Of a stretch of DNA of 64,000 nucleotides, positions 1-64,000 are shown piece after piece. Under the pieces are notes generated by a model. It had not been told where the DNA came from and did not search any database. It was given only the letters and a program-made list of their open reading frames with translations. The stretch covers positions 48,114-112,113 of the forward strand of contig JANQAO010000003.1 in NCBI GenBank assembly GCA_030386295.1. Direction: 5' to 3'. The translations under genes were made by a program, and so were the position numbers. Position 1 is the first letter of the stretch. Each line of letters opens with the position of its first letter. The DNA comes from Candidatus Doriopsillibacter californiensis. Lineage in GTDB: Bacteria > Pseudomonadota > Gammaproteobacteria > Tethybacterales > Persebacteraceae.

Positions 1-74
1 GCGCGAACTAGAGTCGCCAGCGACTGGACAATCGTAGTTTAGGTTTAAATAAAGAACAATTAAAGGAAAATTAA

Positions 75-1493
75 ATGGCCATTAACCTCACCATATCCGC
101 CGCCGCGAGAAGCTTACTAGTTGACCCCGCCAATACGGGCACTCGTGCAATTCGTATAACACACATCCAACTGGGAGAAGGCAGTAGAGTACCCGATGGC
201 ACCGAAGTAGGATTAGTTACAGCAGTAGCCACCGGTGATTTTGTCGGTGATGTCAACGCGCAAACGGGGGAGATAGCGGGCAGCGCTATATTTACCGGGG
301 CCGCGGCTATAGACGCCAGTGAGGTAGCGATTATCGCGCAAATAGAAGACTCAGAGTTTGTTTTTGCTTACTGGTCAACTGCGGCGGGCGAGGTTGAATT
401 TAGGAAATTAGCGGGTCAAGACGCCCGCCTAGCGCTCGCCGTCAGATTTGACACGACCCCGGCCGCCAGTATAACTTTTGGCCAAACAGCAGCGATCACA
501 TTCAATAATGAATTTGTCCGATTGGAGGACACGCCAAAGGAAATAGACCCCTGCATGGCAGTTGTGGGTAATCCGTCCGGTGATGGATTATTATTCACAG
601 ATAGCCTAGCGGCGAACACGTTATATTATTATGCGGCACTAACTACCCCCGTGGGCGCGGGTGGTAACACTCATGATATATTGGCTGTAATTTCGAGTGG
701 CTCAGGGTTAGAGCCATTAACAGCTACCAATGCTATAGAACACCTGCAATCATTAACGCCGCAAATAGGTCTAATCCCGCGGCCGTCAGCGACCGCCATA
801 AACGCCACTGATAAGTTGCGTGCGAAGTATATCGGCGTGATTAAAGCCCGCCTCTACGAGCCCAACGCCAGCCAAGATGGCTGGCAATTGTCAGCAACCT
901 TACCGGTATCGTCATCATCCGCAGCACCGGTAGAATTGGTGAGTTCTTATGGTAATGTAGTTTTAAGTGTGTCGCCTCCGGCAACAGCGATAAGCCGTCA
1001 AGTCGGCAGGGTAGTAGGATATGAGGACAGAGCGCAGGCGATAGCTATCATCGCAATAGACTTACCCGCGAGTGTACCGCAGGCGACAGACAGCAAGCAA
1101 GGCGTGATGCGATTTGCTACAGACACAGAGGTTTCGTCCCGCGAGAATGTGGCGGCTGCGGTGAGACCTTCATCGATGCTGCTGCCAGAACCAATAACGT
1201 TATGGTCAGGATCTAGCTTATCGGCGGCGAATATGTCAATAAGCGAGGGGGAATGGTTAGATTATTTCATGTTGGGTGTTGTGGCGGACCCCAACACTGA
1301 AAATACAGACGCGGTAGGCGGGGCGTACGCCATGCCGGGGTCGTTATTTAACGCAGGCAATCGGTTCTATATCGGCGAACGCGAAGAGCATGGTTATATC
1401 GAACGGCAGACGTCCACGACGTTCAGTTACACTGCGGCGACACGTAACTTTGATATCCCCTACATAGTGCTTTTTTGGGGCATTAAAAAATAA
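75..1493 (+). CDS. phage tail fibre-like protein (N-terminal tail-collar/fibre domain)
   Basis: 472 aa. The N-terminus (MAINLTISAAARSLLVDPANTGTRAIRITHIQLGEG...) follows the P2 gpH-type tail-fibre N-terminal pattern (TxAGxAxL...GxxxxIThxxxGxG...P). The rest is Ala/Thr/Ser/Gly-rich. The gene sits at the window edge and is followed by gene fragments. Confidence 0.45.
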   Translation: MAINLTISAAARSLLVDPANTGTRAIRITHIQLGEGSRVPDGTEVGLVTAVATGDFVGDVNAQTGEIAGSAIFTGAAAIDASEVAIIAQIEDSEFVFAYWSTAAGEVEFRKLAGQDARLALAVRFDTTPAASITFGQTAAITFNNEFVRLEDTPKEIDPCMAVVGNPSGDGLLFTDSLAANTLYYYAALTTPVGAGGNTHDILAVISSGSGLEPLTATNAIEHLQSLTPQIGLIPRPSATAINATDKLRAKYIGVIKARLYEPNASQDGWQLSATLPVSSSSAAPVELVSSYGNVVLSVSPPATAISRQVGRVVGYEDRAQAIAIIAIDLPASVPQATDSKQGVMRFATDTEVSSRENVAAAVRPSSMLLPEPITLWSGSSLSAANMSISEGEWLDYFMLGVVADPNTENTDAVGGAYAMPGSLFNAGNRFYIGEREEHGYIERQTSTTFSYTAATRNFDIPYIVLFWGIKK

Positions 1494-1798
1494 GGAACAA
1501 GCCACATTTTTCCGCCACGCTTTTTTCTTTCCGTTTTATTGTTTGTTTTTATAATCAACACAGTGATATTTGTATATCTGTCGTTAAGCAAGAAGTTTAC
1601 CAAATTGCTGTTACCACCGCCGATGTCAATAATGGCGGCGGTCTTATCCAAAGCCTTAGCAAATAGCAAATCGGTGCATGGTCTTTCCATTTGACGACGA
1701 TACAAAACGAGTTGCTTGGCCAAATGCTCCGGTAAGCTCAGTTGCACGCAACGGGCTTCCGAAGGACGGTTTTCTATGGAGCAAATAAAATTATTCAT
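1460..1798 (-). pseudogene. N-terminal fragment of a class I SAM-dependent methyltransferase (truncated)
   Basis: The ORF carries a motif-I-like AIIDIGGGNSNLV but only about 90 aa are coherent. It then runs into and overlaps the 3' end of the tail-fibre gene. Confidence 0.3.
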
Positions 1799-1955
1799 AC
1801 ATTGTTGATTGCATCAACTAGCTCACAGGGCAACCAAAAAAATCTGGGGAGCTGTGCGTGGAGACGATGAGCTGAAATGTGAAGGTGAAAACAGGGAACT
1901 TAATTCCACTAAATTTTTTCGTTAAAAATCAATCTTTAGGAGTATTAATTATTGG

Positions 1956-2615
1956 GTGTCATTTTCTGGTGATCCCCGAACGGAAAAACGGCGGAGCTAC
2001 ATGATGACGGAGCATCATTTGGCAGCTAACTTTACGGTTGTTAATGGTAAGGCGACTTTTATTCCCATGTTTTACGGTGCTGATCCGGGAGTTATCGGAA
2101 ATGGTGCTTATGCTGGGCATGATTTTTTATCTCACGAAGGCAATCGCGGTTTGGAATTGATTAACGCAATGAATAATGAACAGAAAAAAACAGCAATAGC
2201 TGCTGAAGAGGTTATGTTTAATAAATTTGGTGCTCTTGCGTTTCGTGGTCTGGGAACAAAAGATAAGCCGATTAAAGCGTAAGGAATCAGTGCAAAGAAC
2301 TTGTTTGATGAACAGCAAAAATTACTTTGGATATTGATTGAAGAATACGTGCGTAATGCTGATTTTGATGTGGCCAAAGCTCAATTGGAAAAAATACAAA
2401 AGGGAGGTCTTGATAAATTAAGTTTTATGTGGATGGGGCCGACTGACGGCGTTGAAAATATTTTTTATCAGATTTACGAACCTGCAATTTTAATTAATTT
2501 CGTTAACCAGCATACTGGGTTTGACTGGAATACCCTCCCTCACATTATTATCCGTGACTCGTTTAACGATTATGGTGAGAATTGGCTTCAGAGGCATATT
2601 TTAGAAGAGCACTAA
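1956..2615 (+). pseudogene. conserved hypothetical protein interrupted by an in-frame TAA (or two small ORFs)
   Basis: ORFs 1956-2282 and 2301-2615 lie in the same frame (both start coordinates are 0 mod 3). Only TAA at 2280-2282 separates them. The first starts with GTG and the second with TTG. Confidence 0.35.
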
Positions 2616-2760
2616 TACATCGTATTTTCGCTGAACACTTTAAGGTTTTTGATGTAGATGTTGGGTAAAAGTAAGGTGCTGGTCGCCTAGACTTTCATTA
2701 TTGTAGCTACCGTGTTTGATACATGCCTCCACCAAGAGTGGCAGTGGTCGTGTGGTGAGT

Positions 2761-3498
2761 TTAAAACAATTGTGCGATTCCCATGCCAATGAGCACAGTG
2801 CCAACCGCATAAGCCGTCATGCGTGGAGACAAGGGTGATGTTTTTTCAATTAAGGAAAAAAAGGTGAGTGCGATAATCCAGCGTAAATCCATCACGCCGC
2901 TAACAAATAAAAGTAGCATCAACGCCCAACAACAGCCGGTGCAAAAAAGACCGTTGTGTACGCCCATCAGGAATGCACCTCTCGTGCCGTGCCGCCAGTT
3001 CATCATCAAAAAGATAGCAGGATGTTGGCAGCGACGTAAACAGGAAAATTTCAGCGGTGTGAATTGGTATGCACCAGCAATGAAAAAAAATGTAGCACGA
3101 GGGATAGCACCAGCCAGCGCCATGGTATTGTTGTCAATCATTTCCATCCGCGCCGCCCACAGTTGCACAGTAGATGCGCCGGCACTAAACGCGAACCAAG
3201 GCAGTATATAGCCTAGCATTATCATTGTTGCCGGCACGAAAATTTTTTCTTCACGTACTTGGCAATAGCGACAAAATAAACTCATTAACGGAATCGCTGA
3301 TGGTAGCATCATGGCTGCCATCATCACGCCCCACATGACGAACAGCAGACCCCAAGAAGCGTTTTGCCAATCGCCTCGTAGGTGTGGCAGTCGGTAAAAA
3401 TCTAGCGACATGATGACGGTTATCCACCAGCAAATTGCTAACAGTGTTGCACAAACTAAAAATACGGAAATCGTCTTAACTTTTGCTTTCTTTCTCAC
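2761..3498 (-). CDS. DUF2182-family predicted metal-binding integral membrane protein
   Basis: A multi-TM protein carrying the WGVMMAAMMLPSAIP signature typical of DUF2182. Confidence 0.55.
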   Translation of the reverse strand: MRKKAKVKTISVFLVCATLLAICWWITVIMSLDFYRLPHLRGDWQNASWGLLFVMWGVMMAAMMLPSAIPLMSLFCRYCQVREEKIFVPATMIMLGYILPWFAFSAGASTVQLWAARMEMIDNNTMALAGAIPRATFFFIAGAYQFTPLKFSCLRRCQHPAIFLMMNWRHGTRGAFLMGVHNGLFCTGCCWALMLLLFVSGVMDLRWIIALTFFSLIEKTSPLSPRMTAYAVGTVLIGMGIAQLF

Positions 3499-3577
3499 GG
3501 TTGCATTATGTCATAGTGAAAACATGCCGGTGAACAAGGCGAAATATAATTTTGCTCGCGAGTTAAGAAAGGTTTAA

Positions 3578-4795
3578 TTAATTTTTTGATGTGTGCAAAT
3601 GAGAAAATTTTTCTTTCCATTTAATGCAGCGTTGTGCATCACGCTCTTCGTAGATACGGGTGGCAGAAGGAAGATCTAACGTTAACTCATTTTCTCGATT
3701 TTCACCCCAATCCGTTAATCGCATAGTGTACCAATTCGTTATCCCACCTGGAGGTGCAGACTCAAATTTTGGGAAATCAGGATTTCCCCCGGTTTCGGTC
3801 AACCAAGTTTCTGCCAGTCGTGGATTGAGAACCATAGCGCGTGCTAAACCTACCATATCAGCTGCGCCACTAGCTACTGCCTCTATTGCTTGCTCGCGTC
3901 TTTTGAATCCCCCAGTCACCATCAGTGGCACGCGAGTTATCTCTTTTGCGAGTTGGGCAAAATTAATAAAGTATGGTTCTTGGCTTGAGCTGTCAGAGCT
4001 TGCTTTTGCCATAGGGATATAAGTTCCTCCGCTAATATCAATCAGATCTATAGATGTTTGATCGAGCAGGCGTACTACTTTTAAAGCATCAGTTTCTGTC
4101 AAGCCTCCTTCTATTTTATCTGTCGAATTAATCCTAATTCCGATAGGAAACGACGGACCAACGGCATGCCGTACTTCGTCTATTATTTCGATTACTATAC
4201 GGCATCGTGATTCGATTGAACCTCCGTAGCCATCATTCCGGTAATTAAACAGTGGACATAGAAATTGACTGAGTAGAAAACCATGTCCGGCATGTATTTG
4301 AACGCCGCTAAATCCGGCAGTCTGTGCATGTAATGCAGCTTTTGCATACATATCAGGTAATTTTTTTATTTCTTTAATTGACATGCCAGCACATTGAAGA
4401 CCTTCAATATTAAGGGCGGATGGCCCCTTGGGACAACTAATGGGCAGGTGTGAAAGAGCTCCAGCATGACCGAGTTGTACCCAGAGATGAGCGCCCTCAA
4501 TCACGCCTCTCTTGGTAAGTGACCGTATCATTTTTTGATCTGTCTCTGTACTGAGAACTAAATTTCCCGGTTTTTCAGGAAATCGAGGATCTACTTGGAC
4601 TTCACCGATAAAAGAAACAGCGGCTCCGCCTTCTGCCCATCTTTCGTAAAGTCGAATCTGTGCTTTGGTGGGGTCACCCTCACCATTCCCAAGCGAATCC
4701 GACATGGCAGACTTGGCTAAGCGATTTTTAAAAATAGCGCCACAAGGAAGTTTTAGCAAACTTTGAAGAATATGAATGGAATTTGAGTTTTTCAT
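3578..4795 (-). CDS. NADH:flavin oxidoreductase, Old Yellow Enzyme family
   Basis: 405 aa. It has the OYE motif HAGHGFLLSQFL, an N-terminal LPCGAIFKNRLAKSAM and a TIM-barrel FMN-site pattern. Confidence 0.85.
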   Translation of the reverse strand: MKNSNSIHILQSLLKLPCGAIFKNRLAKSAMSDSLGNGEGDPTKAQIRLYERWAEGGAAVSFIGEVQVDPRFPEKPGNLVLSTETDQKMIRSLTKRGVIEGAHLWVQLGHAGALSHLPISCPKGPSALNIEGLQCAGMSIKEIKKLPDMYAKAALHAQTAGFSGVQIHAGHGFLLSQFLCPLFNYRNDGYGGSIESRCRIVIEIIDEVRHAVGPSFPIGIRINSTDKIEGGLTETDALKVVRLLDQTSIDLIDISGGTYIPMAKASSDSSSQEPYFINFAQLAKEITRVPLMVTGGFKRREQAIEAVASGAADMVGLARAMVLNPRLAETWLTETGGNPDFPKFESAPPGGITNWYTMRLTDWGENRENELTLDLPSATRIYEERDAQRCIKWKEKFSHLHTSKN

Positions 4796-4933
4796 AGAAA
4801 ATTAAATTTTAAGTAGTTAACTTCTACAGAAAGAGAAATTTTATTAAAACATTAATCAGAACTTTCTTACGCTTGGATAGACATGATTTTTCAGTTGTGT
4901 TTGCTGCTGAGAGCATGCGTTCTGAATTAAGTT

Positions 4934-6135
4934 TTAGTTTGAATATTTCATATACCAATCGCAAAATTGTTTGCAGTGACGCTCGTCATCAGAAAAAACA
5001 CCTGGGCGATAGTAATCAGAAAGAGCTCCTTGAGTCATTGATTTACAAAGATTTTCGTCTTCAGTGTTTGTTACTTTCCACACACTAGTCATATGCTTAC
5101 GCTCAAAATCTTTTCCTTCTACTGCATCTTTATGCACAATCCAACTGGTATAAAGAACACACTTATATTCATTCAAAGGTAATATCCAATTAGTTGCAAT
5201 ATGGTCGCTGACAAAATGAATCCATCCGTTTGGATTGAACCAAAACGACAATGTTCCTTCGTACTCTTTGTGAGGACCTATCAACCTTGCGCTACACGGT
5301 TTTCCATCAAAACTAGTTGATTTATGGCCTTTCTTCATCGGATATCTGGCAATACGACAACTATCATGTGTATCAAACGCCTGTTCTTTCCACAGCAATC
5401 CTTTCGCCTCCCATTTTTTGGTTGCTTGGTTGAATATTTTTAAATATTCAAGGTCTTTGCTTCCATTAAAACTATTATCACTAAATAGCTTGAGTAGTCC
5501 CTTATTGTTAGCCTGACAATGACAGCATTCGCGATTGTTGAGCATTACACCAACCAATTAGCATCGATTTCTACACGCTCATGGTAGGCTAGTTTATATT
5601 CGTCTTTACCGAGGTGATAATGATGGATGTATGGATTAATCAGTTTTTGTACATTCGTCATGTCTTCTTTACATTGTTCATCATTTTCGAGACAAGCAAA
5701 CAATAAACCTTCAACTTCTTGAAGTGGAACACTATCAAGTTTGCAGGATTTTCCTGCATCGGAATACATAAATTCTTTAGGCATTCTTGCTGCATGGCGT
5801 AGGCTACCATCATTTAGGTTATAAGACCATTGATGGTTAGGGCAGACAATTGATGGTTAGGGCAGACAATTGATGAAGAACATTTGCCAACATTTTTTGT
5901 CACCAATCGAGCGCTTTAATGGGCACAGCGATTTACATGCATCGAATTACGCCATCAGTACCGTGTATTAAAAAATGAGAATTTTCTAGTAATTCAAAAG
6001 ATAAATAATTCATTTTTTCAGGTACATCTCCACGAGTTCCTACAAAAAACCATTTATTATGAAATAACTGTTTCATCCGGTTCGTATCAAACAACACTTC
6101 TTTAGGAAATGAATGTCCATAGCGGTATTCCTCTT
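4934..6135 (-). pseudogene. Rieske [2Fe-2S] non-haem iron oxygenase alpha subunit, inactivated
   Basis: The minus-strand translation gives Rieske box 1 (VNRCAH) followed by a stop at 5916-5918. Box 2 (IVCPNHQWSYNLNDGSL) is split by a 20-bp tandem duplication. The downstream ORFs 5545-5784 and 4934-5557 overlap out of frame and carry an ENxxExxH-like stretch (NNRECCHCQ). I count at least four lesions. Confidence 0.6.
5831..5870. repeat. perfect 2 x 20 bp tandem direct repeat (TGATGGTTAGGGCAGACAAT)
   Basis: Read directly. Copies at 5831-5850 and 5851-5870 are followed by a partial third copy (TGATG). The repeat lies inside the Rieske box-2 coding region. Since 20 bp is not a multiple of 3, it shifts the frame. 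Confidence 0.9.
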
Positions 6136-6163
6136 TTTTTCAGTAATTAATTGTAATTAGCTA

Positions 6164-7086
6164 TTAGGGAGATTTAATGAGGTTGTCTATATTGACTACG
6201 TTTTCGGCCATGCGGGCGGATTCGGCATCAATCACTTTTCCGTCTAGCTGTGCGGCACCGCGTCCTTCTGCTGCTGCGCTTTTTAGCGCTGCTAAAATCG
6301 CTTGGGCGCGGCAACTTCCGCCGGCGGTGGAGAAAATACCTCGTTGGCAAGTGAGATTTGTGAAGGATGAATCGCCCATTTACCTTCAATACCTAAAGAC
6401 GCCGCACGGCGGGCAGCTAGCATGAAAGAATCTGAATCGTTAAAATCTCCAAAAGGACCGTCAATTGCGCGTAATCCATAGGCGCGGCAAGCGGCCGTCA
6501 TACGTGACAGTGCAAAATGCCATTGGTCGCCCGGATAATCAGGATTAAGTTCGCCAATAACTACTGTGCGTGCACGACAACTAGCAGCATAATCGGTGAC
6601 GCCAAAGTGTAACGCTTCCAGTCGCCGGCTGGATTGGGCAATGGCTTCAACGTTGGCCATTCCCAGCGCGGTTTCTATCAGTGCTTCCAAAACGATGCGG
6701 TGAGTGTATCCCATTGCCTGTTCAATTTGGTTGCAGAGCATGTCCACCGCATACAAATCAGCGGCAACGCCAACTTTGGGTACTAAAATTGTGTCTAAAT
6801 GGGCCCCTGCCTGCTCTAACGTATCAACTACATCACGGTACATATAGTGTGTATCCAGACCATTAATGCGAATGGAAATAGTTTTTCCCTTTGCTTTCCA
6901 GTCAATATCATTGAGTGCCTGAATAATGTTGCTGCGCGCCTTTTCTTTGTCTGCCGGTGCTACGGCGTCTTCCATATCCAAAAACACATAATCGGCGGCA
7001 CTGTCTGCTGCTTTTTGAATCATTGCTGGCATGGAGCCCGGCCGCTGCAGGCGGGTTTGTGCTGGTTGAAAAATTGTGTGACTCAT
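6164..7086 (-). pseudogene. HpcH/HpaI-family citrate lyase beta (CitE) / malyl-CoA lyase-like protein, frameshifted near the 3' end
   Basis: The 264 aa ORF 6292-7086 matches a CitE-like protein up to WAIHPSQISLANEVFSP. The expected C-terminus (AQAILAALKSAAAEGRGAAQLDGKVIDAESARMAENV) continues in another frame, in ORF 6164-6379. The frames are consistent with a single missing C in a C/G-rich run near 6310-6330. Confidence 0.5.
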
Positions 7087-7327
7087 TACATCTCCTTATA
7101 AAAAAAGATTGAGAAAATCAACGTGAATTTAATAAACAGTCGCTTTTAGAGCAAACAGCGTGGGAAAGCAAACGTAATTTATCGCCACACTGTCATACAC
7201 TTGTGTTGGAAATGACGAAGGTACCACAATTGAAGATAGTTGTATTCACTTCTTCTAATTGTGGAATAAGTCATTGAAAATACGCGTTTGTGTAGGGTGC
7301 TGAAATTTTATAATTGAAATTGACACA

Positions 7328-7350
7328 AAGAAAAAACCGCTTACGCGGCT
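7328..7350 (-). terminator. putative rho-independent terminator downstream of ahcY
   Basis: On the minus strand, AGCCGCGTAAGCGGTT forms a 6-bp stem with a GTAA loop, followed by a TTTTTTCT run. It lies 22 nt past the ahcY stop. Confidence 0.4.
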
Positions 7351-7371
7351 CTTCCTCTAATATTTGTGAGG

Positions 7372-8685
7372 TTAATATCGGTAATGTACTGGCTTAAACG
7401 GCCCTTCTTTTTTTACCCCAATATAAGCAGATTGTTTGTCACTCAACGTGGTGAGATTGGCGCCGACATGTGGCAGGTGTAATAACGCTACTCGTTCATC
7501 TAAATGTTTGGGTAGTACATGTACATCCACTGCATATTTGCTTGGATTGGTAAATAATTCAATCTGCGCCATGACTTGATTGGTGAAAGATGCCGACATG
7601 ACAAAACTTGGGTGACCGGTAGCGCAGCTGAGATTTACCAGCCGTCCTTCGGCGAGCAAAATAATGCGCTTGCCATCAGCAAATACAACGTGGTCTACCA
7701 GTGGCTTGATATTTTCAAAGCGGCATTTCTTGCGCAGTTCGGCAACTTGAATTTCGGAATCAAAATGACCGATGTTGCACAAAATTGCGTTGTTTTTCAT
7801 GCGTCGTGCATGTTCAACAGTAACAATATCCACATTGCCGGTGGCTGTAACAATAATGTCAGCTTGCTCACAGGCATCATCTACGGTTACCACGCGATAT
7901 CCCTCCATCGCTGCCTGCAGCGCACAGATCGGGTCTATTTCGGCAATCCACACTGTAGCACCCAACCCACGCAGCGACTGTGCCGAACCTTTGCCAACGT
8001 CGCCATAGCCGCAAACAATGGCGATTTTTCCGGCTACCATTACATCAGTTGCCCGTTTAATGCCGTCTACCAAAGATTCTCGGCAGCCGTACAGATTGTC
8101 AAATTTGGATTTGGTCACCGAGTCATTGACGTTAAACGCCGGACACTTGAGGGTGTTTTTGTTGTGCATGTCGTAGAGTCGTTGAACACCGGTGGTCGTT
8201 TCTTCGGAAACGCCCAGCAATTTGTCGGCTAATTCGGGATGCTTTTCGTGTATAAAAAAAGTAGCATCACCGCCGTCGTCCAATATCATGTTCGGGCTCC
8301 AGCCGCCGGGACCAAAAAAAGTGCGTTCTAAGCATTCTTCATATTCCGCTTCGGTTTCACCTTTCCACGCAAAAACGGGAACGCCGGTGGCGGCAATAGC
8401 AGCGGCGGCGTGGTCTTGTGTGGAAAAAATATTGCACGATGACCAACGCACACTAGCGCCTAACGCAGTAAGCGTTTCAATCAATACGGCGGTTTGTACT
8501 GTCATGTGTAGACAACCAGTAATGCGAGCTCCGTCCAATGGTTTATCGGCGGTCATTTCGCGGCGTAATTGCATGAGGCCAGGCATTTCAGTTTCGGCAA
8601 TGGTAATTTCGCGACGCCCCCAGTCGGCAAGCGAAATGTCGGCAACAGCGTAATCCTGTTCAATATTTGTGGCAGGCAAAGTCAT
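7372..8685 (-). CDS. ahcY: S-adenosyl-L-homocysteine hydrolase (adenosylhomocysteinase)
   Basis: 437 aa. It has the N-terminal [17 protein letters not shown] and an NAD-binding GYGDVGKG motif. Similarity to SahH runs the full length. Confidence 0.95.
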
Positions 8686-9009
8686 TCGTGTATTCTCCCA
8701 GCGAAATTAGATAAAAGTTGATTTTAAAGCAAGTGCCGGAAAAATGATAGAGACGAGCTGCTGTCTCCGCCATTTTGACAACTAGGCAATGTGCGGTGCA
8801 GGCTTTGTGTCATCCTAACGTGCCGCTTTTGTAGATTATAAAGAAGTAGCAAAGTGATGAAAGTTCAACTGTTAGCAGCTGGATTTTTGAATCTCATTTT
8901 TCGTAAGAAAAACATAAGCTGACGGCGACAACGGCGTCAAAAAAGATTAACCAAAATAGAATAACTTTTGATATTCGTTGCTAATTATTATAATTAGGCT
9001 TTCCACTGT

Positions 9010-9084
9010 GGGCGCTTAGCTCAGCGGGAGAGCGTCGTCCTTACACGGCGAATGTCGGGGGTTCGAAACCCTCAGCGCCCACCA
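9010..9084 (+). tRNA. tRNA-Val (anticodon UAC)
   Basis: A cloverleaf folded by hand. The acceptor stem is GGGCGCT/AGCGCCC, the anticodon stem TCGTC/GGCGA, the loop CTTACAC, the T-loop TTCGAAA and the end CCA. Confidence 0.9.
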
Positions 9085-9109
9085 CAGTTTTTGTGTTTTT
9101 ATTTCCTCA

Positions 9110-10096
9110 TCACACGGCAAATCCCGGCTCCACACCAAAACGATATTCGTGGTCGGAGGAAATAGATTGAAATGCCGCCGCTAGCGCAATCATGGCGGCA
9201 TTATCTCCACAATGCATCGGCAGTGGCGAACACAGTTCTGTATTTTTTGCTGCGCACACTGCTTGCAACGTGTTTTGCACGTATTTATTTTGCGCAACTC
9301 CACCCACGATGGCTAATCGCTCAGCGCCAAGTTTTTCAATCGCCTGCGATACTTGACGCGCCAGTCCGCGCGCTACTGTTGCTTGAAACGAGGCAGCAAT
9401 GTCGGCGCGTACGGCATCATCATCGCAGTCTTGTTTTGCCGCCAGTCGTCGCACAGCGGTTTTGAGGCCGCTGAAACTAAACTGGCAATTAGGCTGAGCC
9501 GGAGAGGGTAGAGAAAAACGTTCGGTGTTACCAGTTGCTGCAAGTTTTTCTAGCGCACCGCCGCCCGGATAACCCAAATCCAGTAATACTGCTGTTTTAT
9601 CAAAAGCTTCGCCGGCGGCATCGTCCAGCGTTTCTCCCAGTAGTAGTAATGAGTCCGGAGATTTTACCTGCCACAGTTGTGTATGGCCGCCGGATACCAG
9701 CAATGCCAAATAGGGAAAAGCAAAATGTGGATTAGATAATAGTGGTGATAGTAAGTGTCCGGCTAGATGATTTACACCGACTAGTGGCAATCCCCAGGTG
9801 AAAGCTAGTCCACTCGCGACTGTGGCACCAGCCAGTAGCGCGCTGGCTAGTCCGGGACCGCGTGTGTAGGCGATTTTGGTTGGTCGGACGTTGGTAGTTT
9901 TTAACAAGTCATCAACTAGCGGTAACGCCCGCCGTAGGTGATCGCGCGAAGCCAGTTCCGGTACTACGCCGCCATAGGGGCGGTGTCTTCGCCATTGTGA
10001 ATACACTCGTTCGCCAAGTAGTCCGCGTTGTTTTGAGTACAAAGCGCAGGCGGTTTCATCACACGATGTTTCAAATGCGAGAATGACTTTTTCCAT
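9110..10096 (-). CDS. tsaD: tRNA N6-adenosine threonylcarbamoyltransferase TsaD
   Basis: 328 aa with a Kae1/Gcp/TsaD fold. It begins MEKVILAFETSCDETACAL and ends in HCGDNAAMIA. Confidence 0.9.
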   Translation of the reverse strand: MEKVILAFETSCDETACALYSKQRGLLGERVYSQWRRHRPYGGVVPELASRDHLRRALPLVDDLLKTTNVRPTKIAYTRGPGLASALLAGATVASGLAFTWGLPLVGVNHLAGHLLSPLLSNPHFAFPYLALLVSGGHTQLWQVKSPDSLLLLGETLDDAAGEAFDKTAVLLDLGYPGGGALEKLAATGNTERFSLPSPAQPNCQFSFSGLKTAVRRLAAKQDCDDDAVRADIAASFQATVARGLARQVSQAIEKLGAERLAIVGGVAQNKYVQNTLQAVCAAKNTELCSPLPMHCGDNAAMIALAAAFQSISSDHEYRFGVEPGFAV

Positions 10097-10232
10097 AAAT
10101 GCGCGGTAAAAATAAAAAAATAATGATGGCTGTAGGCGAAATAGCTATGCTATTAGGTTATAAAACGATTGTAGCGAAAGCGCAAATAATTCTAACTTAA
10201 ATTACAGTTGTCAATTATGGGAAAATGGTAGG

Positions 10233-13100
10233 ATGAACAATCTCCCCGCTTTTGAAAAACACGCCAAACAAGAACACAAATATACTACCTGCTACATGTG
10301 TGCCTGCCGTTGTGGGGTGCGAGTAACGCTTGAAGATGGCAAAATTCGTTTTGTCCAAGGCAATCCCAATCATCCTGTCAATCGCGGGGTGCTATGCGGC
10401 AAAGGCAATGCCGCCATAATGAAGCAATATTCACCTGCTAAATTGCGAGCTCCTCTCATGCGCAAGCCGGGCAGTGAGCGTGGTAGCGGTGAATTTGTGG
10501 AAGTGTCGTGGGAACAAGCGATGGATACACTGACTCAGCGATTAGCTACCATTCGTGCTGACGATCCTAACAAACTGGCATTTTTTACAGGGCGTGACCA
10601 AATGCAAGCGCTCACTGGGTTATGGGCGACGCAGTTTGGTACACTCAATTGGGCAGCGCATGGTGGGTTTTGTTCGGTTAACATGGCAGCTGCTGGGTTG
10701 CTCACTCACGGTTATTCGTTTTGGGAATTTGGCGAACCTGATTGGGAGCAAACCAAATATTTTATGCTTTGGGGAGTGGCCGAAGATCACGCTTCCAACC
10801 CCATCAAAATTGGATTGAAAAAACTTAAAGAGCGCGGTGTCAAAATCGTTGCGATTAATCCAGTGCGCACAGGGTACCAGGCAATTGCCGATGAATGGGT
10901 GCCAATTACTCCCGGCGGTGACGGTGCTTTGGCACTGGCATTTATCCACGTATTACTGAGCGAACGGCGTATTGATGAGGAATTTTTAATTAGATACACC
11001 AATCTATCATGGTTGGTAGATGACGAAGGTCTTTTTGTACGCGACAGCGATGGTCGCCCATTGGCGTGGTGTTTAGAAAATAATGTGGTGATGGATGCGC
11101 AAAAATGTGACATTTGTCCGGCATTAGTTGGAGAATACACTCTTGCTGACGGCAGGTCTGTGCGTACTGCCATGACTTTGGCAATGACACAATATTTAGA
11201 TGAATCGAACTCGCCGGAAGCTATGACGGCGCACTGTGGTGTGCCGGCGGCAACTATTCGCCGCCTCGCGCGCGAGCTTGCCAATGTGGCTTTTTCACAG
11301 CCGGTGGTAGTGAATACGCCGTGGATAGATAGTGCCGGAAGGCAACACGAATCGTTTGTTGGGAGGCCAGTCTCTATGCACGCGATGCGTGGCGTGTCAG
11401 CGCATAGCAACGGCTTTCAAAGTTGTCGCGCTATTCACTTTTTGCAAGCGCTTTTGGGAAGTATGGATTGTCCGGGTGGGCACTTGGCTAAACCTCCGTA
11501 TCCGAAGCATCCACCAGCGGTACCCAAACCAGCTAACCGCAGTGCGTCTGGACAACCACTGTCGGCACCACCGCTTGGTATTCCGCGTGGACCGGAAGAT
11601 TTGGCGGTGGACGCCGCCGGTAAACCATTGCGGATTGATCACGCTTTTTCATGGGACGCGCCACTATCGGCACACGGTGCCATGCATATGGTTATTGCCA
11701 ACGCGGCTCGTAAAAATCCGTACGCCATTGATACTTTAATGATTTTTATGGCGAATCTGGCGTGGAATTCTTCCATGAATACGGACGGTACTGTCGCCAT
11801 GCTCACCGCCAAAGAAGACAACGGCGATTACACCATTCCATTTATTGTGGTGAGTGACGCTTTTCATTCCGAAATGGTGAATTATGCCGATTTGGTAATT
11901 CCTGACACTACTTATTTAGAGCGTCATGACACCATCTCTATGTTAGATCGTCCTATTTCCGAACCGCACGCTGCTTGTGACGCGATTCGCGCACCGGTGG
12001 TGGAGCCGCAATATAATACTCGTCCGTGGCAGGAGGTGTTGGTAGAGTTGGCAGGGCGATTGCAATTTCCAGTTTTTACCGGTGAAAATGGCGCGCCACG
12101 CTACGCTGATTACAAGGATTTTATTACTCGCTGGGAAAAAGCTCCTGGCATTGGTTTTTTGGCTGGTTGGCGGGGAGAAAACGGTGACGAACCTCTGCGG
12201 GGAGCGCCTAATCCTGACCAATGGCAGCGATATATTGATAATGAATGCTTTTTTCGGGAAGAGTTGCCACCATCAACGCGTTATTTTCGCTTTGCCAATC
12301 GTGATTATTTGCAATATGCCAAACGTGCCGGATGGACAGAAAGCGATGCTCCGATAGTGATTGAGCTATACAGCGAAACCCTGCGAAAATTTCAGCGCGC
12401 CGGAGAGGGAATGGGTGAACACGTTCCACCTGAAGAATACCAACGTCGCCGCTTGCGCGAGTATTGCCGACCGTTACCATTTTACTATCGTCCGTTAGAG
12501 CAAGCACGGCAGGATGGCGATAGTTATCCATTTTATGCCGTTACTCAACGACCTATGTTTATGTATCATTCGTGGGATTCTCAAAATGCGTGGTTGCGCC
12601 AAATTGCTGCTGACAACCATATTCACATTAATCGCACTCGTGCTGCTGAAATGGGTATTGCTGACGATGATTGGGTCTGGCTGTCGTCGCGCATTGGTAA
12701 AGTGGCGGCGCGCGCACGTTGTATGGACGGCGTAGCTGCTGATACGGTATGGACGTGGAATGCCATTGGTAAAGGTGCGGGTGCTTGGGGGCTGGCAGCA
12801 AACGCCAATGAGAGCGTGGAAGGATTTTTATTAAACAGCCTTATTGGTGAGTGGTTGCCGCCGGTAAACGATGAGTCACCGCTTAGTAACAGTGATCCAA
12901 TTACCGGTCAAGCGGCGTGGTATGACTTGCGAATCAATATTACTAAAATGCGCGCCGAGGAAATTACCGCTTTATCGCACTCGTCGGCATTTGCTACACT
13001 ACCCAATATGGCGCAAGAAAATGAGAAACCGTTGCGCTACATTGCGGGTTCTGCCGTTAATTTGCATCGCACATTTCTTGATACATTATTCCGTAAATAA
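10233..13100 (+). CDS. molybdopterin (Mo-bisPGD) oxidoreductase catalytic subunit, Psr/Phs/SoeA-like, no Tat signal
   Basis: 955 aa. The N-terminus carries a CYMCACRCG...C [4Fe-4S] motif (C-x2-C-x3-C-x27-C) and FVQGNPNHPVNRGVLCGKG. There is no twin-arginine leader. No FeS or NrfD-like partner genes lie downstream. Confidence 0.7.
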   Translation: MNNLPAFEKHAKQEHKYTTCYMCACRCGVRVTLEDGKIRFVQGNPNHPVNRGVLCGKGNAAIMKQYSPAKLRAPLMRKPGSERGSGEFVEVSWEQAMDTLTQRLATIRADDPNKLAFFTGRDQMQALTGLWATQFGTLNWAAHGGFCSVNMAAAGLLTHGYSFWEFGEPDWEQTKYFMLWGVAEDHASNPIKIGLKKLKERGVKIVAINPVRTGYQAIADEWVPITPGGDGALALAFIHVLLSERRIDEEFLIRYTNLSWLVDDEGLFVRDSDGRPLAWCLENNVVMDAQKCDICPALVGEYTLADGRSVRTAMTLAMTQYLDESNSPEAMTAHCGVPAATIRRLARELANVAFSQPVVVNTPWIDSAGRQHESFVGRPVSMHAMRGVSAHSNGFQSCRAIHFLQALLGSMDCPGGHLAKPPYPKHPPAVPKPANRSASGQPLSAPPLGIPRGPEDLAVDAAGKPLRIDHAFSWDAPLSAHGAMHMVIANAARKNPYAIDTLMIFMANLAWNSSMNTDGTVAMLTAKEDNGDYTIPFIVVSDAFHSEMVNYADLVIPDTTYLERHDTISMLDRPISEPHAACDAIRAPVVEPQYNTRPWQEVLVELAGRLQFPVFTGENGAPRYADYKDFITRWEKAPGIGFLAGWRGENGDEPLRGAPNPDQWQRYIDNECFFREELPPSTRYFRFANRDYLQYAKRAGWTESDAPIVIELYSETLRKFQRAGEGMGEHVPPEEYQRRRLREYCRPLPFYYRPLEQARQDGDSYPFYAVTQRPMFMYHSWDSQNAWLRQIAADNHIHINRTRAAEMGIADDDWVWLSSRIGKVAARARCMDGVAADTVWTWNAIGKGAGAWGLAANANESVEGFLLNSLIGEWLPPVNDESPLSNSDPITGQAAWYDLRINITKMRAEEITALSHSSAFATLPNMAQENEKPLRYIAGSAVNLHRTFLDTLFRK

Positions 13101-13121
13101 TCTACGATAAAAAATATTGAT

Positions 13122-13456
13122 TTGCCAACAAAAGGAGAAAATAATATGGCTTATGTTGACGGGTACATTGCTGCCGTGCCTACAGCAAACAAAGATAGTT
13201 ACAAAGAACACGCGGTTAAGGTAGCGGCAGTTTTTAAGGAGAACGGCGCGCTGAAAACTGTTCAGTGTTGGGGTGATGAAGTGCCAGAAGGAAAAAATAC
13301 ATCATTTCCAATGGCGGTTAAATGCAAAGAAGATGAGGCGGTTGTATTTGTATGAAAAAATCGATGGCCGATCCGCGTATGCATCCTCCCGGTAATCAGA
13401 TGCTCTTTGATGGTAAGAGAATTATATTTGGCGGTTTTGAGGTAATTGCTGAGTAA
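13122..13456 (+). pseudogene. DUF1428 (YbaA-like) protein with an internal deletion and frameshift
   Basis: The N-terminal 77 aa (MAYVDGYIAAVP...EAVVFV*) match DUF1428. The C-terminal part (MADPRMHPPGNQMLFDGKRIIFGGFEVIAE) continues in another frame from 13352. About 18 aa of the family consensus are missing in between. Confidence 0.55.
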
Positions 13457-13525
13457 TAATAATTTGGTTTTATTTACGTTTGCGTGCTGAGAAAGTATCT
13501 AAGCACATACCGATTGAGCTCAATG

Positions 13526-15445
13526 CTAAGCAGCTTTTACTTCCTCATCACCGATATTCGAATTTTTCTTTTCGTCTGATTTTTCGTCTTCATCATCTTC
13601 TTCATCGTTATCTAGATCCGCCGGTGGCGTAGGAGGAGACTCCTGTGGCGGTTCTGGCGGGCGTCCTTCCATAATGGCGTTAATTTGCTTCTCATCTATG
13701 CTCTCCCAGTCCAATAATGCTTTTGTCATAACTTCTACTTTGTCACGATTATCTTCTAGCAGCTTTCGTGCGCGAGTATATTGATCGTCAATAATACGGC
13801 GAATCTCGGCGTCCACCTCGCGCATGGTAGTTTCAGATACTTGTCGCTGAGAAGAAATGGAACGTCCCAAAAATACTTCGCCTTCATCTTCACTGTACAC
13901 CATAGTGCCCATATTTTTGCTCATGCCCCACTGTGTCACCATTCGTCTCGCCATTGTCGTGGCGCGTTCAAAGTCGTTAGAGGCGCCGGTAGTCATTTGA
14001 CTCATAAACAGCTCTTCAGCTATACGTCCAGCCAGTAAAACACAAATATTGCCCAAGATTTGGGATTCAGTCATGTTGTAGCGATCTTCGGCTGGCAATT
14101 GCATAGTTACACCTAATGCTCGCCCTCGTGGAACGATAGTAACTTTGTGTACTGGATCGGTTTCAGGTAATAGTCGCGCGACAACGGCATGTCCTGACTC
14201 GTGATAGGCGGTGTTTTTTCGTTCTTTTTCTGGCATAACAATGGAACGACGTTCGGCACCCATGATAATTTTTTCTTTGGCGAACTCAAAATCAGTCATG
14301 CGTACGATTTTGCGTTTGCAGCGCCCAGCATACAGCGCTGCTTCGTTTACTAGATTGGCCAAGTCGGCGCCAGCAAAGCCCGGCGTACCACGAGCTACCA
14401 CTTTGGCATCTACATCACGACCAATAGATACCTTGCGCATGTGCACGAGCAAGATTTCTTCACGCCCACGAATATCTGGCAGTGGCACTACCACTTGCCG
14501 GTCAAAGCGTCCGGGGCGCAATAATGCTGGATCCAATACATCAGGTCGGTTGGTGGCAGCAATAATGATGACGCCAGTGTTTTCTTCAAATCCATCCATC
14601 TCAACTAATAGCTGATTGAGTGTTTGCTCACGCTCATCATTACCACCACCAAGTCCGGTACCACGCTGGCGACCAACGGCGTCAAGTTCGTCTATAAAAA
14701 CGATGCACGGCGCACTTTTTTTGGATTGTTCAAACATGTCGCGCACACGAGAAGCGCCGACCCCTACGAACATTTCCACAAAATCAGAACCGGAAATAGA
14801 AAAGAAAGGCACTTTTGCCTCGCCGGCAATCGCGCGTGCTAGCAACGTTTTTCCAGTTCCCGGGCTACCTACCATCAGCACGCCGCGCGGGATTTTGGCG
14901 CCCAGTTTGCGAAAACGTCCGGGCTTGCGCAAAAATTGAACTAATTCACTGACTTCGTTTTTTGCTTCTTCACAGCCGGCTACGTTTTCAAATGTCACAC
15001 GATTTTCATTTTCGTCCATGACTCGAGCGCGACTTTTGCCAAATGAAAAAGCACCGCCACGTCCGCCACCTTGCATACGCTGCATAAAAAATATCCACAC
15101 GCCGATAAGCAATAGCATGGGAAACCAAGAAACGAAAATAGTGAAAAGAAAAGATCTTTCTTCTTCTGGAGTGGCTTCCACTTCCACGCCTGCTTTGCGC
15201 AAGTCAGACGCCATAAACACATCGCTGGGCGCGTGGGCAGTGACAATTTCGTTGGTTTCTGTGCGCCCCTTTAATTCAGAGCCATCAATTTTGACGCGTA
15301 CAAACAGCCCCTCTTCGGCGCGACGCATAAACTCAGAGTAGGGGATGCTGTCATCGCCAATATTGCCACGTAATTGGCCAAACAAAAAAACGACGCCCAT
15401 GAAAAGCATCGTCCATATAATAAAGGTCCTGATTGCCGGATGCAT
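13526..15445 (-). CDS. ftsH: ATP-dependent zinc metalloprotease FtsH
   Basis: 639 aa with N-terminal TM helices, an AAA Walker A motif GSPGTGKT, a HEXXH protease motif (HESGHAVV) and an acidic C-terminal tail. Confidence 0.95.
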
Positions 15446-15457
15446 GATTTTCTGATT

Positions 15458-16078
15458 CTACGCTTTTCGCACACCTCTGGCAAGAAAATACGCTTCTTTG
15501 CTGGCGGCACGGCTTGCTTGTAGATGCAATATTTTAACTGTCATAAATTGTTTTTTCATTTCTTCTAACAATAAGGGAAAATCATCTCCTTGAAATCCTT
15601 TGGACAAAAAGCGTCCCGTTGGCGGCAATACACGTAAGGCAAAATTCATCGCTGCTCGTACCAACTCTGCGGCTCGTGCTTGGTCAGCCGCGGCAATTCC
15701 GGATAAATTTGGCGCCATATCTGACAGCACCACATCGGCACGTCCGTCAAATAACTCTAATATTGTTGCGATGGTTTTTTCTTGTGTGAAGTCCGCTTGC
15801 AAAATATGTGCTCCTACTACTGGTTTTGTGGGAAGCAAATCTACGCCTACTACCTTCCCGTCGGTTTTTTGTGTGGCCACTTGCAGCCAGCCACCAGGGG
15901 AGCACCCCAAGTCGGCAATTTGGACATCTGAATGCAATAGTCGTTCGCGAGCATCAATTTCCAATAATTTAAATGCTGACCGTGAGCGGTACCCTTGTGC
16001 ACGGGCAGCACGTACTTGCGTATCTTGTTCCTGCACGCGATGCCATTGCGCGGATTTGGATTGCCGTTTTTGGGACAC
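15458..16078 (-). CDS. rlmE: 23S rRNA (uridine2552-2'-O)-methyltransferase RlmE/FtsJ
   Basis: The SAM-binding DLGCSPGGW motif and the conserved ftsH-adjacent position. I moved the start to a GTG giving (M)SQKRQSKSAQW, which matches the RlmE N-terminus. The longer ORF extension looks spurious. Confidence 0.85.
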   Translation of the reverse strand: MSQKRQSKSAQWHRVQEQDTQVRAARAQGYRSRSAFKLLEIDARERLLHSDVQIADLGCSPGGWLQVATQKTDGKVVGVDLLPTKPVVGAHILQADFTQEKTIATILELFDGRADVVLSDMAPNLSGIAAADQARAAELVRAAMNFALRVLPPTGRFLSKGFQGDDFPLLLEEMKKQFMTVKILHLQASRAASKEAYFLARGVRKA

Positions 16079-16148
16079 AAGTGTATTGTATCTCGGCACA
16101 AAGATGACAATGCTAAAAAAACAATAGTAACGGATTAAAATCGGGCTT

Positions 16149-16595
16149 ATGTCTCCTGTTGTCATTGTTAATAATGCGCCCATTGATGCGGGCGCTGAAA
16201 GCGGTCATATTCACGCTGCTACTGCTGGTGACGCCGGTGCGGTGCTGTGTTTTAGCGGAGCAGTTCGTGGTGGTGATGTGCTGGCGATGACGTTGGAACA
16301 CTATCCAGACATGACGGAACTCGCTTTGCGAGATATTGCGGTGGCAGCAGAAAAACGTTGGGCACTGTTGGCGGTGCGGGTACGTCATCGTGTCGGGCGC
16401 ATGATGCCGGGAGAAATTATTGTTTTTGTTGGTGTGGCTACTACGCATCGTGCTGATGCTTTTGCCGCTGGTTCCTACATCATGGACTATCTTAAAACAC
16501 AGGCGCCATTTTGGAAAAAAGAAGAAACCACGGCCGGTTGTCGTTGGGTGGATGCTCGCGATACTGATGATGATGCCCGAAATCGTTGGGAATAG
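16149..16595 (+). CDS. moaE: molybdopterin synthase catalytic subunit MoaE
   Basis: 148 aa. FSGAVRG and IMDYLKTQAPFWKKE match MoaE signatures. No moaD lies upstream. Confidence 0.8.
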   Translation: MSPVVIVNNAPIDAGAESGHIHAATAGDAGAVLCFSGAVRGGDVLAMTLEHYPDMTELALRDIAVAAEKRWALLAVRVRHRVGRMMPGEIIVFVGVATTHRADAFAAGSYIMDYLKTQAPFWKKEETTAGCRWVDARDTDDDARNRWE

Positions 16596-17164
16596 TGAGC
16601 CTCATCGCCGTCATTGCCGCCGCCGCATTAGCCGACAATATTATTTTGGCGAAAATGTTAGGTTTGTGTCCGTTCACTGGACTGTCCAAGCGGCTAGATG
16701 TGGCCGTTGGTGTTGGCGTGGCGACGGCTGCAGTACTCACGCTATCCGCTGCTGCTGCGTGGGTTGTCAACGCTACGTTATTGCAAAACATATCGTCATT
16801 ACAGCCACTTATTTTTATCACATTAGCTGCGATAGTAGTGCAGGGAGCAGAATTAGCTATGCGCCTGTGGATGCCGCTCATGCACCGGATGCTGGGGTTA
16901 TATTTGCCGCTTATTGCGACCAATTGTGCGGTGCTGGGGGTAATGTTGCTGGCGGTGCGCAAGTCACCAGATTCTTTTATTGAAGCGGTAGCGCGTGGTT
17001 TTGGCGGTGGGGTAGGCTTTTTGCTGGCAATGGTGTGCTTAGCCTTAGTGCGCGAGCGCATAACTGATTCGCAAGTGCCGGTAGCCATGCGCGGGGCACC
17101 GCTTACTATGATCACAATAGGCTGGATGGCGCTGGCGTTTTCAGGGTTGCACGGAATTTTTTAA
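16586..17164 (+). CDS. rnfA: Rnf/Rsx electron transport complex subunit A
   Basis: 192 aa with six TM helices. KMLGLCPFTGLSKRLDVAVGVG and LPLIATNCAVLGV match RnfA/RsxA. It overlaps the moaE stop by 10 bp. Confidence 0.85.
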   Translation: MGIVSLIAVIAAAALADNIILAKMLGLCPFTGLSKRLDVAVGVGVATAAVLTLSAAAAWVVNATLLQNISSLQPLIFITLAAIVVQGAELAMRLWMPLMHRMLGLYLPLIATNCAVLGVMLLAVRKSPDSFIEAVARGFGGGVGFLLAMVCLALVRERITDSQVPVAMRGAPLTMITIGWMALAFSGLHGIF

Positions 17165-17172
17165 CAAATGCA

Positions 17173-17652
17173 ATGACAACAGTGGCGTTAATCCTGCTGA
17201 TGGCCGTAGCAGGCGGTTTATTGGGCTTTTTGTATCAACGTACGACTCTGCAAGATAGCACAGCACCTCTCACTGCTGCACTTAACGAGGCGCTGCCGCA
17301 ATTGCAATGTGGTGACTGCGGTTACCCAGGTTGCCGACCTTACGCTGCCGCAATTGCTTGTGGCGAAGCGGAAATTAATCTATGCCCGCCCGGTGGCTCG
17401 GAAACCGTGCAGCAGTTAGCGCAATTGCTCAATGTTGAGCCGCCACTCATACCGCAGCAGCCGCAGCGGCTGGTAGCAGTTATTCGTGCAGAAGATTGTG
17501 TAGGCTGTGCGTTGTGCTTACCGGTATGCCCGACAGATGCAATTGTTGGTGCCACACGTCATCGCCACACTGTTATCACCGAACACTGCGTGGGCTGTCG
17601 TTTATGTTTGCCTCCTTGCCCAACAAATTGTATTGAAATGCATCCTGAATAA
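17173..17652 (+). CDS. rnfB: Rnf/Rsx electron transport complex subunit B (ferredoxin)
   Basis: 159 aa. It has the QCGDCGYPGCRPYAAAI motif and two CxxCxxCxxxCP ferredoxin motifs, like RsxB. Confidence 0.85.
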   Translation: MTTVALILLMAVAGGLLGFLYQRTTLQDSTAPLTAALNEALPQLQCGDCGYPGCRPYAAAIACGEAEINLCPPGGSETVQQLAQLLNVEPPLIPQQPQRLVAVIRAEDCVGCALCLPVCPTDAIVGATRHRHTVITEHCVGCRLCLPPCPTNCIEMHPE

Positions 17653-17819
17653 AGCGAGTTTATTTCTTCAAATTATTATTTTACGTCCGCATAAATGGAA
17701 ATTAATTCAAAATTCGTTTTAGTAGGATAAAAGCTAAAACTTGGTACGCTCACTTTGCAGAATGTTCTTTTTTGGTTAAAATTTTTGGACAAAGTTTGCA
17801 GTCAAATTTCTTATTTTAA

Positions 17820-19259
17820 TTATTGCGGTAATCGTGAATTTCCCATTAAAAAAGCGTCAACGGCATGGGCACACTGGCGTCCTTCTCTAATCGCCCAAAC
17901 TACTAAAGACTGACCACGCCGCGTATCACCGGCAGCAAATATCTTAGGTAGTGAAGTTTGGTAGTCTCGTTCATTTGCCAGTACATTGCCTCGGTTATCT
18001 AGTTTTACTGCTAATTTATCCAGCAATCCGGTATGTACTGGGTGAATGTATCCCATAGCCAGTAAGGCTAATTGTGCAGGTAGCTCAAACTCAGAACCCG
18101 GTATTTCTTCCATTACAAACTTGCCATTGTCATCGTGCCAGCGTACTTGTGCGGCGCGTATTTGCTGCAACTGACCCTCGGAGTCGCCGATAAAGGCTTT
18201 GGTAATCACGCTCCACTCCCGTTTGCAACCTTCATCGTGTGATGAGGACGTGCGTAGTTTCATGGGCCAGTTGGGCCAAACAAGTTGTTTGTTTTCTTCT
18301 TCTGGTGGGCACGCCAATAATTCAAATTGCGTTACGCTTGCTGCAGTCTGTCGGTTGGAAGTACCGATGCAGTCAGATCCCGTATCGCCGCCGCCGATAA
18401 CTACAACATCTTTTCCGGTAGCTAAAATATCCGCCGTATTAACTGGTAGTCCGGCAACGCGCCGGTTTTGTTGGGGGAGAAAGTCCATGGCGAAATGTAC
18501 CCCTTTGAGTTTGTGTCCCGGTATGGGTAAATCACGCGGTTGTTCGCTGCCTGCCGCTAGCACCAGAGCGTGAAATTCCGCTAATAATTTATTTGCTGAC
18601 GCGCCGTCGTCAATATGGGTATTGGTATGAAAAACAACTCCTTCTGCCTCCATTTGCGCAATGCGGCGGTCAATGAGATGTTTTTCCATCTTGAAGTCAG
18701 GAATGCCAAAGCGTAATAACCCTCCGACTTTTTCATTTTTTTCAAATATATGCGGTTCATGTCCGGCACGAGCTAACTGTTGAGCACAGGCTAGCCCCGC
18801 TGGTCCGGAACCCACGATAGCCACTCGTTTGCCGCTTTTATTGGCGGGTGGACAAGGAGATATCCACCCTTCTTCCCAGCCACAATCAACAATAGCGCGT
18901 TCTACGGATTTGATAGCAACTGCATCATCGTTAATGTTTAACGTGCAGGCAGCCTCACATGGTGCAGGACAGACGCGACCAGTAAACTCGGGGAAATTGT
19001 TGGTGGAATGTAATTTATTTAGAGCTTGTCGCCATTGTTTGCGATAAATGAGATCGTTCCAATCGGGGATGATGTTATGCACTGGGCAACCAGTCTGGCA
19101 AAATGGAATGCCACAATCCATGCACCGAGCTGCCTGCTGGCTGACGTCAGTTGCATCTGGATGAATGGTAAATTCTCGATAATGTTGTAGGCGTTCGGAA
19201 ACCGGTGCATAGGCACCCGTTTCACGTTCTATTTCCAAAAAACCGGTAGTTTTTCCCAT
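17820..19259 (-). CDS. glutamate synthase small-subunit-like NADPH-dependent FAD/FeS oxidoreductase (GltD family)
   Basis: About 480 aa with N-terminal Cys clusters ([26 protein letters not shown]) and a Rossmann motif ([11 protein letters not shown]). No gltB large-subunit gene is adjacent. Confidence 0.8.
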
Positions 19260-19336
19260 AACCGCTATTCTCCCGATTGTGATTTTTAGCAAAGCTCAAA
19301 ATTATACTTGATGGGCGAGGCAGTGGTAGAAAACGC

Positions 19337-20206
19337 TTATTTTGTTGGCTGCCAGTATGTTTTGAGTGGGCTATTGTCGTTCACGGCAGAAAACAACCCC
19401 GGCAGGGGGTGGCGACTGTTATTATCAGTATTAGGTGAGCCACGATTTTGTTGCAAATCGTCCAAACACAGAGTACGAATTTCAATATTAAATCGCGTTA
19501 AGGAAGAGGTGTTGGGAATGGTGGCATGCAAGTGTGCTGCCGAAAAGCAAAATAACTGCCCCGGGCGCATAATCAGAGGAATGATTTTGTCATCCGGCAC
19601 GACTAGGGCTTGTGGTGCTGACGGATATGCCGCTTTTCTGCCGTTTTTGGCTTGTTGGCGCGCTTTCAGATAATCTTTAAATGACCATTCAGCTGTGGTA
19701 TTGGTCAGAGGTTGTCGCCAGTATCTGGGATAAAAGCCCATGGTGCGATTTTGCGCTAGCGGCCACAGCGGTGCCCACCAGTTAATTTGCGCTTGAAATC
19801 CTGCCCCCCACGTGTCGCGATGCACACCGACCGCTGAACGAAAGCCGCCGTGGTGAAAGTTGACCGGTGGTGCCACGCGCAGACCAAGTGTGTCCCAAAA
19901 TAAGCCTTCTGTTGACAGACCAACATTGCGTAGCACGTCGGCAAACAGCTGTTTGCAATCGCTTGTGTTAACCTGCTGTTGTGCTGATTCGGCACAGCAC
20001 AAAAAATTGTCTCGTTGATGTTGTTGGTGTGCTTGTGGCGGATAATTGGTAGCAAAGGCGTCGCGCACAATGTTGCGCACGGTGGTATTGAAACGGCGTA
20101 TAGCAGGTAAATGCGAAAACAAGAGGTAATCGCCGTTAAAAATGCGTGGATTAAGTTTACGTGCAGGCAGTGGTGGAGAGGCGACGGTAACGGGAAGTGT
20201 GAGCAT
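19337..20206 (-). CDS. PhyH-like Fe(II)/2-oxoglutarate dioxygenase superfamily protein (function unknown)
   Basis: 289 aa. It has an HxD motif (VGVHRDTWGAG) and a distal H...N.S...R motif (AAHLHATIPNTSSLTRFNIEIR), consistent with the PhyH facial triad. It lies directly upstream of, and is co-oriented with, the gltD-like gene. Confidence 0.4.
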   Translation of the reverse strand: MLTLPVTVASPPLPARKLNPRIFNGDYLLFSHLPAIRRFNTTVRNIVRDAFATNYPPQAHQQHQRDNFLCCAESAQQQVNTSDCKQLFADVLRNVGLSTEGLFWDTLGLRVAPPVNFHHGGFRSAVGVHRDTWGAGFQAQINWWAPLWPLAQNRTMGFYPRYWRQPLTNTTAEWSFKDYLKARQQAKNGRKAAYPSAPQALVVPDDKIIPLIMRPGQLFCFSAAHLHATIPNTSSLTRFNIEIRTLCLDDLQQNRGSPNTDNNSRHPLPGLFSAVNDNSPLKTYWQPTK

Positions 20207-20434
20207 AAAACGATAAGGATTTTATACGTTTAACTGGTCAAAATTGAAAAATTATTAGTTGTTATCCGGCAACAAAAATTGCATATTCAGGGTGTGCCAT
20301 CCATATTTTTCGGATGTTTGATATTCTGATTGATAGTGACATTTTATTGGTTTATTTTCGCATAAAAATTTAATCTGCGCGTCTATTATTTAATTTATAT
20401 CACCACTCGTTTGGGCAATGATAGAATCTGTCCA

Positions 20435-22225
20435 ATGAGAACTCATTTTTGCGGCGCCGTAAACACTCAAAATTTAGATGGAACGGTTACCGTTTGTGGT
20501 TGGGCGCACTCGCGTCGCGATCACGGTGGTGTGATTTTTATTGATTTACGAGATAAATCTGGTGTTTTACAGTTGGTGGCAGATCCGAGTGAAAACGCTG
20601 ACGTTTTTGCTCAAGCTAATGGTGTGCGCAACGAATATGTATTACGTGCTACCGGCATAGTGCGGCGGCGACCCGAAGGAACTGACAATTCACGCCTGAG
20701 CAGTGGTGAGGTAGAAGTTAATTTATGTCGGTTGGAAGTTTTAAATACTGCTACGGCGTTGCCGTTTATGCCCGATGACGAAGGTGTGTCGGAAGAAGCG
20801 CGTCTACGTCACCGAGTTATTGATTTGCGCGGTACCGCAATGCAATCCAACTTACGTCGCCGCCATGCTATGCTTGCTGCCGTTCGCCAATGGTTTTGTG
20901 AGCGCGATTTTATTGATATAGAAACACCGCTACTTACTCGAACAACGCCTGAAGGTGCGCGTGATTTTCTCGTTCCGAGTCGCCTGCAGCCGGATGCTTT
21001 TTACGCGTTGCCGCAGTCACCGCAGTTATTTAAACAAATGTTGATGGCAGCGGGTTTTGAACGTTATTTTCAGATCGCACGATGTTTTCGTGATGAGGAC
21101 TCCCGTTCTGATCGGCAACCAGAGTTTTCACAAATTGATGTAGAAATGTCGTTTGTGGAGGAAAATGATGTGATGACGATGATGGAAGAACTTGTCATTG
21201 CCGCTTTTGCTGCTGTTAACATTACGTTGCCGCAACCTTTCCCGCGTATGAACTGCACCGAAGCTGTACGTCGTTTTGGCATTGACCGCCCCGACTTGCG
21301 CAATCCGTTGGAGCTTACCGATTTGGGTGATTTGATGGCGGAGGTAGAATTTAAAGTGTTTCGCGAACCGGCACAGGCAGCTGATGGTCGTGTGGCGGCA
21401 TTACGTTTGCCTGGTGGTGCTTCTTTGTCACGCAAACAGATTGATGAGCTGACTGCTTATGTGGCGCGTTATGGTGCTCGTGGGCTGGCTTATATCAAAG
21501 TAATTAATGTCACTGCCGGTGCTGACGGCTTGCAATCGCCGATTATTAAGTTTTTACCAGAAAATGTGTTGGCGCAATTAATTGAACGCACACAAGCGGT
21601 GGATGGTGACATCATCTTTTTTGGTGCAGGTCGTGAAGATATTGTTAACGCTTCTTTGGCGGCATTACGTGATCGATTAGGCGAAGACGGAAATTTGTTG
21701 AGTGACGGCTGGAAGCCACTGTGGATTACCGATTTTCCGCTGTTTGAGCGTGACTACGAACGTAAGCGATGGAATGCGCGGCATCATCCGTTTACCGCAC
21801 CGCGAGAGGGAGACGAGCGCCATTTGCCGGAACACCCAGAGCGTGTTATGTCGCGTGCCTATGACATGACGCTAAATGGTGTTGAAATCGGTGGCGGCAG
21901 TATTCGCATTCATCGTGTTGAGACTCAGCTGGCAATGCTGGAAGCATTGGGAATTGATGAAACGGAAGCGCGCCGGCAATTTGGTTTTTTATTGCAGGCG
22001 TTGGAATCTGGCGCGCCACCGCATGGTGGTGTTGCTTTCGGGCTGGACCGCATGGCGGCTATGGCTTGTCAGGTGCAAAGTATTCGTGACGTTATCGCAT
22101 TTCCTAAGACGCAGCGTGGGCAATGCTTGCTGACGAAAGCGCCTTCTTCGGCGACGAGTGAGCAGTTACAAGAATTGCACATTAAAGTTGCCAAGCGAGC
22201 TTCACCAGCGTCCGATTCTTTATAA
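20435..22225 (+). CDS. aspS: aspartate--tRNA ligase
   Basis: 596 aa counted from MRTHFCGAV, which matches the AspS N-terminus. It has class II aaRS motifs and a C-terminal GGGSIRIH. Confidence 0.95.
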   Translation: MRTHFCGAVNTQNLDGTVTVCGWAHSRRDHGGVIFIDLRDKSGVLQLVADPSENADVFAQANGVRNEYVLRATGIVRRRPEGTDNSRLSSGEVEVNLCRLEVLNTATALPFMPDDEGVSEEARLRHRVIDLRGTAMQSNLRRRHAMLAAVRQWFCERDFIDIETPLLTRTTPEGARDFLVPSRLQPDAFYALPQSPQLFKQMLMAAGFERYFQIARCFRDEDSRSDRQPEFSQIDVEMSFVEENDVMTMMEELVIAAFAAVNITLPQPFPRMNCTEAVRRFGIDRPDLRNPLELTDLGDLMAEVEFKVFREPAQAADGRVAALRLPGGASLSRKQIDELTAYVARYGARGLAYIKVINVTAGADGLQSPIIKFLPENVLAQLIERTQAVDGDIIFFGAGREDIVNASLAALRDRLGEDGNLLSDGWKPLWITDFPLFERDYERKRWNARHHPFTAPREGDERHLPEHPERVMSRAYDMTLNGVEIGGGSIRIHRVETQLAMLEALGIDETEARRQFGFLLQALESGAPPHGGVAFGLDRMAAMACQVQSIRDVIAFPKTQRGQCLLTKAPSSATSEQLQELHIKVAKRASPASDSL

Positions 22226-22288
22226 GTAAACAGTGCGGCTTTTGTACACCAACACCCATAAAAGATTAAGATAAAATCTAGATAATAA

Positions 22289-22364
22289 GCCGCCATAGCT
22301 CAGCTGGTAGAGCAGCTGATTTGTAATCAGTTTGTCGGGAGTTCAAATCTCTCTGGCGGCACCA
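22289..22364 (+). tRNA. tRNA-Thr (anticodon UGU)
   Basis: A cloverleaf folded by hand. The acceptor stem is GCCGCCA/TGGCGGC, the anticodon stem GCTGA/TCAGT, the loop TTTGTAA and the T-loop TTCAAAT. It ends in ACCA. Confidence 0.9.
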
Positions 22365-22432
22365 ATTTTTTTGTGAGACACGTGTGAGCGAGGCAACTTT
22401 TATTAATCAAAAATGTCGCCTGCTCAACGAAT

Positions 22433-23350
22433 TTATAAAATTAACCGTTGTTGAAATAACACCTGCGTTACTCCGCGGCTGAAGTGACTAAAAATTTCGT
22501 CAGTCCAATCTCGTGGTGTATAACTTATCGTATAGTCCACACCGATAACATCTCGCGCTACATAGCCGGTGTCGCCTAAGCCGTCGGCCAAGCCGAGTCT
22601 GACGTTGTGTTCACCGACAAAAATAGCCCCGGAAAAAATATCCGGGTGTGCTGTTAACCGATCGCCACGTCCCTGTCTTACCGCTTCCTGAAAATTATCG
22701 TGAATGACACTGACAATATTGTCAATGCGCGTTCGCTCTTCTTCACTTTGCGGCGAAAAAGGGTCAAACATGTTTTTGTTTTCTCCACCAGTTTGCACAC
22801 GGCGAGAAACGCCTAGTTTTTCCATTGTCTCCACGAATCCGAAACTAGAAAAAATAACGCCGATAGAACCCACAAGGCTATTGTCATCCACATAAATTTC
22901 ATCAGTGGCGGCGGCAATATAGTAGCCACCGGAAGCACAAAAATCACCAGCTACCGCATAAACTTTCTTTTGTGGATACTTGTTTCGTAACCTTAGCAAT
23001 TCGCGGTAAATACGGTTAGATTCGACGGCACTGCCACCAGGGCTGTTAATGCGTAAGATAACGCCTTTTGCGGATTCTGCTTCAAAGGCATTACGCAATG
23101 CGGCATTGATGTTGACCGCACTATTGCTGCCGCTGGCCTCTATCACACCGTTAATGTCAATAACAGCAGCATGTGGGCCGTGATTTGAAATATTCGGCGT
23201 GTGCACAAAATAAGCAGCGGTTAGTGCTAGCACATAAATCAGCATGATAAATTTGAAAAAAGTGCCCCAGCGTCGCCGCGTTCTTTGCTCACGCAAAGAC
23301 GATTCTGCTAGCCGTTCTACTAAATTTCGGTCGTGATTGTCAGTTGTCAT
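22433..23350 (-). CDS. S49-family signal peptide peptidase (SppA/SohB-like)
   Basis: It has an N-terminal TM segment and an S49 catalytic region (ILRINSPGGS...AVAGDFCASGGYYIA). I chose the start at MTTDNHD to avoid an 89-bp overlap with truB. Confidence 0.8.
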   Translation of the reverse strand: MTTDNHDRNLVERLAESSLREQRTRRRWGTFFKFIMLIYVLALTAAYFVHTPNISNHGPHAAVIDINGVIEASGSNSAVNINAALRNAFEAESAKGVILRINSPGGSAVESNRIYRELLRLRNKYPQKKVYAVAGDFCASGGYYIAAATDEIYVDDNSLVGSIGVIFSSFGFVETMEKLGVSRRVQTGGENKNMFDPFSPQSEEERTRIDNIVSVIHDNFQEAVRQGRGDRLTAHPDIFSGAIFVGEHNVRLGLADGLGDTGYVARDVIGVDYTISYTPRDWTDEIFSHFSRGVTQVLFQQRLIL

Positions 23351-24236
23351 AGTTTTTCTTTTCTCTAGTCCATGATAGCAATTTTTGAGGTAAAAAGCAC
23401 GTTTCGCGTTGACGGGCAACGCCGGCAAAACGGTTATTAGCCGTTTGTAGCCGCACTAATTGCCCGCTTTCTTCATTTTCATCGGATGGCGGACATTCGC
23501 GCTGTCCCTGCGCCAGTGCCCATAAACGCGTATTGTCCACGGATTGAGCGGGTAGATGAGTTAGCGCCGTTTCAATAGATAATTGTTTTGCCGTAGCTGA
23601 TGTGGTTAGTGAATCTAATACTTGTGCCTGGGCAATATCAAAGGGGGCACATTGCAATCGACGCAAGGCTGACAAATAAGCACCACAACCAACGCGAACA
23701 CCTAAATCATGCGCTAGCGAACGTACATAAAAACCTCCGCCGCAACGGATGAAGAGCGTAATATTATCATTCTCACTTTTCTCTAGTGTAAGTTCATGTA
23801 CCCGCACTTGTCGTCGTTTTTCCGGTACGGAGATATTTTTGCGAGCATAATGATATAGCGGCTTGCCTTTGTATTTGAGAGCACTGTGTTGTGGTGCGGT
23901 TTGCATTATCGTACCAATAAAATCGGGCAGTATATCGCGTACTCGTGTCACTAAATCTGCGGGCGGGTGCTGTTGTGTGCTGACATTTCCCCACGCGTCA
24001 CCGGTGTCGGAAACGGCACCAAAGCTTACGGTAGCGCGATAGGCTTTATCGTCGGGCATAAAACGAATATATCCTGCTGCTTCTCCCAGTGCAATCGTTA
24101 ACAGTCCGGTGGCCATTGGGTCCAACGTGCCGGTGTGTCCGGTTTTAACGCCATTAAATAAACGCCTTACAATAGCGACGGCTTGTGCTGAAGTAGCACC
24201 TTGATGTTTATCAATAAGCACAAATGTGCCAGCCAT
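23340..24236 (-). CDS. truB: tRNA pseudouridine(55) synthase TruB
   Basis: 298 aa. The catalytic motif is GHTGTLDPMATGLL, with a PUA-like C-terminus. It occupies the conserved position after rbfA. Confidence 0.9.
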   Translation of the reverse strand: MAGTFVLIDKHQGATSAQAVAIVRRLFNGVKTGHTGTLDPMATGLLTIALGEAAGYIRFMPDDKAYRATVSFGAVSDTGDAWGNVSTQQHPPADLVTRVRDILPDFIGTIMQTAPQHSALKYKGKPLYHYARKNISVPEKRRQVRVHELTLEKSENDNITLFIRCGGGFYVRSLAHDLGVRVGCGAYLSALRRLQCAPFDIAQAQVLDSLTTSATAKQLSIETALTHLPAQSVDNTRLWALAQGQRECPPSDENEESGQLVRLQTANNRFAGVARQRETCFLPQKLLSWTREKKNYDN

Positions 24237-24241
24237 TACAG

Positions 24242-24607
24242 TTAACTCTCACTGAGAGGAACGTTATCTAAAAAGCGCCTAATATTGTCAGCGACTTGGC
24301 CTTCGGCATCTGGAGCAAAAACTAGTATTGGGGTGGCGCGCATATTAAGACTGTCGGCGAGTTGTTTGCGACACCGCGGAGCTTGGCTCGTAAGTGTTTC
24401 TTGTACCTCGGCGGCATTACCAGCAAGCATTGTGTAATATACAGTGGCAACGCTAAGATCGCCGTTAAGTGATATTCGCCGTACGGTAACCATGGCGCCA
24501 CCGCAAATACCAGCGACTAGCGATGCCAGTTCACGCTGCATTAGTGAAGCAATACGGTGTTGGCGCGGGTAACTTTTGACGGCGCTGGTATTGCGCCGAC
24601 CTTTCAT
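24242..24607 (-). CDS. rbfA: ribosome-binding factor A
   Basis: 121 aa KH-fold protein in the conserved infB-rbfA-truB context. Confidence 0.9.
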   Translation of the reverse strand: MKGRRNTSAVKSYPRQHRIASLMQRELASLVAGICGGAMVTVRRISLNGDLSVATVYYTMLAGNAAEVQETLTSQAPRCRKQLADSLNMRATPILVFAPDAEGQVADNIRRFLDNVPLSES

Positions 24608-27153
24608 AAGGTGGGTGCTGTTTCCAGCACCTCAATGGCTTCAATCACATCGCCGGCTTTGATATCGTTAAATCGATGGATTCCAATGCCACATTCCTCG
24701 CCCATACGCGCTTCTTTGGCGCTTTCTTTAAAGTGTCGCAACGAACTAATCGCACCTTCGTACACTACCGCACCATCGCGTAAGAGACGCGCCTGCGCGT
24801 CAGCACGAATATTTCCGTCTTGTACGCTGCAACCGGCAATATTTCCTATTTTGCTAATGGTAAACACTTTGAGCACTTTGGCAGTGCCAATGATTTTTTC
24901 TTCGCGCACCATATCAAGTAAGTTAAGTACCGCTTTTTCGGCGTTTTCCACAATCTCGTAAATCACATTGCCATGCATGATTTTGATACCGTATGATTGC
25001 GCGAGTTTTCTCGATTTAGTATCTGGGCGGACATTGAAAGCGACAATTAGTGCACCGCTGGCATGAGCTAAATTTATATCGGATTCGGTTACGGAACCGA
25101 CGGCACTATGAATAACTTTAATTGCCGCTTTTTTGCCGTGGATAGCGCTAAGTGCTGCTAGCAATGCTTCACGAGAGCCGCCTACGTCAGCCTTGACAAT
25201 TACATTGAGCTCTTTTTTCTCCGTCTCGTCACCCATTAACAAAGCTGTGGAAGGCCGTGCTACTGCGCGGGCATTCAAACGACGAGTCCGATCTTTTTCT
25301 TGCCGCAAGCTAGAAATGTCGCGCGCCTTGCGTTCATCGGGGACGACAAACAAATCTTCTCCTACTTCTGGCATGCCAGACAATCCTTGTATTTCTACCG
25401 GCATAGCAGGGGTTGCTTCTTTAACTGTTTTTTTGGAACTATCCCACATGGAGCGCACACGACCGCTTTCGGTGCCGCAGACAAAACAATCACCGTTTTT
25501 TAGTGTGCCGCTACGCACTACCAACGTTGCTACCACGCCATGACCTTTTTCCACGCGCGCTTCCACCACTGCTGCTTGCGCAGAACAATCACGCGTTGCT
25601 TTGATATCTAAAATGTCGCTTTGTGTGCGCAAGGAATCCAGTAACGTATCCACTCCGTTGCCGGTGAGTGCAGAGATTGGTACAAAAATGGAATCCCCCC
25701 CCCACTCTTCGGGCATAACTCCGCGTGCTGATAATTCGCTTTTGATGCGTTCTATATCTACACCGGGCTTATCCATTTTATTTATGGCAACAACAATGGG
25801 TACGTCTGCCGCTTGCGCATGAGAGATGGCTTCTTCGGTTTGTGGCTTAACGCCGTCGTCTCCGGCTACTACTAGCACTACAATATCAGTAATTTGTGCC
25901 CCACGTGCTCGCATTTCAGAAAATAATGCATGACCGGGAGTATCCAAAAATGTAATGGCACCAGTAGCCGTGCTGACTTGGTACGCACCAATATGCTGAG
26001 TGATGCCGCCGGCTTCGCCATTGGCCACACGTGTTTTGCGAATGTAGTCTAAAAGTGATGTTTTGCCGTGATCCACGTGTCCCATTACGGTAACCACGGG
26101 TGGACGTGGCTCTTGTGGTAAATCGGAGTCGTGCTGGCGCAAAGATTCTAAATCCGAGTCCTCTTTTTGCACTGCGGCTACCGGTTTATGACCTAATTCT
26201 TCTACTACAATCCACGCTGTATCTTTGTCTAGAGAAGTATTTGCATTGGCGGTCATGCCGTAATCCATCAATTTACGAATGATAATTCCGCTTTTGAGAG
26301 ATATTTGTTCGGCAATGCGGCTGACAGAAATGGTCTCAGGAATTTCTATCTCACGTACCACTAGTCCCACCGGTTTTTGAAAGCCGTGCTGGTTGGCCAG
26401 CCGTTTGGGAGCGGTGGTTTTACGTTGTTGGCGGCGTTTTTGGCGTTCGCGTAATATTTTTTGATCAATCTTAATTGTGCCGCCGCGGCGAGATTTTTCT
26501 TCGGTCTTTTCGTTTTTGGTGGCAGTTTGTTGTTTTTCTCGCAATTCTTCTTGCCGTGCCACCTGTTTTTGATAAAGGTCTTCTAATGAATTTGGTGCCG
26601 GCGGCTTTGTGGGAGAGGGTGGAATATCGGTTGTCGTTACTACTGCTTTTTTTGATTTTTCTACTGTCGGTGACGGCGTGATTTCTTGCGGTGACTCAGT
26701 AGCTGCCGTTTTTTTTGCTGCAACAGGTTTAACTGCAGGAGATTTCTTTGAAGTAGGTGAGGTTTCTGTTTTCGGTGAAACTGCATTTTTTTTTGTTGGC
26801 GTTGCCGGTGTCTTGGTGGTAGTTGAAGCTTTTTGCGCGACGACTGGTTTTTGAACTTCAGGTGTTGGTGCTGGCTCTGGTTTTGCGGGAACTGGGCGGC
26901 GGATACGTCGTTGCCGTTTTTCTACTATTTGCGTACTTTCTATTTTGCGTTCGCGAGGGAGTTTTTTCTGTCCCGTTTTTTCTGAGGGTGTCGCTTTTTG
27001 CTGCCGCCAGAGAGCGTCCAATTTGGTTTCAAATTCGGGTTCTACTTTGGATGTTATGGCAATGCGTTTGTCGTAGCCGACGCTAGGTAGTGCTAGCTTG
27101 ACTTCGGATTCGGTCTTGCCATATTTTTTTGCGATTTCTTTTATAGTGGCCAT
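24604..27153 (-). CDS. infB: translation initiation factor IF-2
   Basis: 849 aa. The G-domain motifs are [16 protein letters not shown] and DTPGH. Confidence 0.95.
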
Positions 27154-27155
27154 GC

Positions 27156-28697
27156 TTATACAGTCGTTTCTTCATCAAGATCGTTAATGTTGTAGGCTTG
27201 CTCACGAGCGAGCAAGACGCAGGCGGCGGCAGTTTCGTTTGGCATTTTATGAAACTCCTGTAATTCGTCGGCAGCCAAATCAGCCAAATCAGCGACTTTT
27301 AGAACATCGTTTTTCGCCAATTCCCGCAATATCTCTTCGCTGTCAGGAAAAAATTCGCTGACTAGTGTGACCAGAGCGGACTCTTGCTTTTCCATATTTG
27401 CCTGCAATTCGCTTTCTTCTTTTTCTACTTGTTCACGGGCGCGGGTTTGAATTTCGCGTACCACGTCAGGCTGAAAGCCTTGAATTTCGAGCAATTCCTC
27501 TTCTTCGGCAAATGCTACGTGTTCCAAGGTTTCAAAGCCTTCTTCAAACAAAATGCGTGCGGCATCTTCTTCCAGATTGAGCGCTTTACCTAAACGGGCA
27601 CTATTTTGGGAGGTCTCTTCCTCTAGAGCTGCTTCATATTCTTCCATTGTTTTGAGATTAAGGCGCCAACCAGTTAATTCTGATGCTAGCCGCACATTAA
27701 CACCATTTTTTCCGATAGCTTGTGCCAGTCGGTCAGGGTCTACTAAAACATCCATGCTACCTTTGTCGCGGTCAACGGATATTTTTGTTACTTCTGCCGG
27801 AGCTAACGCTAGCAACACGTATTTGGCATCATCGTCATCCCAAGGAATAATGTCAATGCGCTCACCGTTGAGTTCATTGGTTACGGACTGTACTCGTGAA
27901 CCGCGAATGCCGACGCAAGTGCCTACTGGATCTACGCGGGCGTCGTTAGAGCGTACGGCAATTTTGGCACGGTTTCCCGGGTCACGTACCGCAGCAATGA
28001 TTTCCAAAATGCCTTTTTCAATTTCTGGTACCACACGTTGAAATAGTAGCGTTAAAAAGCGTGGGCTAATGCGCGTAAGAATAACTGGTTGCCCTGTTGC
28101 CTCGTTGTTGATGTCTTTTATTAATGCTTGAACCCGGTCACCGGCCTTAAGCGTTTCGCGTGGAATCATCTGACTTTTAGGTAGTCGGCATTCCAGTCGC
28201 AAGACTTCTACAATTACGTCTCCGGTATCCCGTAGCACCCGTAATACTTGACCGTTAACCAATTCTTCATTGCGCGCCAACAAATCATTGAGTAGTCGTT
28301 GTTTTTCGGCTTCGCGTAGGCGAATGTTGAAATTTTGCTTAGCAGAATGTACGCAGGGACGGGTGTTAAATTTTTGATTTTCCAGCGATTTTTCTACCCA
28401 TTCGCCGGCGACGACATCGGTCTTGATTTCCTGTGCTGATTCCAACATGATTTCAGCTTGTGGATTTTCCATTAATTCATCATCGGCTAGAACGCGCCAT
28501 TTTCTAAAAGCGTCAACTTGGCCGCTGACAGAATCAATGTTCACTCGAAATTCAGCATCGTGTGTGTCGTTGGCACTGCGCCGCAGAGAATAGGCCAATG
28601 AATCAGAAAAAATATCTAGCACCTGATCAAACGGCAGGTCTTTCTCCCGAGAGATGGATTGAATGTACATTAACAAATCCGCACCGCCGATATCCAT
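27156..28697 (-). CDS. nusA: transcription termination/antitermination factor NusA
   Basis: 513 aa with S1, KH and C-terminal acidic repeat domains, collinear with E. coli NusA. Confidence 0.95.
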   Translation of the reverse strand: MDIGGADLLMYIQSISREKDLPFDQVLDIFSDSLAYSLRRSANDTHDAEFRVNIDSVSGQVDAFRKWRVLADDELMENPQAEIMLESAQEIKTDVVAGEWVEKSLENQKFNTRPCVHSAKQNFNIRLREAEKQRLLNDLLARNEELVNGQVLRVLRDTGDVIVEVLRLECRLPKSQMIPRETLKAGDRVQALIKDINNEATGQPVILTRISPRFLTLLFQRVVPEIEKGILEIIAAVRDPGNRAKIAVRSNDARVDPVGTCVGIRGSRVQSVTNELNGERIDIIPWDDDDAKYVLLALAPAEVTKISVDRDKGSMDVLVDPDRLAQAIGKNGVNVRLASELTGWRLNLKTMEEYEAALEEETSQNSARLGKALNLEEDAARILFEEGFETLEHVAFAEEEELLEIQGFQPDVVREIQTRAREQVEKEESELQANMEKQESALVTLVSEFFPDSEEILRELAKNDVLKVADLADLAADELQEFHKMPNETAAACVLLAREQAYNINDLDEETTV

Positions 28698-28748
28698 AAT
28701 TTTTTTCCCTTTTTATATTAGTGATGAAATGAAGCGAGCAATACGCAA

Positions 28749-28771
28749 CAAAAAAAGGGGGCGACGCCCCC
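28749..28771 (-). terminator. putative rho-independent terminator downstream of xerC
   Basis: On the plus strand, AAAAAAAGGGGGCGACGCCCCC. On the minus strand this reads as a GGGGGCG/CGCCCCC hairpin followed by a T-run. Confidence 0.5.
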
Positions 28772-28880
28772 AATTGTGCATTTAAAAGCCAACGCATTGC
28801 AAATGCCAAACCACTAATTCTACACTAGCATTACACAAAAACGATTATTACTTGGGATTGTGCGCTGGTTATGTCAAAAA

Positions 28881-29765
28881 TTAATGAGCTTTCTTTTTTG
28901 CACGTGGATGAGCAAGGTCATACGTTTTTGCCAGATTTTGAAAATCTAAGCGCGTGTATATTTGTGTGGAAGTAATATCACGGTGGCCAAGTAGGTCTTG
29001 TGTGGCACGTAAATCACCGCTGGATTGCAAAAAATGTGAGGCGCAAGAATGCCGCAAAACATGCGGGCTAACTTGTCCAGCCATACCTAGACGAGCGGCG
29101 CGGGTGGATAGGCGTTGTTGTACTGTGCGAACGTTGAGACGACCACCGCGGCGATTAACAAACAACGCCGTTTCATTGTGATTTGCGGCACTTGCACGCG
29201 CCGTAAGCCAGCAGGATAAGGCTTTTTGAGCTACCGTGCCGGCGGGAACAACGCGACCTCGTCCTCCTTTTCCGCGCTGCACGTGAACCATGCCGGCGGA
29301 TATGTCGCTCACATTTAAGGCAGTCATTTCTCCTACGCGTAAGCCGGTAGAGTACAGTAATTCAAACATAGCATCATCACGCCATTTGAGCCAACCACTG
29401 CCTGTATCGTCGTTTAGCAAAAAAGCTGTTTTGTCCGGTGTCAGTGCCCGCGGCAGGCGTCCCTGTTTTTTTGGGGCGCGTAGACTGTGTGCTGGATTGT
29501 TCCGAATGTCACCGGTTTTGAGTAAATAATTAAAAAATAAACGCCAAGTAGATAGCCGTCGCGCCGTGGATGCCGGACTCATGCCGTGTTGTGTGGCTAG
29601 CAGGTGGCGCATATTTTGCGGTGTGATGTCGGTGAGCGGCATGGGTAGCGCATTCTGTAATATCTCCAAGTCTCGGCGATATGCTTCTACCGTATGCACT
29701 GACAGTCGTCGCACAGCGGCTGTTTCGTGCACAAATGCAGCTGACGCTTCTTTTAGAGTATTCAT
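28881..29765 (-). CDS. xerC: tyrosine site-specific recombinase XerC
   Basis: It has the R..HxxR..Y catalytic residues (LRHSCASH, TQIYT). It overlaps the upstream DUF484 gene by 4 bp, as in the yigA-xerC arrangement. Confidence 0.85.
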   Translation of the reverse strand: MNTLKEASAAFVHETAAVRRLSVHTVEAYRRDLEILQNALPMPLTDITPQNMRHLLATQHGMSPASTARRLSTWRLFFNYLLKTGDIRNNPAHSLRAPKKQGRLPRALTPDKTAFLLNDDTGSGWLKWRDDAMFELLYSTGLRVGEMTALNVSDISAGMVHVQRGKGGRGRVVPAGTVAQKALSCWLTARASAANHNETALFVNRRGGRLNVRTVQQRLSTRAARLGMAGQVSPHVLRHSCASHFLQSSGDLRATQDLLGHRDITSTQIYTRLDFQNLAKTYDLAHPRAKKKAH

Positions 29766-30295
29766 ATTACCGCCGCCAGCAATTGCGCTAATCGGCGGCA
29801 AAATGTGTCATCACCAGCCGAAAATTTTTTGCCGGAAAGGGTGGTAAGGATTACTAATCCCACTGCTTTCCTTCCGCGCTTAAGAGGCAAATGATAGTAC
29901 CCCTCGGTTTTTGCCGCTGAGTTGTCCAATGGTAACTTATCGGCACGACCGCCAGCAGGTAAGCGCGCTGTTTTTGTTGCTAATGCTTTCATATCATTAT
30001 TAAAAATCATAATACGACAACTGCCAGCTTTCATTCCTCGGCGTATCAGTGTTTCGGTTTTTTGTAACCATTCAGTATCGCGGCGAATGAGTAACAGCGA
30101 CACGTCATGCATCATGGTAACAATGGCATCATTGTCAGCGGCAATATTTCGTGCGTCGGTTAACTGACGTTGCAGTAAGCGATTTTTCTCTCGTAGAGTG
30201 GTTATTTCTCTAGCGCGAATGTCAAGTGATTGTGCCATTACTTTATTGTATCGGGTCAGCAGGCTGAGGCAAAAAATAATTTTAGATTTTTGCAA
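29762..30295 (-). CDS. DUF484 (YigA-like) protein
   Basis: 177 aa matching the coiled-coil and C-terminal parts of YigA. It lacks the first 60 or so aa of E. coli YigA. It occupies the conserved position upstream of xerC. Confidence 0.55.
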   Translation of the reverse strand: MQKSKIIFCLSLLTRYNKVMAQSLDIRAREITTLREKNRLLQRQLTDARNIAADNDAIVTMMHDVSLLLIRRDTEWLQKTETLIRRGMKAGSCRIMIFNNDMKALATKTARLPAGGRADKLPLDNSAAKTEGYYHLPLKRGRKAVGLVILTTLSGKKFSAGDDTFCRRLAQLLAAVI

Positions 30296-30425
30296 TTATC
30301 ACAGCTATTAAAAATGTGATAGTGGTTCTTTCCTGACAATCGTAAAATGTCCAGAACGTTATTTGGTTTCAGGGAACATTGCAATCAAGGATATAATTAT
30401 TTTCACTACTTACGGAGGATACAAA

Positions 30426-31007
30426 ATGCAACATAAAAAATCAATTCTCACATGTCTGATGTTGGTATCTACATTGTTTGGTTCCGCCGGTGCGATGGCG
30501 GCGGAGTACGATATAGATGCTTCTCATTCTTTTGTGCAGTTTCGTACTAAACACTTGGGCTACAGTTGGCTTGTCGGGCGTTTTGACCGTCTGTCGGGGG
30601 TATTTGACTATGCTCCAGAACAAGGTGCGGCGGCACAGAGCATTTTTGTTGAAGTAGATGTGACCAGTGTTAATAGTAATCATGCTGAGCGTGACAAGCA
30701 TTTGCGTAGTGATGATTTTTTAAATTCAGATGACTATCCAAATGCTACCTTTAAAAGTACAAGCTATGAAGGCGATGCAGATGGTGGCACAATGCATGGT
30801 GAATTGACACTACATGGTGTTACTAAGCCGCTCGCCATTGAAATAAAAAAAATCGGTGAAGGCAATGACCCATGGGGAGGTTATCGCGCTGGTTTTGAGG
30901 GTAAAGTCCAAATTACCCGAGCCGATTTTGGTATGGAGTACAACTTAGGTCCAGATGCTGTAGTTGTTGAACTGGATTTGTATATTGAAGGTGTTCGCCG
31001 TCAATAA
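30426..31007 (+). CDS. yceI: YceI-family periplasmic polyisoprenoid-binding protein
   Basis: A signal peptide, then a YceI domain (YDIDASHSFVQFRTKHLGYSWLVGRF...RSDDFL). It is paired with a cytochrome b561 gene. Confidence 0.85.
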   Translation: MQHKKSILTCLMLVSTLFGSAGAMAAEYDIDASHSFVQFRTKHLGYSWLVGRFDRLSGVFDYAPEQGAAAQSIFVEVDVTSVNSNHAERDKHLRSDDFLNSDDYPNATFKSTSYEGDADGGTMHGELTLHGVTKPLAIEIKKIGEGNDPWGGYRAGFEGKVQITRADFGMEYNLGPDAVVVELDLYIEGVRRQ

Positions 31008-31546
31008 TGTCGCCTGTTGACCGCGGCGACAAATACGGTTTGGTTAGCCGGTTATTGCATTGGTCTTTGGCGTTGTTGATTTTTTCCATGGCCGCATTGG
31101 GCGCATGGATGGTAGAGGCAGGTTACTATGCACGTTGGTATCTGATGGCGTTGAACGCACACAAAACGTTGGGATTGATGTCGTTGGCCGTGGCGTTGTT
31201 GTTGATTACTTGGCGTATGATAGTTGCATCACCGGCACCATTGCACGGATTATCGGTTGCGGAGAGTAGGGCGGCGCGTTGGGTGCATCGGTTGTTGCTA
31301 TTATTAGCAGTTATTGTTCCTTTTTGCGGTTATCTAATATCCACGGCACGGCAGAAAGGAGTGGACATTTTTGGACTGTTCATAGTGCCGCCGGTTGTTG
31401 CGCTTCCTGACAGTTGGCGCGACATTACTGTAGAAGTACACTATTGGCTGGGATATGGCGTTGTTATTGTTGCTTGTGGTCATGCATTGGCTGCTCTTAA
31501 ACATCAATTATGGGATAAAAATGACAGCTTGCAGCGCATGCTATAG
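31007..31546 (+). CDS. cytochrome b561 family protein (YceJ/CybB-like)
   Basis: 179 aa with four TM helices. The N-terminus RLLHWSLALLIF and conserved His residues are present. It overlaps the yceI stop. Confidence 0.8.
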   Translation: MSPVDRGDKYGLVSRLLHWSLALLIFSMAALGAWMVEAGYYARWYLMALNAHKTLGLMSLAVALLLITWRMIVASPAPLHGLSVAESRAARWVHRLLLLLAVIVPFCGYLISTARQKGVDIFGLFIVPPVVALPDSWRDITVEVHYWLGYGVVIVACGHALAALKHQLWDKNDSLQRML

Positions 31547-31618
31547 CCTCCAACTTTTGTTTATTAGTTGTAATCAACGAAAGTGAAAGTGCCATAGCAC
31601 TATCTCTACGATAAGCTC

Positions 31619-33901
31619 ATGTTGCCACTGAGTGCCATTGCTTTTTTGTCCGGAGTGTGTTTGCTGCAAGGTCAAGAGGAATTGCCATCGCTAAGTGGCA
31701 TGTTGCTATTGTTGCCACCGGCTTTTGCGGCTTGGCGATTGAAAGGAAAGAGACGGACGGCGGCATTGTTGCTGTTCGTGTTTGGGTTTGGTTTTTACTG
31801 GGCTGCGTGTCGCGCCGAATGGCGGCTGGCGCAGACGCTACCACCGGAATTGGAATGGCGCGATATTATTGTGGAGGGAACGGTGCGTGGATTGCCTCAA
31901 ACCAACGAACAGCGCACGCGGTTTGATTTTGATATTGAGCGCATAGTGTCACCGACTATGCCGTTGCGATTACGAGTGCGGTTGGCTGATTATCATCGCA
32001 GCGGTACACCGTTGGCGGAAATTTTCAATAACGCTCAGCTACGGTTGGTGGTTCGTATCCGTCCGCCATCGGCGCGTCTCAATCCGCATGGTTTTGATTA
32101 TGCTGGCTATTTATTTGCCACCGGCGTGCGTGCAGTGGGCTATGTGCGTCATCGCGAACAAGTGGAGATAGTTCGCCCTGGTGGTGGTTGGCGTGAGGCT
32201 CTAAGACGGCAGGCATTAGCGCAACCGCAACAAGGCGATTTACTGGCAGCGTTTGTGGTGGGTGACCGCTCGGCTATTGATGAATCACAATGGCGAGTAT
32301 TGCAGCGTACCGGCACAGCACATTTATTGAGCATTTCTGGCACTCACATTACATTGGCAGCAGGATTTGCTGCGTTGCTGGTCGGTTGGCTGTGGCGTCG
32401 CCAGCAGTGGCTGATGCGCATTATGCCAGCACAAAAGGCGGCTATTGTTGCTGCCGTGCCGGTGGCACTGGCTTATGCTTTGCTTGCCGGATTTGGCGTT
32501 CCGGTGCGGCGTAGTTTCCTAATGTTTTTTGCGGTAGCAGTAGCATTGCTCAGTGGCGGTATTTCGTCGGCAAGTCAAGTGATGGCGCTCGCTGCCCTTG
32601 TCGTTGTCGTAGTTGATCCGTGGGCGGTGTCATCTGCTGGTTTTTGGTTATCATTTATGCTTGCCGGTGCCGTAGTATTGGTGCTCGGTAGTACAGGCGG
32701 ACGAAATTGGTGGCATTTGTTGCGAGTGCAGTGTCTAATATCATTTTTTGCTATGCCATTCACACTATGGTTTTTTAATCAAGCTTCTTTATTGTCACCG
32801 CTGGCTAATGTTGTTGCTGTGCCGGTTGTTGGTTTTTTTATTTTACCTTTGGTTTTGTTGGATGTGTTGTTACCCGGAAATGCGTTGTGGACCGTCGCTA
32901 GTTGGGGGTTATCCACTTTATGGGCGTTTTTAGATTACCTGTCGGCTTTGCCATTCGCCGCTTGGCAACCGGCAGCGGCACCGTGGTGGCTATTTATATT
33001 GGCTTGTGCTGGCGGCATTTGGCTTATTATGCCCGCCGGTATGCCGGCTCGCTGGACAGGTATGTTTCCGGTATTGGCAATGTTGTTGTGGCAGCCGTCA
33101 CCATTACCAGTGGGAACTTTTCATATGACTGTGCTGGATATTGGACAAGGCACTAGCGTGGTAATTAAGACCACTAATCACACTTTAGTATATGACGCCG
33201 GTCGGTCGTATGCTGCTAAGGAAATTGACAGCTATTTGCGTGGCGAAGGGCGCCGAAATCTTGACATGTTGATTGTCAGCCACGATGATATCGATCACAG
33301 TGGTGGTGCGGCGGAATTGATGCACCTAAAGTCGCCAGTAAAATTATTGTCATCATTGCCGGATTCGCATCCGGCGGTTATTGCTGCCACTCACCATCAA
33401 CCCTGTGAGGCAGGGCAAATGTGGACATGGGACGGCGTAACATTTGAAATATTGCATCCACAGAGAGAAACATTAACCGTGCTGTCGGATAATGCTTCTA
33501 GCTGCGTGTTAAAAATATTTGGGGCTGGTGGCTCGGCGTTACTGACCGGAGATATTTCAGAAAAAATTGAACAAGCTCTTGTCGCATCAGGTAAATCACT
33601 AAAAACGGATGTATTGCTGGCACCTCATCACGGCAGTAGGCATTCCTCCTCCTCAGCTTTTTTGCATGCAGTGTCGCCGCATACTGTGATATTTAGCGTC
33701 GGTGCTAATAATCCTTACGGTCATCCGCACTCAACGGTTTTAGCACGATCTACTGCTGTCGGCGCAGGGCTCTATCGCACTGATACAGACGGCGCAGTTA
33801 TAGTAGAGGTTGGTCCTAGTGATGTTCGGGTACAGCGGTGGGGACCTGAAAGAAAACGTTACTGGCAAAATACAGTAGCATCGTACGGAAGATCTGATTA
33901 A
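31619..33901 (+). CDS. comEC: DNA internalization-related competence protein ComEC/Rec2
   Basis: 760 aa with a polytopic competence domain (AHLLSISGTHI) and a C-terminal metallo-beta-lactamase domain (HDDIDHSGG). Confidence 0.9.
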   Translation: MLPLSAIAFLSGVCLLQGQEELPSLSGMLLLLPPAFAAWRLKGKRRTAALLLFVFGFGFYWAACRAEWRLAQTLPPELEWRDIIVEGTVRGLPQTNEQRTRFDFDIERIVSPTMPLRLRVRLADYHRSGTPLAEIFNNAQLRLVVRIRPPSARLNPHGFDYAGYLFATGVRAVGYVRHREQVEIVRPGGGWREALRRQALAQPQQGDLLAAFVVGDRSAIDESQWRVLQRTGTAHLLSISGTHITLAAGFAALLVGWLWRRQQWLMRIMPAQKAAIVAAVPVALAYALLAGFGVPVRRSFLMFFAVAVALLSGGISSASQVMALAALVVVVVDPWAVSSAGFWLSFMLAGAVVLVLGSTGGRNWWHLLRVQCLISFFAMPFTLWFFNQASLLSPLANVVAVPVVGFFILPLVLLDVLLPGNALWTVASWGLSTLWAFLDYLSALPFAAWQPAAAPWWLFILACAGGIWLIMPAGMPARWTGMFPVLAMLLWQPSPLPVGTFHMTVLDIGQGTSVVIKTTNHTLVYDAGRSYAAKEIDSYLRGEGRRNLDMLIVSHDDIDHSGGAAELMHLKSPVKLLSSLPDSHPAVIAATHHQPCEAGQMWTWDGVTFEILHPQRETLTVLSDNASSCVLKIFGAGGSALLTGDISEKIEQALVASGKSLKTDVLLAPHHGSRHSSSSAFLHAVSPHTVIFSVGANNPYGHPHSTVLARSTAVGAGLYRTDTDGAVIVEVGPSDVRVQRWGPERKRYWQNTVASYGRSD

Positions 33902-34172
33902 ATTCATGAAATAAAGAGTAGTAATATTGAGCGTACGAATAGATAGCCTTATGTTTATGAAAAAAAGCGGACGAATTCAATAACCATCGCTTAGATAAGT
34001 ATGTTTGTGACCGCGATTACGGGTAACAAATTTGTCGCGTTTTTTGAAAATTTTGTTTTTTACTTTATTTTAAATAGTGTGGTATAAATGGTAAGTAAGT
34101 GTATTAGATGCATTTGTGGTGTTGTGTCTAGTAATATTTTGTGGTATCGCAATAAAAAGAAGGAGAGAGCAA

Positions 34173-34643
34173 ATGGCAATATCCGTTTCCTTGGCAGTTA
34201 ACGGTAAGCAAGTAGAAGGCGAGGTAAGTCCTAATACTTTGTTAGTAGAATATTTACGTGAACATGCGCGATTGACGGGCACTCATATAGGATGCGATAC
34301 TAGCCAATGTGGTGCCTGTGTAGTACATGTCAATGGGCAATCAATTAAATCTTGTACCATGTTAGCAGTTCAAGCTAACGGCACTGTAATAACTACTATT
34401 GAAGGACTTGCCGATGGCGATACACTCCATGCAGTGCAGGCGGCGTTTAAAGAATGTCACGGATTGCAGTGCGGTTTTTGCACTGCCGGTATGGTGATGA
34501 GTACCGCTGATTTACTGAATAAAAACCCCAATCCATCTGATGAAGAAATTCGCAATTGGCTAGAGGGCAATATCTGTCGTTGTACCGGCTATCAAAATAT
34601 TGTTAAAGCGGTACGCCATGCGGCTGCGCAGCTAAGAGGATGA
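34173..34643 (+). CDS. coxS: (2Fe-2S)-binding small subunit of a xanthine dehydrogenase-family molybdoenzyme (CoxS-like)
   Basis: Two [2Fe-2S] motifs: a plant-type CDTSQCGAC and a second CGFCTAGM...CRCTGY. Confidence 0.85.
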
Positions 34644-34702
34644 GCGGAAATTTTGTCGTATCCAAAAATTAAAATAATACATTCCTGCAGAGGAGGACGT
34701 AA

Positions 34703-37084
34703 ATGAGCACACAAGGCATCGGGGCTTCAGTCAAACGAAGCGAAGACATGCGATTCTTAACTGGGCGTGGCAATTACACGGATGATATCGTTCGACCACA
34801 TCAGGCATATGCGTATATTTTACGATCGCCTCATGCGAGTGCAAAAATTCGTGGTATTGACACGGTAGCCGCCAAGTCTGCTGCTGGCGTTATTGCTGTT
34901 TATACAGGAGTAGACCTGCAATGTGGTTCCATTCCCTGTGGTTGGTTAGTTAATAATGCCGATGGTTCACCAATGAAGGAGCCGGCACATCCGCCGTTGG
35001 CACAAGGTGCAGTGCGGCACGTGGGCGACCAAGTGGCTGTGATTATTGCTGAAACATTGGCACAGGCTAAAGCCGCTTCCGAGTTAATTGAAGTAGATTA
35101 TGACGTGTTGCCTGCCGTAGTGGATATGGAAAAAGCTGTTGCTGGTGGTCAAGCTGTACACGAAGAAGCGCCAGATAATTTATGTTACGATTGGGTGTTA
35201 GGTGATGATGTTGCCAGTGTAGACGCCGTAATCGCCGCGTCTACACACCAAGTATCTTTGCGGTTGACTAACAATCGTCTTGTTCCTAACGCCATGGAGC
35301 CACGCGCTGCTATTGGTGAGTACGATTTGTCGGCGGATTCGTATACGCTTTATACCACTAGCCAAAATCCACATGTAATTCGTCTGCTTATGGGTGCTTT
35401 TGTATTACAAATTCCCGAACACAAATTGCGTGTTGTGTCACCGGATGTAGGTGGTGGATTTGGATCCAAAATTTATCATTATGCTGAAGAAGCCATTGTT
35501 ACTTGGGCTGCTAAGCAAGTGCGGCGGCCGGTCAAATGGACGGCGGATCGATCTGATTCTTTTGTTAGTGATGCTCATGGCCGCGATCACATCACTAATG
35601 TAACGTTAGGCGTTGACTCCGACGGAAAATTTACAGCGCTTAAGGTAGAAACTAAGGCCAATCTCGGTGCCTACTTGTCTACTTTTTCTACCTGTGTACC
35701 GACGTATTTGTATGCAACGTTGCTGGCAGGCGTGTACACCACACCAAAAATTTATTGCAACGTTAAAGCGGTTTTCACCAATACCGTACCGGTTGATGCT
35801 TATCGTGGTGCTGGGCGCCCAGAAGCCACTTATTTAATTGAGCGTATTGTTGACAAAGCAGCACGACAAATCGGTATAGACAGAGTGGAGTTGCGGCGTA
35901 AAAATTTTATTCCCAAAGAAGCCTTTCCTTATCAAACACCAGTAGCTTTGCAATACGACTCAGGGGATTATCATGCTTCTTTGGAGCAGGCACTCAAAGA
36001 AGCTGATTGGAATGGTTTTGCTGCACGTAAAGCAGAATCCGCTCAAAACGGCAAATTGCGCGGTATTGGTGTGTCTACTTATGTTGAAGCATGTGGTATT
36101 GCGCCATCGGCGGTAGTCGGTTCGCTAGGCGCTCGTGCTGGGCTATTTGAAGCGGCTAATGTGCGGGTTAATCCTACGGGCTCGGTATCGGTGTTTACTG
36201 GCAGTCACAGTCATGGGCAAGGGCACGAAACTACCTTTGCACAAATTGTTTCTGACAAATTGGGAATTCCCTTTGAGAATGTAAATATTGTGCACGGTGA
36301 TACCGCTAGTGTGCCTTTTGGTATGGGGACGTATGGCTCGCGTTCGCTGGCGGTAGGTGGAGAGGCTATCATGCGTGCGCTCAATAAAATTACTGAAAAA
36401 GCCGGAAAAATTGCTGCACATATTATGGAAGCAGATGCCGGTGACGTTGAGTTTGCTGACGGTAATTTTACTGTCAAAGGTACCGATAAGTCGATGGCTT
36501 TTGGTGAAGTTTCGCTAGCCGCTTATGTGCCGCATAACTTTCCACACAAATCATCGCACGATGACTCCAACGGTTTGGAGCCGGGTCTAGAAGAGCAAGC
36601 ATTTTATGACCCACTCAATTTCACTTATCCTGGTGGTTGCCATATTTGCGAAGTAGAAGTAGATCCCGATACCGGCAAGGTCAAGGTAGTGAACTTTACT
36701 GCTGTAGATGATGTAGGGCAGGTAATTAATCCGATGATTGTGGAAGGTCAAATACAAGGTGGTGTGGCACAGGGTATTGGTCAAGCACTTTTGGAGCAAG
36801 CGGTGTACGATGAAAACGGCCAATTACTGACCGGTTCGTACATGGATTACACCATGCCACGCGCCGATGACGTGCCTAATATCCAAGTATCTAATACGGT
36901 TACGTTGTGTACACACAATTCGTTAGGAGTTAAGGGGTGCGGAGAAGTCGGTGCTATCGGTTCACCACCAGCGGTTATTAACGCAGTACTGGATGCACTG
37001 GAAGAAAAAGGTGTGAAAGATATTTCTATGCCTGCCACGTCTTATCGGGTTTGGCAGGCGATGCAAGATGCAAAAGTTAATTAA
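34703..37084 (+). CDS. coxL: molybdopterin-binding large subunit, form II CoxL-like (AYRGAGR class)
   Basis: 793 aa. The active-site loop reads [11 protein letters not shown], the form II signature, not the form I VAYRCSFR. Confidence 0.85.
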
Positions 37085-37099
37085 CAGGAGGATATCATC

Positions 37100-37885
37100 A
37101 TGAATAATTTTGACTATCATAAGCCTTCAACAGTTGAAGAAGCGGTGCATCTGCTGACCGATGGCGCAAAAGCATTGGCCGGTGGTATGACTTTGTTACC
37201 GACGATAAAGCAAGGGTTGGCTGCACCTGATGCGTTGGTCGATTTGTCGACTATTGAAGCGTTGGTCGGCATTCGTGAACATCACGATAAGGGAGTGGTG
37301 ATTGGTGCTATGACAACGCATGCGACAGTATCTAGTTCTGATTTGGTGCGTGAAAAAATTCCATCGTTAGCATCGTTAGCTAGTGGAATCGGTGATGCAC
37401 AAGTTCGACATCGCGGCACCATTGGTGGCTCGCTGGCTAACAATGATCCTGCGGCGGATTATCCGGCGGCATTGTTGGGATTAGGCGGCTCGGTGCATAC
37501 TAATAAGCGTACTATTGCCGCTGATGATTTTTTTGACGGGTTGTTTTCAACAGCATTGGAAGATGATGAAGTTATCGCTCACGTACATCTTCCAATACCG
37601 CAATACGCCGTTTATGTAAAATTTCCACAACCGGCATCACGTTATGCACTGGTTGGTGTTTTTATTGCCCAAATTAATGGTGGCGTGCGAGTGGCAGTAA
37701 CTGGTGCTGGTTCAGATGGTGTGTTTCGTGCCCAATCATTGGAAACGGCATTGAACCAAAATTTTTCTGCTGCTGCTTTATCGGGAGTGCAGGAAAATGC
37801 AGCAGAACTGATGAGTGATTTGCACGGCTCTGCTGCTTATCGCGCCCACTTAATAACAATTTTGGCTCAACGGGCATTGAATTAA
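37100..37885 (+). CDS. coxM: FAD-binding medium subunit (CoxM-like)
   Basis: 261 aa with an FAD-binding domain (ALAGGMTLLPTIK, GTIGGSLANNDPAADY). The order S-L-M is typical of form II operons. Confidence 0.85.
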   Translation: MNNFDYHKPSTVEEAVHLLTDGAKALAGGMTLLPTIKQGLAAPDALVDLSTIEALVGIREHHDKGVVIGAMTTHATVSSSDLVREKIPSLASLASGIGDAQVRHRGTIGGSLANNDPAADYPAALLGLGGSVHTNKRTIAADDFFDGLFSTALEDDEVIAHVHLPIPQYAVYVKFPQPASRYALVGVFIAQINGGVRVAVTGAGSDGVFRAQSLETALNQNFSAAALSGVQENAAELMSDLHGSAAYRAHLITILAQRALN

Positions 37886-37932
37886 CTGCGGTTACAGATA
37901 CTGGTGATTGTGTAACTGTAGCGTTGTTAATT

Positions 37933-38910
37933 TTAAGAAGACGTCTTTGGATTGCGACTAAGCATTATTTTTTCTAGTGTCGTATCTGGTAAGCGCTTGA
38001 TTAATTGCGCAAAAAACAGCATTAGTACAAAAGAAAAAATAATGCGACCAAAAAATACGCCAGAGATATGCGCGCCTACTAACATTACCAATAGAGTATC
38101 TTCTATAACGGCATGGCACAAACTCAGTAGTGTTAATGCACACAGCATGTCACGTCGGCTGATGTCGCCTTTTTTACTTTCGTTAATGAGCAAAGCGCCA
38201 CCGTACGAAATGCCTAACGTCATGCCAACCATAGTGATAGTAACTGCTTTTTTTCCTACACCCATGGTGCGCAGTATTGGAGCGAGTAAAAAAATCAATA
38301 GTCGTTCAGTATTCGTGATTTTGAGCAAACGCACAAAGGCTACCAGCGTAACGATAATTAAATAAATGAATGCCCAGTTTTTTGCCTGTCCCAAAAACCA
38401 TGGCCCCCAACCGCTTTGCATTGGCGGTGGCGACAATAACAAATGAGCTGGAGCTTGCAGCCAGCCGCCAGCATTGTAAATAGTGTGAATAAGCCAGCCC
38501 ATTGCTAGTGCGCCACTAATACGCACCCATAGCATGGCAAAAAAGCGCACACCGGCTTTTTGCGTAATGCGTAGTTCTATCGGTAGCGCATGTGCTACCA
38601 ATACGATTAACATGAGAGTAGTTACTTGAGCACTGTTGAGTTCTAATTGTGTCCACAGTGAGATGAGCACTAGCAGTGCAGAATAGATATTTAACAGCAT
38701 TGCGGTGGCCCACACAATTCCAGCTTGACCGGGCAGGCCGACTAGATCCATTATTGGCGCTAGCAAATCTCCAACAACAGCGACGATGCCAAAGTGTTCA
38801 TCTAGCAATCGAATAGCAACAAGTAGCGGTAGCGAAATACGCAGGACTACCCAATAAATATAAGCGCTTTCTTTAAATAATTCACGCAATGCCGTTAACG
38901 GTGCGCGCAT
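37933..38910 (-). CDS. polytopic inner-membrane protein (possible nucleoside-recognition/Gate-domain family)
   Basis: 325 aa with about 9 hydrophobic segments. I have no firm family assignment. Confidence 0.3.
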   Translation of the reverse strand: MRAPLTALRELFKESAYIYWVVLRISLPLLVAIRLLDEHFGIVAVVGDLLAPIMDLVGLPGQAGIVWATAMLLNIYSALLVLISLWTQLELNSAQVTTLMLIVLVAHALPIELRITQKAGVRFFAMLWVRISGALAMGWLIHTIYNAGGWLQAPAHLLLSPPPMQSGWGPWFLGQAKNWAFIYLIIVTLVAFVRLLKITNTERLLIFLLAPILRTMGVGKKAVTITMVGMTLGISYGGALLINESKKGDISRRDMLCALTLLSLCHAVIEDTLLVMLVGAHISGVFFGRIIFSFVLMLFFAQLIKRLPDTTLEKIMLSRNPKTSS

Positions 38911-38915
38911 ATTAT

Positions 38916-39827
38916 TTAATTGTCTTTAATGAGTGTTGCCGCGGTTTTTTGTAATGCTAATACAAGCATTGCGCCGAGCGATGCTAATGCTAATGCCGCC
39001 CAAATTTGCGGATCACTCTCATAGACGGTGGGCAGTACATTTGGTTGTAAAATAATTTTCATGCCATCAGCATGGGCTTTCCATGGCCAAAGCTTGGGCA
39101 GTGCGCCAAGCATGACGCCGATAAGCAGTGATACGATTGCGTCATGCCAGCGATGCAATAAATATGAAAGTAATCTGGAAAACAGCAACAGCCCGCAGCC
39201 GCAACCTATTGCAAATATCAACAAAGCAATGATTTCTCTTTCATGAATGGCATTGATAACTGCACCATAGAGGCCAGCAATCAACAAAATATAACTACCG
39301 GAAATGCCGGGTAATAACATGGCGCAGATAGCGACAGCGCCACCGATAAAAAGTGTTGGCAAAGTGGGTGTCATGCTGCCGGCAGGAAGTTGTGTGATTG
39401 TCATCAAAGTAAATACTGCTCCGACAATTCCTATTGCCCAGTGTCGTGCGGTAGGTGCGTGCAATTCACGGGCGACAAGCTTTGCAGAAGCTAGTACCAA
39501 GCCGCAAAAAAATGCCAACAATAAATGTGTATGTTCGCTTAGTAAATAGTGTAGTAAGCGATTAAACAATACGACCGCACTTAGGATACCGGCGCCAAGT
39601 GCTAATAAGAATTTGCCGTCAGCTAACTGCCAAGTGCCAGAGATATTAAAACGGAGAAGTTCGCGCCACAACGCCGCCGAAGAAAAAGCGCTAATGGCGG
39701 CAAGTAGGCGTTGATAAATTCCAGTGATAAAAGCGACAGTGCCGCCTGACACGCCAGGCACTAAATCCGCTGCGCCCATACATATCCCGCGCAAAAAAAT
39801 ACCAATATAAGGTTTAACGGTTTTCAT
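38916..39827 (-). CDS. DUF368 family membrane protein
   Basis: It has the duplicated signature [10 protein letters not shown] / [10 protein letters not shown] set the start at MKTVKPY. Confidence 0.7.
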
Positions 39828-39931
39828 ATTTCGGCGAGAACCAAAAAAGCAAAAAAGGCATAAACGCATTATACGGCGTTATTTTGTTCTGTACGGATGA
39901 AAATGAAGTAAACAGTTATAAAATAATTTTT

Positions 39932-40819
39932 ATGATGAATGAGAAAGACATGGACTTGGTGCGGACCTATTTGTTTTCTTTGCAGGAGACTCTCACAGAG
40001 GCGCTGGCGGCGATTGACGGTAGAGAGTTTGTTGTTGATACATGGCGTAGCAAACTTGGTAGCGGGCGGAGTATGTCATTGGAAAGCGGTGCGGTATTTG
40101 ACCGAGCGGGTGTTAATTTCTCTAATGTCGCTGGCGATAGCTTGCCAAAAGCGGCGAGTAGTCGCCGACCAAATATTGCCGGTAAGTCTTACGAGGCAGC
40201 GGGCGTGTCATTGGTGGCGCATCCAAAAAATCCACATTGCCCAACCGTACACATGAATGTGCGTGTTTTTACTGTTGGTGATGTTTGGTGGTTTGGTGGC
40301 GGTATGGATCTTACTCCATATTATGGCTACGAAGATGATTGTCGGCATTTTCATCTTACCTGTAAAGAAGCTTTGGATGCCCACGACACGGCGTTGTATC
40401 CGCAATTTAAGCAGCGGTGCGATGAATATTTTTACATTCCTCATCGTCAAGAGCAGCGTGGTATTGGCGGCGTGTTTTTTGATGATTTTGACGAAGAATC
40501 ATATTCTCATGCTTTCGCTGTTGTCCGAGCGGTGGGAGATGCTTTTTTACCGGCATACCTACCGATTGTGAAACGTCGTCATAATATGCCGTATAGCGAG
40601 TGCGAGCTTTTGTGGCAACAATATCGGCGTGGGCGTTACGTGGAATTTAATTTGGTGTGCGACCGTGGTACTTTGTTTGGTTTACAGTCGGGCGGGCGCA
40701 CTGAGGCAATTTTGATGTCATTGCCGCCGCTAGCACGCTGGCACCAAGCCAAACCGCAAGGAGATTTGGAGATGCGGCTGGAAAAAGAATTTTTGCTTCC
40801 ACGTGATTGGGCGAAATGA
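39932..40819 (+). CDS. hemF: oxygen-dependent coproporphyrinogen-III oxidase
   Basis: Collinear with E. coli HemF ([49 protein letters not shown]). Confidence 0.9.
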
Positions 40820-40906
40820 GTAAAGGTATCTGAAAAATCGTCCGTGATTATTATAGAAATATAAAAAACACGCTACTAAATTGGTATCAACTTTTAAAGA
40901 TATTGA

Positions 40907-41737
40907 TTAATCCGCTGTTGCGCGCAATAATTCATTAATGCTGGTTTTGCGACGAGTTTTTTCATCTACTGTTTTGACAATCACAGCGCAATTTAAAGAA
41001 TACGTGCCGTCTTTGGAGGGCAGGCTGCCTGGCACTACTACGCTTCCTGGTGGCACTTTGCCATAAAAAATTTCTCCGCTAGCGCGGTCGTAAATGCGTG
41101 TGCTTTGACCGATAAAAACGCCCATAGAAAGCACAGAACCACGTCCCACGACTACACCTTCCACCACTTCGGAACGAGCGCCGATAAAGCAACTGTCTTC
41201 AATAATTGTGGGCGCTGCCTGTAACGGCTCCAGAACTCCACCGATTCCAACACCGCCAGATAAGTGGACGTTTTTTCCGATTTGCGCGCAGGAGCCAACC
41301 GTAGCCCAAGTGTCTACCATTGTGCCTGAGTCTACATAAGCGCCAATGTTGACGTATGAAGGCATCAGTACCACATTGTCGGCGATGTAAGCGCCGTGTC
41401 GCACCGTTGCTGGTGGTACTACGCGAGTACCGCTATTTTTGAAAAAATCTTCATCAGCCGCAGCGTATTTGAGTGCTACTTTGTCATAGTAACGAGTAAA
41501 ACCGCCGACCATTACGGCATTGTCCGTCAGCCGGAATGATAACAACACGGCTTTTTTTAGCCACTGGTGGACTTCCCATGTATCTGTTTCGGAGGGAGAC
41601 GCCACTCGTCGTCGACCGCTATCCAAATCGTTTAGCACTGTTTCTACCGCTGTACGCACGGCGTGCGGGGCATTTTGCGGCGTTAATGAGGCACGCGCTT
41701 CATAAGCATTATTAATTATTTCTAATTCATTCATCAT
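40907..41737 (-). CDS. dapD: 2,3,4,5-tetrahydropyridine-2,6-dicarboxylate N-succinyltransferase
   Basis: 276 aa with hexapeptide repeats and DapD similarity along the full length. Confidence 0.9.
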
Positions 41738-41795
41738 TTTAGACCTTTTGCATAATTTGATATTTGAAAGTATGCTTTATAGAAAAACGGCATAA

Positions 41796-42254
41796 TCATA
41801 CACTATCTGCAGGGGCTTGTCCGGATAATGGTGCATTGCGCAAGCGAATACGTAGCTGGCGATGCGAATCGGCATCCATGCTATCTGTAGCGGCGAGAAT
41901 ACTAAATCGCTGCTGACCACTGCGCACAACAAAAATCGTTAGTATCGGCGATACAAAGCGGCTTGTTAACTGTCCGCATTGCGTACTATTATTGATAAAA
42001 AGTTCAATATTGCCGTTTGGCAGAAAATGGAAGCTGCGCACTACATTTTTTCCTTCAAGTAATGCATGGCGGCGAAAGTGCACAGTGAATATTATCGCCA
42101 CAGCTAAAATTACCAAAATTCGTAGTGGGTATGAGATTGCTATAATGCTTCCTGCACCAATGGTAGCAACAGTACCTACCAATATCAGCGATATGGCAAT
42201 AATACGCGATGAGGACAATACAAAACGAGATTCCACGATGAACGAGAGTAACAC
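41796..42254 (-). CDS. YgfX/CptA-like inner membrane protein (DUF1434)
   Basis: Two N-terminal TM helices. The C-terminal FSILAATDSMDADSHRQLRIRLRN resembles the E. coli YgfX LWLAADSMDEAEWRDLRRILL. The start is uncertain because the longest ORF overlaps the ygfZ start. Confidence 0.45.
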   Translation of the reverse strand: MLLSFIVESRFVLSSSRIIAISLILVGTVATIGAGSIIAISYPLRILVILAVAIIFTVHFRRHALLEGKNVVRSFHFLPNGNIELFINNSTQCGQLTSRFVSPILTIFVVRSGQQRFSILAATDSMDADSHRQLRIRLRNAPLSGQAPADSV

Positions 42255-43068
42255 ATTTGCGCCACTGAACTTTTTGCGCGCCGTACGTTTTGCTGGCGAT
42301 GATGCAGCAACATTTTTGCAAGGGCAATTGACGGCGGATACACTAGCATTACCATCCTCGCGATGGGTGCGTGCGGCTTATTGTTCTCTCAAAGGGCGAG
42401 TTATTGCCAGTATGCTTCTTGGTCGCAGTAATGATGCTTATATTGCCATTTTATGTGCGGACATTGCTGATGATTTTGCCACCCGATTGGCACGCTTCGT
42501 GTTGCGTGCCAAAGTGAAAATCACCGTTTTTCCTTCGGGTTGTGTCACCGTGGCGAAAAATACCAATAAAGTAGATAGTGGAACCATGAAAACCGAGGAG
42601 GAGGCGCAATTTTTTAATGATGACGGCTGGCTGTTGCGGGTAACAGAAAATGAAGAACCAGTCACAGCGGTGGATTTATCCACCGATTCGTCGTGGCAGC
42701 AGGAACAAATTTTTCGCGGCATTCCATGGGTGGGTAGGGAGGCTAGCGAACTGTTTATTCCGCAACATATAAATTTTGAATTGTTGGATGGTGTGAATTT
42801 CAAAAAAGGCTGTTACGTAGGGCAGGAGATTATTGCCCGCTTGCATTATTTAGGAAAAATCAAGCGTCGCGGCTATGTGGTGTCCGGTGAAGGCGCGCCA
42901 CCACCGGTAGGCGAAAAAATAAACGGTGGTGAAGTAGTGAACGCTGCCGATGATGGGAAAGGTGGTTTTGTTGTTTTTATTTCGGCACCGTGTGCGGCGG
43001 CGGAATCGTGGGAATGGGGAGACCTACATTTGCAATTATTACCCGTACCTTATTCTCTACAAGAGTAG
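42238..43068 (+). CDS. ygfZ: tRNA-modifying folate-binding protein YgfZ
   Basis: ATFLQGQLTADT, KGCYVGQEIIARLHYLGKIKR and the C-terminal LPVPYSLQE match YgfZ. I set the start at MNESNTF. Confidence 0.8.
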   Translation: MNESNTFAPLNFLRAVRFAGDDAATFLQGQLTADTLALPSSRWVRAAYCSLKGRVIASMLLGRSNDAYIAILCADIADDFATRLARFVLRAKVKITVFPSGCVTVAKNTNKVDSGTMKTEEEAQFFNDDGWLLRVTENEEPVTAVDLSTDSSWQQEQIFRGIPWVGREASELFIPQHINFELLDGVNFKKGCYVGQEIIARLHYLGKIKRRGYVVSGEGAPPPVGEKINGGEVVNAADDGKGGFVVFISAPCAAAESWEWGDLHLQLLPVPYSLQE

Positions 43069-43106
43069 ATAGCTATGATACAATCTAGGGCTTACCAGAA
43101 AAAATT

Positions 43107-43430
43107 ATGACTGAACATACCACTGCAACATTTAAAACTGGGGGGAAACAATACCGCGTAAAAGCAGGTGATACTATCATCGTAGAATCATTGTCGGCGG
43201 TAGCCGGTGAGGCTAAGGCATTTGATAGTGTTCTCTTAATAGAAAAAAACGATGGTGCTACAGTGGGTTCTCCTTTTGTGTCGTCAGCGTCGGTGCAAGC
43301 AACTGTTGTTGAACAATTTCGTGGCGATAAAATTCGGATTTTTAAAATGCGTCGACGTAAGAAAAGCCGCCGCACGCAAGGGCACCGGCAGGCGCTAACA
43401 AAGTTGCGCATTGACAGTATTAACATTTAA
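43107..43430 (+). CDS. rplU: 50S ribosomal protein L21
   Basis: KTGGKQYRV...RRRKKSRRTQGHRQ, in the conserved rplU-rpmA-obg order. Confidence 0.9.
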   Translation: MTEHTTATFKTGGKQYRVKAGDTIIVESLSAVAGEAKAFDSVLLIEKNDGATVGSPFVSSASVQATVVEQFRGDKIRIFKMRRRKKSRRTQGHRQALTKLRIDSINI

Positions 43431-43448
43431 CGGCGAGGGCAGCTAACA

Positions 43449-43727
43449 ATGGCACAAAAAAAGGCTGGCGGCTCAACAAAAAATGGGCGCGATTCAAATC
43501 CAAAATATTTGGGAGTTAAGTGCTTTGGTGGCGAAAAAGTCCGCCCCGGTAGCATTATCGTGCGTCAGCGCGGTACAAAATTTCATCCCGGCGACAATGT
43601 CGGTATGGGGCGCGACCACACTCTCTTTAGCAAAACCGATGGTGTCGTTCTTTTTCGTCGCCACGGGCGCGGTAGTCGGCACTATGTCAACGTTGTCGCT
43701 GCTGTTTCGGACGTCAAGTCCGCTTAA
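43449..43727 (+). CDS. rpmA: 50S ribosomal protein L27
   Basis: [24 protein letters not shown]... Confidence 0.95.
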
Positions 43728-43775
43728 TCGTTACACCGTCGCATATCGCACTATGTGCCGCACCGGCAGGCGGCA

Positions 43776-44786
43776 ATGAAACGAGGATTTATTGATGAAA
43801 CTGTAATTTCCGTTACAGGTGGTGATGGTGGTAACGGTATTGTGAGTTTTTTACGCGAACGTGCTCGACCACATGGTGGTCCAAATGGAGGCAATGGTGG
43901 ACGTGGCGGAAATGTATTGGTTGTTGCCGACCGGCACGTTAAAACGCTGTTGGAATTATCTCGGCGGCGACGCATTGTCGCAGTTAATGGCAAACATGGT
44001 GAGGGTAGCGACCGTCATGGTGCTGGCGGCGTTGATACTCGTATTTTAGTGCCGGTAGGAACTCGGGTGTTAGACGCCGATACGGGTTATTTGCACGCTG
44101 ATTTATTATGTGACCAAGATAACACATTGCTTGCTGCCGGCGGGCATGGCGGTTTTGGGAATGCTCACTTTAAATCTTCTGTTAATCAGGCGCCGCGTCG
44201 TTGTACTGCTGGGGAAACCGGTGAAGAACGTCGTTTTCGTTTGGAGTTGCGTCTTTTGGCTAATGTTGGCTTCTTAGGATTGCCAAATGCTGGCAAGTCG
44301 TCATTGTTGCGGGCGCTATCGGCGGCTAAGCCTAAAGTTGCCGCTTATCCTTTCACGACTCTGTCACCACAGTTGGGAGTTATAGACGGCGGTGACGGTA
44401 GCACGATTACTATCGCCGATGTGCCCGGACTCATTGAAGGTGCAGCTCAAGGAGCGGGGCTTGGTAATCGTTTTCTCAAGCATCTCATGCGAACGGCACT
44501 GTTGTGTCATGTGGTAGACATGACAACAGAATCGCCAGAATCGGATTGTCGTTTGGTGGAGAATGAATTACAAAATACTGATTTGCCACTTATTCAAAAA
44601 CCGCGCTGGCTGGTGCTGAACAAAGCTGATATGCTTTCGGAAAGTGCTCGCGAGGCATGCCGAAAGACCATGTCTCAGCGTTTTCCAGAATTTTCGCAAA
44701 CGCATGTACTATCAGCTCTCACCGGTGAAGGTGTGCGTGAATTTTCCATTATGCTACTCAAACATCATGCGAACGTTACTATCTAA
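43776..44786 (+). CDS. obg: GTPase Obg/CgtA
   Basis: It has an Obg fold N-domain (GGDGGNGIVSF...GGPNGGNGGRGGNV) and a G domain (GLPNAGKSSL, DVPGLIEGA). There is no acidic C-terminal tail. Confidence 0.9.
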   Translation: MKRGFIDETVISVTGGDGGNGIVSFLRERARPHGGPNGGNGGRGGNVLVVADRHVKTLLELSRRRRIVAVNGKHGEGSDRHGAGGVDTRILVPVGTRVLDADTGYLHADLLCDQDNTLLAAGGHGGFGNAHFKSSVNQAPRRCTAGETGEERRFRLELRLLANVGFLGLPNAGKSSLLRALSAAKPKVAAYPFTTLSPQLGVIDGGDGSTITIADVPGLIEGAAQGAGLGNRFLKHLMRTALLCHVVDMTTESPESDCRLVENELQNTDLPLIQKPRWLVLNKADMLSESAREACRKTMSQRFPEFSQTHVLSALTGEGVREFSIMLLKHHANVTI

Positions 44787-45879
44787 GGCGCGCCGGATTG
44801 TTGTTAAGGTTGGCAGCAGTTTGCTGACTGCTGACGGCACTCAATTAGATTTGAATTATATTAGGCAGTTATCTGCACAGGTTGCCGCGGCGCGATTGGA
44901 AGGTAAAGAAATTGTAATTGTTTCTTCTGGCGCAGTTGCCGCAGGCGTTCAGCGCTTGGGATGGGAAAAACGCCCAATCCTGCGTGCTGATATACAAGTT
45001 GCTGCTGCTGTTGGGCAAATGCGATTGAGCGACGCTTATGAAGACGCTTTTTCGCGTCATGGATTGCATGCAGGCCAAGCCCTTTTGACCGCCGAAGACA
45101 TGGCACACCGAACTTTGTATTTGAATGCTCGTACGGCGTTGCGGCGAATGTTAGATTGCCGCGTGATACCGGTAGTTAACGAAAATGATGTTATCGCTAC
45201 CGATGCGGTAAATTTTGATGACAATGATCGGTTGGCGGCACAAATTGTGAATTTGCTGGAAGCTGATGTACTGTTGATGCTTACCGACATTGACGGCTTG
45301 CGTACTGATGGTGGCAAGGGAGACGTTGTGCGGCAGGCGGCGGCGGCGGATGAAACTTTGCTGCGTTATGTAGTGCCACGAGTTGGCGGTGTAGGGTCCG
45401 GTGGTATGTCGACTAAATTACAAGCGGCTCGAGTTGCCGCCCGTAGCGGTGCTCATTCGTTGATTGCTAACGGCCGTGCCGATGATTGCTTACATCGCGC
45501 ACTAAGCGGTGATGTAGGGATTGGCACGTTGCTTGTTGCTGATACCCCACGATTGTCTGCGCGCAAGCAATGGCTAGCGAGTGGATTGCGTGTGTGTGGC
45601 GGAATGGTTTTGGACGCGGGTGCGGTGCGGGCGGTGGTGCGAGATAAAAAAAGCTTACTGCCGGCGGGAGTGAGCAAAGTTCACGGTGATTTTGTTCGCG
45701 GCGATTCAATTGTCTTAGAAAACGAAAGTGGTGGAATAGTTGGCTATGCACTAGTCAATTATGACTCGGCAGCGGCGTGTCGCCTCTGCGGTATTAATAG
45801 CCGCGATATTGCGCAAATTATCGGCTATGTTCACGAAGAAGAAATGGCGCACCGCGATAACATGTCTATCATAGAATAG
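44767..45879 (+). CDS. proB: glutamate 5-kinase
   Basis: KARRIVVKVGSSLLT, an amino-acid kinase fold and a C-terminal PUA domain. I chose the start at MRTLLSKARR. It overlaps the obg 3' end by 20 bp. No proA is adjacent. Confidence 0.9.
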   Translation: MRTLLSKARRIVVKVGSSLLTADGTQLDLNYIRQLSAQVAAARLEGKEIVIVSSGAVAAGVQRLGWEKRPILRADIQVAAAVGQMRLSDAYEDAFSRHGLHAGQALLTAEDMAHRTLYLNARTALRRMLDCRVIPVVNENDVIATDAVNFDDNDRLAAQIVNLLEADVLLMLTDIDGLRTDGGKGDVVRQAAAADETLLRYVVPRVGGVGSGGMSTKLQAARVAARSGAHSLIANGRADDCLHRALSGDVGIGTLLVADTPRLSARKQWLASGLRVCGGMVLDAGAVRAVVRDKKSLLPAGVSKVHGDFVRGDSIVLENESGGIVGYALVNYDSAAACRLCGINSRDIAQIIGYVHEEEMAHRDNMSIIE

Positions 45880-45884
45880 CGACT

Positions 45885-46859
45885 GTGAAACAAAACAAAA
45901 GTGACTTAGCCGGAGAGTTGGCGAAATACGACGGTGATTTGCGCCGTATGTTTAAGAGAGGGCGGGCGCTAGTAAAGTCTGAAGTATCGTTAGCAGAAAT
46001 CATTAGCCGGAGACAATTATCTGGAGGCAAGCGTTTGCGGGCAGTGGTGGCGTTACTGAGTGGCAGATTGTGTGGCTTACCTGATGCCATGAGTGACAAA
46101 ACTGCGGTGGCTATTGAGTTTATCCATACTGCAACGTTGCTGCATGACGATGTCGTAGATGAAGCAGTATTGCGCCGCCGTCAATCTACGGCTAATCATG
46201 TTTATGGTAATTCGGCGGCGGTGTTGGCCGGTGATTTTTTGTATTCACGAGCGTCACAAATTTTGGCGGATATTGGTTGTATGCCGTTATTAGTTTGGAT
46301 TGCTGATGCGACTAACAGCTTAGCAGAAGGTGAAATTATGCAGTTGGAGCAGCGTGGTTGCATAATGACGAAGGATATTTATTTCAATATTATCCGTCGC
46401 AAGACTGCAAATTTATTTGAAGCAGCAACAGCAGCGGCGGTGTTGATTGCCGACCGTCCTGCCGTTTTGGCGGCGATGACCGCCTATGGAAGACACTTGG
46501 GTATGGCTTTTCAGTTGATTGATGACTGTTTAGATTATGTTGGTTCTGATGCAGAAATGGGAAAAAAAATTGGCGCCGATTTCGCCGAAGGGAAAATGAC
46601 ATTGCCCGCTATTTTAGCGTTAGAAAAAACCAATGGTACGACTCGCCGTCGCTTGCTGACTGGGTGGAAAAAAAATGATGATGTTTCGTTTGCCGACACC
46701 CTACGGCTGGCACGTGAGACCGGCGCGTTGGATGAAGTGCACAGGTTGGCTGCCAAAGAATCTGAACTTGCCATCGCGGCTTTGGATGAACTGTCCCCTA
46801 GTTTGGCACGTGATTCGCTGACAACTTTGGCAAAAGTTTCGGTAAATCGACGTTGCTAA
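45885..46859 (+). CDS. ispB: octaprenyl/polyprenyl diphosphate synthase
   Basis: 324 aa with two DDxxD motifs (LLHDDVVDEA and QLIDDCLDY). Confidence 0.85.
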   Translation: MKQNKSDLAGELAKYDGDLRRMFKRGRALVKSEVSLAEIISRRQLSGGKRLRAVVALLSGRLCGLPDAMSDKTAVAIEFIHTATLLHDDVVDEAVLRRRQSTANHVYGNSAAVLAGDFLYSRASQILADIGCMPLLVWIADATNSLAEGEIMQLEQRGCIMTKDIYFNIIRRKTANLFEAATAAAVLIADRPAVLAAMTAYGRHLGMAFQLIDDCLDYVGSDAEMGKKIGADFAEGKMTLPAILALEKTNGTTRRRLLTGWKKNDDVSFADTLRLARETGALDEVHRLAAKESELAIAALDELSPSLARDSLTTLAKVSVNRRC

Positions 46860-46948
46860 TTGACGGCTAATAGCAATCACCATTGCGAGAAGATTATCTA
46901 ACTCTCTCTTGATAGTATGCGGTTATCAGCTTATGCTTCTACCGTGAT

Positions 46949-47368
46949 ATGATTCCACTACTGATGTTAAATTCCCCAGAAAAAAAATCACCAGAGCAAT
47001 TGCGAGAACGTTTGACTGATTTGCAATATCGTGTTACACAGAAAAAAGGTACGGAACCAGCTTTTACTGGTGAATATCACGATTGCAAAACATCTGGAAC
47101 ATACATTTGTATTTGTTGCGATCGAGAGTTATTTGATTCTGATACCAAATATGATTCCGGTACTGGCTGGCCGTCGTTTTATGCTCCCAAAAATGCTGAC
47201 AGTGTGGCAGAAAAAAAAGACAATTCATTTTTTATACGGCGCACCGAGGTGGTTTGCGGCAATTGTGACGCTCATTTAGGGCATGTTTTCAATGACGGTC
47301 CTCAGCCGACGGGAATGCGCTACTGCATGAATTCTGCCGCCTTGCGACTCAATCCTAAAAATGATTAA
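46949..47368 (+). CDS. msrB: peptide-methionine (R)-S-oxide reductase
   Basis: Two CxxC zinc motifs (CICCDRELF, CGNCDAHLGHVF) and the catalytic RYCMNSAAL. Confidence 0.9.
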   Translation: MIPLLMLNSPEKKSPEQLRERLTDLQYRVTQKKGTEPAFTGEYHDCKTSGTYICICCDRELFDSDTKYDSGTGWPSFYAPKNADSVAEKKDNSFFIRRTEVVCGNCDAHLGHVFNDGPQPTGMRYCMNSAALRLNPKND

Positions 47369-47373
47369 GCAAA

Positions 47374-47919
47374 ATGCGCCACTGGATTAACATTACGCCG
47401 GCAATTGTTTTTTTTGGTGTTTTCATAATGACCAAACAAGATTTTCGCACTGCCACAATGGCACTGATGGTTGCCGTTGTTCTGCAAATTTTGGCACTCA
47501 AACTGTGTAAATTGCCAATTAAGGCTATGGAATGGACAATACTTAGTCTCGTTTTAGTATTTGGTTGTATTACCTTATTGTTGCGCGAAAATTTTTATCT
47601 GCAAATCAAAACTACCGTTATTAATTGGTTATTTGCGCTGGTATTGGTGATTGCTGAATTCGGATTCAAAAAAAATCTTATGAAGGGAGTTCTCAGCGAA
47701 TTTATTACCGCACCAGATGCGGTATGGCGACGAGCGTTGCTTATGCTGTCGATAATGTTTGGCATTATCGGTGCCGCCAATCTAATAATTATTTTTAATT
47801 TTTCCGAATCCGCTTGGGTATATGTTAAAACATTTGGTTATCCCGCTTTTAGTTTTTTGTCGCTCCTTACCATTATTACTTATCTGATGCGTCATGCCGC
47901 TACTCGTGATGAGCGATAG
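47374..47919 (+). CDS. yciB: intracellular septation protein A (YciB/IspZ)
   Basis: 181 aa with five TM helices, collinear with E. coli YciB. Confidence 0.8.
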   Translation: MRHWINITPAIVFFGVFIMTKQDFRTATMALMVAVVLQILALKLCKLPIKAMEWTILSLVLVFGCITLLLRENFYLQIKTTVINWLFALVLVIAEFGFKKNLMKGVLSEFITAPDAVWRRALLMLSIMFGIIGAANLIIIFNFSESAWVYVKTFGYPAFSFLSLLTIITYLMRHAATRDER

Positions 47920-48202
47920 CAGTCTTACAGAGCAGTTGCGTACCCGTTTGCGGGCGCTATCGCCACGGCAATTGAACCTGACTAATGAGAGCCATCTGCA
48001 CGTTGGTCATCAAGAAGCCGGTAATGGTGCGCACTTTAGGCTGCATATTGTTTCTGACTGTTTTGTTGGATTATCTATTTTGGCACGTCATCGTTTGATA
48101 TACGACACGGTTGGCGCTCTTATGGAACAAGGTATACATGCGTTATCTATCGCCGCTTTTACGTTTGAAGAACATTCCCATAGAAAGGACTCTCGCTCAT
48201 GA
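47909..48202 (+). CDS. BolA family protein
   Basis: About 97 aa. ESHLHVGH...GAHFRLHIVSDCFVG...RHRLIY fits the BolA helix-turn-helix signature. Confidence 0.7.
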   Translation: MSDSSLTEQLRTRLRALSPRQLNLTNESHLHVGHQEAGNGAHFRLHIVSDCFVGLSILARHRLIYDTVGALMEQGIHALSIAAFTFEEHSHRKDSRS

Positions 48203-49038
48203 AAAAAAACTATTATCTATTATTACTCGCTGCTTTTTTTGTCACTGGCTGTAGTAATGCTAATGATGAAACTACTGGTACCAGCAGTGATACCGAAAAA
48301 CCAGCCGTTACAGCTAGCGAAGATACTATTGTCACAATTGATGGTGATGCTATCCCTGTTGTACGATTGGAGGCCTACATGCGCCCGGGGAGTAATGAAA
48401 CTCGTGAGCAAGTATTGGAAAATGTTATTGCCAGCGAAATCATCAGCCGTGCCGCTCGTGCTGCGGGGCTTCACGAAAAAGCGGATATTGCTCAACAATT
48501 AGTAATTCAAGAACAAACTGTATTGGGGCGCGCATATACACAACAATTTTTAGAAGAAAATCAGGTAACGGAAGAGCAAATTACCTTGCGTTATGAAGAA
48601 TTAAAAAATGAATTTGCTAATCGAAAAGAGTATTCAGCGGCACACATTTTGACTAAAGATGAAGAAAAGGCCAAGACTATTTACAAACAAGTTAGCGAAA
48701 ATCCTGAAAAATTTGCAGAACTGGCAAAGGAACATTCAGAAGATCCTGGTTCGGCGCAAAATGGTGGTAGTTTGGGCTGGGTGGAATCTCGGGTATTTGT
48801 TCCCGAATTTGCTGCTGCTCTTGAGATGACCGATGCCGGTGAATTAGCTTCGGGGCCAGTGCAAAGCCAATTTGGTTGGCACATCATTTTAGTGGAAGAC
48901 ACTCGCCCGTTGTCGGTACCACCGTTCAATGACGAAATGCGGGAACGGCTGAGGCAGGCAGTCCGAATTGAACTGTTCACGGAACATTTGGACGGATTGC
49001 GCGCAAAAGCAAACATCGTTATTAACGAACAACAGTAA
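48199..49038 (+). CDS. parvulin-type peptidyl-prolyl cis-trans isomerase lipoprotein
   Basis: A lipoprotein signal (LLLAAFFVTGCS). A PpiC/parvulin domain (AAHILTKDEEKAK...GGSLGWVESRVFVPEFA...GWHIILVED). Confidence 0.75.
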   Translation: MKKNYYLLLLAAFFVTGCSNANDETTGTSSDTEKPAVTASEDTIVTIDGDAIPVVRLEAYMRPGSNETREQVLENVIASEIISRAARAAGLHEKADIAQQLVIQEQTVLGRAYTQQFLEENQVTEEQITLRYEELKNEFANRKEYSAAHILTKDEEKAKTIYKQVSENPEKFAELAKEHSEDPGSAQNGGSLGWVESRVFVPEFAAALEMTDAGELASGPVQSQFGWHIILVEDTRPLSVPPFNDEMRERLRQAVRIELFTEHLDGLRAKANIVINEQQ

Positions 49039-49072
49039 TATCGTGCCTCCGCGTGTTATTGCGGGGTGGCAA

Positions 49073-49921
49073 ATGCTGGTTTTTGGCGGTGCATACGGTA
49101 ATCTGTCAGCATTGCAGGCGTTGTTGAGAGTAGTTGGTAGCGAGCAATCGTTGAATATTGTATGTACCGGCGATCTCGTTGCTTATTGTGCTGATGGTGC
49201 GGCGGTTTGTGAATTGGTGCGTGACAAAATCCCGGATGCTACCTTTGTCCGCGGTAATTGCGAACGTGCGGTGGGAAATGATGAGGAAGATTGTGGTTGC
49301 GGTTTTGACACCGATAGTACCTGCGCGCTGTTGTCTGTTTCATGGCATCGCCATGCTCGTATCAATATTTCCGCTACTACTAAAGTATGGATGAAGAAAC
49401 TGCCCATGCGAACAGATATCGTCTTCGGTGGGCGGAAATTGGCCGTTGTTCATGCCGATGGCGTGAGTGATAACCGTTTTATTTTTCCATCTACACCGGA
49501 ATCAAACAAACAAGCAGTTTTAAGTGCTATGGGGGTGGACGGCGTTATTGCTGGTCACAGCGGCATTCCTTTTACGCAGATGTTGAACAATGGCGGAATT
49601 TGGCACAATAGTGGTGCGCTGGGTATGCCAGCCAATGATGGGACTAATCGTGTTTGGTACGCGCTATGGACGGTGGAAGCGGATGGTATTCACATTACTC
49701 ATCATGCATTGAATTATGATATTGCTGTAACTGCGTCGACCATGAAAGCTGCCGGATTGCCGCCCGATTATCGGCTTACATTGGATTCTGGGATTTGGCC
49801 TAGCGATAGTGTTTTGCCGGAAATAGAACGACGACAACAGGGTCAACAGCTCAATCCTCCACCAGTTTTTTGGCCTTCTTCAACGATAGTTATTAAGAAG
49901 ACGAGCAGCGTGCCGCGCTAA
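49073..49921 (+). CDS. calcineurin-like metallophosphoesterase family protein
   Basis: Motifs GDLVAY, RGNCE, the HADGVSD region and GHSG fit the metallophosphatase fold. I placed the start at MLVFGGAYGNL. Confidence 0.55.
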   Translation: MLVFGGAYGNLSALQALLRVVGSEQSLNIVCTGDLVAYCADGAAVCELVRDKIPDATFVRGNCERAVGNDEEDCGCGFDTDSTCALLSVSWHRHARINISATTKVWMKKLPMRTDIVFGGRKLAVVHADGVSDNRFIFPSTPESNKQAVLSAMGVDGVIAGHSGIPFTQMLNNGGIWHNSGALGMPANDGTNRVWYALWTVEADGIHITHHALNYDIAVTASTMKAAGLPPDYRLTLDSGIWPSDSVLPEIERRQQGQQLNPPPVFWPSSTIVIKKTSSVPR

Positions 49922-50122
49922 CTACCGTGCTGTAGCCACGCGGCACAGTGTTGTTCAACGGAGTCAAAATCAGGCAGGACGAAATTACGAGTTCCAAATG
50001 GCAATGTGATAAGTGTGTCAACAATATTTGCACTGAGTAATGGTTTATTTTTATTTTCGCCTCTCAGCACAGTAGTTTCACGCTACTTTCAATAAATAGC
50101 GTAATGTACTTGCGCGTTTGGC

Positions 50123-50598
50123 TTAATTGCCTTCTATATGCACTTGCCATGGACTTTTACTGTCGCCAGAAAAATAAAAACGCACTGCAGGAGGATGCTG
50201 TTGTGCTCGGCGGATGGCAAACTCAATAAGATCGCGTGCTGTGCCGCTGGATTGGGCTCCGCCGTGCACTACGGTCTGCGGAGTAAAAACATCACCAATG
50301 TGGCGTAAATGTCGGTTGTAACCTTGCTGCCGTTGCGTATAAGCAGAATCAAAAAATGGAGCTTTCCACTAAGAGCTGCCGTGTACCAAGTTGTCCCAAT
50401 AATCAACATGCAATTCTAATGCTGCCACGTTATCGCGGCGGGAGAAATTTTTTAAAAATAACTGTTCTGCTGGTGAGCAGGAATAGCACCCCTGTGAGGT
50501 GAACGGTTCTACCAAAATCTCACAGACGGCGCTGCAGCCCCTTCTGTAACTGCCGACAGTGGCGTCAGAACTATCAACTAAACGATAATATTTTTCAT
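50123..50598 (-). pseudogene. DUF1223 (thioredoxin-fold, CxxC) protein remnant
   Basis: No ORF of 60 aa or more covers this 680-bp gap. The minus-strand translation gives LVEPFTSQGCYSCSPAE...ALELHVDYWDNL..(TAG)..FFDSAYTQRQQGYNRHL...TPQTVVHGG, matching the DUF1223 consensus (FTSQGCSSCPPAD...HVDYWD...FTQRQ). It contains an in-frame stop, and both ends are disrupted. Confidence 0.5.
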
Positions 50599-50668
50599 TG
50601 TGTCATTTCCTTCTAACTTGTATAATGAGTACACGTGTTTTTTTATTTTAGTCAAGAGAGGGAAAGTT

Positions 50669-52030
50669 ATGCCGCAGCGTAAACCAACTTATGATAGCAC
50701 TAATGTAGAGCGGTTTATGACAGGGCTTATTCGTCGTGCTCCACACGAACCCGAATTTCACCAATCCGTGCGCGAAGTGGCCGAAGTTATTATTCCCCAT
50801 ATTCGAAAAAATGATCGCATTACCAACGCTATTGTTTTTGAGCGCATGACTGAACCGGAGAGGGTGTTTATGTTTCGCATTATTTGGGAAGATGATAACG
50901 GTAATGTGCGCCTGAATCGTGGCTATCGAGTGCAATTTAACAACGCGCTCGGTCCTTACAAAGGCGGTTTGCGCTTTCATCCTTCGGTCAATATTAGTAT
51001 TTTAAAATTTTTAGGGTTTGAACAGACTTTCAAGAATGCGCTTACTGGTCTGCCGCTGGGTGCAGCAAAAGGTGGTTCTGATTTCAACCCCCGAGGGAAA
51101 TCCGACAAGGAAGTGTTACGTTTTTGTAAATCGTTTATGTTGGAATTATTTCGCCACATTGGGCCCAATTTGGACGTGCCAGCTGGTGACATCGGTGTGG
51201 GTGAACGTGAAATTGGTTATTTATTCGGACAGTATAAGCGGATTACCGGTGAATTTGCCTCCGGTGTGCTTACCGGCAAAGGTCTGACTTTTGGTGGTAG
51301 TCTAATTCGCCGTGAGGCTACTGGTTACGGTGCTGCTTACTTTGCCGAGGAAATGCTTAACGCTGTTAACGATGGATTAAAAGATAAAACCTGCGCTGTT
51401 TCCGGTAGTGGTAATGTTGCCCTGTATTGCGCACAAAAAATCATTCAGCTTGGTGGACGCGTGGTCACTATGTCTGACTCCGATGGTTTTATCTATGATA
51501 AAGAAGGCATTGACGAGAAAAAATTAGCGCGCATTATTGAACTCAAAAGCGCGCGGATGCGTATTCGTGAGTACGTCAAACACTATAAGAAAGCTAGCTA
51601 CCATGCAGGTAAGCGTCCGTGGGGAGCCCCTGCTTTTGCCGCTTTTCCTTGTGCGACACAAAATGAAATTGATATTGAAGATGCTAAACGATTGCTTAAA
51701 AATAAATGTCGACTAGTAGTGGAAGGCGCAAACATGCCTACTACTATTGGCGCTTACAAATTATTACGCGACAAAGTTATTTTTGCTCCCGCCAAAGCGG
51801 CTAATGCCGGAGGTGTAGCAATTTCCGGTTTGGAAATGAGCCAAAACAGTCTCCGTCTTTCATGGTCGGAAGACGAAATGGAGGAACGCTTGCGTGATAT
51901 TATGATCAGTATTCATAAGCAATGCGTAACACACGGTAAGCAGGGTAAAAAGCCGGTAGATTATGTAGTCGGGGCTAATATTGCTGGTTTTCTACGTGTT
52001 TCTGATGCTATGTTGGCACATGGTGTTTAA
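50669..52030 (+). CDS. gdhA: NADP-specific glutamate dehydrogenase
   Basis: 453 aa counted from MPQRKPTYD. It has the Glu/Leu/Phe/Val dehydrogenase active-site region (LPLGAAKGGSDF) and an NAD(P) Rossmann motif (VSGSGNVALY). Confidence 0.9.
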   Translation: MPQRKPTYDSTNVERFMTGLIRRAPHEPEFHQSVREVAEVIIPHIRKNDRITNAIVFERMTEPERVFMFRIIWEDDNGNVRLNRGYRVQFNNALGPYKGGLRFHPSVNISILKFLGFEQTFKNALTGLPLGAAKGGSDFNPRGKSDKEVLRFCKSFMLELFRHIGPNLDVPAGDIGVGEREIGYLFGQYKRITGEFASGVLTGKGLTFGGSLIRREATGYGAAYFAEEMLNAVNDGLKDKTCAVSGSGNVALYCAQKIIQLGGRVVTMSDSDGFIYDKEGIDEKKLARIIELKSARMRIREYVKHYKKASYHAGKRPWGAPAFAAFPCATQNEIDIEDAKRLLKNKCRLVVEGANMPTTIGAYKLLRDKVIFAPAKAANAGGVAISGLEMSQNSLRLSWSEDEMEERLRDIMISIHKQCVTHGKQGKKPVDYVVGANIAGFLRVSDAMLAHGV

Positions 52031-52040
52031 TCATTAGGAA

Positions 52041-52937
52041 ATGTCTAGTTATCCTCTAATTTTTGGTGCCTCTGGCCTAACTGGAACGGAAACAGCGCGA
52101 TTGCTGTCGTTGGCAAAAGTGCCATTACGAGTTTCATATCGAGAGCAGGCTGATCTTAATGTTTTGCGTAATTATGCTGTTGAACCTGTTTATGCCGATT
52201 ATGCCGATGTGAACACTATTAAAAAAGCGATGCAGGATGTTAGTAGCGCGTTATTGATACTTCCTATTCATGAGCAAATGGCGGAGTGGGGAAAGCGGGT
52301 TATCGATTGTGCAAAAAAAACTAAGTTGCCTCGGTTGGTTTTACTTTCCAATTTGGGGGCAAATGAACAATCAGCGAACGATATTCCCCGCATGCATGGT
52401 GAAATAATCGCCTCTCTCAAGGAAAGCGGCATTCCTTATGACATTGTTAAATCTGCGCCGTATTTTCAAAACCTATTTTGGAATGTTATTACCATCGTAC
52501 GCAACCGCCAGTTTTCTCTTCCCTTGGACAACATAGAGATACCTTATATTGACGTACAAGATTTATCTATCGTTTTTGCTAAATTGCTGTACGAAACGCG
52601 TGAGGGAAACAATGAATATTATCTTACTGGACCGCAGCCATTGAGTATGTTCAGATTTTCGCGACAGCTAAGTTTAGCATTGGGGAAGAGTATTCGTTAT
52701 GTCCCTTCGCCACCGCAGGCAGGAGCACAGACCTTTCGCGACATGGGTTTGACTCGTTGGTTATCACAGGCTATTGCCGACATGTACAAAGATTACGCCA
52801 CCGGTAATTATAGTCAGATAACTAAGGATTTTGAGAAAATTATGGGGCGTAAGCCGACGGGCATTAGCAGTTTTCTTGAGCGCAATATTTCCGTTTTTAC
52901 GGATCCGACTGTTCCTGCCGGTTTTTTGGAAAGTTAA
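52041..52937 (+). CDS. NmrA-like NAD(P)H-binding protein (atypical SDR)
   Basis: The N-terminus IFGASGLTGTE and an NmrA-like fold. Confidence 0.65.
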   Translation: MSSYPLIFGASGLTGTETARLLSLAKVPLRVSYREQADLNVLRNYAVEPVYADYADVNTIKKAMQDVSSALLILPIHEQMAEWGKRVIDCAKKTKLPRLVLLSNLGANEQSANDIPRMHGEIIASLKESGIPYDIVKSAPYFQNLFWNVITIVRNRQFSLPLDNIEIPYIDVQDLSIVFAKLLYETREGNNEYYLTGPQPLSMFRFSRQLSLALGKSIRYVPSPPQAGAQTFRDMGLTRWLSQAIADMYKDYATGNYSQITKDFEKIMGRKPTGISSFLERNISVFTDPTVPAGFLES

Positions 52938-52949
52938 ACGGGCTCCCTG

Positions 52950-53969
52950 TTGAGGCGCCGTGTTTTTATATCATTGTTAATGTTGCCTGCCGCTTTTATC
53001 GGTGGGCGGGAATTGTGGCAGCAAAACGAAAGAAAAAAATGGAAAGCGCTGTTTTCTCGAACGTGGTCGGTGGATGCTAGTGTTCGTATTCCGTCCGGAG
53101 CGACTTTGCGTGACATTGCTGTTTTAAGTGTTGCTGTTGGCGCGCCGGTTAGCGAAACTGAATTTATAGACTTAGCGACTCGCCAACAGGTTTCGACTAA
53201 ATTACGCTCCGGACGTTATCGTTTTGCCGCTGGTGATAATATGGAAAAAACACTTGCGGATATGGTGGTGGGTAACGTTATTGCCGAACGTTTTACTATT
53301 GTGGAAGGAACAACTATCGCGCAAGTGAGAAAAAAATTGGCTGCTGACGAGCGATTGCAAAACGACATTAAAAACATGAATGATAACGACATTCATCAAG
53401 CATTAGATATTAACCAGTCGTTTCTGGAAGGATTATTTTTGCCTGAAACTTATTTTTTTGAAGAAGATGACAAGGCGCTTAACATCTTGCGGCGATCACA
53501 TCGCAACATGAAAAAAACATTGAATTCGTTGTGGGCAAAACGAAATGATAATAATTTGCTCTCCACTCCAGAAGATGCGTTAATACTGGCTTCTATTGTG
53601 GAAAAAGAAACTGGTGTAGCGGAAGAGCGGCCGCTGATCGCATCAGTATTTGTCAATCGGTTGCGGCGAGGCATTCCGTTACAAGCTGATCCTACGGTTA
53701 TTTATGGTTTGGGAGAAAGTTTTAACGGCAATCTCACTCGCAAGCATTTGCGTGATAAATCTAATTCCTACAATACTTACGCCCATCGAGGCCTACCGCC
53801 AACGCCCATTGCTTTGCCCGGAAAGGCAGCAATAGAGTCGGTGCTTAATCCGCCTGACACGGCGTACTATTATTTTGTTGCCACCGGTGATGGAAGGCAT
53901 GTTTTTTCTGAAACGTTGCGCGCGCATAATAATGCGGTGAATAAGTATCAACGGCGACAAAAACGTTGA
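52950..53969 (+). CDS. mltG: endolytic murein transglycosylase MltG (YceG)
   Basis: An N-terminal TM segment and a YceG domain (LQADPTVIYGLG, YNTYAHRGLPPTPIALPG). It occupies the conserved position before tmk. Confidence 0.9.
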   Translation: MRRRVFISLLMLPAAFIGGRELWQQNERKKWKALFSRTWSVDASVRIPSGATLRDIAVLSVAVGAPVSETEFIDLATRQQVSTKLRSGRYRFAAGDNMEKTLADMVVGNVIAERFTIVEGTTIAQVRKKLAADERLQNDIKNMNDNDIHQALDINQSFLEGLFLPETYFFEEDDKALNILRRSHRNMKKTLNSLWAKRNDNNLLSTPEDALILASIVEKETGVAEERPLIASVFVNRLRRGIPLQADPTVIYGLGESFNGNLTRKHLRDKSNSYNTYAHRGLPPTPIALPGKAAIESVLNPPDTAYYYFVATGDGRHVFSETLRAHNNAVNKYQRRQKR

Positions 53970-54589
53970 AACACGGTAATTTCATCACTTTTGAAGGATT
54001 GGATGGTGCAGGAAAAACGACTCAGGCAGCATTGTTGGCGGCTACTTTGCGACAATCAGGCAAGGAAGTCATTGAAACACGTGAGCCGGGAGGCACTGAA
54101 ATAGGTGAATCTCTTCGTTCTTTGGCTCTCAAAACAGAGGGGTTGGACGCCGTAACCGAAACTTTATTAATGCTGGCCGCACGCCGTGAACACATACATC
54201 ATCTTATTAATCCAGCGTTGGCGCGAGGAGCTTGGGTCATTTGTGACCGTTTTAGTGACTCGACCTACGCTTATCAAGGTGGTGGGCGGGGTGTTTGTCA
54301 AAAATGGCTGCATGCTTGTCTCAGCGAAGTAGAAAACAGTTTGCAGCCGGCGGTTAGCTTTTATTTAGATGTGCCGCCGACATTTAGTGCACATCTGTCA
54401 TCCAAAGATGTTTTTGAAACGGCGGGAGACAGTTTTTATAGCAGTGTTAAAAAGGCTTACCAAAAAATAATAATCGACAACCCTAAACGTGTTGTTTCTA
54501 TTTCTTGGGAAAAAAACGGTGTCCGGCGGACAAGAGAAAGTATTGCTGAAGAAATTGCCGCTGTCGTTCGAGAGCGTTTTTTTAAATGA
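53966..54589 (+). CDS. tmk: thymidylate kinase
   Basis: A P-loop FITFEGLDGAGKTT and a DRFSDSTYAYQGGGRG lid region. Confidence 0.9.
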   Translation: MKHGNFITFEGLDGAGKTTQAALLAATLRQSGKEVIETREPGGTEIGESLRSLALKTEGLDAVTETLLMLAARREHIHHLINPALARGAWVICDRFSDSTYAYQGGGRGVCQKWLHACLSEVENSLQPAVSFYLDVPPTFSAHLSSKDVFETAGDSFYSSVKKAYQKIIIDNPKRVVSISWEKNGVRRTRESIAEEIAAVVRERFFK

Positions 54590-55443
54590 CGACAGTGTTG
54601 CCTTGGCATCAGTATTTGGTGAACACAATTTCGTTCGCATCGGCAACGCTGATTACGGGACATCCCGGTGCAGGTAGTGAATCTTTGGCTTTAACGCTGG
54701 CTACAGTATTTGCGGATACGACAAGCGAGGCTGCTGATGCGGACATTATCGTTATTCGCCCAGAAAAAAATACCATTACTGTGGATGCGGTTCGTCAGGT
54801 AGTTGAGTTTTGCGCGTTAGCACCGCTTGTGGCACGGAGAAGGGTGGCTGTTTTTATTGATTCGGAGCGCATGAATATTGCTGCCGCTAATGCACTACTC
54901 AAAACGCTAGAAGAACCGAGTGCTGATAAAGCGCTTATTCTATCTGTTCATTCTCCCAGCTTACTGCCGCCGACTGTTACTAGCCGTTGTCGTATCTTGT
55001 TTGCTCCGTTGCCAACGGAAGCTGAAGCGGCAACGTGGTTACAAGCAAATGGTGGTGACGGAGAGTCTCTTTCCTTTTCTGGTGGTCTACCATTGGCGGC
55101 ACTCAATACAGACATGCAAGCGGTGCGCACCGCAAAAGACTTGTTTAGTCAGGGAAATGACATTAACACTGCTGCTGCGGTTAAGACTTTGGTTTCCATT
55201 GACCTCTGGTTAGATTGTCTGCAAAAATGGACGGCAGACGGTGTACGAGCTGCAATGGGGCTTACCGCACGCTATTTTCCTGGTTCCGAATCGATACTCA
55301 GTGCATTGTGCGCCGACCCTCGTCGCTGGTTGGACGGTCATGCTCGCTTGTTAGATCAACGTCGCCTTGCTGCGCATCCGCTGGCACAAGATTTATTTAT
55401 TTATAATGCACTGAATGAATACCGCCTCATTTTCACTCATTGA
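54586..55443 (+). CDS. holB: DNA polymerase III delta' subunit
   Basis: 285 aa in the conserved mltG-tmk-holB-tatD syntenic position with an AAA+-like fold (LLKTLEEP, TSRC). It lacks a Cys-rich zinc module. Confidence 0.7.
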   Translation: MTTVLPWHQYLVNTISFASATLITGHPGAGSESLALTLATVFADTTSEAADADIIVIRPEKNTITVDAVRQVVEFCALAPLVARRRVAVFIDSERMNIAAANALLKTLEEPSADKALILSVHSPSLLPPTVTSRCRILFAPLPTEAEAATWLQANGGDGESLSFSGGLPLAALNTDMQAVRTAKDLFSQGNDINTAAAVKTLVSIDLWLDCLQKWTADGVRAAMGLTARYFPGSESILSALCADPRRWLDGHARLLDQRRLAAHPLAQDLFIYNALNEYRLIFTH

Positions 55444-56203
55444 CTCTCATTGCCATCCGCACTTTCCGCCGTTAGGAGATGACAGACAAGCTGTGCTTAC
55501 GACAATGCGAGAACATGAAGTCAGCGCCGCCTTAGCCGTAGCGACAACGCATATGGAAATGGAGGCAGTCAGGGGGCTGGCAAAACAGTATCCGGGAATT
55601 TTTTATGCTGCTTGCGGTGTACATCCACTCAGTAACGATACCGAAGACGACAGTGAAGCGGCGCTTGTGCAGGCTTGTGGAGGGGACGTTTTAGCTGTAG
55701 GTGAAACGGGCTTAGATTTTTTTCGTGGGCAGGAAACGGAAGCCATGCAACGACGACGTTTTGCTGCTCACATTGCCGCCGCTCGAAAATTACAAAAACC
55801 ATTAATTATTCACACTCGTGATTCGCAAGATGCGGTATTGGATATGTTGCGCGCCGAAAATGCTCGTGACGTTGGTGGTGTATTGCATTGCTTCACCGGG
55901 GATGCTAAACAGGCGAGGGCAGGGCTGGATATTAATTTCGTGGTGTCATTTTCCGGCATTGTGACATTCAAAAAATCTATCGCTATGCGTGATGTTGCGC
56001 GACTGATGCCAGCCGATGGTTATTTAGTTGAAACTGATTCACCTTATCTTGCTCCTGTTCCCTACCGAGGTAAAACTAACACGCCGGCTTATGTGCGTTA
56101 TGTTGCCGAAACAATTGCCACTGTTCGTGGTCAAACATTAGCGCAAACAGCGGCAGAAACTTCCGCCACATTTAACCGGATATTTAAAAAATCAGTTGAT
56201 TAG
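55415..56203 (+). CDS. TatD-family metal-dependent hydrolase (YcfH-like)
   Basis: LIDSHCHPHF, GETGLDF and HCFTGD match TatD signatures. It overlaps the holB stop. Confidence 0.85.
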   Translation: MNTASFSLIDSHCHPHFPPLGDDRQAVLTTMREHEVSAALAVATTHMEMEAVRGLAKQYPGIFYAACGVHPLSNDTEDDSEAALVQACGGDVLAVGETGLDFFRGQETEAMQRRRFAAHIAAARKLQKPLIIHTRDSQDAVLDMLRAENARDVGGVLHCFTGDAKQARAGLDINFVVSFSGIVTFKKSIAMRDVARLMPADGYLVETDSPYLAPVPYRGKTNTPAYVRYVAETIATVRGQTLAQTAAETSATFNRIFKKSVD

Positions 56204-56272
56204 TTGTTTTATAGATTTCGTTTATTAATCTTTTGGTAAGCAATTAGTTGCGGACTGCGTCATGCAGTAATT

Positions 56273-57277
56273 TTATTTTGTTAACCCCAGTACTTCTTCC
56301 CAGAGTGCTCGCGGCAAGGTAATGCCGTGTCGTGTGGCAAATTCTCGAGTGGTGCGACTATTTTCACCGGGTAGGCGGGTGTTGGGCGCTGCTTCTGCGA
56401 TGCGACAAAAAAGCCGCTCCATCTGTGCGTGAAAATTTTCCTGCTGCGGAGCAATTGCAATAAGAAGTTGACCGATGTATGGCGGCGTACCACTATCGTC
56501 AAAAAATGATGAGGCGTCAAAAGCTAGATTACCACCGGCCAGCGGCGCACACAGTATTTCTACCATCAGCGCGAGTGCGGAGCCTTTGGCCTCTCCCATT
56601 GGCAGCAGAGCGCCTGCAAGAGCTGCTGTTGCATCGGTGGTAGGTTGCCCAGTTGCGTCTACCGCCAAGCCCTGAGCGATGGATTCGCCTCGCTGTTTGG
56701 ACGCCATGACTTTGCCTCGCGCTATTTTGGATAGCGATAAATCGACAAATAATGGTGGGGCGTTTTTGCGTGGCGCGGCAAAAGCAATAGGATTAGTACC
56801 ATAAACGGCAGCGCCAACAGGCCACGGCGCCATGGCTTTGGGAGAATTGCTAAACGCCAATGCCAGTAGTCCAGCGGCAGCTAGTTGTTCTGCCCAATAC
56901 CCCATGCGCCCACTGTGATGTGAATGATTCACGGCGGCACAAGCAATGCCAGCAGCGGGTGCAGTTTCTATTAATTTACGAACAGCCAATTCTAGTGCAG
57001 GATAAGCAAAGCCGGAAGCAGCGTCTATTTGCACGTAACCCGTTTTTAATTGTGTGGCAGTAGGTATGGCATTACCGCAAATCTTGCCAGTACGTACCTG
57101 TGCCACATAAGCCTGTAGCCGTCGTAGACCATGTCCTTGCTGACCGCATGCATCGGCGTCGGCAAGAGCCATTGCGGTTGATTTTGCCGCAACGTCGCTA
57201 ACGCCGGCAGTAGTAAGCACGTTTTGTATTGTGACGGTTAACTCAGTTACTGAAACGATAATGTTATCGTCACTCAT
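56273..57277 (-). CDS. Ldh_2-family (malate/L-lactate/sulfolactate) dehydrogenase, ComC-like
   Basis: 334 aa. The N-terminal half (GQQGHGLRRLQAYV, NHSHHSGRMGYWAE) is typical of type-2 malate/L-lactate dehydrogenases. It is the last gene of the TRAP-dehydrogenase cluster. Confidence 0.75.
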   Translation of the reverse strand: MSDDNIIVSVTELTVTIQNVLTTAGVSDVAAKSTAMALADADACGQQGHGLRRLQAYVAQVRTGKICGNAIPTATQLKTGYVQIDAASGFAYPALELAVRKLIETAPAAGIACAAVNHSHHSGRMGYWAEQLAAAGLLALAFSNSPKAMAPWPVGAAVYGTNPIAFAAPRKNAPPLFVDLSLSKIARGKVMASKQRGESIAQGLAVDATGQPTTDATAALAGALLPMGEAKGSALALMVEILCAPLAGGNLAFDASSFFDDSGTPPYIGQLLIAIAPQQENFHAQMERLFCRIAEAAPNTRLPGENSRTTREFATRHGITLPRALWEEVLGLTK

Positions 57278-57293
57278 TTATTTATGGTGCAAT

Positions 57294-58265
57294 TTATGGA
57301 ATTAGTACAATTTTAGGCGCTGCAACATTGCCGGCCAATAAGTCAGCAAAAGCTCGCGCACCGTCACTTAGCGGGCGCGTTTCAAACCAATCTAGTGCCC
57401 CAAGTTTACCTTTGCCCATCCATTCTACTGTTTCTTTGAATTCGGTCATGGTGTACGTATAAGAACCAACTAAAACAATTTCTTGTAGCGTGAGGCGACG
57501 CATATCAAAACCACCATCAGCTGACGCCAAGCCAATATGCACGACCACGCCGCCTGGTGCGGTTATGGTAGATGCCTGCCGTCGTGTTTGTTCATGTCCA
57601 ACGGCATCAATCACCACGTCCATCGCTGTTGGCAGAGCTTCGGGAGTAACAATATGGAAGTTTCCCGTTTTTTCTAGGGCTTTTCGCCTTCGTGGATTAT
57701 TGTCAGCAATCCATACTTCTTTGGCACCACGTGCAGTTAGTGACAAGGCTGACGCCAAACCAATGGCGCCGCCGCCCAACACTGCTGTTTGACACTCGGC
57801 TAGCGAGCGACGGCTATGCACCACGCCTAAACCGGCAGTATGATGACCGCAAGCAAGTGGTTCTGCTAGCGACCCTTGCTGTAAAGATAATGAATTCGGT
57901 AGTGGTACGATATTTTGTGGCGGTATGGCTAGTTGCTCAGCAAATGCACCGGCGCGTGGTGGCATTGAAATAATTTGCCGTTGAAGGCATAGATTGGAAC
58001 GTCCAGCGCGGCAATAATCACAAGTTTCACATACTACTAGCGGATTAACGGTAACACGAGCGCCACTGGGAAGCATTCCCGCCGCTTCGTGTCCTAGAAT
58101 AAGTGGTGGTGGGCGGCGCTCGTCGTGTCCCAAATAAGCATGCATGTCTGAACCGCAAATGCCGACGGCATTAACATCAATAAGGGTATTGTCGTTATCT
58201 GCAATGGAATTAGGTTGTTCACAAAAACGAAGATTTTGTGAAGATTCATACAGAAGTGCTTTCAT
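57294..58265 (-). CDS. zinc-dependent medium-chain alcohol dehydrogenase (HpsP-like position)
   Basis: The GICGSDMHAYLGHD...ILGHEAAG zinc-ADH signature, and a structural-zinc Cys cluster (CETCDYCRAGRSNLC). Confidence 0.75.
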   Translation of the reverse strand: MKALLYESSQNLRFCEQPNSIADNDNTLIDVNAVGICGSDMHAYLGHDERRPPPLILGHEAAGMLPSGARVTVNPLVVCETCDYCRAGRSNLCLQRQIISMPPRAGAFAEQLAIPPQNIVPLPNSLSLQQGSLAEPLACGHHTAGLGVVHSRRSLAECQTAVLGGGAIGLASALSLTARGAKEVWIADNNPRRRKALEKTGNFHIVTPEALPTAMDVVIDAVGHEQTRRQASTITAPGGVVVHIGLASADGGFDMRRLTLQEIVLVGSYTYTMTEFKETVEWMGKGKLGALDWFETRPLSDGARAFADLLAGNVAAPKIVLIP

Positions 58266-58431
58266 GGTGCGCTCTTTTTGGATATAGACAGGCTCATTTT
58301 TTTGTCAAGGAAGAATTTAATGTTAACAGGAAAAACTTTAATCCTATACGGGCGATGTTAATAATTGTATCGGAATTATTTTATTATTTTTGTAAAAATA
58401 TGTTGGTATTAGTTAATTTAAATAAAAGAAG

Positions 58432-59223
58432 TTACTTTGCCAAAAAACCACCGTCTACAGGTAATAACAGCCCGGTCAAATATGCCGCAGCTGAGGAAGC
58501 TAAAAATACCGCGGCACCATCCATATCAGAAAGTGCCCCATTGCGTCCCAATAGGGTTGATGCCGCCAATTTTTCTATTAATTCTTTATCTTCAAAGACA
58601 ATGTCAGTCATTTCACTGGGGAAAAACCCGGGAATGAGCGCATTGACGGTAATGCCGCGCTCGCCCCACGCTCGTGCTAGTAGCCGCGTAAGTTGCGCTA
58701 CACCGCCTTTGGAAGCGCCATAGGCAGCATCTCCTAGTCCTGCGCGCAGCGATTGCAAAGAACCGACATTGATGATAGCACCGCCTTTATCCATACCGGT
58801 TGCTAATTCTCGTGATAAAAAAAATGGGGCGCCTAAATTAACAGCCAACGTTTTTTCCCAATTATCTAGGGTGATTGCTGATGTGGATTCGGCAGGGTCA
58901 GATGAAGATCGCAAATTAACGCCGGCGGCGTTTACTAAAATAGACGGTGCGCCAAAACACGCTGCTGCTTCCACCGCCGTTTGCGGAATGCTTCTAGTAT
59001 CAGACAAATCTGCCGTAACTACTGCAGCTTGGTTGCCTCCACAAACATTAATAATTTCAGCCGCTGCATCATCAAGCTTGTTTTTACGCCGTCCAATGAG
59101 TACTGTGCGAGCTCCAGCTTGTGCCAGTGCCAGACCGATACGTCGCCCAATGCCAGTGCCGCCGCCGGTGATAACTGCCACCCGTCCGTGAAGACCGAAT
59201 AGGTTATTAATGAAATTGTTCAT
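58432..59223 (-). CDS. short-chain dehydrogenase/reductase (HpsO-like position)
   Basis: TGGGTGIGR in the Rossmann fold, the NAAG motif, and a YGASK catalytic tetrad region. Confidence 0.75.
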   Translation of the reverse strand: MNNFINNLFGLHGRVAVITGGGTGIGRRIGLALAQAGARTVLIGRRKNKLDDAAAEIINVCGGNQAAVVTADLSDTRSIPQTAVEAAACFGAPSILVNAAGVNLRSSSDPAESTSAITLDNWEKTLAVNLGAPFFLSRELATGMDKGGAIINVGSLQSLRAGLGDAAYGASKGGVAQLTRLLARAWGERGITVNALIPGFFPSEMTDIVFEDKELIEKLAASTLLGRNGALSDMDGAAVFLASSAAAYLTGLLLPVDGGFLAK

Positions 59224-59238
59224 AGCGGCTGCTTTCAG

Positions 59239-60564
59239 TTAGCTGTTATCGGACAAGTTTTCTGATTGTAGAATAAATTTTTCATCGGGAAACCATTTCG
59301 CCAAGCGCAAATCCGCAGTGCGGGCGTGTCCTTCCATGCCTTCTAATCGCGAAATACGTGCCGTAGCGGCACCAATATCGCGATTGGCTTCGCGCGTCAT
59401 GCGTTGCCAAGTAACGGTTTTCATGAATTTTGCGACTGATAGACCACCAGTGTAACGTCCCGCGCCTTTTGTAGGCAAAATATGATTGGGTCCAGACACT
59501 TTGTCACCGTAAGCCACAGTGGTTTCTTCACCCAAAAAGAGAGAACCGTAATTTATAAGACGAGATTGCCACCAATCCAAGTTAGCGCAGTGTACTTCTA
59601 GATGTTCAGCCGCATAACGGTCAGATAGCACTGCCGCGTCTTCTTGCGAATCGGCTACAGCCACTTCACCATATTCTTGCCACGATTGCATGGCGTGAGA
59701 GCGGTTAGGTTCTGGTAATGCTTCTATCATCTGTGGTACCAATTGCATAACCTTATTTGCTAATGAAGATGACAATGATATAAGCCACGCTGGTGAGTTG
59801 GGGCCGTGTTCTGCCTGACCTACCAAGTCGCAGGCGACGATTTCAGCATCTGCCGTATCGTCTGCAATAACAAGAATTTCTGTCGGACCAGCAAACATGT
59901 CAATGCCGGTAAATCCATACAATAACCGTTTGGCCTCGGCTACATATTGGTTGCCAGGACCGGCCAGCACATCAGCAGAGTGACCAGAAAACAAGCCAAA
60001 GGCCATAGCCGCAATGCCTTGCACACCACCTAAATTCAAGATATGATCAGCGCCGCATAAATCTAACGTGTATAAAATTGCCGGATGCATACCGCCGTGC
60101 GCATTGCTAGGTGGTGAGCAGGCGATTATGTTTTTTACACCTGCTTCTTTGGCTGTGCCCACGCTCATAATCGCCGATGCTACATGTGCGTAGCGGCCAC
60201 CCGGGACATAACAACCGGCGGTTTGTACGGGCACATGACGATGACCGGCGGTTACTCCCGGGTGTAATTCGGTTTGTGCATTGGGTAACCATGATTTTTG
60301 GGCGCGGGCAAAAGTGCACACTTGCTCACGGGCAAAAGCGATATCATTACGAATTGATTGCGGTACCCGCTTAGCAGCGGCAGCCCGAGCTTCAGGAGAA
60401 ACGAGAATGTCACCATCCCAGCCGTCAAAATTACTGGTATAACGTCGTGCAGCTTCTTCGCCACCGCTTTCAATATCGTCTAGCATAGCGCGTACTTTGT
60501 CTCGCACATCACTTTCGCCGCTAGAAGCAGATTTTGGAGCTTTTTTTAAGAATTCAATAGACAT
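59239..60564 (-). CDS. histidinol dehydrogenase-family enzyme (sulfopropanediol 3-dehydrogenase HpsN-like)
   Basis: 441 aa with a HisD fold (GPGNQYVAEAK, QAEHGPNS). It is not in a his operon but sits inside a TRAP-transporter/dehydrogenase cluster. Confidence 0.8.
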   Translation of the reverse strand: MSIEFLKKAPKSASSGESDVRDKVRAMLDDIESGGEEAARRYTSNFDGWDGDILVSPEARAAAAKRVPQSIRNDIAFAREQVCTFARAQKSWLPNAQTELHPGVTAGHRHVPVQTAGCYVPGGRYAHVASAIMSVGTAKEAGVKNIIACSPPSNAHGGMHPAILYTLDLCGADHILNLGGVQGIAAMAFGLFSGHSADVLAGPGNQYVAEAKRLLYGFTGIDMFAGPTEILVIADDTADAEIVACDLVGQAEHGPNSPAWLISLSSSLANKVMQLVPQMIEALPEPNRSHAMQSWQEYGEVAVADSQEDAAVLSDRYAAEHLEVHCANLDWWQSRLINYGSLFLGEETTVAYGDKVSGPNHILPTKGAGRYTGGLSVAKFMKTVTWQRMTREANRDIGAATARISRLEGMEGHARTADLRLAKWFPDEKFILQSENLSDNS

Positions 60565-60581
60565 ATATTTCCCTTTCTACT

Positions 60582-61922
60582 TTAATTATTGTTGTTACTT
60601 GTACCGTAAATGTACTCTGGTAGCCATAGCGCAATTTGCGGGAAAATGATAATCAGAGCTAAGCCGATTAGCTGGATAATCATAAATTGAATCATGCCAT
60701 AGTAAATATCTTTTAAAGGCCATTCCGGTACGACGCCTTTTAAGAAGTATGCTGATAGGGCTACCGGTGGTGACAGCCACGCAGTTTGTAGATTAACGGC
60801 AACCAAAATACCAAACCATAGCAAGTTAATGTCTAATTGTTCAACGAGTGGTATCAAAATTGGCACGATAATCAACACAATTGGAACCCACTCCAGTGGC
60901 CAGCCCAGTAAAAATATTAATGCCATTATGAGCATCAATGTTCCCATTTGGGACAACTCCAAACTGAGTAATAATTCGGTCAGCATTATTGGTGTTCCCA
61001 AACGAGAAAATACCGCACCAAAAAAATTGGATGCTGCCACCAATAATAAGATTAGTGCTGAAATTTCCAAAGTCTTAATCAGCGCATCGTTCATTTTTTT
61101 CCAGGTTAATCGGCGGTATGCTAGCCCTAGTAATAAAGCGCCAAAGGCACCACAGCCAGCTCCCTCGGTTGGCGTGGCAAAACCTAACAAAATACTACCC
61201 AACGCGGAGAACACCAGTAACGATGGTGGCACTAGGCCAAGAAAAAATTCACGCCAAATTTCTCCCATGTTTTCAGCTCGTTCAGCTACTGGCATAGCAG
61301 GACCTAACTTGGGATTAATAATACAGCGACCAACTGCATATAAGGCATATAGTACCGCCATCATGATTCCAGGAATAATGGCGGCAGCAAACAAATCAGT
61401 TACTGGTACTTCAAGTACAGGACCCATTACTACCAGCATGATGGATGGTGGAATAAGAATGCCTAGCGTTCCGCCTGCGGTAATAGTGCCAGCTGTTAAC
61501 CGTATATCGTAGTTGGCACGATTCATTGTTTTTGCTGCCATGATGCCTAAAATCGTCACCGAAGCACCAACAATACCAGTAGCGGCGGCGAAAATAGTAG
61601 AGACAAATAATACAGCTAGGTAGAGTGCACCTCGAACTCTAGACAGCATTAGCCGTACGGCCTCAAATAGCCGTTCCATAAGTCCGGCCTGTTCCATTAG
61701 GATACCCATAAACACAAATAGCGGTACTGCGGCTAATGTCTGTTCCAACATGACGCTGTTAAACTGCAGAGTCATTAAATAAAAAACGACTTTACCGAAT
61801 CCGAGATAACCAAAAACAAAACCTAAAAAGAGCAGAGTAAAAGAAATTGGAAAGCCGATAAAAATTGCAAAGAGCATTACTCCTAGCATAACGAGACCGA
61901 GTATTTCTGGGCTCATGGCCAA
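60582..61922 (-). CDS. TRAP transporter large permease (DctM family)
   Basis: 446 aa with about 12 TM helices and DctM similarity along the full length. Confidence 0.9.
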   Translation of the reverse strand: MAMSPEILGLVMLGVMLFAIFIGFPISFTLLFLGFVFGYLGFGKVVFYLMTLQFNSVMLEQTLAAVPLFVFMGILMEQAGLMERLFEAVRLMLSRVRGALYLAVLFVSTIFAAATGIVGASVTILGIMAAKTMNRANYDIRLTAGTITAGGTLGILIPPSIMLVVMGPVLEVPVTDLFAAAIIPGIMMAVLYALYAVGRCIINPKLGPAMPVAERAENMGEIWREFFLGLVPPSLLVFSALGSILLGFATPTEGAGCGAFGALLLGLAYRRLTWKKMNDALIKTLEISALILLLVAASNFFGAVFSRLGTPIMLTELLLSLELSQMGTLMLIMALIFLLGWPLEWVPIVLIIVPILIPLVEQLDINLLWFGILVAVNLQTAWLSPPVALSAYFLKGVVPEWPLKDIYYGMIQFMIIQLIGLALIIIFPQIALWLPEYIYGTSNNNN

Positions 61923-62521
61923 ATCCCTCTTGTCATCGCATAATAACTTTTAAGGGCTTCTGATACGCCCTGAATGAGCAACAGCAAGACCCCAATAGGC
62001 ATGGCGCTACGTGCTGGTGCGAGGTAAGGCATCCACGCCGAATCCATGCCACGTTCTCCGCTTTTCCACGCATCAAAAGCATAATCTGAGCATACCCATA
62101 AAAAGATAAGCATGCCGGGAAAGTACAACATAAAATAAAGAAAAAAGTCTACTGTCCCCTGCGTGCGTGGAGACCATAGACGGTATAAAAAGTCGGCGCG
62201 AATATGCACTCCACGCATTAGCGCATAGCCCGAGCCCAACATAAACATAGCACCATAAATCATGCGACTAAGGTCGTATGCCCACATGGTAGGAGCAATG
62301 AAAACGTAGCGGACAAATACCTCATACACCATGGCGGTGAATAACGGTACTGTCATCCAGCAAACAATTTTCCCCACGCGCAAGCTAAATTTGTCAATGC
62401 TGACAATGAGGCGTGCAGCTAGCGGCGACATATCATCGGGAAGACCAGTAGATGAGTCTCGCCGTTCGGCGATTAGTTCATCAACTAAATCAATTTCTGG
62501 TTCATCAGTTTTTTGATTCAT
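61913..62521 (-). CDS. TRAP transporter small permease (DctQ family)
   Basis: 202 aa with four TM helices. It overlaps the dctM start by 10 bp. Confidence 0.8.
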   Translation of the reverse strand: MNQKTDEPEIDLVDELIAERRDSSTGLPDDMSPLAARLIVSIDKFSLRVGKIVCWMTVPLFTAMVYEVFVRYVFIAPTMWAYDLSRMIYGAMFMLGSGYALMRGVHIRADFLYRLWSPRTQGTVDFFLYFMLYFPGMLIFLWVCSDYAFDAWKSGERGMDSAWMPYLAPARSAMPIGVLLLLIQGVSEALKSYYAMTRGIWP

Positions 62522-62542
62522 GACTCACACTCTCTCTTGTGA

Positions 62543-62577
62543 CAAAAAAAATACCCGCCGCAAAAAAGACGGCGGGT
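62543..62577 (-). terminator. intra-operon hairpin plus T-run between the TRAP binding-protein gene and the permease genes
   Basis: On the plus strand, AAAAAAAATACCCGCCGCAAAAAAGACGGCGGGT. On the minus strand this is an 8-bp perfect stem (ACCCGCCG/CGGCGGGT) followed by ATTTTTTTT. It lies between the dctP stop (62603) and the dctQ start (62521). Confidence 0.5.
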
Positions 62578-62602
62578 AAATAAAGAAAATATTGTTTCTT
62601 TA

Positions 62603-63706
62603 TTATTTTTTGCTTTCCACGTAGGCATTGCCAAGATTGGCATTGGTGGTTTGTGCACCAGCCCAAAATGGAACTGCTACATCGGCAAAGTCACGCATAG
62701 ATGTCCATACTTTGAGGAAGAATGGATTTTCTTTCTTGTGCTTGTCAAAAATGTTACTTACCGCATTCATGTACTCCGGAAAATAATCTTTGGGAGTATC
62801 ATGCAACACCACTCCGTGATTTTCGGTGAGGTCTTTGAGGGCCTTGCCGTTTTCGTAAATACGATACGCCATGGCACGCATCAGAGAAGCATCAGCAGCA
62901 ACTTCCATTGCCCGTTGGTTTTCCGGAGAGATGCTGTTCCACACATCTTTATTGATGTACATGTCAGCATTTACGACCACTTGGTGTAGACCTTGCAGAT
63001 AATAATTTTTGAGGATTTTTTGAAAGCCAAAAACACTATCCGGTTTGGGGCAGCACCACTCAGCAGCGTCAATCGTACCTTTTTCAAGAGCTGGTAAGAT
63101 GTCACCACCACCCATGGCTACGGCTGCTACGCCGATATCGTTATACGCTTGCCCTGGAATTCCTGGAGGAGCACGAAAACGATACTTACGAAAATCATCC
63201 ATGCTGTTAATTGGCTCTTTGAACCAGCCTAGTGCTTCAGGACCAACCGGCTGCAACATTATTCCTTTAACATTGACGCCCATTTCGTCCCACAGTTCGT
63301 TGTACAGCTCTTTGCCGCCACCAAACATGTACCACGACACCCAAGCAATGTTGTCAATGCCCAAGCCGGCACCTGCCGCTGGTGAACCAAACAACATTGT
63401 TGCCGGATGTTTGCCTGACCAGTAATGCGTCCAAGCAAAGCCGCCTTCAACCAACCCTTTGTCTACAGCGTCAAGCGTTTCTTTGACGCCAACGATTGCG
63501 CCAGCTGGCAAAATTTCAATTTCAACTTCGCCGTTGGTGAGAGCTTTGACATTGTCCGCATAATCGCGTAGCATCGTAACTTCATCCGCTTTAGCAGAAA
63601 TTACCGATTGAACTCGGATTTTTGTTTTTGCCGCTGCCGTTAAAGGCATGGCAACTGCTGCTACCGCAAGCGCGACAGTAACACTTTTCATTAAAGAATG
63701 ATTCAT
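62603..63706 (-). CDS. TRAP transporter substrate-binding protein (DctP family, SBP family 7)
   Basis: 367 aa with a signal peptide. The DctP-type fold matches the mannitol/chloroaromatic/organosulfonate-type TRAP binding proteins. Confidence 0.85.
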   Translation of the reverse strand: MNHSLMKSVTVALAVAAVAMPLTAAAKTKIRVQSVISAKADEVTMLRDYADNVKALTNGEVEIEILPAGAIVGVKETLDAVDKGLVEGGFAWTHYWSGKHPATMLFGSPAAGAGLGIDNIAWVSWYMFGGGKELYNELWDEMGVNVKGIMLQPVGPEALGWFKEPINSMDDFRKYRFRAPPGIPGQAYNDIGVAAVAMGGGDILPALEKGTIDAAEWCCPKPDSVFGFQKILKNYYLQGLHQVVVNADMYINKDVWNSISPENQRAMEVAADASLMRAMAYRIYENGKALKDLTENHGVVLHDTPKDYFPEYMNAVSNIFDKHKKENPFFLKVWTSMRDFADVAVPFWAGAQTTNANLGNAYVESKK

Positions 63707-63738
63707 GGGTTCTCTTCTCCTTGTAAGTTATGAATATC

Positions 63739-63761
63739 AAATCTCCCCAAATAGGAGATTT
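63739..63761. promoter_or_regulatory. perfect 8-bp inverted repeat AAATCTCC-N7-GGAGATTT in the dctP 5' leader
   Basis: Read directly. It lies 32 nt upstream of the dctP start codon, just before the AAGGAGA ribosome-binding site on the minus strand. It could be an operator or an RNA hairpin. Confidence 0.35.
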
Positions 63762-64000
63762 TTCTTATTGTAGCCTATTTGAAACAAACTAGAAGCAAAT
63801 TAGCACAATAAATGGGCTGCGTAATAGTTTAAATCAATATGAATTGATAAATTTAAGGAGCAACACGGAGAAAAATTAGCGGCTTCAAATAGCTAAATCG
63901 CAACTTTCTAAATAAATTAATTCCATCATGTTTTACTATTATTCTGTAGCGCAAATTTATTTGTGTGTGATTGTGGAATGATTAAATATTCAATTTCAAA

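Follow-up and report, generated by a model that had tools for sequence, protein, structure and literature searches.

Pseudogenes in Tethybacterales and comparable symbionts

Tethybacterales Sp02-1, a symbiont of the sponge Tsitsikamma favus (Waterworth et al. 2021, PMC8546597), belongs to an order for which pseudogene-rich genomes are already on record. Its genome of 2.95 Mb contains about 25% pseudogenes, with a coding density of 65%, and this abundance of pseudogenes, in which it resembles other genomes of the order according to the authors, has been read as ongoing genome reduction (PMC8546597). Candidatus Doriopsillibacter californiensis Df01 (Ca. Persebacteraceae, Ca. Tethybacterales) is likewise host-associated, as are all members of the order that have been described. 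The paper describing it locates the symbiont in the mantle goblet cells of the nudibranch Doriopsilla fulva and gives a genome of 1,532,643 bp (1.53 Mb) at 99% completeness, so that the host-restricted lifestyle and the small genome that accompany reductive evolution are both found in Df01. That paper mentions neither pseudogenes nor coding density, genome reduction or prophages, and its supplementary files do not mention pseudogenes, rimP, sdhE, gltB or rnfC. The Tethybacterales compared here comprise Df01 (1.53 Mb), relatives with contigs of 1.87–2.43 Mb, and Sp02-1 (2.95 Mb).

The window, that is, the whole stretch of 64,000 nucleotides analysed here, derives from the Df01 chromosome, as its NusA protein is 100% identical to that in the NCBI entry for 'Candidatus Persebacteraceae bacterium Df01'. 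Compared with Sp02-1, the genome is smaller (1.53 Mb), the window shows pseudogenes at about 10% with an intact coding density of 87%, and the host is a mollusc instead of a sponge. Early- and mid-stage insect symbionts have larger genomes, often with many insertion sequence (IS) elements. No IS elements or notable repeat families were found in the Df01 window, which therefore lacks the IS or repeat proliferation that marks an early stage. Df01 is similar to Sodalis glossinidius and Serratia symbiotica (PMC7067036, PMC5013485) in having recognisable pseudogenes of mixed age among intact housekeeping genes, as well as a decayed prophage; almost 50% pseudogenes are reported for S. glossinidius. 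Horizontal transfers that fail are known to be another major source of prokaryotic pseudogenes (Liu et al. 2004, PMC522871), and the likeness to them lies in prophage-side pseudogenes with atypically low GC, whereas the DUF1223 gene of the window is native, its orthologue in a relative being intact and syntenic. The decay in Df01, though not reported before, is an ordinary example of a known process. It extends the pattern known from sponge Tethybacterales to a mollusc host, and it opens no new question.

Table 1. Features of the Df01 window (coordinates counted from its first nucleotide)
Feature	Position	Strand	Remarks
Tail-fibre-like gene, 472 aa	75-1493	+	Last gene of an eroded Mu-like prophage reaching left of the window
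Class I SAM-dependent methyltransferase, putative 5' stub	1556-1798	-	~80 codons left, end just past motif I
DUF3500 pseudogene	1950-2615	+	5' third deleted, in-frame TAA at 2280-2282
Rieske non-haem iron oxygenase alpha-subunit pseudogene	4934-6103	-	Segments 6103-5933, 5939-5850, 5850-5545, 5557-4934
CitE-like (beta-methylmalyl-CoA / L-malyl-CoA lyase type) pseudogene	6164-7086	-	1-nt deletion near 6310
DUF1428 pseudogene	13122-13456	+	Internal deletion of ~13 codons plus frameshift
moaE-rnfA-rnfB trio	16149-17652	+	No moaD before, no rnfCDGE after; NCBIfam
gltD (glutamate synthase small subunit), intact	17820-19259	-	TIGR01317, 699 bits vs cutoff 448
nusA	27156-28880	-	183-bp upstream gap, then xerC in place of rimP
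ygfX-like ORF	41796-42254	-	Cpta_toxin, E 2e-5, profile positions 8-132/133
ygfZ-like gene	~42085/42130-43068	+	YgfZ NCBIfam match
DUF1223 (PF06764) full-length pseudogene	49918 to ~50600	-	At least one frameshift plus three in-frame stops

Six degraded genes and the reality of their lesions

The preliminary description had counted six degraded genes in the window, and all six are real. Each was checked by translation, Pfam coverage and/or homologue alignment, and matching assemblies carry the same lesions. The methyltransferase fragment retains motif I (IIDIGGGNSNLV...NITVL), where homology ends, and the later motifs of class I SAM-dependent methyltransferases are missing; the called ORF (1460-1798) continues past the stub into the complement of the tail-fibre gene. 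A Pfam search of the stub gave zero matches, and its homologues are weak (E ~1e-4), these carrying positions 1 to ~50 of the Methyltransf_12/25/11 profiles. The methyltransferase assignment, putative since it rests on these weak homologues, is the least secure among the six. The in-frame TAA that had been noticed as splitting a reading frame was read directly, and the gene that it interrupts is a 5'-truncated member of the DUF3500 family, whose joined translation covers positions 92-297/297 of PF12006 (E 1e-40, Pfam).

The segments of the Rieske oxygenase gene are spread over three reading frames, so that at least three frame changes are needed to connect them, and a stop codon lies immediately past the first C-x-H. 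The Rieske (1-82/88) and Ring_hydroxyl_A (3-205/208) domains were recovered only on the conceptual protein obtained by joining the three frames. As no single continuous frame holds both domains (PF00355 and PF00848), the gene is a pseudogene of this family. The frameshift reported for the CitE-like lyase is also present: following the deletion, the ORF ends at 264 aa, compared with a full length of ~314 aa in the family. In addition, the gene has lost five residues, the invariant SELAV of the N-terminal RLQR-SELAV-PGSNP motif (RLQRSELAVPGSNP), and the alignment reveals changes at otherwise invariant residues, namely the N of PGSNP and the second G of GGLNP. It is thus not a full-length member of the HpcH/HpaI-CitE family (malyl-CoA lyase type), although its conceptual protein of 307 aa shares 80% identity over 100% of the length with intact homologues of 312–320 aa.

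For DUF1428, the internal deletion described previously, of about 13 residues, is accompanied by a frameshift; the 89 residues of the joined sequence cover PF07237 positions 2-102/102, and the split gene call recurs in four other independent assemblies. The DUF1223 gene had been described as a remnant in an ORF-free gap. It is degraded indeed, not as a stub but as a full-length pseudogene that fills this gap, which extends from a metallophosphoesterase gene to gdhA. A tblastn search with the intact 236-aa orthologue of the 1.87 Mb relative aligned residues 30-145 to 50515-50168 (52% identity) and residues 154-222 to 50130-49924 in a different frame (48% identity), so that homology, split between two frames and interrupted by three stops, extends over residues 30-222 of that orthologue, and a continuous ORF is absent. 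In the relative, the intact DUF1223 occupies the corresponding position with the same orientation, which shows lineage-specific decay of this gene in Df01. Among the six pseudogenes, an intact orthologue in a relative was established for DUF1223 alone. For the other five, syntenic relatives were not found among the matches listed in searches with AdoHcyase and old yellow enzyme (OYE).

Since the DNA was amplified from sorts of several cells, and chimeric joins occur in a few assemblies (L002, L008, L014), it could be argued that sequencing, whole-genome amplification or assembly produced the lesions artificially. This is barely conceivable. More than 15 sorted-cell samples, all of one host animal, gave independent assemblies that are 99.9–100% identical to the window, and all those that overlap the lesions show the window's version at those positions, which rules out assembly error. 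Furthermore, most lesions are multiple (several frameshifts or stops, deletions of 15–40 nt, missing thirds of genes) and are accompanied by substitutions at invariant residues, and the deletion in the CitE-like gene lies outside any long homopolymer. Programmed frameshifting and stop-codon readthrough were also considered and rejected, given that most lesions are multiple, with deletions and loss of invariant residues.

Pseudogene load, base composition and the adjoining prophage

Pseudogenes account for 9.7% of the gene-like features of the window (6/62), and more fragments occur in both flanks, the whole sample amounting to ~84 kb of the 1.53 Mb genome. This fraction is clearly above the reported background of 1–5%. 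The excess is modest, the binomial probability of at least 6 among 62 being 0.01 at a background of 3%. At a background of 5% it rises to 0.09, and the window was chosen after the lesions had been noticed, which would suit an ordinary pseudogene level clustered by chance in a window of a normal genome. This explanation is nevertheless very improbable, as both outside flanks, neither of which was used for making the finding, are eroded as well, and Df01 is independently known as host-associated with a small genome. Coding density, which had been proposed as a check for genome reduction, is near normal in the window, where intact genes cover 86.7%; across the adjoining right 10 kb it falls to 59–68%. 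In this right flank, a purD-like ATP-grasp fragment is interrupted by an in-frame stop, and there are fragments of putA, present as a duplicate, and of a 2H-phosphoesterase gene; its repeats comprise the putA duplicate and one of 110 nt. The core information-processing genes of the window, for their part, are full length as previously described, with lengths that agree with those of orthologues in relatives.

The 10 kb to the left are occupied by a prophage with fragmentary genes. Upstream on the contig lie GemA, Mu gp27, Portal_Mu, gp36, Baseplate_J and Tail_P2_I, and the tail-fibre-like gene at the edge of the window has a weak match to a PHROG tail protein. Its neighbours are fragmentary, for example a head protease spanning 23-91 of 339 profile positions, and no large terminase, capsid, sheath or tape-measure gene was called in the prophage region.

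Intact genes of the window have a GC content of 47.5 +/- 3.0%, and intergenic DNA of 35.5%. The CitE-like (49.8%) and DUF1223 (47.5%) pseudogenes are normal in this respect; DUF3500 (38.6%) and the Rieske gene (36.5%), the latter being the lowest among the measured gene and pseudogene features of the window, come close to the intergenic value. Decay thus follows a gradient, with a lone 1-nt deletion in DNA of normal GC at one end and, at the other, AT-shifted relics that combine several lesions. The 36.5–38.6% GC of the older pseudogenes is as expected from AT-biased drift, a signal that foreign origin could also yield; the genome as a whole, at 47% GC, is not AT-rich. An Rfam scan of the whole window detected two tRNAs only, and no riboswitch or small RNA that would account for the longer intergenic gaps.

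The composition of the left cluster (methyltransferase, DUF3500, Rieske and CitE-like genes) also bears on the proposal that decay is local, the cluster being a failed horizontally acquired island that rots together with the prophage while the rest of the genome carries an ordinary load. Four of the six lesions fall inside 5.6 kb (1.5–7.1 kb) adjoining the prophage end, and GC is low in DUF3500, in the Rieske gene and in the intact OYE gene between them. The best CitE-like homologues from named organisms, at 80% identity, belong to unrelated taxa (Thiolinea, Aestuariispira, Roseovarius). A search of metagenome contigs with the OYE protein gave ten homologues (71–79% identity) in unrelated gene contexts, none of them neighboured by DUF3500, PpoB2, Rieske, CitE or AhcY, and a search of genome contigs with AdoHcyase gave, among the matches listed, at most 76% identity, in unrelated orders, with no close genome. 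However, AT-biased decay predicts the low GC equally well, DUF1428 and DUF1223 are found amid housekeeping genes at distances of 6 kb and 43 kb, the latter with its intact counterpart in the relative, and the right 10 kb outside the window are eroded too. Part of the pseudogene signal may come from the decay of a local island beside the prophage, but it is unlikely that such an island explains the whole.

The six lesions are therefore best explained, with a probability of roughly 80%, as true pseudogenes at differing stages of decay in a host-bound symbiont that is still shedding genes. We infer relaxed selection as the cause, as well as the extension of the pattern genome-wide. According to this model, purifying selection would be relaxed in a host-bound, bottlenecked population on dispensable accessory genes, here the Rieske oxygenase, the malyl-CoA-type lyase, DUF3500, DUF1428, DUF1223, the methyltransferase and phage genes. 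Frameshifts, stop codons and deletions would become fixed in them, and the inactivated DNA would drift to the AT-rich composition of intergenic regions and later be deleted, while housekeeping genes would remain intact. The preliminary description had attributed the pattern to a lineage under relaxed selection, for instance a recently host-restricted one. Host restriction agrees with the nudibranch symbiont and its 1.53 Mb genome, but the evidence does not extend to 'recently', all described members of the order being host-associated.

More tentatively, Df01 could be undergoing a fresh wave of active erosion, with about 10% pseudogenes genome-wide, despite having the smallest Tethybacterales genome compared. 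The trigger could be a switch from sponge hosts to the nudibranch, and metabolic genes (malyl-CoA lyase, Rieske oxygenase, purD-like) would be lost as dependence on the host grows. If this doubtful possibility were true, Df01 would be a rare example, from a marine mollusc, of a system observed midway through reductive evolution. In either case, about 1 in 10 gene-like features of the window is dead, which affects metabolic reconstructions of the symbiont that involve the malyl-CoA lyase, the Rieske oxygenase or the purD-like gene.

Gene order compared with relatives

Five losses at the level of the locus had also been proposed, and rimP, sdhE, gltB, rnfCDGE and moaD are in fact absent at the positions named for them. 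The interpretation as recent loss fails for three of the five (rimP, moaD and rnfCDGE), as relatives share the same order. Two relatives, whose NusA proteins are 73% and 64% identical, are likewise without rimP upstream of nusA; visual inspection of the gap upstream of nusA in Df01 revealed no RimP-like reading frame, and six-frame translations of the remaining intergenic gaps, viewed in the same way, contained no RimP-like or other obvious remnant. The moaE-rnfA-rnfB trio recurs with the same boundaries in two relatives (RnfA identity 74% and 59%), so that rnfA and rnfB stand alone for the Rnf complex at this locus in all three genomes. Since both arrangements are also found in relatives, they represent inherited gene order rather than recent loss, and the locus-level absences constitute weak evidence for genome reduction. 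Gene-order 'losses' judged against E. coli can be the inherited order of a distant lineage.

As regards the other two loci, gltD lacks an adjacent gltB, and its upstream neighbour encodes a 289-aa PhyH-like protein. With no sdhE between them, the ygfX-like and ygfZ-like genes are divergent, and their 5' ends overlap.

The degraded genes of the window

All six of the degraded genes named in the preliminary description are real (6/6), as judged by translation, by family and homologue comparison and by independent assemblies. Exact-protein look-ups located the window on JGI contig Ga0416805_05 (140,619 bp) and revealed that its sequence recurs in many further small JGI and SRA assemblies. Nineteen such assembly loci match it with 99.9–100% identity, a few of them with chimeric joins; the assemblies are identical because the cells were sorted from one animal, and the lesion data come from this single host. 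For every lesion there are independent sorted-cell assemblies that span the region, agree with the window and carry the same split gene calls, and most lesions are multiple, with sizeable deletions included, so that the six are not artefacts. In three of these assemblies (L002 1–680, L008 1–224 and L014 1–280) the initial segment maps to another window site or lies inverted. The joins resemble amplification chimeras, and they lie clear of all six lesions.

Pseudogenes of the window and eroded or repeated features of its right flank (L105, contig DNA right of window position 64000)
Feature	Position	Strand	Observation
Methyltransferase stub	1556–1798	-	N-terminal region and motif I (IIDIGGGNSNLV...NITVL), no homology beyond
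DUF3500 pseudogene	1950–2615	+	profile positions 92–297/297 only; interrupted by TAA at 2280–2282
Rieske oxygenase pseudogene	4934–6103	-	both domains near-complete only on joining four segments in three frames
CitE-like pseudogene	6164–7086	-	one C missing near 6310
DUF1428 pseudogene	13122–13456	+	about 13 codons missing; frame shift at junction
DUF1223 pseudogene	49918 to about 50600	-	two frames, three stops
purD-like ATP-grasp fragment	L105 262–1143		profile positions 82–193/194, in-frame stop
Partial putA duplicate	L105 6490–6725		236 nt, 91% identical to L105 5135–5370
2H-phosphoesterase fragment	L105 1–10000
110-nt repeat	L105 1412–1521 and 2538–2647		copies in two gaps

Restoring the single missing C to the CitE-like gene yields a 307-aa protein with 80% identity, over its full length, to intact malyl-CoA-lyase-type proteins of 312–320 aa; the alignment also shows that the invariant SELAV motif is deleted and that invariant residues are altered. 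In the Rieske pseudogene a stop comes after the first C-x-H. The DUF3500 remnant lies about 150 bp from the start of the methyltransferase, and its 5' third must therefore have been deleted. The methyltransferase stub itself is the least secure of the six assignments. Its called ORF runs on as the complement of the adjoining tail-fibre gene, a Pfam search gave no match, and an exhaustive search turned up no more than eight weak homologues (E about 1e-4); seven of these carry the first 40–70 positions of class I methyltransferase domain profiles.

Gene order in related genomes

The nearest relatives identified are represented by long ENA contigs; their NusA identities are 73%, 64% and lower, and their RnfA identities 74% and 59%. 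Near-complete among them are ERZ25073868 ctg77345 (2.03 Mb), ERZ25073864 contig_2 (2.43 Mb) and ERZ26051029 contig_3 (1.87 Mb). The intact genes of the window have the lengths of their orthologues in these relatives. A 1.87 Mb relative carries the block msrB-yciB-bolA-ppiC-metallophosphoesterase-DUF1223-gdhA-mltG-tmk-holB-tatD with an intact DUF1223 gene on the minus strand, at exactly the position of the pseudogene in Df01, the symbiont lineage bearing the window. This intact gene at the same position is direct evidence that DUF1223 was inactivated within the Df01 lineage. A DUF1223 remnant had been described in an ORF-free gap; a degraded gene is indeed there, but it is more than a remnant, since residues 30–145 (52% identity) and 154–222 (48%) of the relative's 236-aa orthologue can both be aligned, and the pseudogene therefore occupies the entire gap.

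The supposed losses of rimP, moaD and rnfCDGE have to be read differently: the genes are absent at the positions named, but this arrangement is common to the relatives and is no mark of current decay. rimP is missing upstream of nusA in Df01 and likewise in the 73% relative (where an EamA gene stands instead) and in the 64% relative, which has two small ORFs there that Pfam does not match. The order nusA-infB-rbfA-truB, followed by an S49/NfeD-type peptidase, is shared by Df01 (22433–28880) and the nusA neighbourhoods of relatives L103 and L118 (10001–16400), and in none of the three genomes does rpsO-pnp follow truB within the stretches seen. The trio moaE-rnfA-rnfB recurs likewise in Df01 (16149–17652) and in two other Tethybacterales genomes (L106 9598–11148; L107 9552–11104), with neither moaD before it nor rnfCDGE after it adjoining in any of the three. 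The absences at these loci are thus characters that the lineage has inherited. RnfA falls short of the NCBIfam cutoffs, at 176 bits vs 240. Members of the order either have their Rnf genes distributed over more than one locus or retain RnfA and RnfB as an orphan pair with a different role.

The gltD gene encodes a genuine small subunit, with a TIGR01317 score of 699 bits vs a cutoff of 448, and has a PhyH-like gene, not gltB, as its neighbour. No sdhE separates the ygfX-like ORF from the ygfZ-like gene that it faces. The 5' ends of the two (- and + strand, respectively) overlap within 41992–42254 by roughly 70–170 bp, depending on the start codons; gene callers cut ygfX to 95 aa, with which its predicted membrane helices would go. 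Upstream of xerC, a 177-aa gene (29762–30295) gives a faint DUF484 (YigA-like) match at profile positions 40–123/219, and could be a yigA that is shortened or has diverged strongly. The S-adenosylhomocysteine hydrolase gene has a 324-bp leader (8686–9009), in which neither a SAH riboswitch nor any other Rfam family was found.

Extent and age of the decay

Of the window, 86.7% is taken up by 56 intact coding genes, 6.1% by the six pseudogenes and 7% by true intergenic DNA. Pseudogenes thus make up 6 of 62 gene-like features (9.7%), and published data give a background of 1–5%. The binomial probability is 0.01 at a 3% background and 0.09 at 5%, an excess that is suggestive but falls short of decisive, as these very lesions were the reason for flagging the window. 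Both 10-kb flanks on the same contig are eroded as well, so that within the approximately 84 kb of genome examined the decay reaches beyond the sample where it was first noticed. The right flank (L105 1–10000) is only 59–68% coding. The left flank (L100 1–10000) holds an eroded Mu-like prophage that retains GemA, gp27, portal, gp36, baseplate J and Tail_P2_I genes, together with fragments including the head protease (profile positions 23–91/339) and Neck1; among the genes called in these 10 kb there is no large terminase, major capsid, sheath or tape-measure gene.

Intact genes have a GC content of 47.5 +/- 3.0% and intergenic DNA 35.5%. The pseudogenes range from the gene-like end (CitE-like 49.8%, DUF1223 47.5%) through DUF1428 and the methyltransferase stub (42–43%) to values near intergenic DNA (DUF3500 38.6%, Rieske 36.5%). 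This gradient fits inactivations in succession, followed by AT-biased drift; a foreign origin of the left-hand cluster (methyltransferase, DUF3500, Rieske and CitE-like lesions) would be expected to leave a similar signal. Amid these pseudogenes an OYE-family flavin oxidoreductase gene (3578–4795) is intact, with an unusually low third-position GC of 32%; its homologues in metagenomes (71–79% identity) have none of the window's neighbouring genes beside them.

Gene decay in a host-bound symbiont

The window's NusA protein is 100% identical to that of the NCBI entry 'Candidatus Persebacteraceae bacterium Df01', which the literature equates with Ca. Doriopsillibacter californiensis. This bacterium is a member of Ca. 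Tethybacterales whose cells were fluorescence-sorted from the mantle of a single nudibranch, Doriopsilla fulva Df01, where it resides in mucus goblet cells; its co-assembly, 99% complete, spans 1,532,643 bp over five scaffolds (PMC10262491). The host-bound lifestyle that had been read from the sequence is borne out by this location; that the restriction is recent finds no support, since every described member of the order is host-associated. The lesions are best explained by reductive evolution still under way in a symbiont bound to its host: accessory genes and the prophage would be inactivated and removed, and housekeeping genes retained. For the left-hand cluster, partial decay of an island is a real alternative, as four of the six cluster beside the prophage.

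Pseudogenes, coding density, genome reduction and prophages are all unmentioned in the text and supplements of PMC10262491. The gene decay in Df01 is a previously undescribed example of a known process and no new phenomenon, because pseudogene-rich, low-density genomes have already been published for Tethybacterales, among them Sp02-1, with ~25% pseudogenes and a coding density of 65% (PMC8546597).

Follow-up and report, generated by a model that had tools for sequence, protein, structure and literature searches.

A probable recent loss of a Group V Rieske oxygenase gene in the nudibranch symbiont Candidatus Doriopsillibacter californiensis

Results

The minus strand of the window (the whole 64-kb stretch of DNA that was analysed) carries, at 4934-6142, what is very probably a recently inactivated and non-functional copy of a Group V Rieske oxygenase gene of Candidatus Doriopsillibacter californiensis Df01. 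The original stop codon, TAA at 4934-4936, marks the 3' end of the pseudogene; its 5' limit is an in-frame TGA that precedes the conserved N-terminal motif. Measured against intact orthologues (74-79% identical), it has accumulated at least six disabling changes and has also lost one codon in frame. The original prediction singled out one of these changes, a 20-bp tandem duplication, as the causal lesion. We do not retain that claim: the disabling changes are independent of one another, and because all of the assemblies are clonal the lesions cannot be ordered and none can be named as the first.

Identity of the ancestral gene

The gene was assigned using a repaired translation, in which one copy of the 20-mer was removed and X was placed at the stop codon and at both frame changes. 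This translation matches the Pfam Rieske profile (PF00355) with 47.5 bits (cut-off 20.3) and the Ring_hydroxyl_A profile (PF00848) with 73.7 bits (cut-off 24.9), in agreement with the earlier recognition of the locus as a Rieske oxygenase pseudogene. A protein search retrieved 114 relatives, the closest of which are intact proteins of 396-417 residues with 70-79% identity; the repaired translation aligns with one of them, P0001, at 79% identity over 99% of its length. Among sequences with solved structures, the top full-length matches are the uncharacterised Ruegeria protein 3N0Q (3.4e-51) and the two Stc2 entries 3VCA (2.6e-50) and 4QUP (3.1e-50). These solved relatives are roughly one-third identical to the repaired protein, and the function proposed here rests on them by inference.

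The closest relatives of the repaired protein are the group formed by Stc2, CntA and GbcA, and aromatic-ring dioxygenases are weaker matches (1e-11 or weaker, in the Rieske domain only). Within that group, neither CntA nor GbcA is an adequate name for the gene. CntA identity was rejected for want of full-length similarity, the match (E 2e-15) being limited to residues 16-203 in the N-terminal half. The top NCBIfam model is GbcA (NF058607), but its score of 247.1 bits is below the curated cut-off of 670, and the GbcA equivalog was rejected on that basis. The resemblance of the catalytic motif to GbcA/CntA-type enzymes that had been noted originally is upheld at the level of Group V and not beyond it, with Stc2 the closer relative.

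In Group V (quaternary-amine) Rieske oxygenases, the bridging Glu directly precedes a Cys-X-X-Cys pair beside the iron site (PMC10952381). The E-C-C-H-C encoded at 5516-5530 matches this feature and is invariant across the subfamily to which the gene belongs. On these similarities the ancestral protein appears to have been a Group V Rieske oxygenase whose nearest characterised relative is Stc2, not GbcA or CntA, and we infer that the enzyme acted on a betaine-like quaternary amine.

Catalogue of lesions

The lesions were mapped by protein alignment to 12 homologues and by DNA alignment to three intact orthologues (L009, L010/L002 and L001), whose sequences were obtained from a genome scan and a contig look-up. 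The 5' lesion spans 6134-6142 on the minus strand, where an in-frame TGA (6140-6142) overlaps a run of seven A (6134-6140). The orthologues start about 13 codons before the conserved G-H-S-F-P. In the pseudogene, no in-frame ATG, GTG or TTG is found between the TGA and the GTG at 6095-6097, and the one ATG in the vicinity (6118-6120) lies in another frame.

A 1-base deletion at 5935/5936 turns ATGGTA into ATGTA and breaks the frame of the conserved IRCMVNRC segment, at a Met that is kept in most homologues; it appears as a gap against L009, L010 and L001. Rieske box 1 follows at 5916-5927, where the coding strand reads H-V-N-R-C-A-H, with the Cys at 5925-5927 and the His at 5919-5921. The next codon is a nonsense TAA (5916-5918), plainly visible in the minus-strand translation as first described. 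It replaces a Gln (CAA or CAG in the orthologues) that is invariant in 12 out of 12 homologues (CAHQSA). A second 1-base deletion, at 5549/5550, falls in the Val/Ile/Thr codon of the conserved ANWL(V/I/T)VM, just before the catalytic motif, and is evident in both the DNA and the protein alignment. The two deletions account for the further frameshifts that the original prediction had located near 5935 and at 5545-5557, which the DNA alignment now places precisely. Farther downstream, at 5260/5261, one codon (Asp or equivalent) has been lost in frame, so that KEYDEGT becomes KEY-EGT. The loss is a 3-base gap against the three orthologues, and the residue is present in all 12 homologues.

The cluster ligands C-A-H and C-P-N-H are still recognisable, yet no single frame joins them, since the TAA (5916-5918) and the 20-bp duplication keep them apart. 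By ancestry the locus is a Rieske oxygenase alpha subunit; today it is a pseudogene. With this number of lesions, a [2Fe-2S] cluster could not be bound by any product read from the fragments. The lost start, the two 1-base deletions, the nonsense codon, the duplication and the replacement of a catalytic His by Asn, described below, are each expected to be disabling.

A 20-bp tandem duplication in Rieske box 2

The duplication occupies 5831-5870 on the minus strand and lies inside Rieske box 2 (CPNH), with the Cys of the downstream copy at 5842-5844 and the His at 5833-5835. As the original prediction stated, the tandem is perfect: on the plus strand, 5831-5850 and 5851-5870 are both TGATGGTTAGGGCAGACAAT, and the 20-mer has no further occurrence within the 64-kb window. 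With a Tandem Repeats Finder score of 97 it is the strongest array in the 64 kb, the runner-up reaching 44. The chance expectation for an exact adjacent 20-mer repeat in a sequence of this length is about 6e-8 (64000 x 4^-20). In the DNA alignment the duplication corresponds to a 20-base gap in all three orthologues. Deleting one copy joins ...SSIVCPNHQ in a single frame to WSYNLNDGSLRHAARMPKEFMYSDAG... / WSYNLNDGSLRHAARMPKEF..., and translation thus bears out the earlier statement that the frame is restored from box 2 onward.

The anatomy of the repeat suggests how it arose. On the minus (coding) strand, the 7-nt CATCAAT opens the unit and directly follows it, and because the same seven bases begin and follow the unit, the period-20 identity reaches 5829-5875. 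The reconstructed single-copy sequence, tCATCAATtgtctgccctaacCATCAATggtct, contains this 7-nt direct repeat with a 20-base period, and the closest orthologues, in the DNA alignment, are without it. Replication slippage (slipped-strand mispairing) between two CATCAAT repeats 20 bases apart would generate the duplication.

Short tandem duplications can also revert by slippage, and a unit flanked by a 7-nt repeat might be read as a reversible phase-variation switch that turns a still usable gene on and off. Against this, the loss of one copy would leave the box 1 stop and both frameshifts in place, and would supply neither a start codon nor the missing iron ligand. The single-copy allele is likewise missing: it occurs in none of the contigs, and a scan of JGI metagenome contigs for this allele or for further strains, with a pattern allowing 20 or 40 bases between the flanks, returned zero matches. 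We therefore assign the switch a negligible probability and treat the duplication as one lesion of a dead gene.

The lesions are identical in separately amplified cell pools

Df01 is a mantle (skin) symbiont of the nudibranch Doriopsilla fulva, and its co-assembly comprises 1,532,643 bp (1.53 Mb) at 99% completeness (PMC10262491). The NusA encoded in the window is 100% identical to the one recorded for 'Candidatus Persebacteraceae bacterium Df01'. The genome was obtained from FACS-sorted pools of 10-100 cells each, all from a single host animal, and each pool or well had its own lysis, MDA amplification and Illumina sequencing (PMC10262491). Such a source invites the objection that the real gene is intact and that assembly or MDA has introduced the duplication and the frameshifts. 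MDA does make chimeras, an example being the Logan contig L024, which stops at an inverted junction within the pseudogene itself.

Searching with the exact protein sequences of two neighbours, OYE and AhcY, we retrieved contigs from five JGI datasets and four SRA runs (Logan assemblies). Their overlaps with the window, the longest of 18,685 bases, are 100% identical to it, all lesions included. The 20-bp duplication is spanned by seven contigs from seven datasets (four JGI, three Logan/SRA), which are base-for-base identical, and the two separate assembly pipelines yield the same pseudogene sequence. The SRA runs may represent the same libraries as the JGI datasets, in which case the assemblies are independent and the sequencing is not fully so. 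The wells were, however, separately lysed, amplified and sequenced, and chimeras formed by MDA are inversions and rearrangements, not a recurring nonsense codon, two 1-base deletions and a missense change. The 14 Df01 sorts also differ by just 94 SNPs and 26 indels (PMC10262491), which counts against an artefact.

Because seven separately amplified and assembled contigs are identical, we conclude that the lesions are not artefacts of assembly or amplification. The artefact that the original prediction had held out as an alternative is excluded in practice, and we regard an intact gene behind these sequences as extremely improbable. All of the assemblies come from one host animal and one nearly clonal population, and their reach stops short of the order of the lesions and of other hosts. 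Apparent strain variation at the locus (predicted products of 246 versus 264 aa and of 245 versus 216 aa) was rejected, as the DNA is identical and the lengths come from different gene callers.

The catalytic motif and the iron site

The catalytic motif E-C-C-H-C-Q-A-N-N is encoded at 5504-5530 on the minus strand. The bridging Glu (5528-5530), the Cys-X-X-Cys pair and the first His (5519-5521) are intact. The position of the second His (5504-5506) is AAT, encoding Asn, where His is found in 12 out of 12 homologues and in 3N0Q and 3VCA (HCxxNH). This Asn aligns with His209 of Stc2, which we take to be an iron ligand. An Asp codon at 5057-5059 on the same strand is intact, falls in an invariant column and aligns in 3VCA with Stc2 Asp360, which we assume to be the carboxylate ligand of the iron. 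The register against 3VCA was fixed by the numbering of Cys202/Cys205 and Trp353 (PMC10952381). The 2-His-1-carboxylate site (H-x4-H plus Asp) is thus incomplete, with the first His and the Asp present and the second His replaced by Asn.

In the intact enzyme, by homology to Stc2, CntA and GbcA, electrons would pass from a reductase to the [2Fe-2S] cluster and by way of the bridging Glu to the mononuclear iron. This iron, held by two His and one Asp, would oxidise the N-methyl group or the adjacent carbon of a betaine-like osmolyte.

Age and course of the decay

In Tajima-type relative-rate tests on amino acids, the pseudogene lineage has 28-33 unique replacements and the intact sisters 18-27. 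The excess on the pseudogene lineage points the same way throughout but does not reach significance (p = 0.10-0.52). At otherwise invariant columns the pseudogene departs at 3-4 genuine positions, and each intact homologue at 0-3. Omega is 0.048 between the pseudogene and its closest orthologue and 0.052 between two intact orthologues; synonymous sites are saturated except in the closest pair, and omega is usable for that pair only. Dating by dN/dS was rejected on account of the same saturation.

We conclude that strong purifying selection acted on the gene during almost its entire history and that, on the scale of protein divergence, it was inactivated recently. This follows from its full length, its low omega and the lack of a significant excess of amino-acid replacements. 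The original description of an early stage of decay is justified by the full length and the lack of a significant excess, but not by the number of lesions, many of which have already gathered.

A low overall omega might instead mean that the fragments are still used, with the 207-codon C-terminal ORF (4934-5557) serving as a catalytic or binding domain, or the transcript as a regulatory RNA. That ORF is long, was called as a gene by both pipelines and matches Ring_hydroxyl_A. The low omega, however, reflects the long shared history before inactivation. The ORF does not include the Rieske domain, one of its iron-ligand His positions is occupied by Asn, and the TTG at which it starts shows no sign of a ribosome-binding site. 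Rieske oxygenases require both domains for head-to-tail electron transfer (PMC7948474), a requirement at odds with a C-terminal fragment acting by itself. Continued use of the fragments is in our judgement very unlikely, and the locus is better described as recently inactivated.

Decay in the window is concentrated in an accessory block

Immediately downstream of the pseudogene, at 3578-4795 on the minus strand, is an intact gene of 405 aa for an OYE-family FMN oxidoreductase (Pfam Oxidored_FMN, E 4e-49). It may be a former pathway partner of the Rieske enzyme. In L001, a full-length OYE counterpart (401 aa) lies near the intact Rieske gene, in the order PriA, OYE, methyltransferase, Rieske; in the sister genome (L002/L010), PriA is followed by Rieske only. 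A gene for an FNR/ferredoxin-type reductase adjoining the locus was found neither in the window nor in the relatives examined.

On the other side of the pseudogene, a gene for a CitE/HpcH-family lyase (6164-7086, minus strand) is frameshifted. The frame changes at about 6305-6315, leaving the last ~45 residues in the other frame; once the frame is repaired, the match to the citE profile (288 positions) covers 283 positions instead of 241, and its score increases from 138.8 to 168.5 bits. At 1956-2615 on the plus strand there is a DUF3500 remnant, which matches positions 97-297 of 297 of the Pfam DUF3500 profile, is interrupted by a stop at 2280-2282 and is missing its N-terminal third. A Mu-like prophage is located just past the left end of the window. 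The rest of the window (~57 kb) consists of ordinary housekeeping genes, which are intact. Decay is local, in an accessory block of ~7 kb beside the prophage, and is not genome-wide within the window.

Several features of the locus were not part of the original prediction: the His-to-Asn change at 5504-5506, the codon loss at 5261/5260, the lost start with its TGA, and the breakage of both nearby accessory genes.

The intact subfamily and a parallel loss

Intact members of the subfamily have the motif N-N-R-E-C-C-H-C-x-x-N-H and occur in Tethybacterales-like symbionts, Ca. Thioglobus, roseobacters, Porticoccaceae, Cobetia, Zobellella and Pseudomonas. No conserved neighbourhood of the intact orthologues was found, the contexts differing in every lineage examined. 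In Ca. Thioglobus, the intact orthologue is located among two Rieske paralogues, a DMSP-lyase-family gene and an acyl-CoA synthetase gene. In Pseudomonas benzenivorans, a 678-aa OYE/Fe-S flavoenzyme is encoded 3 kb upstream, with a second Rieske paralogue and a P5C reductase gene nearby; as a hint to the pathway, the proximity of this flavoenzyme is suggestive only. The pairing of Rieske and OYE genes recurs only in the window and in L001, and we set gene neighbourhood aside as a guide to the substrate.

In the proline-betaine pathway, a Rieske-type demethylase takes the first methyl group and a flavin-dependent enzyme the second (PMC3950512). By analogy, a Rieske enzyme and a flavoenzyme paired in an N-demethylation pathway would be plausible. 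Homarine catabolism (homABCDER, PMC13236597) was considered and rejected, as the text of that paper names no Rieske, old-yellow-enzyme/FMN or lyase component.

A second, related genome has lost the same gene. In OZ251571.1 (L008), a 1.68-Mb genome whose NusA is 54% identical to that of the window, a 51-codon ORF lies in the spacer that separates a hydantoinase B gene from a gene for a DAO-type flavoprotein. Its product, MPKTESLAPNSYHSGYSF fused to AQNALSSYYRPEVFSDDEHHYKQFCDWYMKHPT, corresponds to the two ends of the family alignment, ~18 residues at the N-terminus and ~33 at the C-terminus. This ORF is a remnant left by an internal deletion of roughly 1 kb and represents an independent loss of the same Rieske gene.

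Discussion

For the annotation of Ca. D. californiensis, a modest consequence is that three adjacent accessory genes are dead, and that betaine-type oxidative demethylation therefore should not be credited to the symbiont. Relaxed selection in a host-associated niche would account for the course of events. The gene has acquired the nonsense codon, the two 1-base deletions and the 20-bp duplication, and has lost the ligand His, one codon and its start, as would be expected after selection had lapsed. Pseudogenes are expected in small symbiont genomes, and we attribute the decay to ordinary reductive evolution in such a genome; within it, the locus offers a clear example of a duplication mediated by slippage.

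The pseudogene and the deletion remnant in L008 show two stages in the loss of one gene, the deletion being the later. They also point to an unstudied quaternary-amine Rieske subfamily that is common in marine bacteria. We suggest, tentatively and with some doubt, that this is an uncharacterised but conserved Group V subfamily, perhaps for a marine quaternary amine that has been assigned to no enzyme, and that the two losses, both in host-associated lineages, would then mark a host-dependent change in the use of osmolytes.

Comparison with known systems

As a pseudogene, the locus resembles those produced by reductive evolution in other host-associated bacteria: an accessory catabolic gene has likewise been broken by small indels, a nonsense codon and a slippage duplication, and in this respect nothing about it is unusual.

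As an enzyme, the ancestral protein is best compared with Stc2, the stachydrine (L-proline betaine) demethylase of Sinorhizobium meliloti (PDB 3VCA, 3VCP and 4QUP), and with 3N0Q. Both domains align with these proteins over their full length, and the pseudogene lineage has in common with them the CxH...CxxH cluster ligands, the N-N-R-E-C-x-H-C-x-x-N-H motif, the bridging Glu, the Cys-X-X-Cys pair and the Asp column. The relationship is nevertheless distant, as the intact subfamily forms a tight cluster of its own (50-79% identity among members). Unlike Stc2 and 3N0Q, the gene in the window is dead, has Asn in place of the second His and is without an adjoining gene for an HpbC/CntB-type reductase. 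GbcA and CntA, in turn, have the group-level architecture and the Glu/Cys-pair motif in common with the pseudogene, but differ from it in that the GbcA model yields 247 bits where its cut-off requires 670, and CntA matches residues 16-203 only.

The lost Rieske gene and its genomic neighbourhood

The Group V Rieske oxygenase gene that is dead in the window (4934-6142, minus strand) has been lost independently in OZ251571.1, a related 1.68-Mb MAG labelled 'Gammaproteobacteria bacterium'. In this genome (locus L008, about 4040-4195), hydantoinase A/B genes on one side and a gene for a DAO-type flavoprotein on the other flank an ORF of 51 codons in which the N-terminus of the window's Rieske family is fused to its C-terminus, the product of an internal deletion of ~1 kb.

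Directly upstream of the Rieske pseudogene in the window, and on the same minus strand, a gene for a CitE/HpcH-family lyase (6164-7086) is frameshifted as well. The frame changes near 6305-6315, leaving the final ~45 residues in a different frame, and repairing it raises coverage of the citE profile from 241 to 283 of its 288 positions. The OYE-family gene, which in the window lies downstream of the Rieske pseudogene, has a counterpart in a related genome that retains an intact Rieske gene. Two closely related MAGs (L001, 7835-11167, and L010, 5712-9212) are set apart by an insertion, present in L001, that separates priA from the intact Rieske gene and consists of a TPMT-like methyltransferase gene and an OYE gene whose protein corresponds to that of the window.

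Differences between assemblies from sorted cells

Two contigs assembled from sorted, MDA-amplified cells of the symbiont depart from the window sequence. The end of L024 (SRR31738093; 8127-8350) joins window position 6125 to an inverted copy of 5761-5984, within the Rieske pseudogene; inverted junctions of this kind typify MDA chimeras, and this one is not a feature of the genome. The second difference affects a DUF3500 gene remnant (1956-2615, plus strand) with an internal stop codon at 2280-2282. This remnant matches only positions 97-297 of the 297-position profile, and thus the N-terminal third is missing. Relative to window 2073-2213, L021 (SRR31738098) lacks 141 bp of it in frame, between two copies of ATGTTT. 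The gap was seen in one sorted-cell assembly; either some members of the population really carry this deletion, mediated by microhomology, or it arose as an artefact of amplification.

Prophage, recombinase, tRNA genes and molybdenum enzymes

A Mu-like prophage (portal, Mu Gp36, baseplate J and P2 tail protein I; locus L015, 14795-21218) adjoins the left end of the window, immediately left of position 1. The 472-aa ORF at 75-1493, which matches no family, may encode the tail fibre of this prophage. Beside nusA, a phage-integrase-family tyrosine recombinase, adjoined by a 177-aa ORF of no known family (28881-30295, minus strand), may represent XerC/D or the remnant of a mobile element. Rfam matches within the window are confined to two tRNA genes (9010-9081 and 22289-22361).

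Molybdenum enzymes are encoded at two plus-strand sites. An apparently intact three-gene cluster at 34116-37885 specifies a molybdenum hydroxylase of the xanthine-dehydrogenase/CO-dehydrogenase type, with a Fer2 small subunit, a 793-aa MoCo subunit and a FAD subunit. The other is an intact molybdopterin oxidoreductase of 955 aa (10233-13100), which may be part of the sulfur metabolism stressed in the genome paper; its best matches are to PhsA/DMSO-reductase-family models, every one scoring far under its cut-off.

Follow-up and report, generated by a model that had tools for sequence, protein, structure and literature searches.

The solitary soeA gene and its neighborhood

The window, by which we mean the whole 64-kb stretch of DNA analyzed herein, is contig Ga0416805_05 of the JGI assembly 3300036105, and the following features in it were relevant to the gene under study.

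10097..10232, + strand: tsaD/soeA intergenic region, the two genes being divergent
10233..13100, + strand: soeA, ATG start, 955 aa; assigned as the catalytic Mo-bisPGD subunit of the sulfite:quinone oxidoreductase SoeABC, encoded alone
10290..10397, + strand: codons of the FS0 [4Fe-4S] cysteine motif, C20-x2-C23-x3-C27...C55
10671..10673, + strand: codon of Cys147, the predicted molybdenum ligand
13122..13355, + strand: truncated DUF1428 gene, directly 3' of soeA
13526-15445, − strand: ftsH, convergent, after the DUF1428 fragment
16149..16595, + strand: moaE, molybdopterin synthase catalytic subunit, intact (Pfam MoaE, 103 bits)
56273..63706, − strand: putative sulfonate (DHPS-type, hps-like) uptake/oxidation cluster, from NCBIfam and Pfam scans

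The soeA product, with the N-terminus MNNLPAFEKHAKQEHKYTTC, was matched by the Pfam domains Molybdop_Fe4S4 (residues 17-66, including the FS0 motif), Molybdopterin (71-608), and Molydop_binding (767-859), in good agreement with the original prediction of a 955-aa Mo-bisPGD protein having an N-terminal [4Fe-4S] motif. That prediction had also placed the protein in the cytoplasm for want of a Tat leader, and had pointed to an upstream alternative start as the place to look for one. When the sequence was read directly and compared with the list of open reading frames, an in-frame TAA was identified at 10161-10163, with no ATG, GTG, or TTG codon in the stretch from there to the ATG at 10233. Because of this in-frame stop and the lack of any start codon before 10233, a Tat leader on the soeA product was excluded. 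A promoter and terminator scan around soeA yielded counts at the level of shuffled sequences.

Across 84 aligned SoeA sequences, C20, C23, C27, and C55 showed no variation wherever the column was present, and Cys147 was invariant (84/84). The inspection of the active-site ligand by alignment, which had been proposed along with the prediction, was done with HMMER and paired Cys147 with Cys173 of the Thermus thermophilus PsrA (2vpw), which is the Mo ligand of that enzyme (Jormakka et al. 2008).

The downstream genes were also as predicted, namely a decayed DUF1428 gene followed by the convergent ftsH. The Pfam match of the former covered only profile positions 2-67 of 102, and the remnant was split by gene callers into pieces of 77 and 34 aa. 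It occupies the slot of soeB in canonical operons, and is regarded as context and no part of the enzyme. Other genes near soeA were decayed as well, with DUF3500 split and Ring_hydroxyl_A truncated, and an rnfA-rnfB pair and a GltD-like FeS flavoprotein were located 3-6 kb from soeA. The retention of moaE shows that the cofactor pathway required by SoeA is kept.

Relationship to SoeA and other molybdoenzymes

The window protein was revealed to share approximately 62% identity along its whole length with the SoeA of canonical soeA-soeB(Fer4_11)-soeC(DmsC) operons from Alkalilimnicola, Ectothiorhodospira, Thioalkalivibrio, Acidihalobacter, and others, the range being 60-64% against more than 70 operon-linked genes. 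Since NCBIfam holds no SoeA model and none of its models reached its cutoff with this protein, we built an HMM from 71 SoeA sequences, all operon-linked and taken from outside the clade of the window protein, against which the latter scored 1610 bits. The best curated model was PhsA (NF012032), with only 205 bits, far under the cutoff of 694. These values bore out the original description of the protein as SoeA-like, and, judged by its sequence, the product of 10233-13100 is a true SoeA orthologue. P0077 was named 'sulfite dehydrogenase (quinone) subunit SoeA' by JGI.

The other candidate families were rejected on their NCBIfam scores. The formate dehydrogenase alpha subunit gave 155 bits (cutoff 666), DmsA/YnfE of the DMSO reductases 139 bits (cutoff 778), NapA of the nitrate reductases 98-99 bits (cutoffs 904-931), ArrA 97 bits (cutoff 1600), and TtrA 91 bits (cutoff 1750). 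A grouping with formate dehydrogenases or nitrate reductases, which had been named as the outcome that would speak against the prediction, was thus not seen; the separation from PsrA, PhsA, TtrA, and ArrA was likewise based on these curated-HMM scores.

The protein shares with PsrABC and PhsABC the CISM-type A/B/C architecture and the Cys ligand of molybdenum, and PsrA 2vpw is the closest solved structure, although the alignment with the T. thermophilus protein was good only in the N-terminal third (E 1e-39 overall). The catalytic subunits of Psr and Phs have Tat signals and are oriented towards the periplasm, whereas the window SoeA cannot carry such a signal, and polysulfide or thiosulfate reductase was accordingly rejected on both the PhsA score and this property.

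soeB and soeC on a separate contig and gene arrangement in relatives

With the Alkalilimnicola ehrlichii SoeB and SoeC as tblastn queries (E<=1), neither gene was detected on either strand anywhere in the window, nor were adjacent B and C subunits found in another frame, a case that had been raised against the original prediction. The description of soeA as an orphan without partner subunits therefore held for the 64-kb window but not for the genome. The search for soeB/soeC-like genes in the rest of the genome, which the prediction had proposed, revealed an intact xseA-soeB-soeC block elsewhere in this assembly, on contig Ga0416805_07, with the following genes.

L091 7290-7994 (Ga0416805_07): soeB, 234 aa, 16 Cys corresponding to four FeS motifs
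L091 8001-8900 (Ga0416805_07): soeC, 299 aa, multiple hydrophobic segments

This SoeB opens directly with the first FeS motif and has no Tat signal. The tetranucleotide correlation between the soeBC contig and the window was 0.956, compared with 0.963 between the window halves and 0.25-0.82 for relatives. We infer that contigs _05 and _07 derive from one genome, as they share an assembly identifier, agree in composition, and can be linked through the synteny seen in a relative. A scan of the metagenome collection with an exact 40-mer of soeA gave 0 hits, the dataset apparently being absent from it.

A similar separation was observed in relatives. On one chromosome, ERZ26051029 contig_3, soeA lies at approximately 351 kb and xseA-soeBC at approximately 175 kb, about 175 kb apart, and on another, ERZ25068034 contig_1, soeA lies at approximately 542 kb and hisD-soeBC at approximately 868 kb, about 324 kb apart. 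L097 carried purL-soeBC without soeA. For the solitary-soeA genomes P0001 (1,245,154 bp), L005, and L010, and also for L007, P0015, and P0016, no soeC on a contig of fitting length stood among the 120 matches listed. In L095, A, B, and C were separated from one another by inserted genes, an interrupted operon that represents an intermediate stage, while L009 and L011 of the same clade retained an intact soeABC operon. Intact, interrupted, and fully split stages are hence all extant among the relatives, and the series offers a small, tidy case of operon break-up in reduced genomes.

In a neighbor-joining tree, the small-genome SoeA clade was supported by 100/100 bootstrap replicates. A clade of the solitary genes exclusive of L009 and L011, which a single split event would produce, obtained only 6/100 support. 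It is conceivable, though unlikely, that in this clade the genes of a membrane complex needing all three of its subunits became unlinked, probably on more than one occasion, and have long been kept functional, as a case either of genome-wide operon disintegration tolerated by selection or of SoeA having acquired a second electron partner, independent of SoeBC, in the cytoplasm.

Since soeBC is intact in the same assembly, relatives are split likewise, and all the subunits are reportedly expressed in the relative Ca. Zeuxoniibacter abyssi (PMC11525543), the gene was assigned to a split SoeABC system. It is very probably the soeA of a split soeA/soeBC system, that is, of the known cytoplasm-facing SoeABC oxidizing sulfonate-derived sulfite in a small-genome marine symbiont. 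What we describe is a known enzyme in an unusual gene arrangement, and no new enzyme or mechanism. A study that called soeABC by its presence in one operon (PMC6382920) required soeA, soeB, and soeC together; the gene order of the window departs from this, in a criterion of gene order and not in a property of the protein. The finding matters mainly for annotation: in symbionts of the Tethybacterales type, pipelines and studies demanding such an operon would miss or mislabel SoeABC, or would list soeA as an orphan of unknown function.

The original prediction had offered a soluble reductase with a different electron donor as its alternative. Under that reading, SoeA would stand alone, passing electrons from FS0 to another soluble carrier such as a ferredoxin or Rnf-linked protein, and soeBC would serve something else or nothing. 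The absence of any partner of soeA from the window, a context of the solitary soeA that differs in every relative, and the nearby rnfA-rnfB pair and GltD-like flavoprotein are consistent with it. On the other hand, the soeBC pairs likewise stand as 'orphans', there being no gene for another catalytic Mo subunit next to them, they are still intact and retain all 16 Cys, and all three subunits are reportedly expressed in Z. abyssi. Nor did we find any remodeling specific to the arrangement. Operon-linked SoeA has 423 columns with a conservation of at least 97%, of which 339 were kept in the solitary set and 21 were changed, mostly by conservative substitutions. These 21 columns were considered as a mark of a lost SoeB interface and rejected as such, since nearly all of them differed in L009 and L011 as well, which bear the operon, and they thus reflect lineage and not arrangement. 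A stand-alone SoeA is therefore regarded as very unlikely, given that soeBC is intact in the same assembly and relatives show the same split.

We also considered whether soeA is simply a remnant of an operon that was taken apart as the symbiont genome eroded, and is now becoming a pseudogene, as the decayed DUF1428, DUF3500, and Ring_hydroxyl_A neighbors might suggest. In contrast to these neighbors, the 955-codon frame is intact with all cofactor residues present, moaE for cofactor synthesis is retained, and the identical SoeA protein was found on 11 contigs from several samples. The dN/dS values of solitary soeA pairs, from lineages diverged to 63-83% identity, were 0.04-0.19 (0.057 for the unsaturated pair), compared with 0.02-0.15 for operon-linked pairs, and the outgroup distance of the solitary genes overlapped that of the operon-bearing clade members. 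The solitary soeA is under purifying selection, and its being a mere relic is extremely unlikely.

Proposed function and sulfite source

SoeABC is known as the sulfite:quinone oxidoreductase of Allochromatium vinosum (Alvin_2491-2489) (Dahl et al. 2013) and Aquifex aeolicus (Boughanemi et al. 2020), and its direct functional evidence consists of genetics in the former and biochemistry in the latter. The cytoplasmic (N-side) orientation without a Tat signal serves as a criterion for SoeABC in the literature. The Thioalkalivibrio soeABC was defined via homology to that of A. vinosum (PMC6382920), and the tie of the window SoeA to the A. vinosum enzyme goes via these Thioalkalivibrio orthologues. 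Besides the SoeA identity noted above, the present system agreed with the SoeABC of the Alkalilimnicola, Ectothiorhodospira, and Thioalkalivibrio operons in the three Pfam domains, the FS0 motif, the Cys ligand of molybdenum, the lack of a Tat signal in both SoeA and SoeB, the 16-Cys SoeB, and the DmsC/NrfD-type SoeC anchor. It differed from the operonic SoeABC in its solitary soeA, with soeBC on another contig here and 175-324 kb away in relatives.

The products of soeA, soeB, and soeC are predicted to assemble, with sulfite as the likely substrate of the complex. Organosulfonate breakdown would release sulfite in the cytoplasm, which would then be oxidized to sulfate at the Mo-bisPGD center with Cys147 as the ligand. 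The electrons would leave SoeA by way of its FS0 [4Fe-4S] cluster, enter the four [4Fe-4S] clusters carried by SoeB, and be handed to the quinone pool by the NrfD/DmsC-type anchor SoeC. As for the genes, the ancestral soeABC operon has very probably been broken up in this lineage, leaving soeA alone between tsaD and the DUF1428 remnant, and soeB and soeC side by side at a separate locus, behind xseA on contig _07.

The cluster at 56273..63706 encodes TRAP DctP/Q/M, a HisD-like dehydrogenase, an SDR, a Zn-ADH, and an Ldh_2-family (sulfolactate/malate-type) dehydrogenase, the last of which scored 179 bits with the sulfolactate dehydrogenase model, under its cutoff of 500. The substrate of the cluster, a DHPS-type sulfonate, is suggested by this gene set. 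No desulfonating enzyme (Xsc, SuyAB, or CuyA) was seen in the window, and it is thus only by inference that the cluster was placed upstream of SoeABC, as the supplier of the sulfite that the complex would clear from the cytoplasm. The original prediction had likewise connected the protein to sulfite from a sulfonate cluster; the cluster was confirmed, and the role is plausible and the same as that reported for a relative (PMC11525543).

The host is related to the sponge-associated Persebacteraceae (Tethybacterales). Because it is a heterotrophic symbiont with a reduced genome, unlike the sulfur lithotrophs in which SoeABC is known, the sulfite here probably comes from organosulfonates and not from rDsr/Hdr. 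Once the split is recognized, the path by which these abundant sponge and marine symbionts convert host-derived sulfonates (DHPS, taurine) into sulfate becomes complete again.

That the SoeABC-like enzyme encoded by the split genes of this clade might act on another sulfur or oxyanion substrate, or work reductively, appears quite unlikely to us. The clade does form a long branch, with mean Kimura distances of 0.53-0.63 to other SoeA compared with 0.31 among those others, a curated SoeA model is absent from NCBIfam, and the function of SoeABC has been directly addressed only in the two organisms above. However, the 339 kept columns and the mostly conservative nature of the 21 changes argue against altered chemistry, as do the sulfonate-catabolic genes of the organism, which would yield sulfite, and the transcriptome of a relative, which ties SoeABC to taurine degradation (PMC11525543).

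This relative, Z. abyssi (L007), is a glass-sponge symbiont of the Persebacteraceae, in which taurine-to-sulfite catabolism is highly expressed and SoeABC was interpreted as serving the detoxification or oxidation of taurine-derived sulfite; the split arrangement of the soe genes is not discussed in that paper (PMC11525543). Its SoeA belongs to the same 100/100 clade and is 70% identical to that of the window, and its soeA is likewise solitary within 10 kb. The two hosts differ in that they represent different genus-level lineages, and the sulfonate cluster of the window is of the DHPS type (hps-like), whereas the emphasis in Z. abyssi is on taurine genes.

Reading frame and assignment as SoeA

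The gene and its immediate surroundings were found to be arranged as the original prediction had described them, including the decayed state of the downstream DUF1428 gene:

10233..13100, + strand: soeA ORF, ATG start, 955 aa
13122-13355: truncated DUF1428 gene, next after soeA (Pfam match covering only profile positions 2-67 of 102)
following the DUF1428 gene: convergent ftsH (ORF list and gene calls)

The protein carries the three Pfam domains of a Mo-bisPGD catalytic subunit (Molybdop_Fe4S4, 17-66; Molybdopterin, 71-608; Molydop_binding, 767-859) and the N-terminal FS0 cysteine motif C20-x2-C23-x3-C27...C55. Since an in-frame TAA is located at 10161-10163 and no ATG, GTG or TTG occurs between it and the ATG at 10233, a twin-arginine leader via an alternative start is impossible, and the predicted lack of a Tat leader thus stands. 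The absence of signal peptides here fits SoeABC, which a review of the NrfD family (PMC8076601) describes as a sulfite:quinone oxidoreductase with an SoeAB module probably directed towards the cytoplasm.

None of the curated NCBIfam models reached its cutoff for this protein. The best score, 205 bits, was that of PhsA, whose cutoff is 694, and the Fdh, DmsA, Nap, ArrA and TtrA models scored far lower relative to their cutoffs, so that no grouping with formate dehydrogenases or nitrate reductases was seen. The nearest solved structure, Thermus thermophilus PsrA (2vpw), aligned well with the N-terminal third only. Among thousands of full-length relatives in a large protein database, homologues of Ectothiorhodospira, Alkalilimnicola, Acidihalobacter and similar sulfur oxidisers showed approximately 62% identity, one of which (P0077) bears the JGI name 'sulfite dehydrogenase (quinone) subunit SoeA'. 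Directly after the homologue in A. ehrlichii come genes for a Fer4_11 protein of 230 aa and a membrane protein of DmsC type (315 aa), with tusA, fccAB and soxYZ around, and this arrangement is the canonical soeABC operon. When 80 loci, one genome per species, were fetched and examined by tblastn, soeA, soeB and soeC stood in tandem at every locus approximately 60-64% identical to the window protein, except at contig ends. Against an HMM built from 71 operon-linked SoeA sequences, with the window's own clade left out, the protein scored 1610 bits. The fetched set also included loci of Thioalkalivibrio, for which soeABC has been defined by homology to the genetically characterised SoeABC of A. 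vinosum (PMC6382920). The operon-linked homology, the HMM score and the Thioalkalivibrio link therefore indicated that the 'SoeA-like' call was correct, and, as judged from sequence, it can be classified as SoeA proper. The protein is a further member of a known enzyme family already described in this lineage; its sole unusual feature is the split soeA / soeBC arrangement with surviving intermediate stages.

Location of soeB and soeC

In the 64-kb window, a tblastn search with SoeB and SoeC of A. ehrlichii as queries gave no match on either strand at E<=1, and thus no soeB or soeC is concealed in another frame, as had been anticipated. The claim of an orphan enzyme lacking partner subunits, however, did not survive the search beyond the window. 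A SoeC profile made from L009 and L011, the two operon-bearing loci of the window's clade, matched a protein (P0127) on contig Ga0416805_07 of JGI 3300036105, the same assembly in which the window is Ga0416805_05. This contig carries an intact xseA-soeB-soeC block: soeB, called by the gene caller as only 159 aa, has a 234-aa ORF from the ATG at position 7290 of the fetched locus (L091), in which 16 cysteines make up four FeS motifs, and soeC encodes 299 aa with multiple hydrophobic segments. Tetranucleotide usage of Ga0416805_07 correlated with that of the window at r = 0.956, as compared with 0.963 between the window halves and 0.25-0.82 for relatives.

The same split was observed in relatives. 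The closest loci (L001, L004-L008, L010, L012, L032 and L087; 64-83% identity) have no soeB or soeC in their flanks, and these solitary-soeA loci form one clade with L009 and L011 (100/100 bootstrap). Its members have small genomes of about 1.2-2.05 Mb and include the sponge symbionts Ca. Persebacter sydneyensis and Ca. Zeuxoniibacter abyssi (Persebacteraceae, Tethybacterales). On one contig of 1,872,348 bp, soeA (P0007) lies at ~351 kb and xseA-soeB-soeC (SoeC, P0154) at ~175 kb; on another of 1,773,455 bp, soeA (P0010) lies at ~542 kb and hisD-soeB-soeC (SoeC, P0137) at ~868 kb. Locus L097 has purL-soeB-soeC without soeA. No other molybdoenzyme gene was present beside any solitary soeBC pair. 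On the simplest interpretation, solitary soeA and solitary soeBC belong together as partners; a soluble SoeA that acts on its own with some other partner seems unlikely, and nothing specific speaks for it.

Locus L095 (1-5894; ERZ25072282 contig_6) looks like an intermediate between the intact and split arrangements: soeA is followed by three inserted unannotated genes (114, 313 and 154 aa), soeB, an Mrr-type nuclease gene (Mrr_cat/DUF8426) with LysE, and soeC. Elsewhere, a DarT-Macro (DarTG-type toxin-antitoxin) gene pair (L089, 7893-9630) adjoins the solitary soeBC of ERZ25068034, and AAA_23/SLFN_AlbA_2/N6_N4_Mtase defence-type genes lie beside the solitary soeA of L087; such mobile or defence islands may mark rearrangement points. 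A tatD-holB-tmk-mltG block (8576-10909) is located 2.7 kb from the solitary soeBC pair in L097, and the same block in the window (52950-56203) directly adjoins the hps-like sulfonate cluster, possibly a trace of an earlier linkage of soe with this neighbourhood.

Residue conservation and selection

In an alignment of 84 SoeA sequences, the four FS0 cysteines were invariant wherever the column was present. The predicted active-site ligand, whose position the original prediction had singled out for alignment, is Cys147, invariant in 84/84 sequences; it aligns with PsrA Cys173, the Mo ligand of that enzyme. Conservation of 97% or more was seen at 423 columns of operon-linked SoeA, and the solitary genes have kept 339 of these. 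Consistent changes in solitary SoeA were confined to 21 columns, which mirror lineage rather than arrangement because nearly all were altered in the clade's two operon-bearing members too. A changed substrate, while conceivable, was suggested by neither residue conservation nor context.

Nei-Gojobori dN/dS values were 0.04-0.19 for solitary soeA pairs as against 0.02-0.15 for operon-linked pairs, with 0.057 for the unsaturated solitary pair L001-L004, and an intact moaE lies 3 kb from soeA. The selection data contradict the view of soeA as a decaying relic; the gene is under strong purifying selection despite several visibly decayed neighbours.

Genes that look eroded occupy 2001-2615, 4934-5784 and 13122-13460, as read from the gene calls of fetched locus L084 (offset +232 from window coordinates): a DUF3500 gene broken into two pieces of 93 and 104 aa, a Ring_hydroxyl_A gene cut to 203 aa and followed by a 79-aa fragment, and DUF1428 called in 77-aa and 34-aa pieces. 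This erosion fits a reduced symbiont genome in which gene decay is still under way.

Putative sulfite source and other genes

In the proposed mechanism, SoeA would convert cytoplasmic sulfite to sulfate at its Mo-bisPGD site, with electrons passing from its FS0 through the four SoeB clusters to quinone at SoeC. The sulfonate cluster to which the original prediction had tentatively traced the sulfite is present:

56273-63706, - strand: sulfonate-type cluster (TRAP DctPQM, HisD-like dehydrogenase, SDR, Zn-ADH, Ldh_2-family dehydrogenase)

Its gene set resembles the hpsKLM/hpsNOP/slc genes for 2,3-dihydroxypropane-1-sulfonate. The sulfolactate dehydrogenase model, at 179, scored below its cutoff of 500, and the window was found to lack a desulfonating enzyme; the cluster is plausibly the entry to a sulfite-generating pathway that we infer to be linked to SoeA. 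For Z. abyssi (L007), where soeA is likewise solitary within 10 kb, a published study (ISME J 2024, PMC11525543) reports the highest expression for the import of taurine and its breakdown to sulfite, along with expression of all SoeABC subunits.

Rnf genes are scattered as well: the window has just an rnfA-like and an rnfB-like gene (16586-17652), after which comes a GltD-like gene in convergent orientation, a single Rnf-Nqr gene occurs in L088 (10928-11527), and RnfD-like and FMN_bind (RnfG-like) genes directly follow soeC in L095 (5911-7294). Operon fragmentation may thus be general in the clade rather than soe-specific. A 472-aa ORF at 75-1493 has no Pfam match, nor do the JGI gene calls record one for it. 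The region 34116-37885 encodes a second molybdoenzyme, a 793-aa member of the xanthine dehydrogenase / aldehyde oxidase family (Ald_Xan_dh_C, MoCoBD_1, MoCoBD_2), together with flanking ORFs of 175 and 261 aa that are candidates for its FeS and FAD subunits.

Follow-up and report, generated by a model that had tools for sequence, protein, structure and literature searches.

Seven genes predicted to serve uptake and oxidation of 2,3-dihydroxypropane-1-sulfonate in a nudibranch skin symbiont

The nudibranch Doriopsilla fulva has a skin symbiont, Candidatus Doriopsillibacter californiensis (Tethybacterales; PMC10262491). Gene identities, active-site residues and gene neighbourhoods make it very likely that one of the symbiont's operons serves to take up 2,3-dihydroxypropane-1-sulfonate (DHPS) with high affinity and to oxidise it in NAD(P)-dependent steps, with sulfolactate and then sulfopyruvate as the probable products. 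The first-pass annotation had read the locus as genes for DHPS (hps) catabolism that include a TRAP importer and a ComC-type enzyme. This core claim held, and each of the four enzymes best matches a characterised or cluster-embedded counterpart. The pathway is a known one, found here in a new host. DHPS is an abundant algal sulfonate and, if our reading is true, the operon lets a sea-slug skin symbiont import and oxidise it.

Operon structure and host genome

The operon occupies positions 56273-63706 on the minus strand of the window, i.e., the whole analysed stretch of 64,000 nucleotides. It consists of seven closely packed open reading frames, all present at full length, and the Pfam domains of all seven score far above the curated cut-offs. 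The earlier description of gene order and families (dctP-dctQ-dctM-HisD-like-SDR-Zn-ADH-Ldh_2) was thereby borne out. Genes and non-coding elements are as follows:

63739..63761, minus strand: inverted repeat (arms 8 bp, loop 7 nt) lying 33-55 nt before the dctP start codon
62603..63706, minus strand: dctP, TRAP substrate-binding protein (SBP), 367 aa with a signal peptide (Pfam DctP, 112.7 bits)
62552..62578, minus strand: terminator-like hairpin between dctP and dctQ, 10-bp stem with 7 G-C pairs, 7-nt loop
61913..62521, minus strand: dctQ, TRAP small membrane subunit, 202 aa (Pfam DctQ, 73 bits)
60582..61922, minus strand: dctM, TRAP large permease, 444-446 aa (Pfam DctM, 252 bits)
59239..60564, minus strand: hpsN (HisD-like), predicted (R)-DHPS 3-dehydrogenase (Pfam Histidinol_dh)
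58432..59223, minus strand: predicted hpsO-type SDR DHPS dehydrogenase, 263 aa (Pfam adh_short)
58266..58431, minus strand: AT-rich 166-bp spacer between hpsO and hpsP, from sequence inspection
57294..58265, minus strand: hpsP, predicted Zn-dependent MDR DHPS dehydrogenase, 323 aa (Pfam ADH_N/ADH_zinc_N)
56273..57277, minus strand: comC-like Ldh_2 dehydrogenase, proposed (R)-sulfolactate/sulfopyruvate oxidoreductase, 334 aa (Pfam Ldh_2, 313 bits)

From dctP to the Ldh_2 gene, the intergenic distances are 81 bp, an overlap, 17, 15, 166 and 16 bp, in agreement with the tight packing, the 166-bp SDR/Zn-ADH spacer and the 81-bp gap noted before. With the dctM start given by JGI (61916) the overlap with dctQ is 4 bp; the dctM product also exceeds the cut-off of TIGR00786 (279 bits). 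Since the operon sequence is 99.8-100% identical across six independent assemblies, an assembly artefact is ruled out; the intact state of all seven genes and their identity across assemblies suggest selection. A protein of 'Candidatus Persebacteraceae bacterium Df01' matches the dctP product at 100% identity. Disrupted genes are present near the operon. The published symbiont genome is 99% complete, and sulfite oxidation and SOX genes, amounting to an extensive sulfite-handling capacity, were reported (PMC10262491); our search of that paper found no mention of sulfonates or TRAP transporters.

The putative internal terminator proposed after dctP was recovered as a strong hairpin (62578-62552) with a T8 tract directly after the stem (trailing sequence TTTTTTTT). 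Its probable role is that of an attenuator, giving more binding protein per permease. The hpsO-hpsP spacer possibly harbors an internal promoter; a promoter search in this spacer returned weak promoter-like matches, none above shuffled expectation. Two contigs from other assemblies, L003 and L005, diverge or end in the spacer (window positions 58328 and 58307). The inverted repeat upstream of dctP may form a structure in the 5' leader or bind a protein, and a LacI-type operator was not found at this locus.

The four dehydrogenases

The HisD-like gene is well supported as hpsN, and its product would catalyze the Zn- and NAD-dependent four-electron oxidation of (R)-DHPS to (R)-sulfolactate. Against the PDB, the protein scored 560 bits with 8v35 (CpHpsN) and 500 bits with 8wwe, compared to 234 bits for the best HisD, which sets it apart from true histidinol dehydrogenases. 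It is 59% identical to HpsN of Cupriavidus pinatubonensis and contains the HpsN-specific GRYAH motif. His127, Gln250, His253, Glu320, His321, Asp354, Lys355, His361 and His413 are all conserved, so that the complete set of Zn, sulfonate and catalytic residues, whose roles were defined in PMC11382572, is kept.

Gene context and active-site residues support the view that the adjacent SDR fits HpsO. The protein is 46% identical to the annotated CpHpsO and keeps the Ser-x-Gln and Tyr-x3-Lys signatures, including the enantiomer-selecting Gln. Its gene directly follows hpsN, an arrangement shared by 14 related metagenome loci and by genome and plasmid loci. It scored 215 bits with RpHpsO (8wwf), but its best PDB match is 6le3 (236 bits), labelled gluconate 5-dehydrogenase, which counts against the HpsO reading. 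The Zn-ADH is by sequence an HpsP orthologue: it scored 344 bits with HpsP of D. shibae (8wwd) and 95 bits with the next match, shares 44% identity with CpHpsP and 47% with the orthologue of the Rhodobacteraceae plasmid pSC52_2 (SC52), and conserves His59, Glu60 and Glu135 (His59, Glu60 and Glu139 in DsHpsP). The order hpsN-hpsO-hpsP is common to loci of Cupriavidus, Polynucleobacter, Paracoccus and Rhodobacteraceae. Racemization of DHPS by HpsO and HpsP via sulfoacetol, as assumed in the first-pass annotation, is a published model, but it is one of two, and Liu et al. (2024) report that both enzymes yield sulfolactaldehyde by oxidising R- and S-DHPS at C3.

The Ldh_2 protein reaches at most about 56% identity to any database sequence. 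Its best relatives (about 50%) bear the JGI name (2R)-3-sulfolactate dehydrogenase, and it is 46-51% identical to Ldh proteins encoded beside hpsNOP and suyAB on Paracoccus plasmids, where the genes pair with a hydroxyacid dehydrogenase and a TTT transporter. Identity to the Ldh of the SC52 hps-suyAB cluster is 44%. The suggested ComC-type sulfolactate dehydrogenase is thus in keeping with closest relatives that lie in SlcC/ComC-SuyAB and sulfoquinovose clusters.

Two other readings of these enzymes have to be weighed. Automatic annotation would call the locus an ordinary histidinol-dehydrogenase or polyol operon whose TRAP transporter is of the mannitol or dicarboxylate type: the HisD-like protein scores 420 bits with TIGR00069 (hisD), above its cut-off, most homologues carry the RefSeq label hisD, and the JGI name for the SBP family is 'mannitol/chloroaromatic compound transport'. 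However, GRYAH stands in place of the GSAPL of HisD, solved HpsN outscores every HisD more than twofold, CpHpsN is inactive on histidinol (PMC11382572) and no further his gene lies nearby. Motif, scores and the absent his genes effectively refute this reading, which we consider extremely improbable. Less remote, yet still quite unlikely, is that the Ldh_2 protein is a co-transcribed piperideine/pyrroline-2-carboxylate reductase, ureidoglycolate or malate dehydrogenase. Among solved structures it is closest to DpkA, a piperideine-2-carboxylate reductase (190 bits vs 116 for ComC of M. jannaschii); the score with the NCBIfam sulfolactate-dehydrogenase model (archaeal ComC) is well below the cut-off (179 vs 500 bits); and the sulfolactate role of the compared relatives comes from context and annotation. 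On the other hand, the four best plasmid matches and the SC52 match lower in the list sit in hps/slc/suy clusters, the best database match is found in a sulfoquinovose-SlcC-PALP cluster, and the Ldh_2 gene begins 16 bp past hpsP.

Import and fate of the sulfonate

The transporter had been matched to hpsKLM. The link of its type to hps genes stood, but orthology to HpsKLM did not: the TRAP proteins are 22-26% identical to the HpsKLM-type system of SC52, and DctP matches the solved RpHpsK with E=6e-4. Sequence comparison places it in a second, likewise hps-linked TRAP family with Pelagibacteraceae members, distinct from the Roseobacter HpsKLM type. DctP shares 73% identity with the SBP of a Pelagibacteraceae locus, where the SBP gene neighbours hpsN. 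Of 61 informative metagenome loci with SBPs 68-84% identical to DctP, 33 have hpsN/O/P or suyB alongside (8 of 16 among loci flanked by at least 6 kb on either side), e.g., LacI-dctPQM-hpsN-O-P in L022 and suyAB-dctPQM-hpsN in L019. The dctQ and dctM products are 60-66% and 75-86% identical, respectively, to their counterparts at hps-linked loci. Close relatives of the binding protein therefore do adjoin sulfonate genes. The SAR11 TRAP SBP SAR11_0864 binds isethionate and R/S-DHPS (Clifton et al., 2024; Barber et al., 2026). We infer, via the Pelagibacteraceae relative, that our SBP is of the SAR11_0864 type, which makes DctP a candidate DHPS/isethionate binder.

No SuyAB homologue was detected in the window by tblastn, and Pfam searches across the remaining window revealed no TPP enzyme (Xsc, ComDE), PALP enzyme (CuyA) or transcription factor, as the first-pass annotation had stated for SuyAB, Xsc, CuyA and a regulator. 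Extending the search to 10 kb flanks on each side (about 84 kb of readable sequence) yielded no SuyAB, Xsc, CuyA, ComDE, regulator, SlcC partner, sulfolactaldehyde dehydrogenase or sulfite exporter. With no desulfonating enzyme in window or flanks, mineralization is unproven.

The pathway may be truncated, with DHPS converted to sulfolactate/sulfopyruvate to gain reductant, namely three NAD(P)H per DHPS, the sulfonate excreted and the lyase genes never present or lost in genome decay. Comparable clusters carry suyAB inside or beside the hps genes, and both the missing lyases and the disrupted genes nearby speak for this. Yet the searched sequence is a small part of the genome, several characterised DHPS degraders have lyase genes unlinked to hpsN, the near-complete genome with its sulfite handling suits a sulfite-releasing pathway, and the intact genes point to selection; we judge truncation unlikely. 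We are equally doubtful that the transporter mainly takes up isethionate, sulfolactate or an alpha-keto/hydroxy carboxylate, with DHPS a minor substrate or entering by another route. The closest solved structures to DctP are TakP/lactate-type binders (alpha-keto acid, lactate; not sulfonate; E about 1e-35), isethionate was the first ligand detected for SAR11_0864, and roughly every second close SBP relative lacks a neighbouring hps gene, some adjoining only a Zn-ADH. Against this, the transporter genes belong to the tightly packed transcription unit of hpsN, 17 bp apart, the same TRAP type immediately precedes hpsN in many unrelated lineages, and both DHPS enantiomers are reported SAR11_0864 ligands.

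For the preferred reading, DHPS uptake and oxidation, we infer substrates, direction of the ComC step, desulfonation route and regulation. The periplasmic DctP-type protein would capture DHPS, possibly also isethionate, for import by DctQM via an ion gradient. HpsO and HpsP would handle both enantiomers, by interconversion via sulfoacetol or by C3 oxidation to sulfolactaldehyde, on which the literature disagrees. HpsN would convert (R)-DHPS to (R)-sulfolactate in two NAD-dependent steps, and the ComC-like enzyme would interconvert (R)-sulfolactate and 3-sulfopyruvate. C-S cleavage would fall to genes at another place in the genome (for ComDE and Xsc, for transamination and CuyA, or for an unlinked SuyAB), and the released sulfite would enter the sulfite oxidation and SOX systems that the symbiont is reported to encode.

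Comparison with known sulfonate gene clusters

The C. pinatubonensis cluster, hpsRNOUP-suyAB (Mayer et al., 2010; CpHpsN structure, PMC11382572), shares the order hpsN-hpsO-...-hpsP, the enzyme families (HpsN/HpsO/HpsP identities 59%, 46% and 44%) and every HpsN active-site residue. It had wrongly been cited as a TRAP-type locus: its importer is the MFS carrier HpsU, encoded between hpsO and hpsP, and it has a divergent LacI-type HpsR and suyAB immediately downstream. The symbiont locus instead has a TRAP importer and an added ComC-like gene, and lacks a regulator, a LacI-type operator and suyAB. Closer in layout is SC52, where an Ldh_2 gene likewise comes after TRAP(P,Q,M)-hpsN-hpsO-hpsP, with enzyme identities of 44-59%. 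In SC52, suyAB separates hpsP from the Ldh gene, and the cluster includes a regulator and a gene of the sulfate-exporter family; all of these are absent from the symbiont locus, and Roseobacter/Paracoccaceae hpsKLM-hpsNOP(-suyAB-Ldh) clusters such as those of Ruegeria pomeroyi and SC52 use a different SBP lineage.

The SlcC/ComC-SuyAB module of Chromohalobacter salexigens and Paracoccus spp. provides the related Ldh member, but its SlcC-type hydroxyacid dehydrogenase, TTT sulfolactate transporter, SuyAB and sulfite exporter are absent here. Without SlcC partner and SuyAB at the locus, ComC cannot serve here as half of a SuyAB-feeding racemase, unless these genes lie elsewhere. The Pelagibacteraceae-containing TRAP family, probably the SAR11_0864 type (Clifton et al., 2024; cluster 3 in Barber et al., 2026), has the same COG4663-type SBP and recurs beside hpsNOP and suyAB, as it stands here beside hpsNOP. 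In two low-G+C loci, L100 and L104 (the latter named Pelagibacteraceae), neither hpsO nor a close ComC was detected, whereas the symbiont operon has an hpsO-type and a comC-like gene.

The seven-gene operon and its surroundings

The ORF listing of the window contains seven co-directional ORFs where the first-pass annotation had placed a TRAP-transporter/dehydrogenase operon matching the catabolic gene set for 2,3-dihydroxypropane-1-sulfonate (DHPS). This operon and its reference points are as follows.

Window 56273-63706, minus strand: operon of dctP, dctQ, dctM, hpsN (HisD-like), hpsO (SDR), hpsP (Zn-ADH) and a comC-like gene (Ldh_2)
Whole window: reverse complement of JGI contig Ga0416805_05, positions 60245-124244 (of 140,619 bp)
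Window 2001-2615 and 4934-5545, and L001:262-837 (L001 is the sequence beyond the window end): decayed genes

The genes carry high-scoring Pfam domains (DctP, DctQ, DctM, Histidinol_dh, adh_short, ADH_N/ADH_zinc_N and Ldh_2). An 81-bp gap follows dctP and contains a 10-bp G+C-rich hairpin and then eight T; dctQ and dctM overlap, and the remaining spacings are 17, 15, 166 and 16 bp. The operon DNA is 99.8-100% identical across six independent assemblies. Positions and spacings of the operon were thus borne out by the ORF listing, Pfam and these assemblies, and a gene cluster of such composition is no chance arrangement. The genome had also been described as showing gene decay. In agreement with this, a DUF3500 gene is broken into two pieces (93 and 104 aa), and half-length genes lie near the operon, encoding a 203-aa Ring_hydroxyl_A fragment and a 191-aa GARS_A (purD-like) fragment. 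Unlike these decayed genes of the same region, all seven hps/TRAP genes are full length.

The AT-rich hpsO-hpsP spacer (window 58307-58328) is also where two further assemblies of this organism break. One of them, L005, terminates within the spacer, and the other, L003, continues past it with a SIR2-family gene in place of hpsP-comC (L003:15379-16604). These breaks could be amplification chimeras of sorted-cell DNA or could reflect a real strain variant without hpsP and comC. At the other end, a Mu-like prophage abuts the window start (L107:1-10000, the sequence beyond that end), with genes for GemA, Mu Gp27, Mu portal, Gp36, baseplate J and tail P2_I. The first window ORF (75-1493, within window 1-1493) has no Pfam match, follows the prophage tail genes and may encode a tail fibre.

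The four dehydrogenases

The HisD-like protein (PF00815 at 432 bits) scored 560 bits against the solved HpsN of Cupriavidus pinatubonensis (CpHpsN, 8v35) and 500 bits against 8wwe, labelled "(R)-DHPS dehydrogenase" by its depositors, whereas the best true HisD reached 234 bits. With the annotated HpsN of C. pinatubonensis, and likewise with that of a Rhodobacteraceae plasmid, it shares 59% identity. An HpsN-specific motif, G-R-Y-A/S-H, has been described, in which the last His (His126) binds Zn or the sulfonate and whose counterpart in HisD is G-S-A-P-L (PMC11382572). The operon protein has GRYAH at residues 123-127. The Zn ligands Gln248, His251, Asp352 and His411 are all kept (as Q250, H253, D354 and H413), as are the catalytic Glu318 and His319 (E320, H321) and the sulfonate-binding Lys353 (K355). 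These comparisons support a predicted activity as HpsN (DHPS 3-dehydrogenase, EC 1.1.1.308) and, through the bit scores and GRYAH, place the protein with characterised HpsN rather than with histidinol dehydrogenases, as had been proposed at first pass. The NCBIfam hisD model still scores above its cut-off, and most homologues are named hisD in RefSeq. These labels are an annotation trap and no evidence of histidine biosynthesis. In a GTDB genome scan the closest matches were from Polynucleobacter/Burkholderiaceae at 60% identity, and no close relative was found.

Identification of the zinc-dependent alcohol dehydrogenase as HpsP, a Zn-dependent MDR DHPS dehydrogenase, is supported by its comparison with D. 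shibae HpsP (DsHpsP, 8wwd), which it matched with 344 bits, the second-best PDB entry reaching 95 bits. It keeps H59, E60 and E135, corresponding to His59, Glu60 and Glu139 of DsHpsP; this His-Glu pair and the further Glu are positions examined by mutagenesis in published work. For the SDR, GSLQS...YGASK aligns with CpHpsO and with the orthologue on the Rhodobacteraceae plasmid pSC52_2 (SC52), and the Ser-x-Gln and Tyr-x3-Lys of Ruegeria pomeroyi HpsO (RpHpsO) are kept. In HpsO, Ser-Tyr-Lys are catalytic and the Gln two residues past the catalytic Ser selects the enantiomer. The SDR is 46% identical to annotated CpHpsO. Its assignment as HpsO is partly positional (directly after hpsN), because the top PDB match, 6le3 with 236 bits, is labelled gluconate 5-dehydrogenase, as compared to 215 bits for RpHpsO (8wwf). 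The order hpsN-hpsO-hpsP also occurs in Cupriavidus, Polynucleobacter, Paracoccus, Rhodobacteraceae and many metagenome loci. HpsP and, as a probable assignment, HpsO of the earlier annotation stand. The racemisation of DHPS via sulfoacetol that it assigned to them is one of two conflicting models: the literature disputes whether these enzymes racemise via sulfoacetol or oxidise C3 to sulfolactaldehyde.

The Ldh_2 protein (PF02615 at 313 bits) had been proposed to be a ComC-type sulfolactate dehydrogenase. Its best plasmid matches are "Ldh family oxidoreductase" genes on Paracoccus plasmids (46-51% identity). In pTAV3 of P. versutus and in P. seriniphilus the Ldh gene is paired with a hydroxyacid dehydrogenase and a TTT transporter, and the pair adjoins hpsNOP, suyAB and exporter genes for sulfite or sulfate, an arrangement known from the literature as the SlcC/ComC-SuyAB sulfolactate module. 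On their own records, the two other top plasmid matches are some 8 kb away from hpsN. The SC52 plasmid has the order TRAP-hpsN-hpsO-hpsP-suyA-suyB-Ldh, and the window has the identical order without suyAB. The best relatives from a large protein database share about 50% identity with it, in a search that missed the identical protein called by JGI on several contigs, so that absence from its list is not evidence. Where JGI gives these relatives a name, it is (2R)-3-sulfolactate dehydrogenase. The top match sits in a sulfoquinovose (sulfo-EMP-like) cluster together with a PALP enzyme, a 2-hydroxyacid dehydrogenase and an aldehyde dehydrogenase.

The closest solved structure to the Ldh_2 protein is piperideine-2-carboxylate reductase, and the protein fails NF040650, the L-sulfolactate dehydrogenase equivalog (179 bits against a cut-off of 500). 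Since this model presumably targets the archaeal coenzyme-M ComC, the failure counts for little against a bacterial catabolic ComC. The racemase-lyase partners of ComC (SlcC-type 2-Hacid_dh/NAD_binding_2 and UxaA-family SuyAB) are absent from the window and its flanks. From the sulfolactate and sulfoquinovose clusters of its relatives and their JGI names, the Ldh_2 gene is well supported by context as a probable comC, encoding an (R)-sulfolactate dehydrogenase, in line with the first proposal.

The TRAP transporter and the control of the operon

The transporter had been read as HpsKLM, and this part of the annotation was not borne out. The P, Q and M subunits are 22%, 24% and 26% identical to the HpsKLM-type subunits of SC52, and the substrate-binding protein (SBP) matches the solved R. 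pomeroyi HpsK (RpHpsK, 24gc) with E=6e-4 and 22 bits. Such SBPs have been sorted into six clusters, and members of one cluster share more than about 40% identity (Barber et al., 2026). At these values we ruled out an HpsKLM identity of the Roseobacter RpHpsK cluster; by identity, the SBP is of a different lineage. The closest solved structures are TakP-like alpha-keto-acid binders and lactate binders.

The SBP matches an NCBI protein of "Candidatus Persebacteraceae bacterium Df01" at 100% identity, and further close relatives (75-87% identity) are abundant. A metagenome scan with the SBP yielded 80 loci with SBPs about 68-82% identical. Of the 61 loci whose flanks were long enough, 33 have hpsN, hpsO, hpsP or suyB beside the transporter; the same adjacency was seen in half (8/16) of those whose flanks reach 6 kb or more in each direction. 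Gene orders include LacI-dctPQM-hpsN-hpsO-hpsP (L022) and suyAB-dctPQM-hpsN...hpsP (L019), and one low-G+C dctPQM-hpsN locus has an SBP that is 73% identical to that of the operon and that carries the name Pelagibacteraceae at NCBI. These neighbourhoods and identities point to the operon SBP as a member of an hps-linked TRAP family that contains Pelagibacteraceae. JGI labels this family a "mannitol/chloroaromatic" transporter. SAR11_0864, described as the TRAP SBP of HTCC1062, requires Ca2+ for isethionate binding (Clifton et al.) and binds isethionate and both DHPS enantiomers (Barber et al., 2026). Its cluster is separate, hpsNOP-associated and more than 60% divergent from RpHpsK (Barber et al., 2026). 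Comparing through this published description of SAR11_0864, we infer that the operon SBP belongs to the same cluster.

Conservation differs along the operon: identity to the closest relatives reaches 87% for DctP and 86% for DctM, as against at most 66% for HpsN, 54% for HpsP and 56% for the ComC-like protein. The transporter module could have been transferred more recently, or could be under stronger constraint. The closest SBP (87% identity) is carried by a population of roughly 2-Mb genomes, in which an HpsP-like Zn-ADH and then two more TRAP systems come after the SBP and hpsN is missing from the neighbourhood. In a similar genome the ComC-like gene comes directly after rplU-rpmA-obg-proB-ispB, a gene order that is also found in the window at about 43.4-46.9 kb. 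The sequences concerned are L020 and L021 (circular genomes of about 1.95 Mb from ENA) and L109.

Upstream, a 635-bp AT-rich gap separates dctP from the next gene, which lies beyond position 64000.

L001:7421-9366, operon strand, 635 bp upstream of dctP: MBL-fold gene and AcuI/YhdH-family acrylyl-CoA reductase gene

Beyond the gap are a generic MBL-fold gene, the reductase gene and putA. At 396 bits the reductase passes the cut-off for its subfamily; in marine bacteria, AcuI has been connected with the detoxification of acrylate/DMSP. As an acrylyl-CoA reductase (AcuI/YhdH) and a generic MBL-fold protein, the upstream Zn-ADH and MBL gene products were judged unrelated to the operon.

In the LacI-containing loci L022 and L030 the palindrome TGTAAGCGCTTACA lies upstream of dctP. 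This HpsR-type operator is absent from the operon locus, even at 3 mismatches. A perfect palindrome, TTGTGAT-AACTG-ATCACAA, is present instead at L001:9643-9661, about 64 bp past the window end and 340-358 bp upstream of dctP. Although similar to CRP/FNR-type sites, it has a TGTGA-TCACA spacing of 7 nt. The dctP leader has an inverted repeat with 8-bp arms; an Rfam scan of the operon and leader gave no match at threshold, and a promoter scan gave no more matches than shuffled expectation. Without an adjacent regulator or a LacI-type operator, and with other palindromes instead, regulation is therefore unlike that of known clusters, and the operon may be constitutive or controlled in trans.

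Desulfonation, host and comparison with known DHPS pathways

The gene identities, active-site conservation and gene neighbourhoods established here uphold the operon as a DHPS catabolic gene set, with corrections that chiefly concern the TRAP type. In the pathway we propose, the SBP would capture DHPS, possibly isethionate too, for import by DctQM. HpsO and HpsP would handle the two DHPS enantiomers, HpsN would convert (R)-DHPS to (R)-sulfolactate with the use of two NAD+, and ComC would convert (R)-sulfolactate to sulfopyruvate. Three fates of sulfopyruvate/sulfolactate are known: ComDE with Xsc, transamination plus CuyA, and SuyAB. None of these was seen in the window and flanks, and these fates therefore need genes elsewhere.

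The earlier annotation had reported neither a desulfonating enzyme nor a regulator in the window, and Pfam analysis of all genes and a SuyAB search confirmed this. Its suggestion to look past position 64000 for a regulator or for suyAB, xsc, cuyA or comDE yielded none in 10 kb. There, SuyAB homologues are missing as they are from the window, and tblastn (E up to 10) detected no suyAB, hpsR or hpsU remnants. Across all genes of the window and both flanks, Pfam revealed no TPP enzyme, PALP enzyme, SlcC-type dehydrogenase, TauE/SafE or transcription factor, and no aldehyde dehydrogenase except PutA. The C-S lyase (SuyAB, Xsc with ComDE, or CuyA) and the sulfite exporter or oxidase for full mineralisation are thus absent from the 64-kb window and 10-kb flanks.

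A truncated pathway, in a genome without lyase genes, would agree with this absence. DHPS degraders with lyase genes unlinked to hpsN exist, however, and the Ca. Doriopsillibacter californiensis genome is reported to encode sulfite oxidation and sulfite reduction as well as a complete SOX system (PMC10262491). For these two reasons we prefer the view that the pathway is complete and that its lyase genes lie far off; in our judgement this is the probable arrangement, and truncation is unlikely. It is improbable that the genome is devoid of any canonical sulfolactate, sulfoacetaldehyde or cysteate lyase and that the operon, lacking a regulator and ending in comC, serves a host-associated cross-feeding step or an undescribed desulfonation from sulfopyruvate. 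Cross-feeding, if true, would mean that DHPS is taken in and sulfopyruvate or sulfolactate is passed out to the host or to other microbes.

Elsewhere in the window (10233-13100, plus strand) a 955-aa molybdopterin oxidoreductase is encoded, with thiosulfate reductase PhsA as a sub-threshold best match. The PhsA alignment begins past the point where a Tat signal is expected, and there is no neighbouring gene for an Fe-S or membrane subunit. The protein may be a SoeA-like sulfite dehydrogenase of the cytoplasm; if so, it would be relevant to sulfite from sulfonates.

DHPS ranks among the organosulfur compounds that phytoplankton supplies in greatest abundance; the organisms known to consume it are for the most part free-living Roseobacters, SAR11 and Burkholderiales from soil. 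The genome studied here came from sorted skin bacteria of Df01, a specimen of the nudibranch Doriopsilla fulva, and its order, the Tethybacterales, was placed in Gammaproteobacteria by the authors (PMC10262491). The text of that paper does not mention sulfonate, DHPS or TRAP, sulfonate terms are missing from three of its supplementary files, and the combination of Tethybacterales and sulfolactate was not found in the searchable literature. In the reduced genome of a symbiont from nudibranch skin, an intact DHPS uptake-and-oxidation operon with no apparent regulation would point to sulfonate use in Tethybacterales, which the searchable papers on the order do not mention. The operon would also be a host-associated, enzyme-linked example of a second DHPS-associated TRAP family, and it illustrates routine mislabelling, of hpsN as hisD and of the SBP family as a "mannitol/chloroaromatic transporter".

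Knowledge of the pathway itself is unchanged, as every component comes from a described family and the logic is that of the published DHPS pathway. Particular to this operon are the lack of an adjacent regulator or lyase, the host order, which has no earlier sulfonate link in searchable papers, and the combination of a Pelagibacteraceae-type (putatively SAR11_0864-type) TRAP transporter with hpsNOP and a lone comC.
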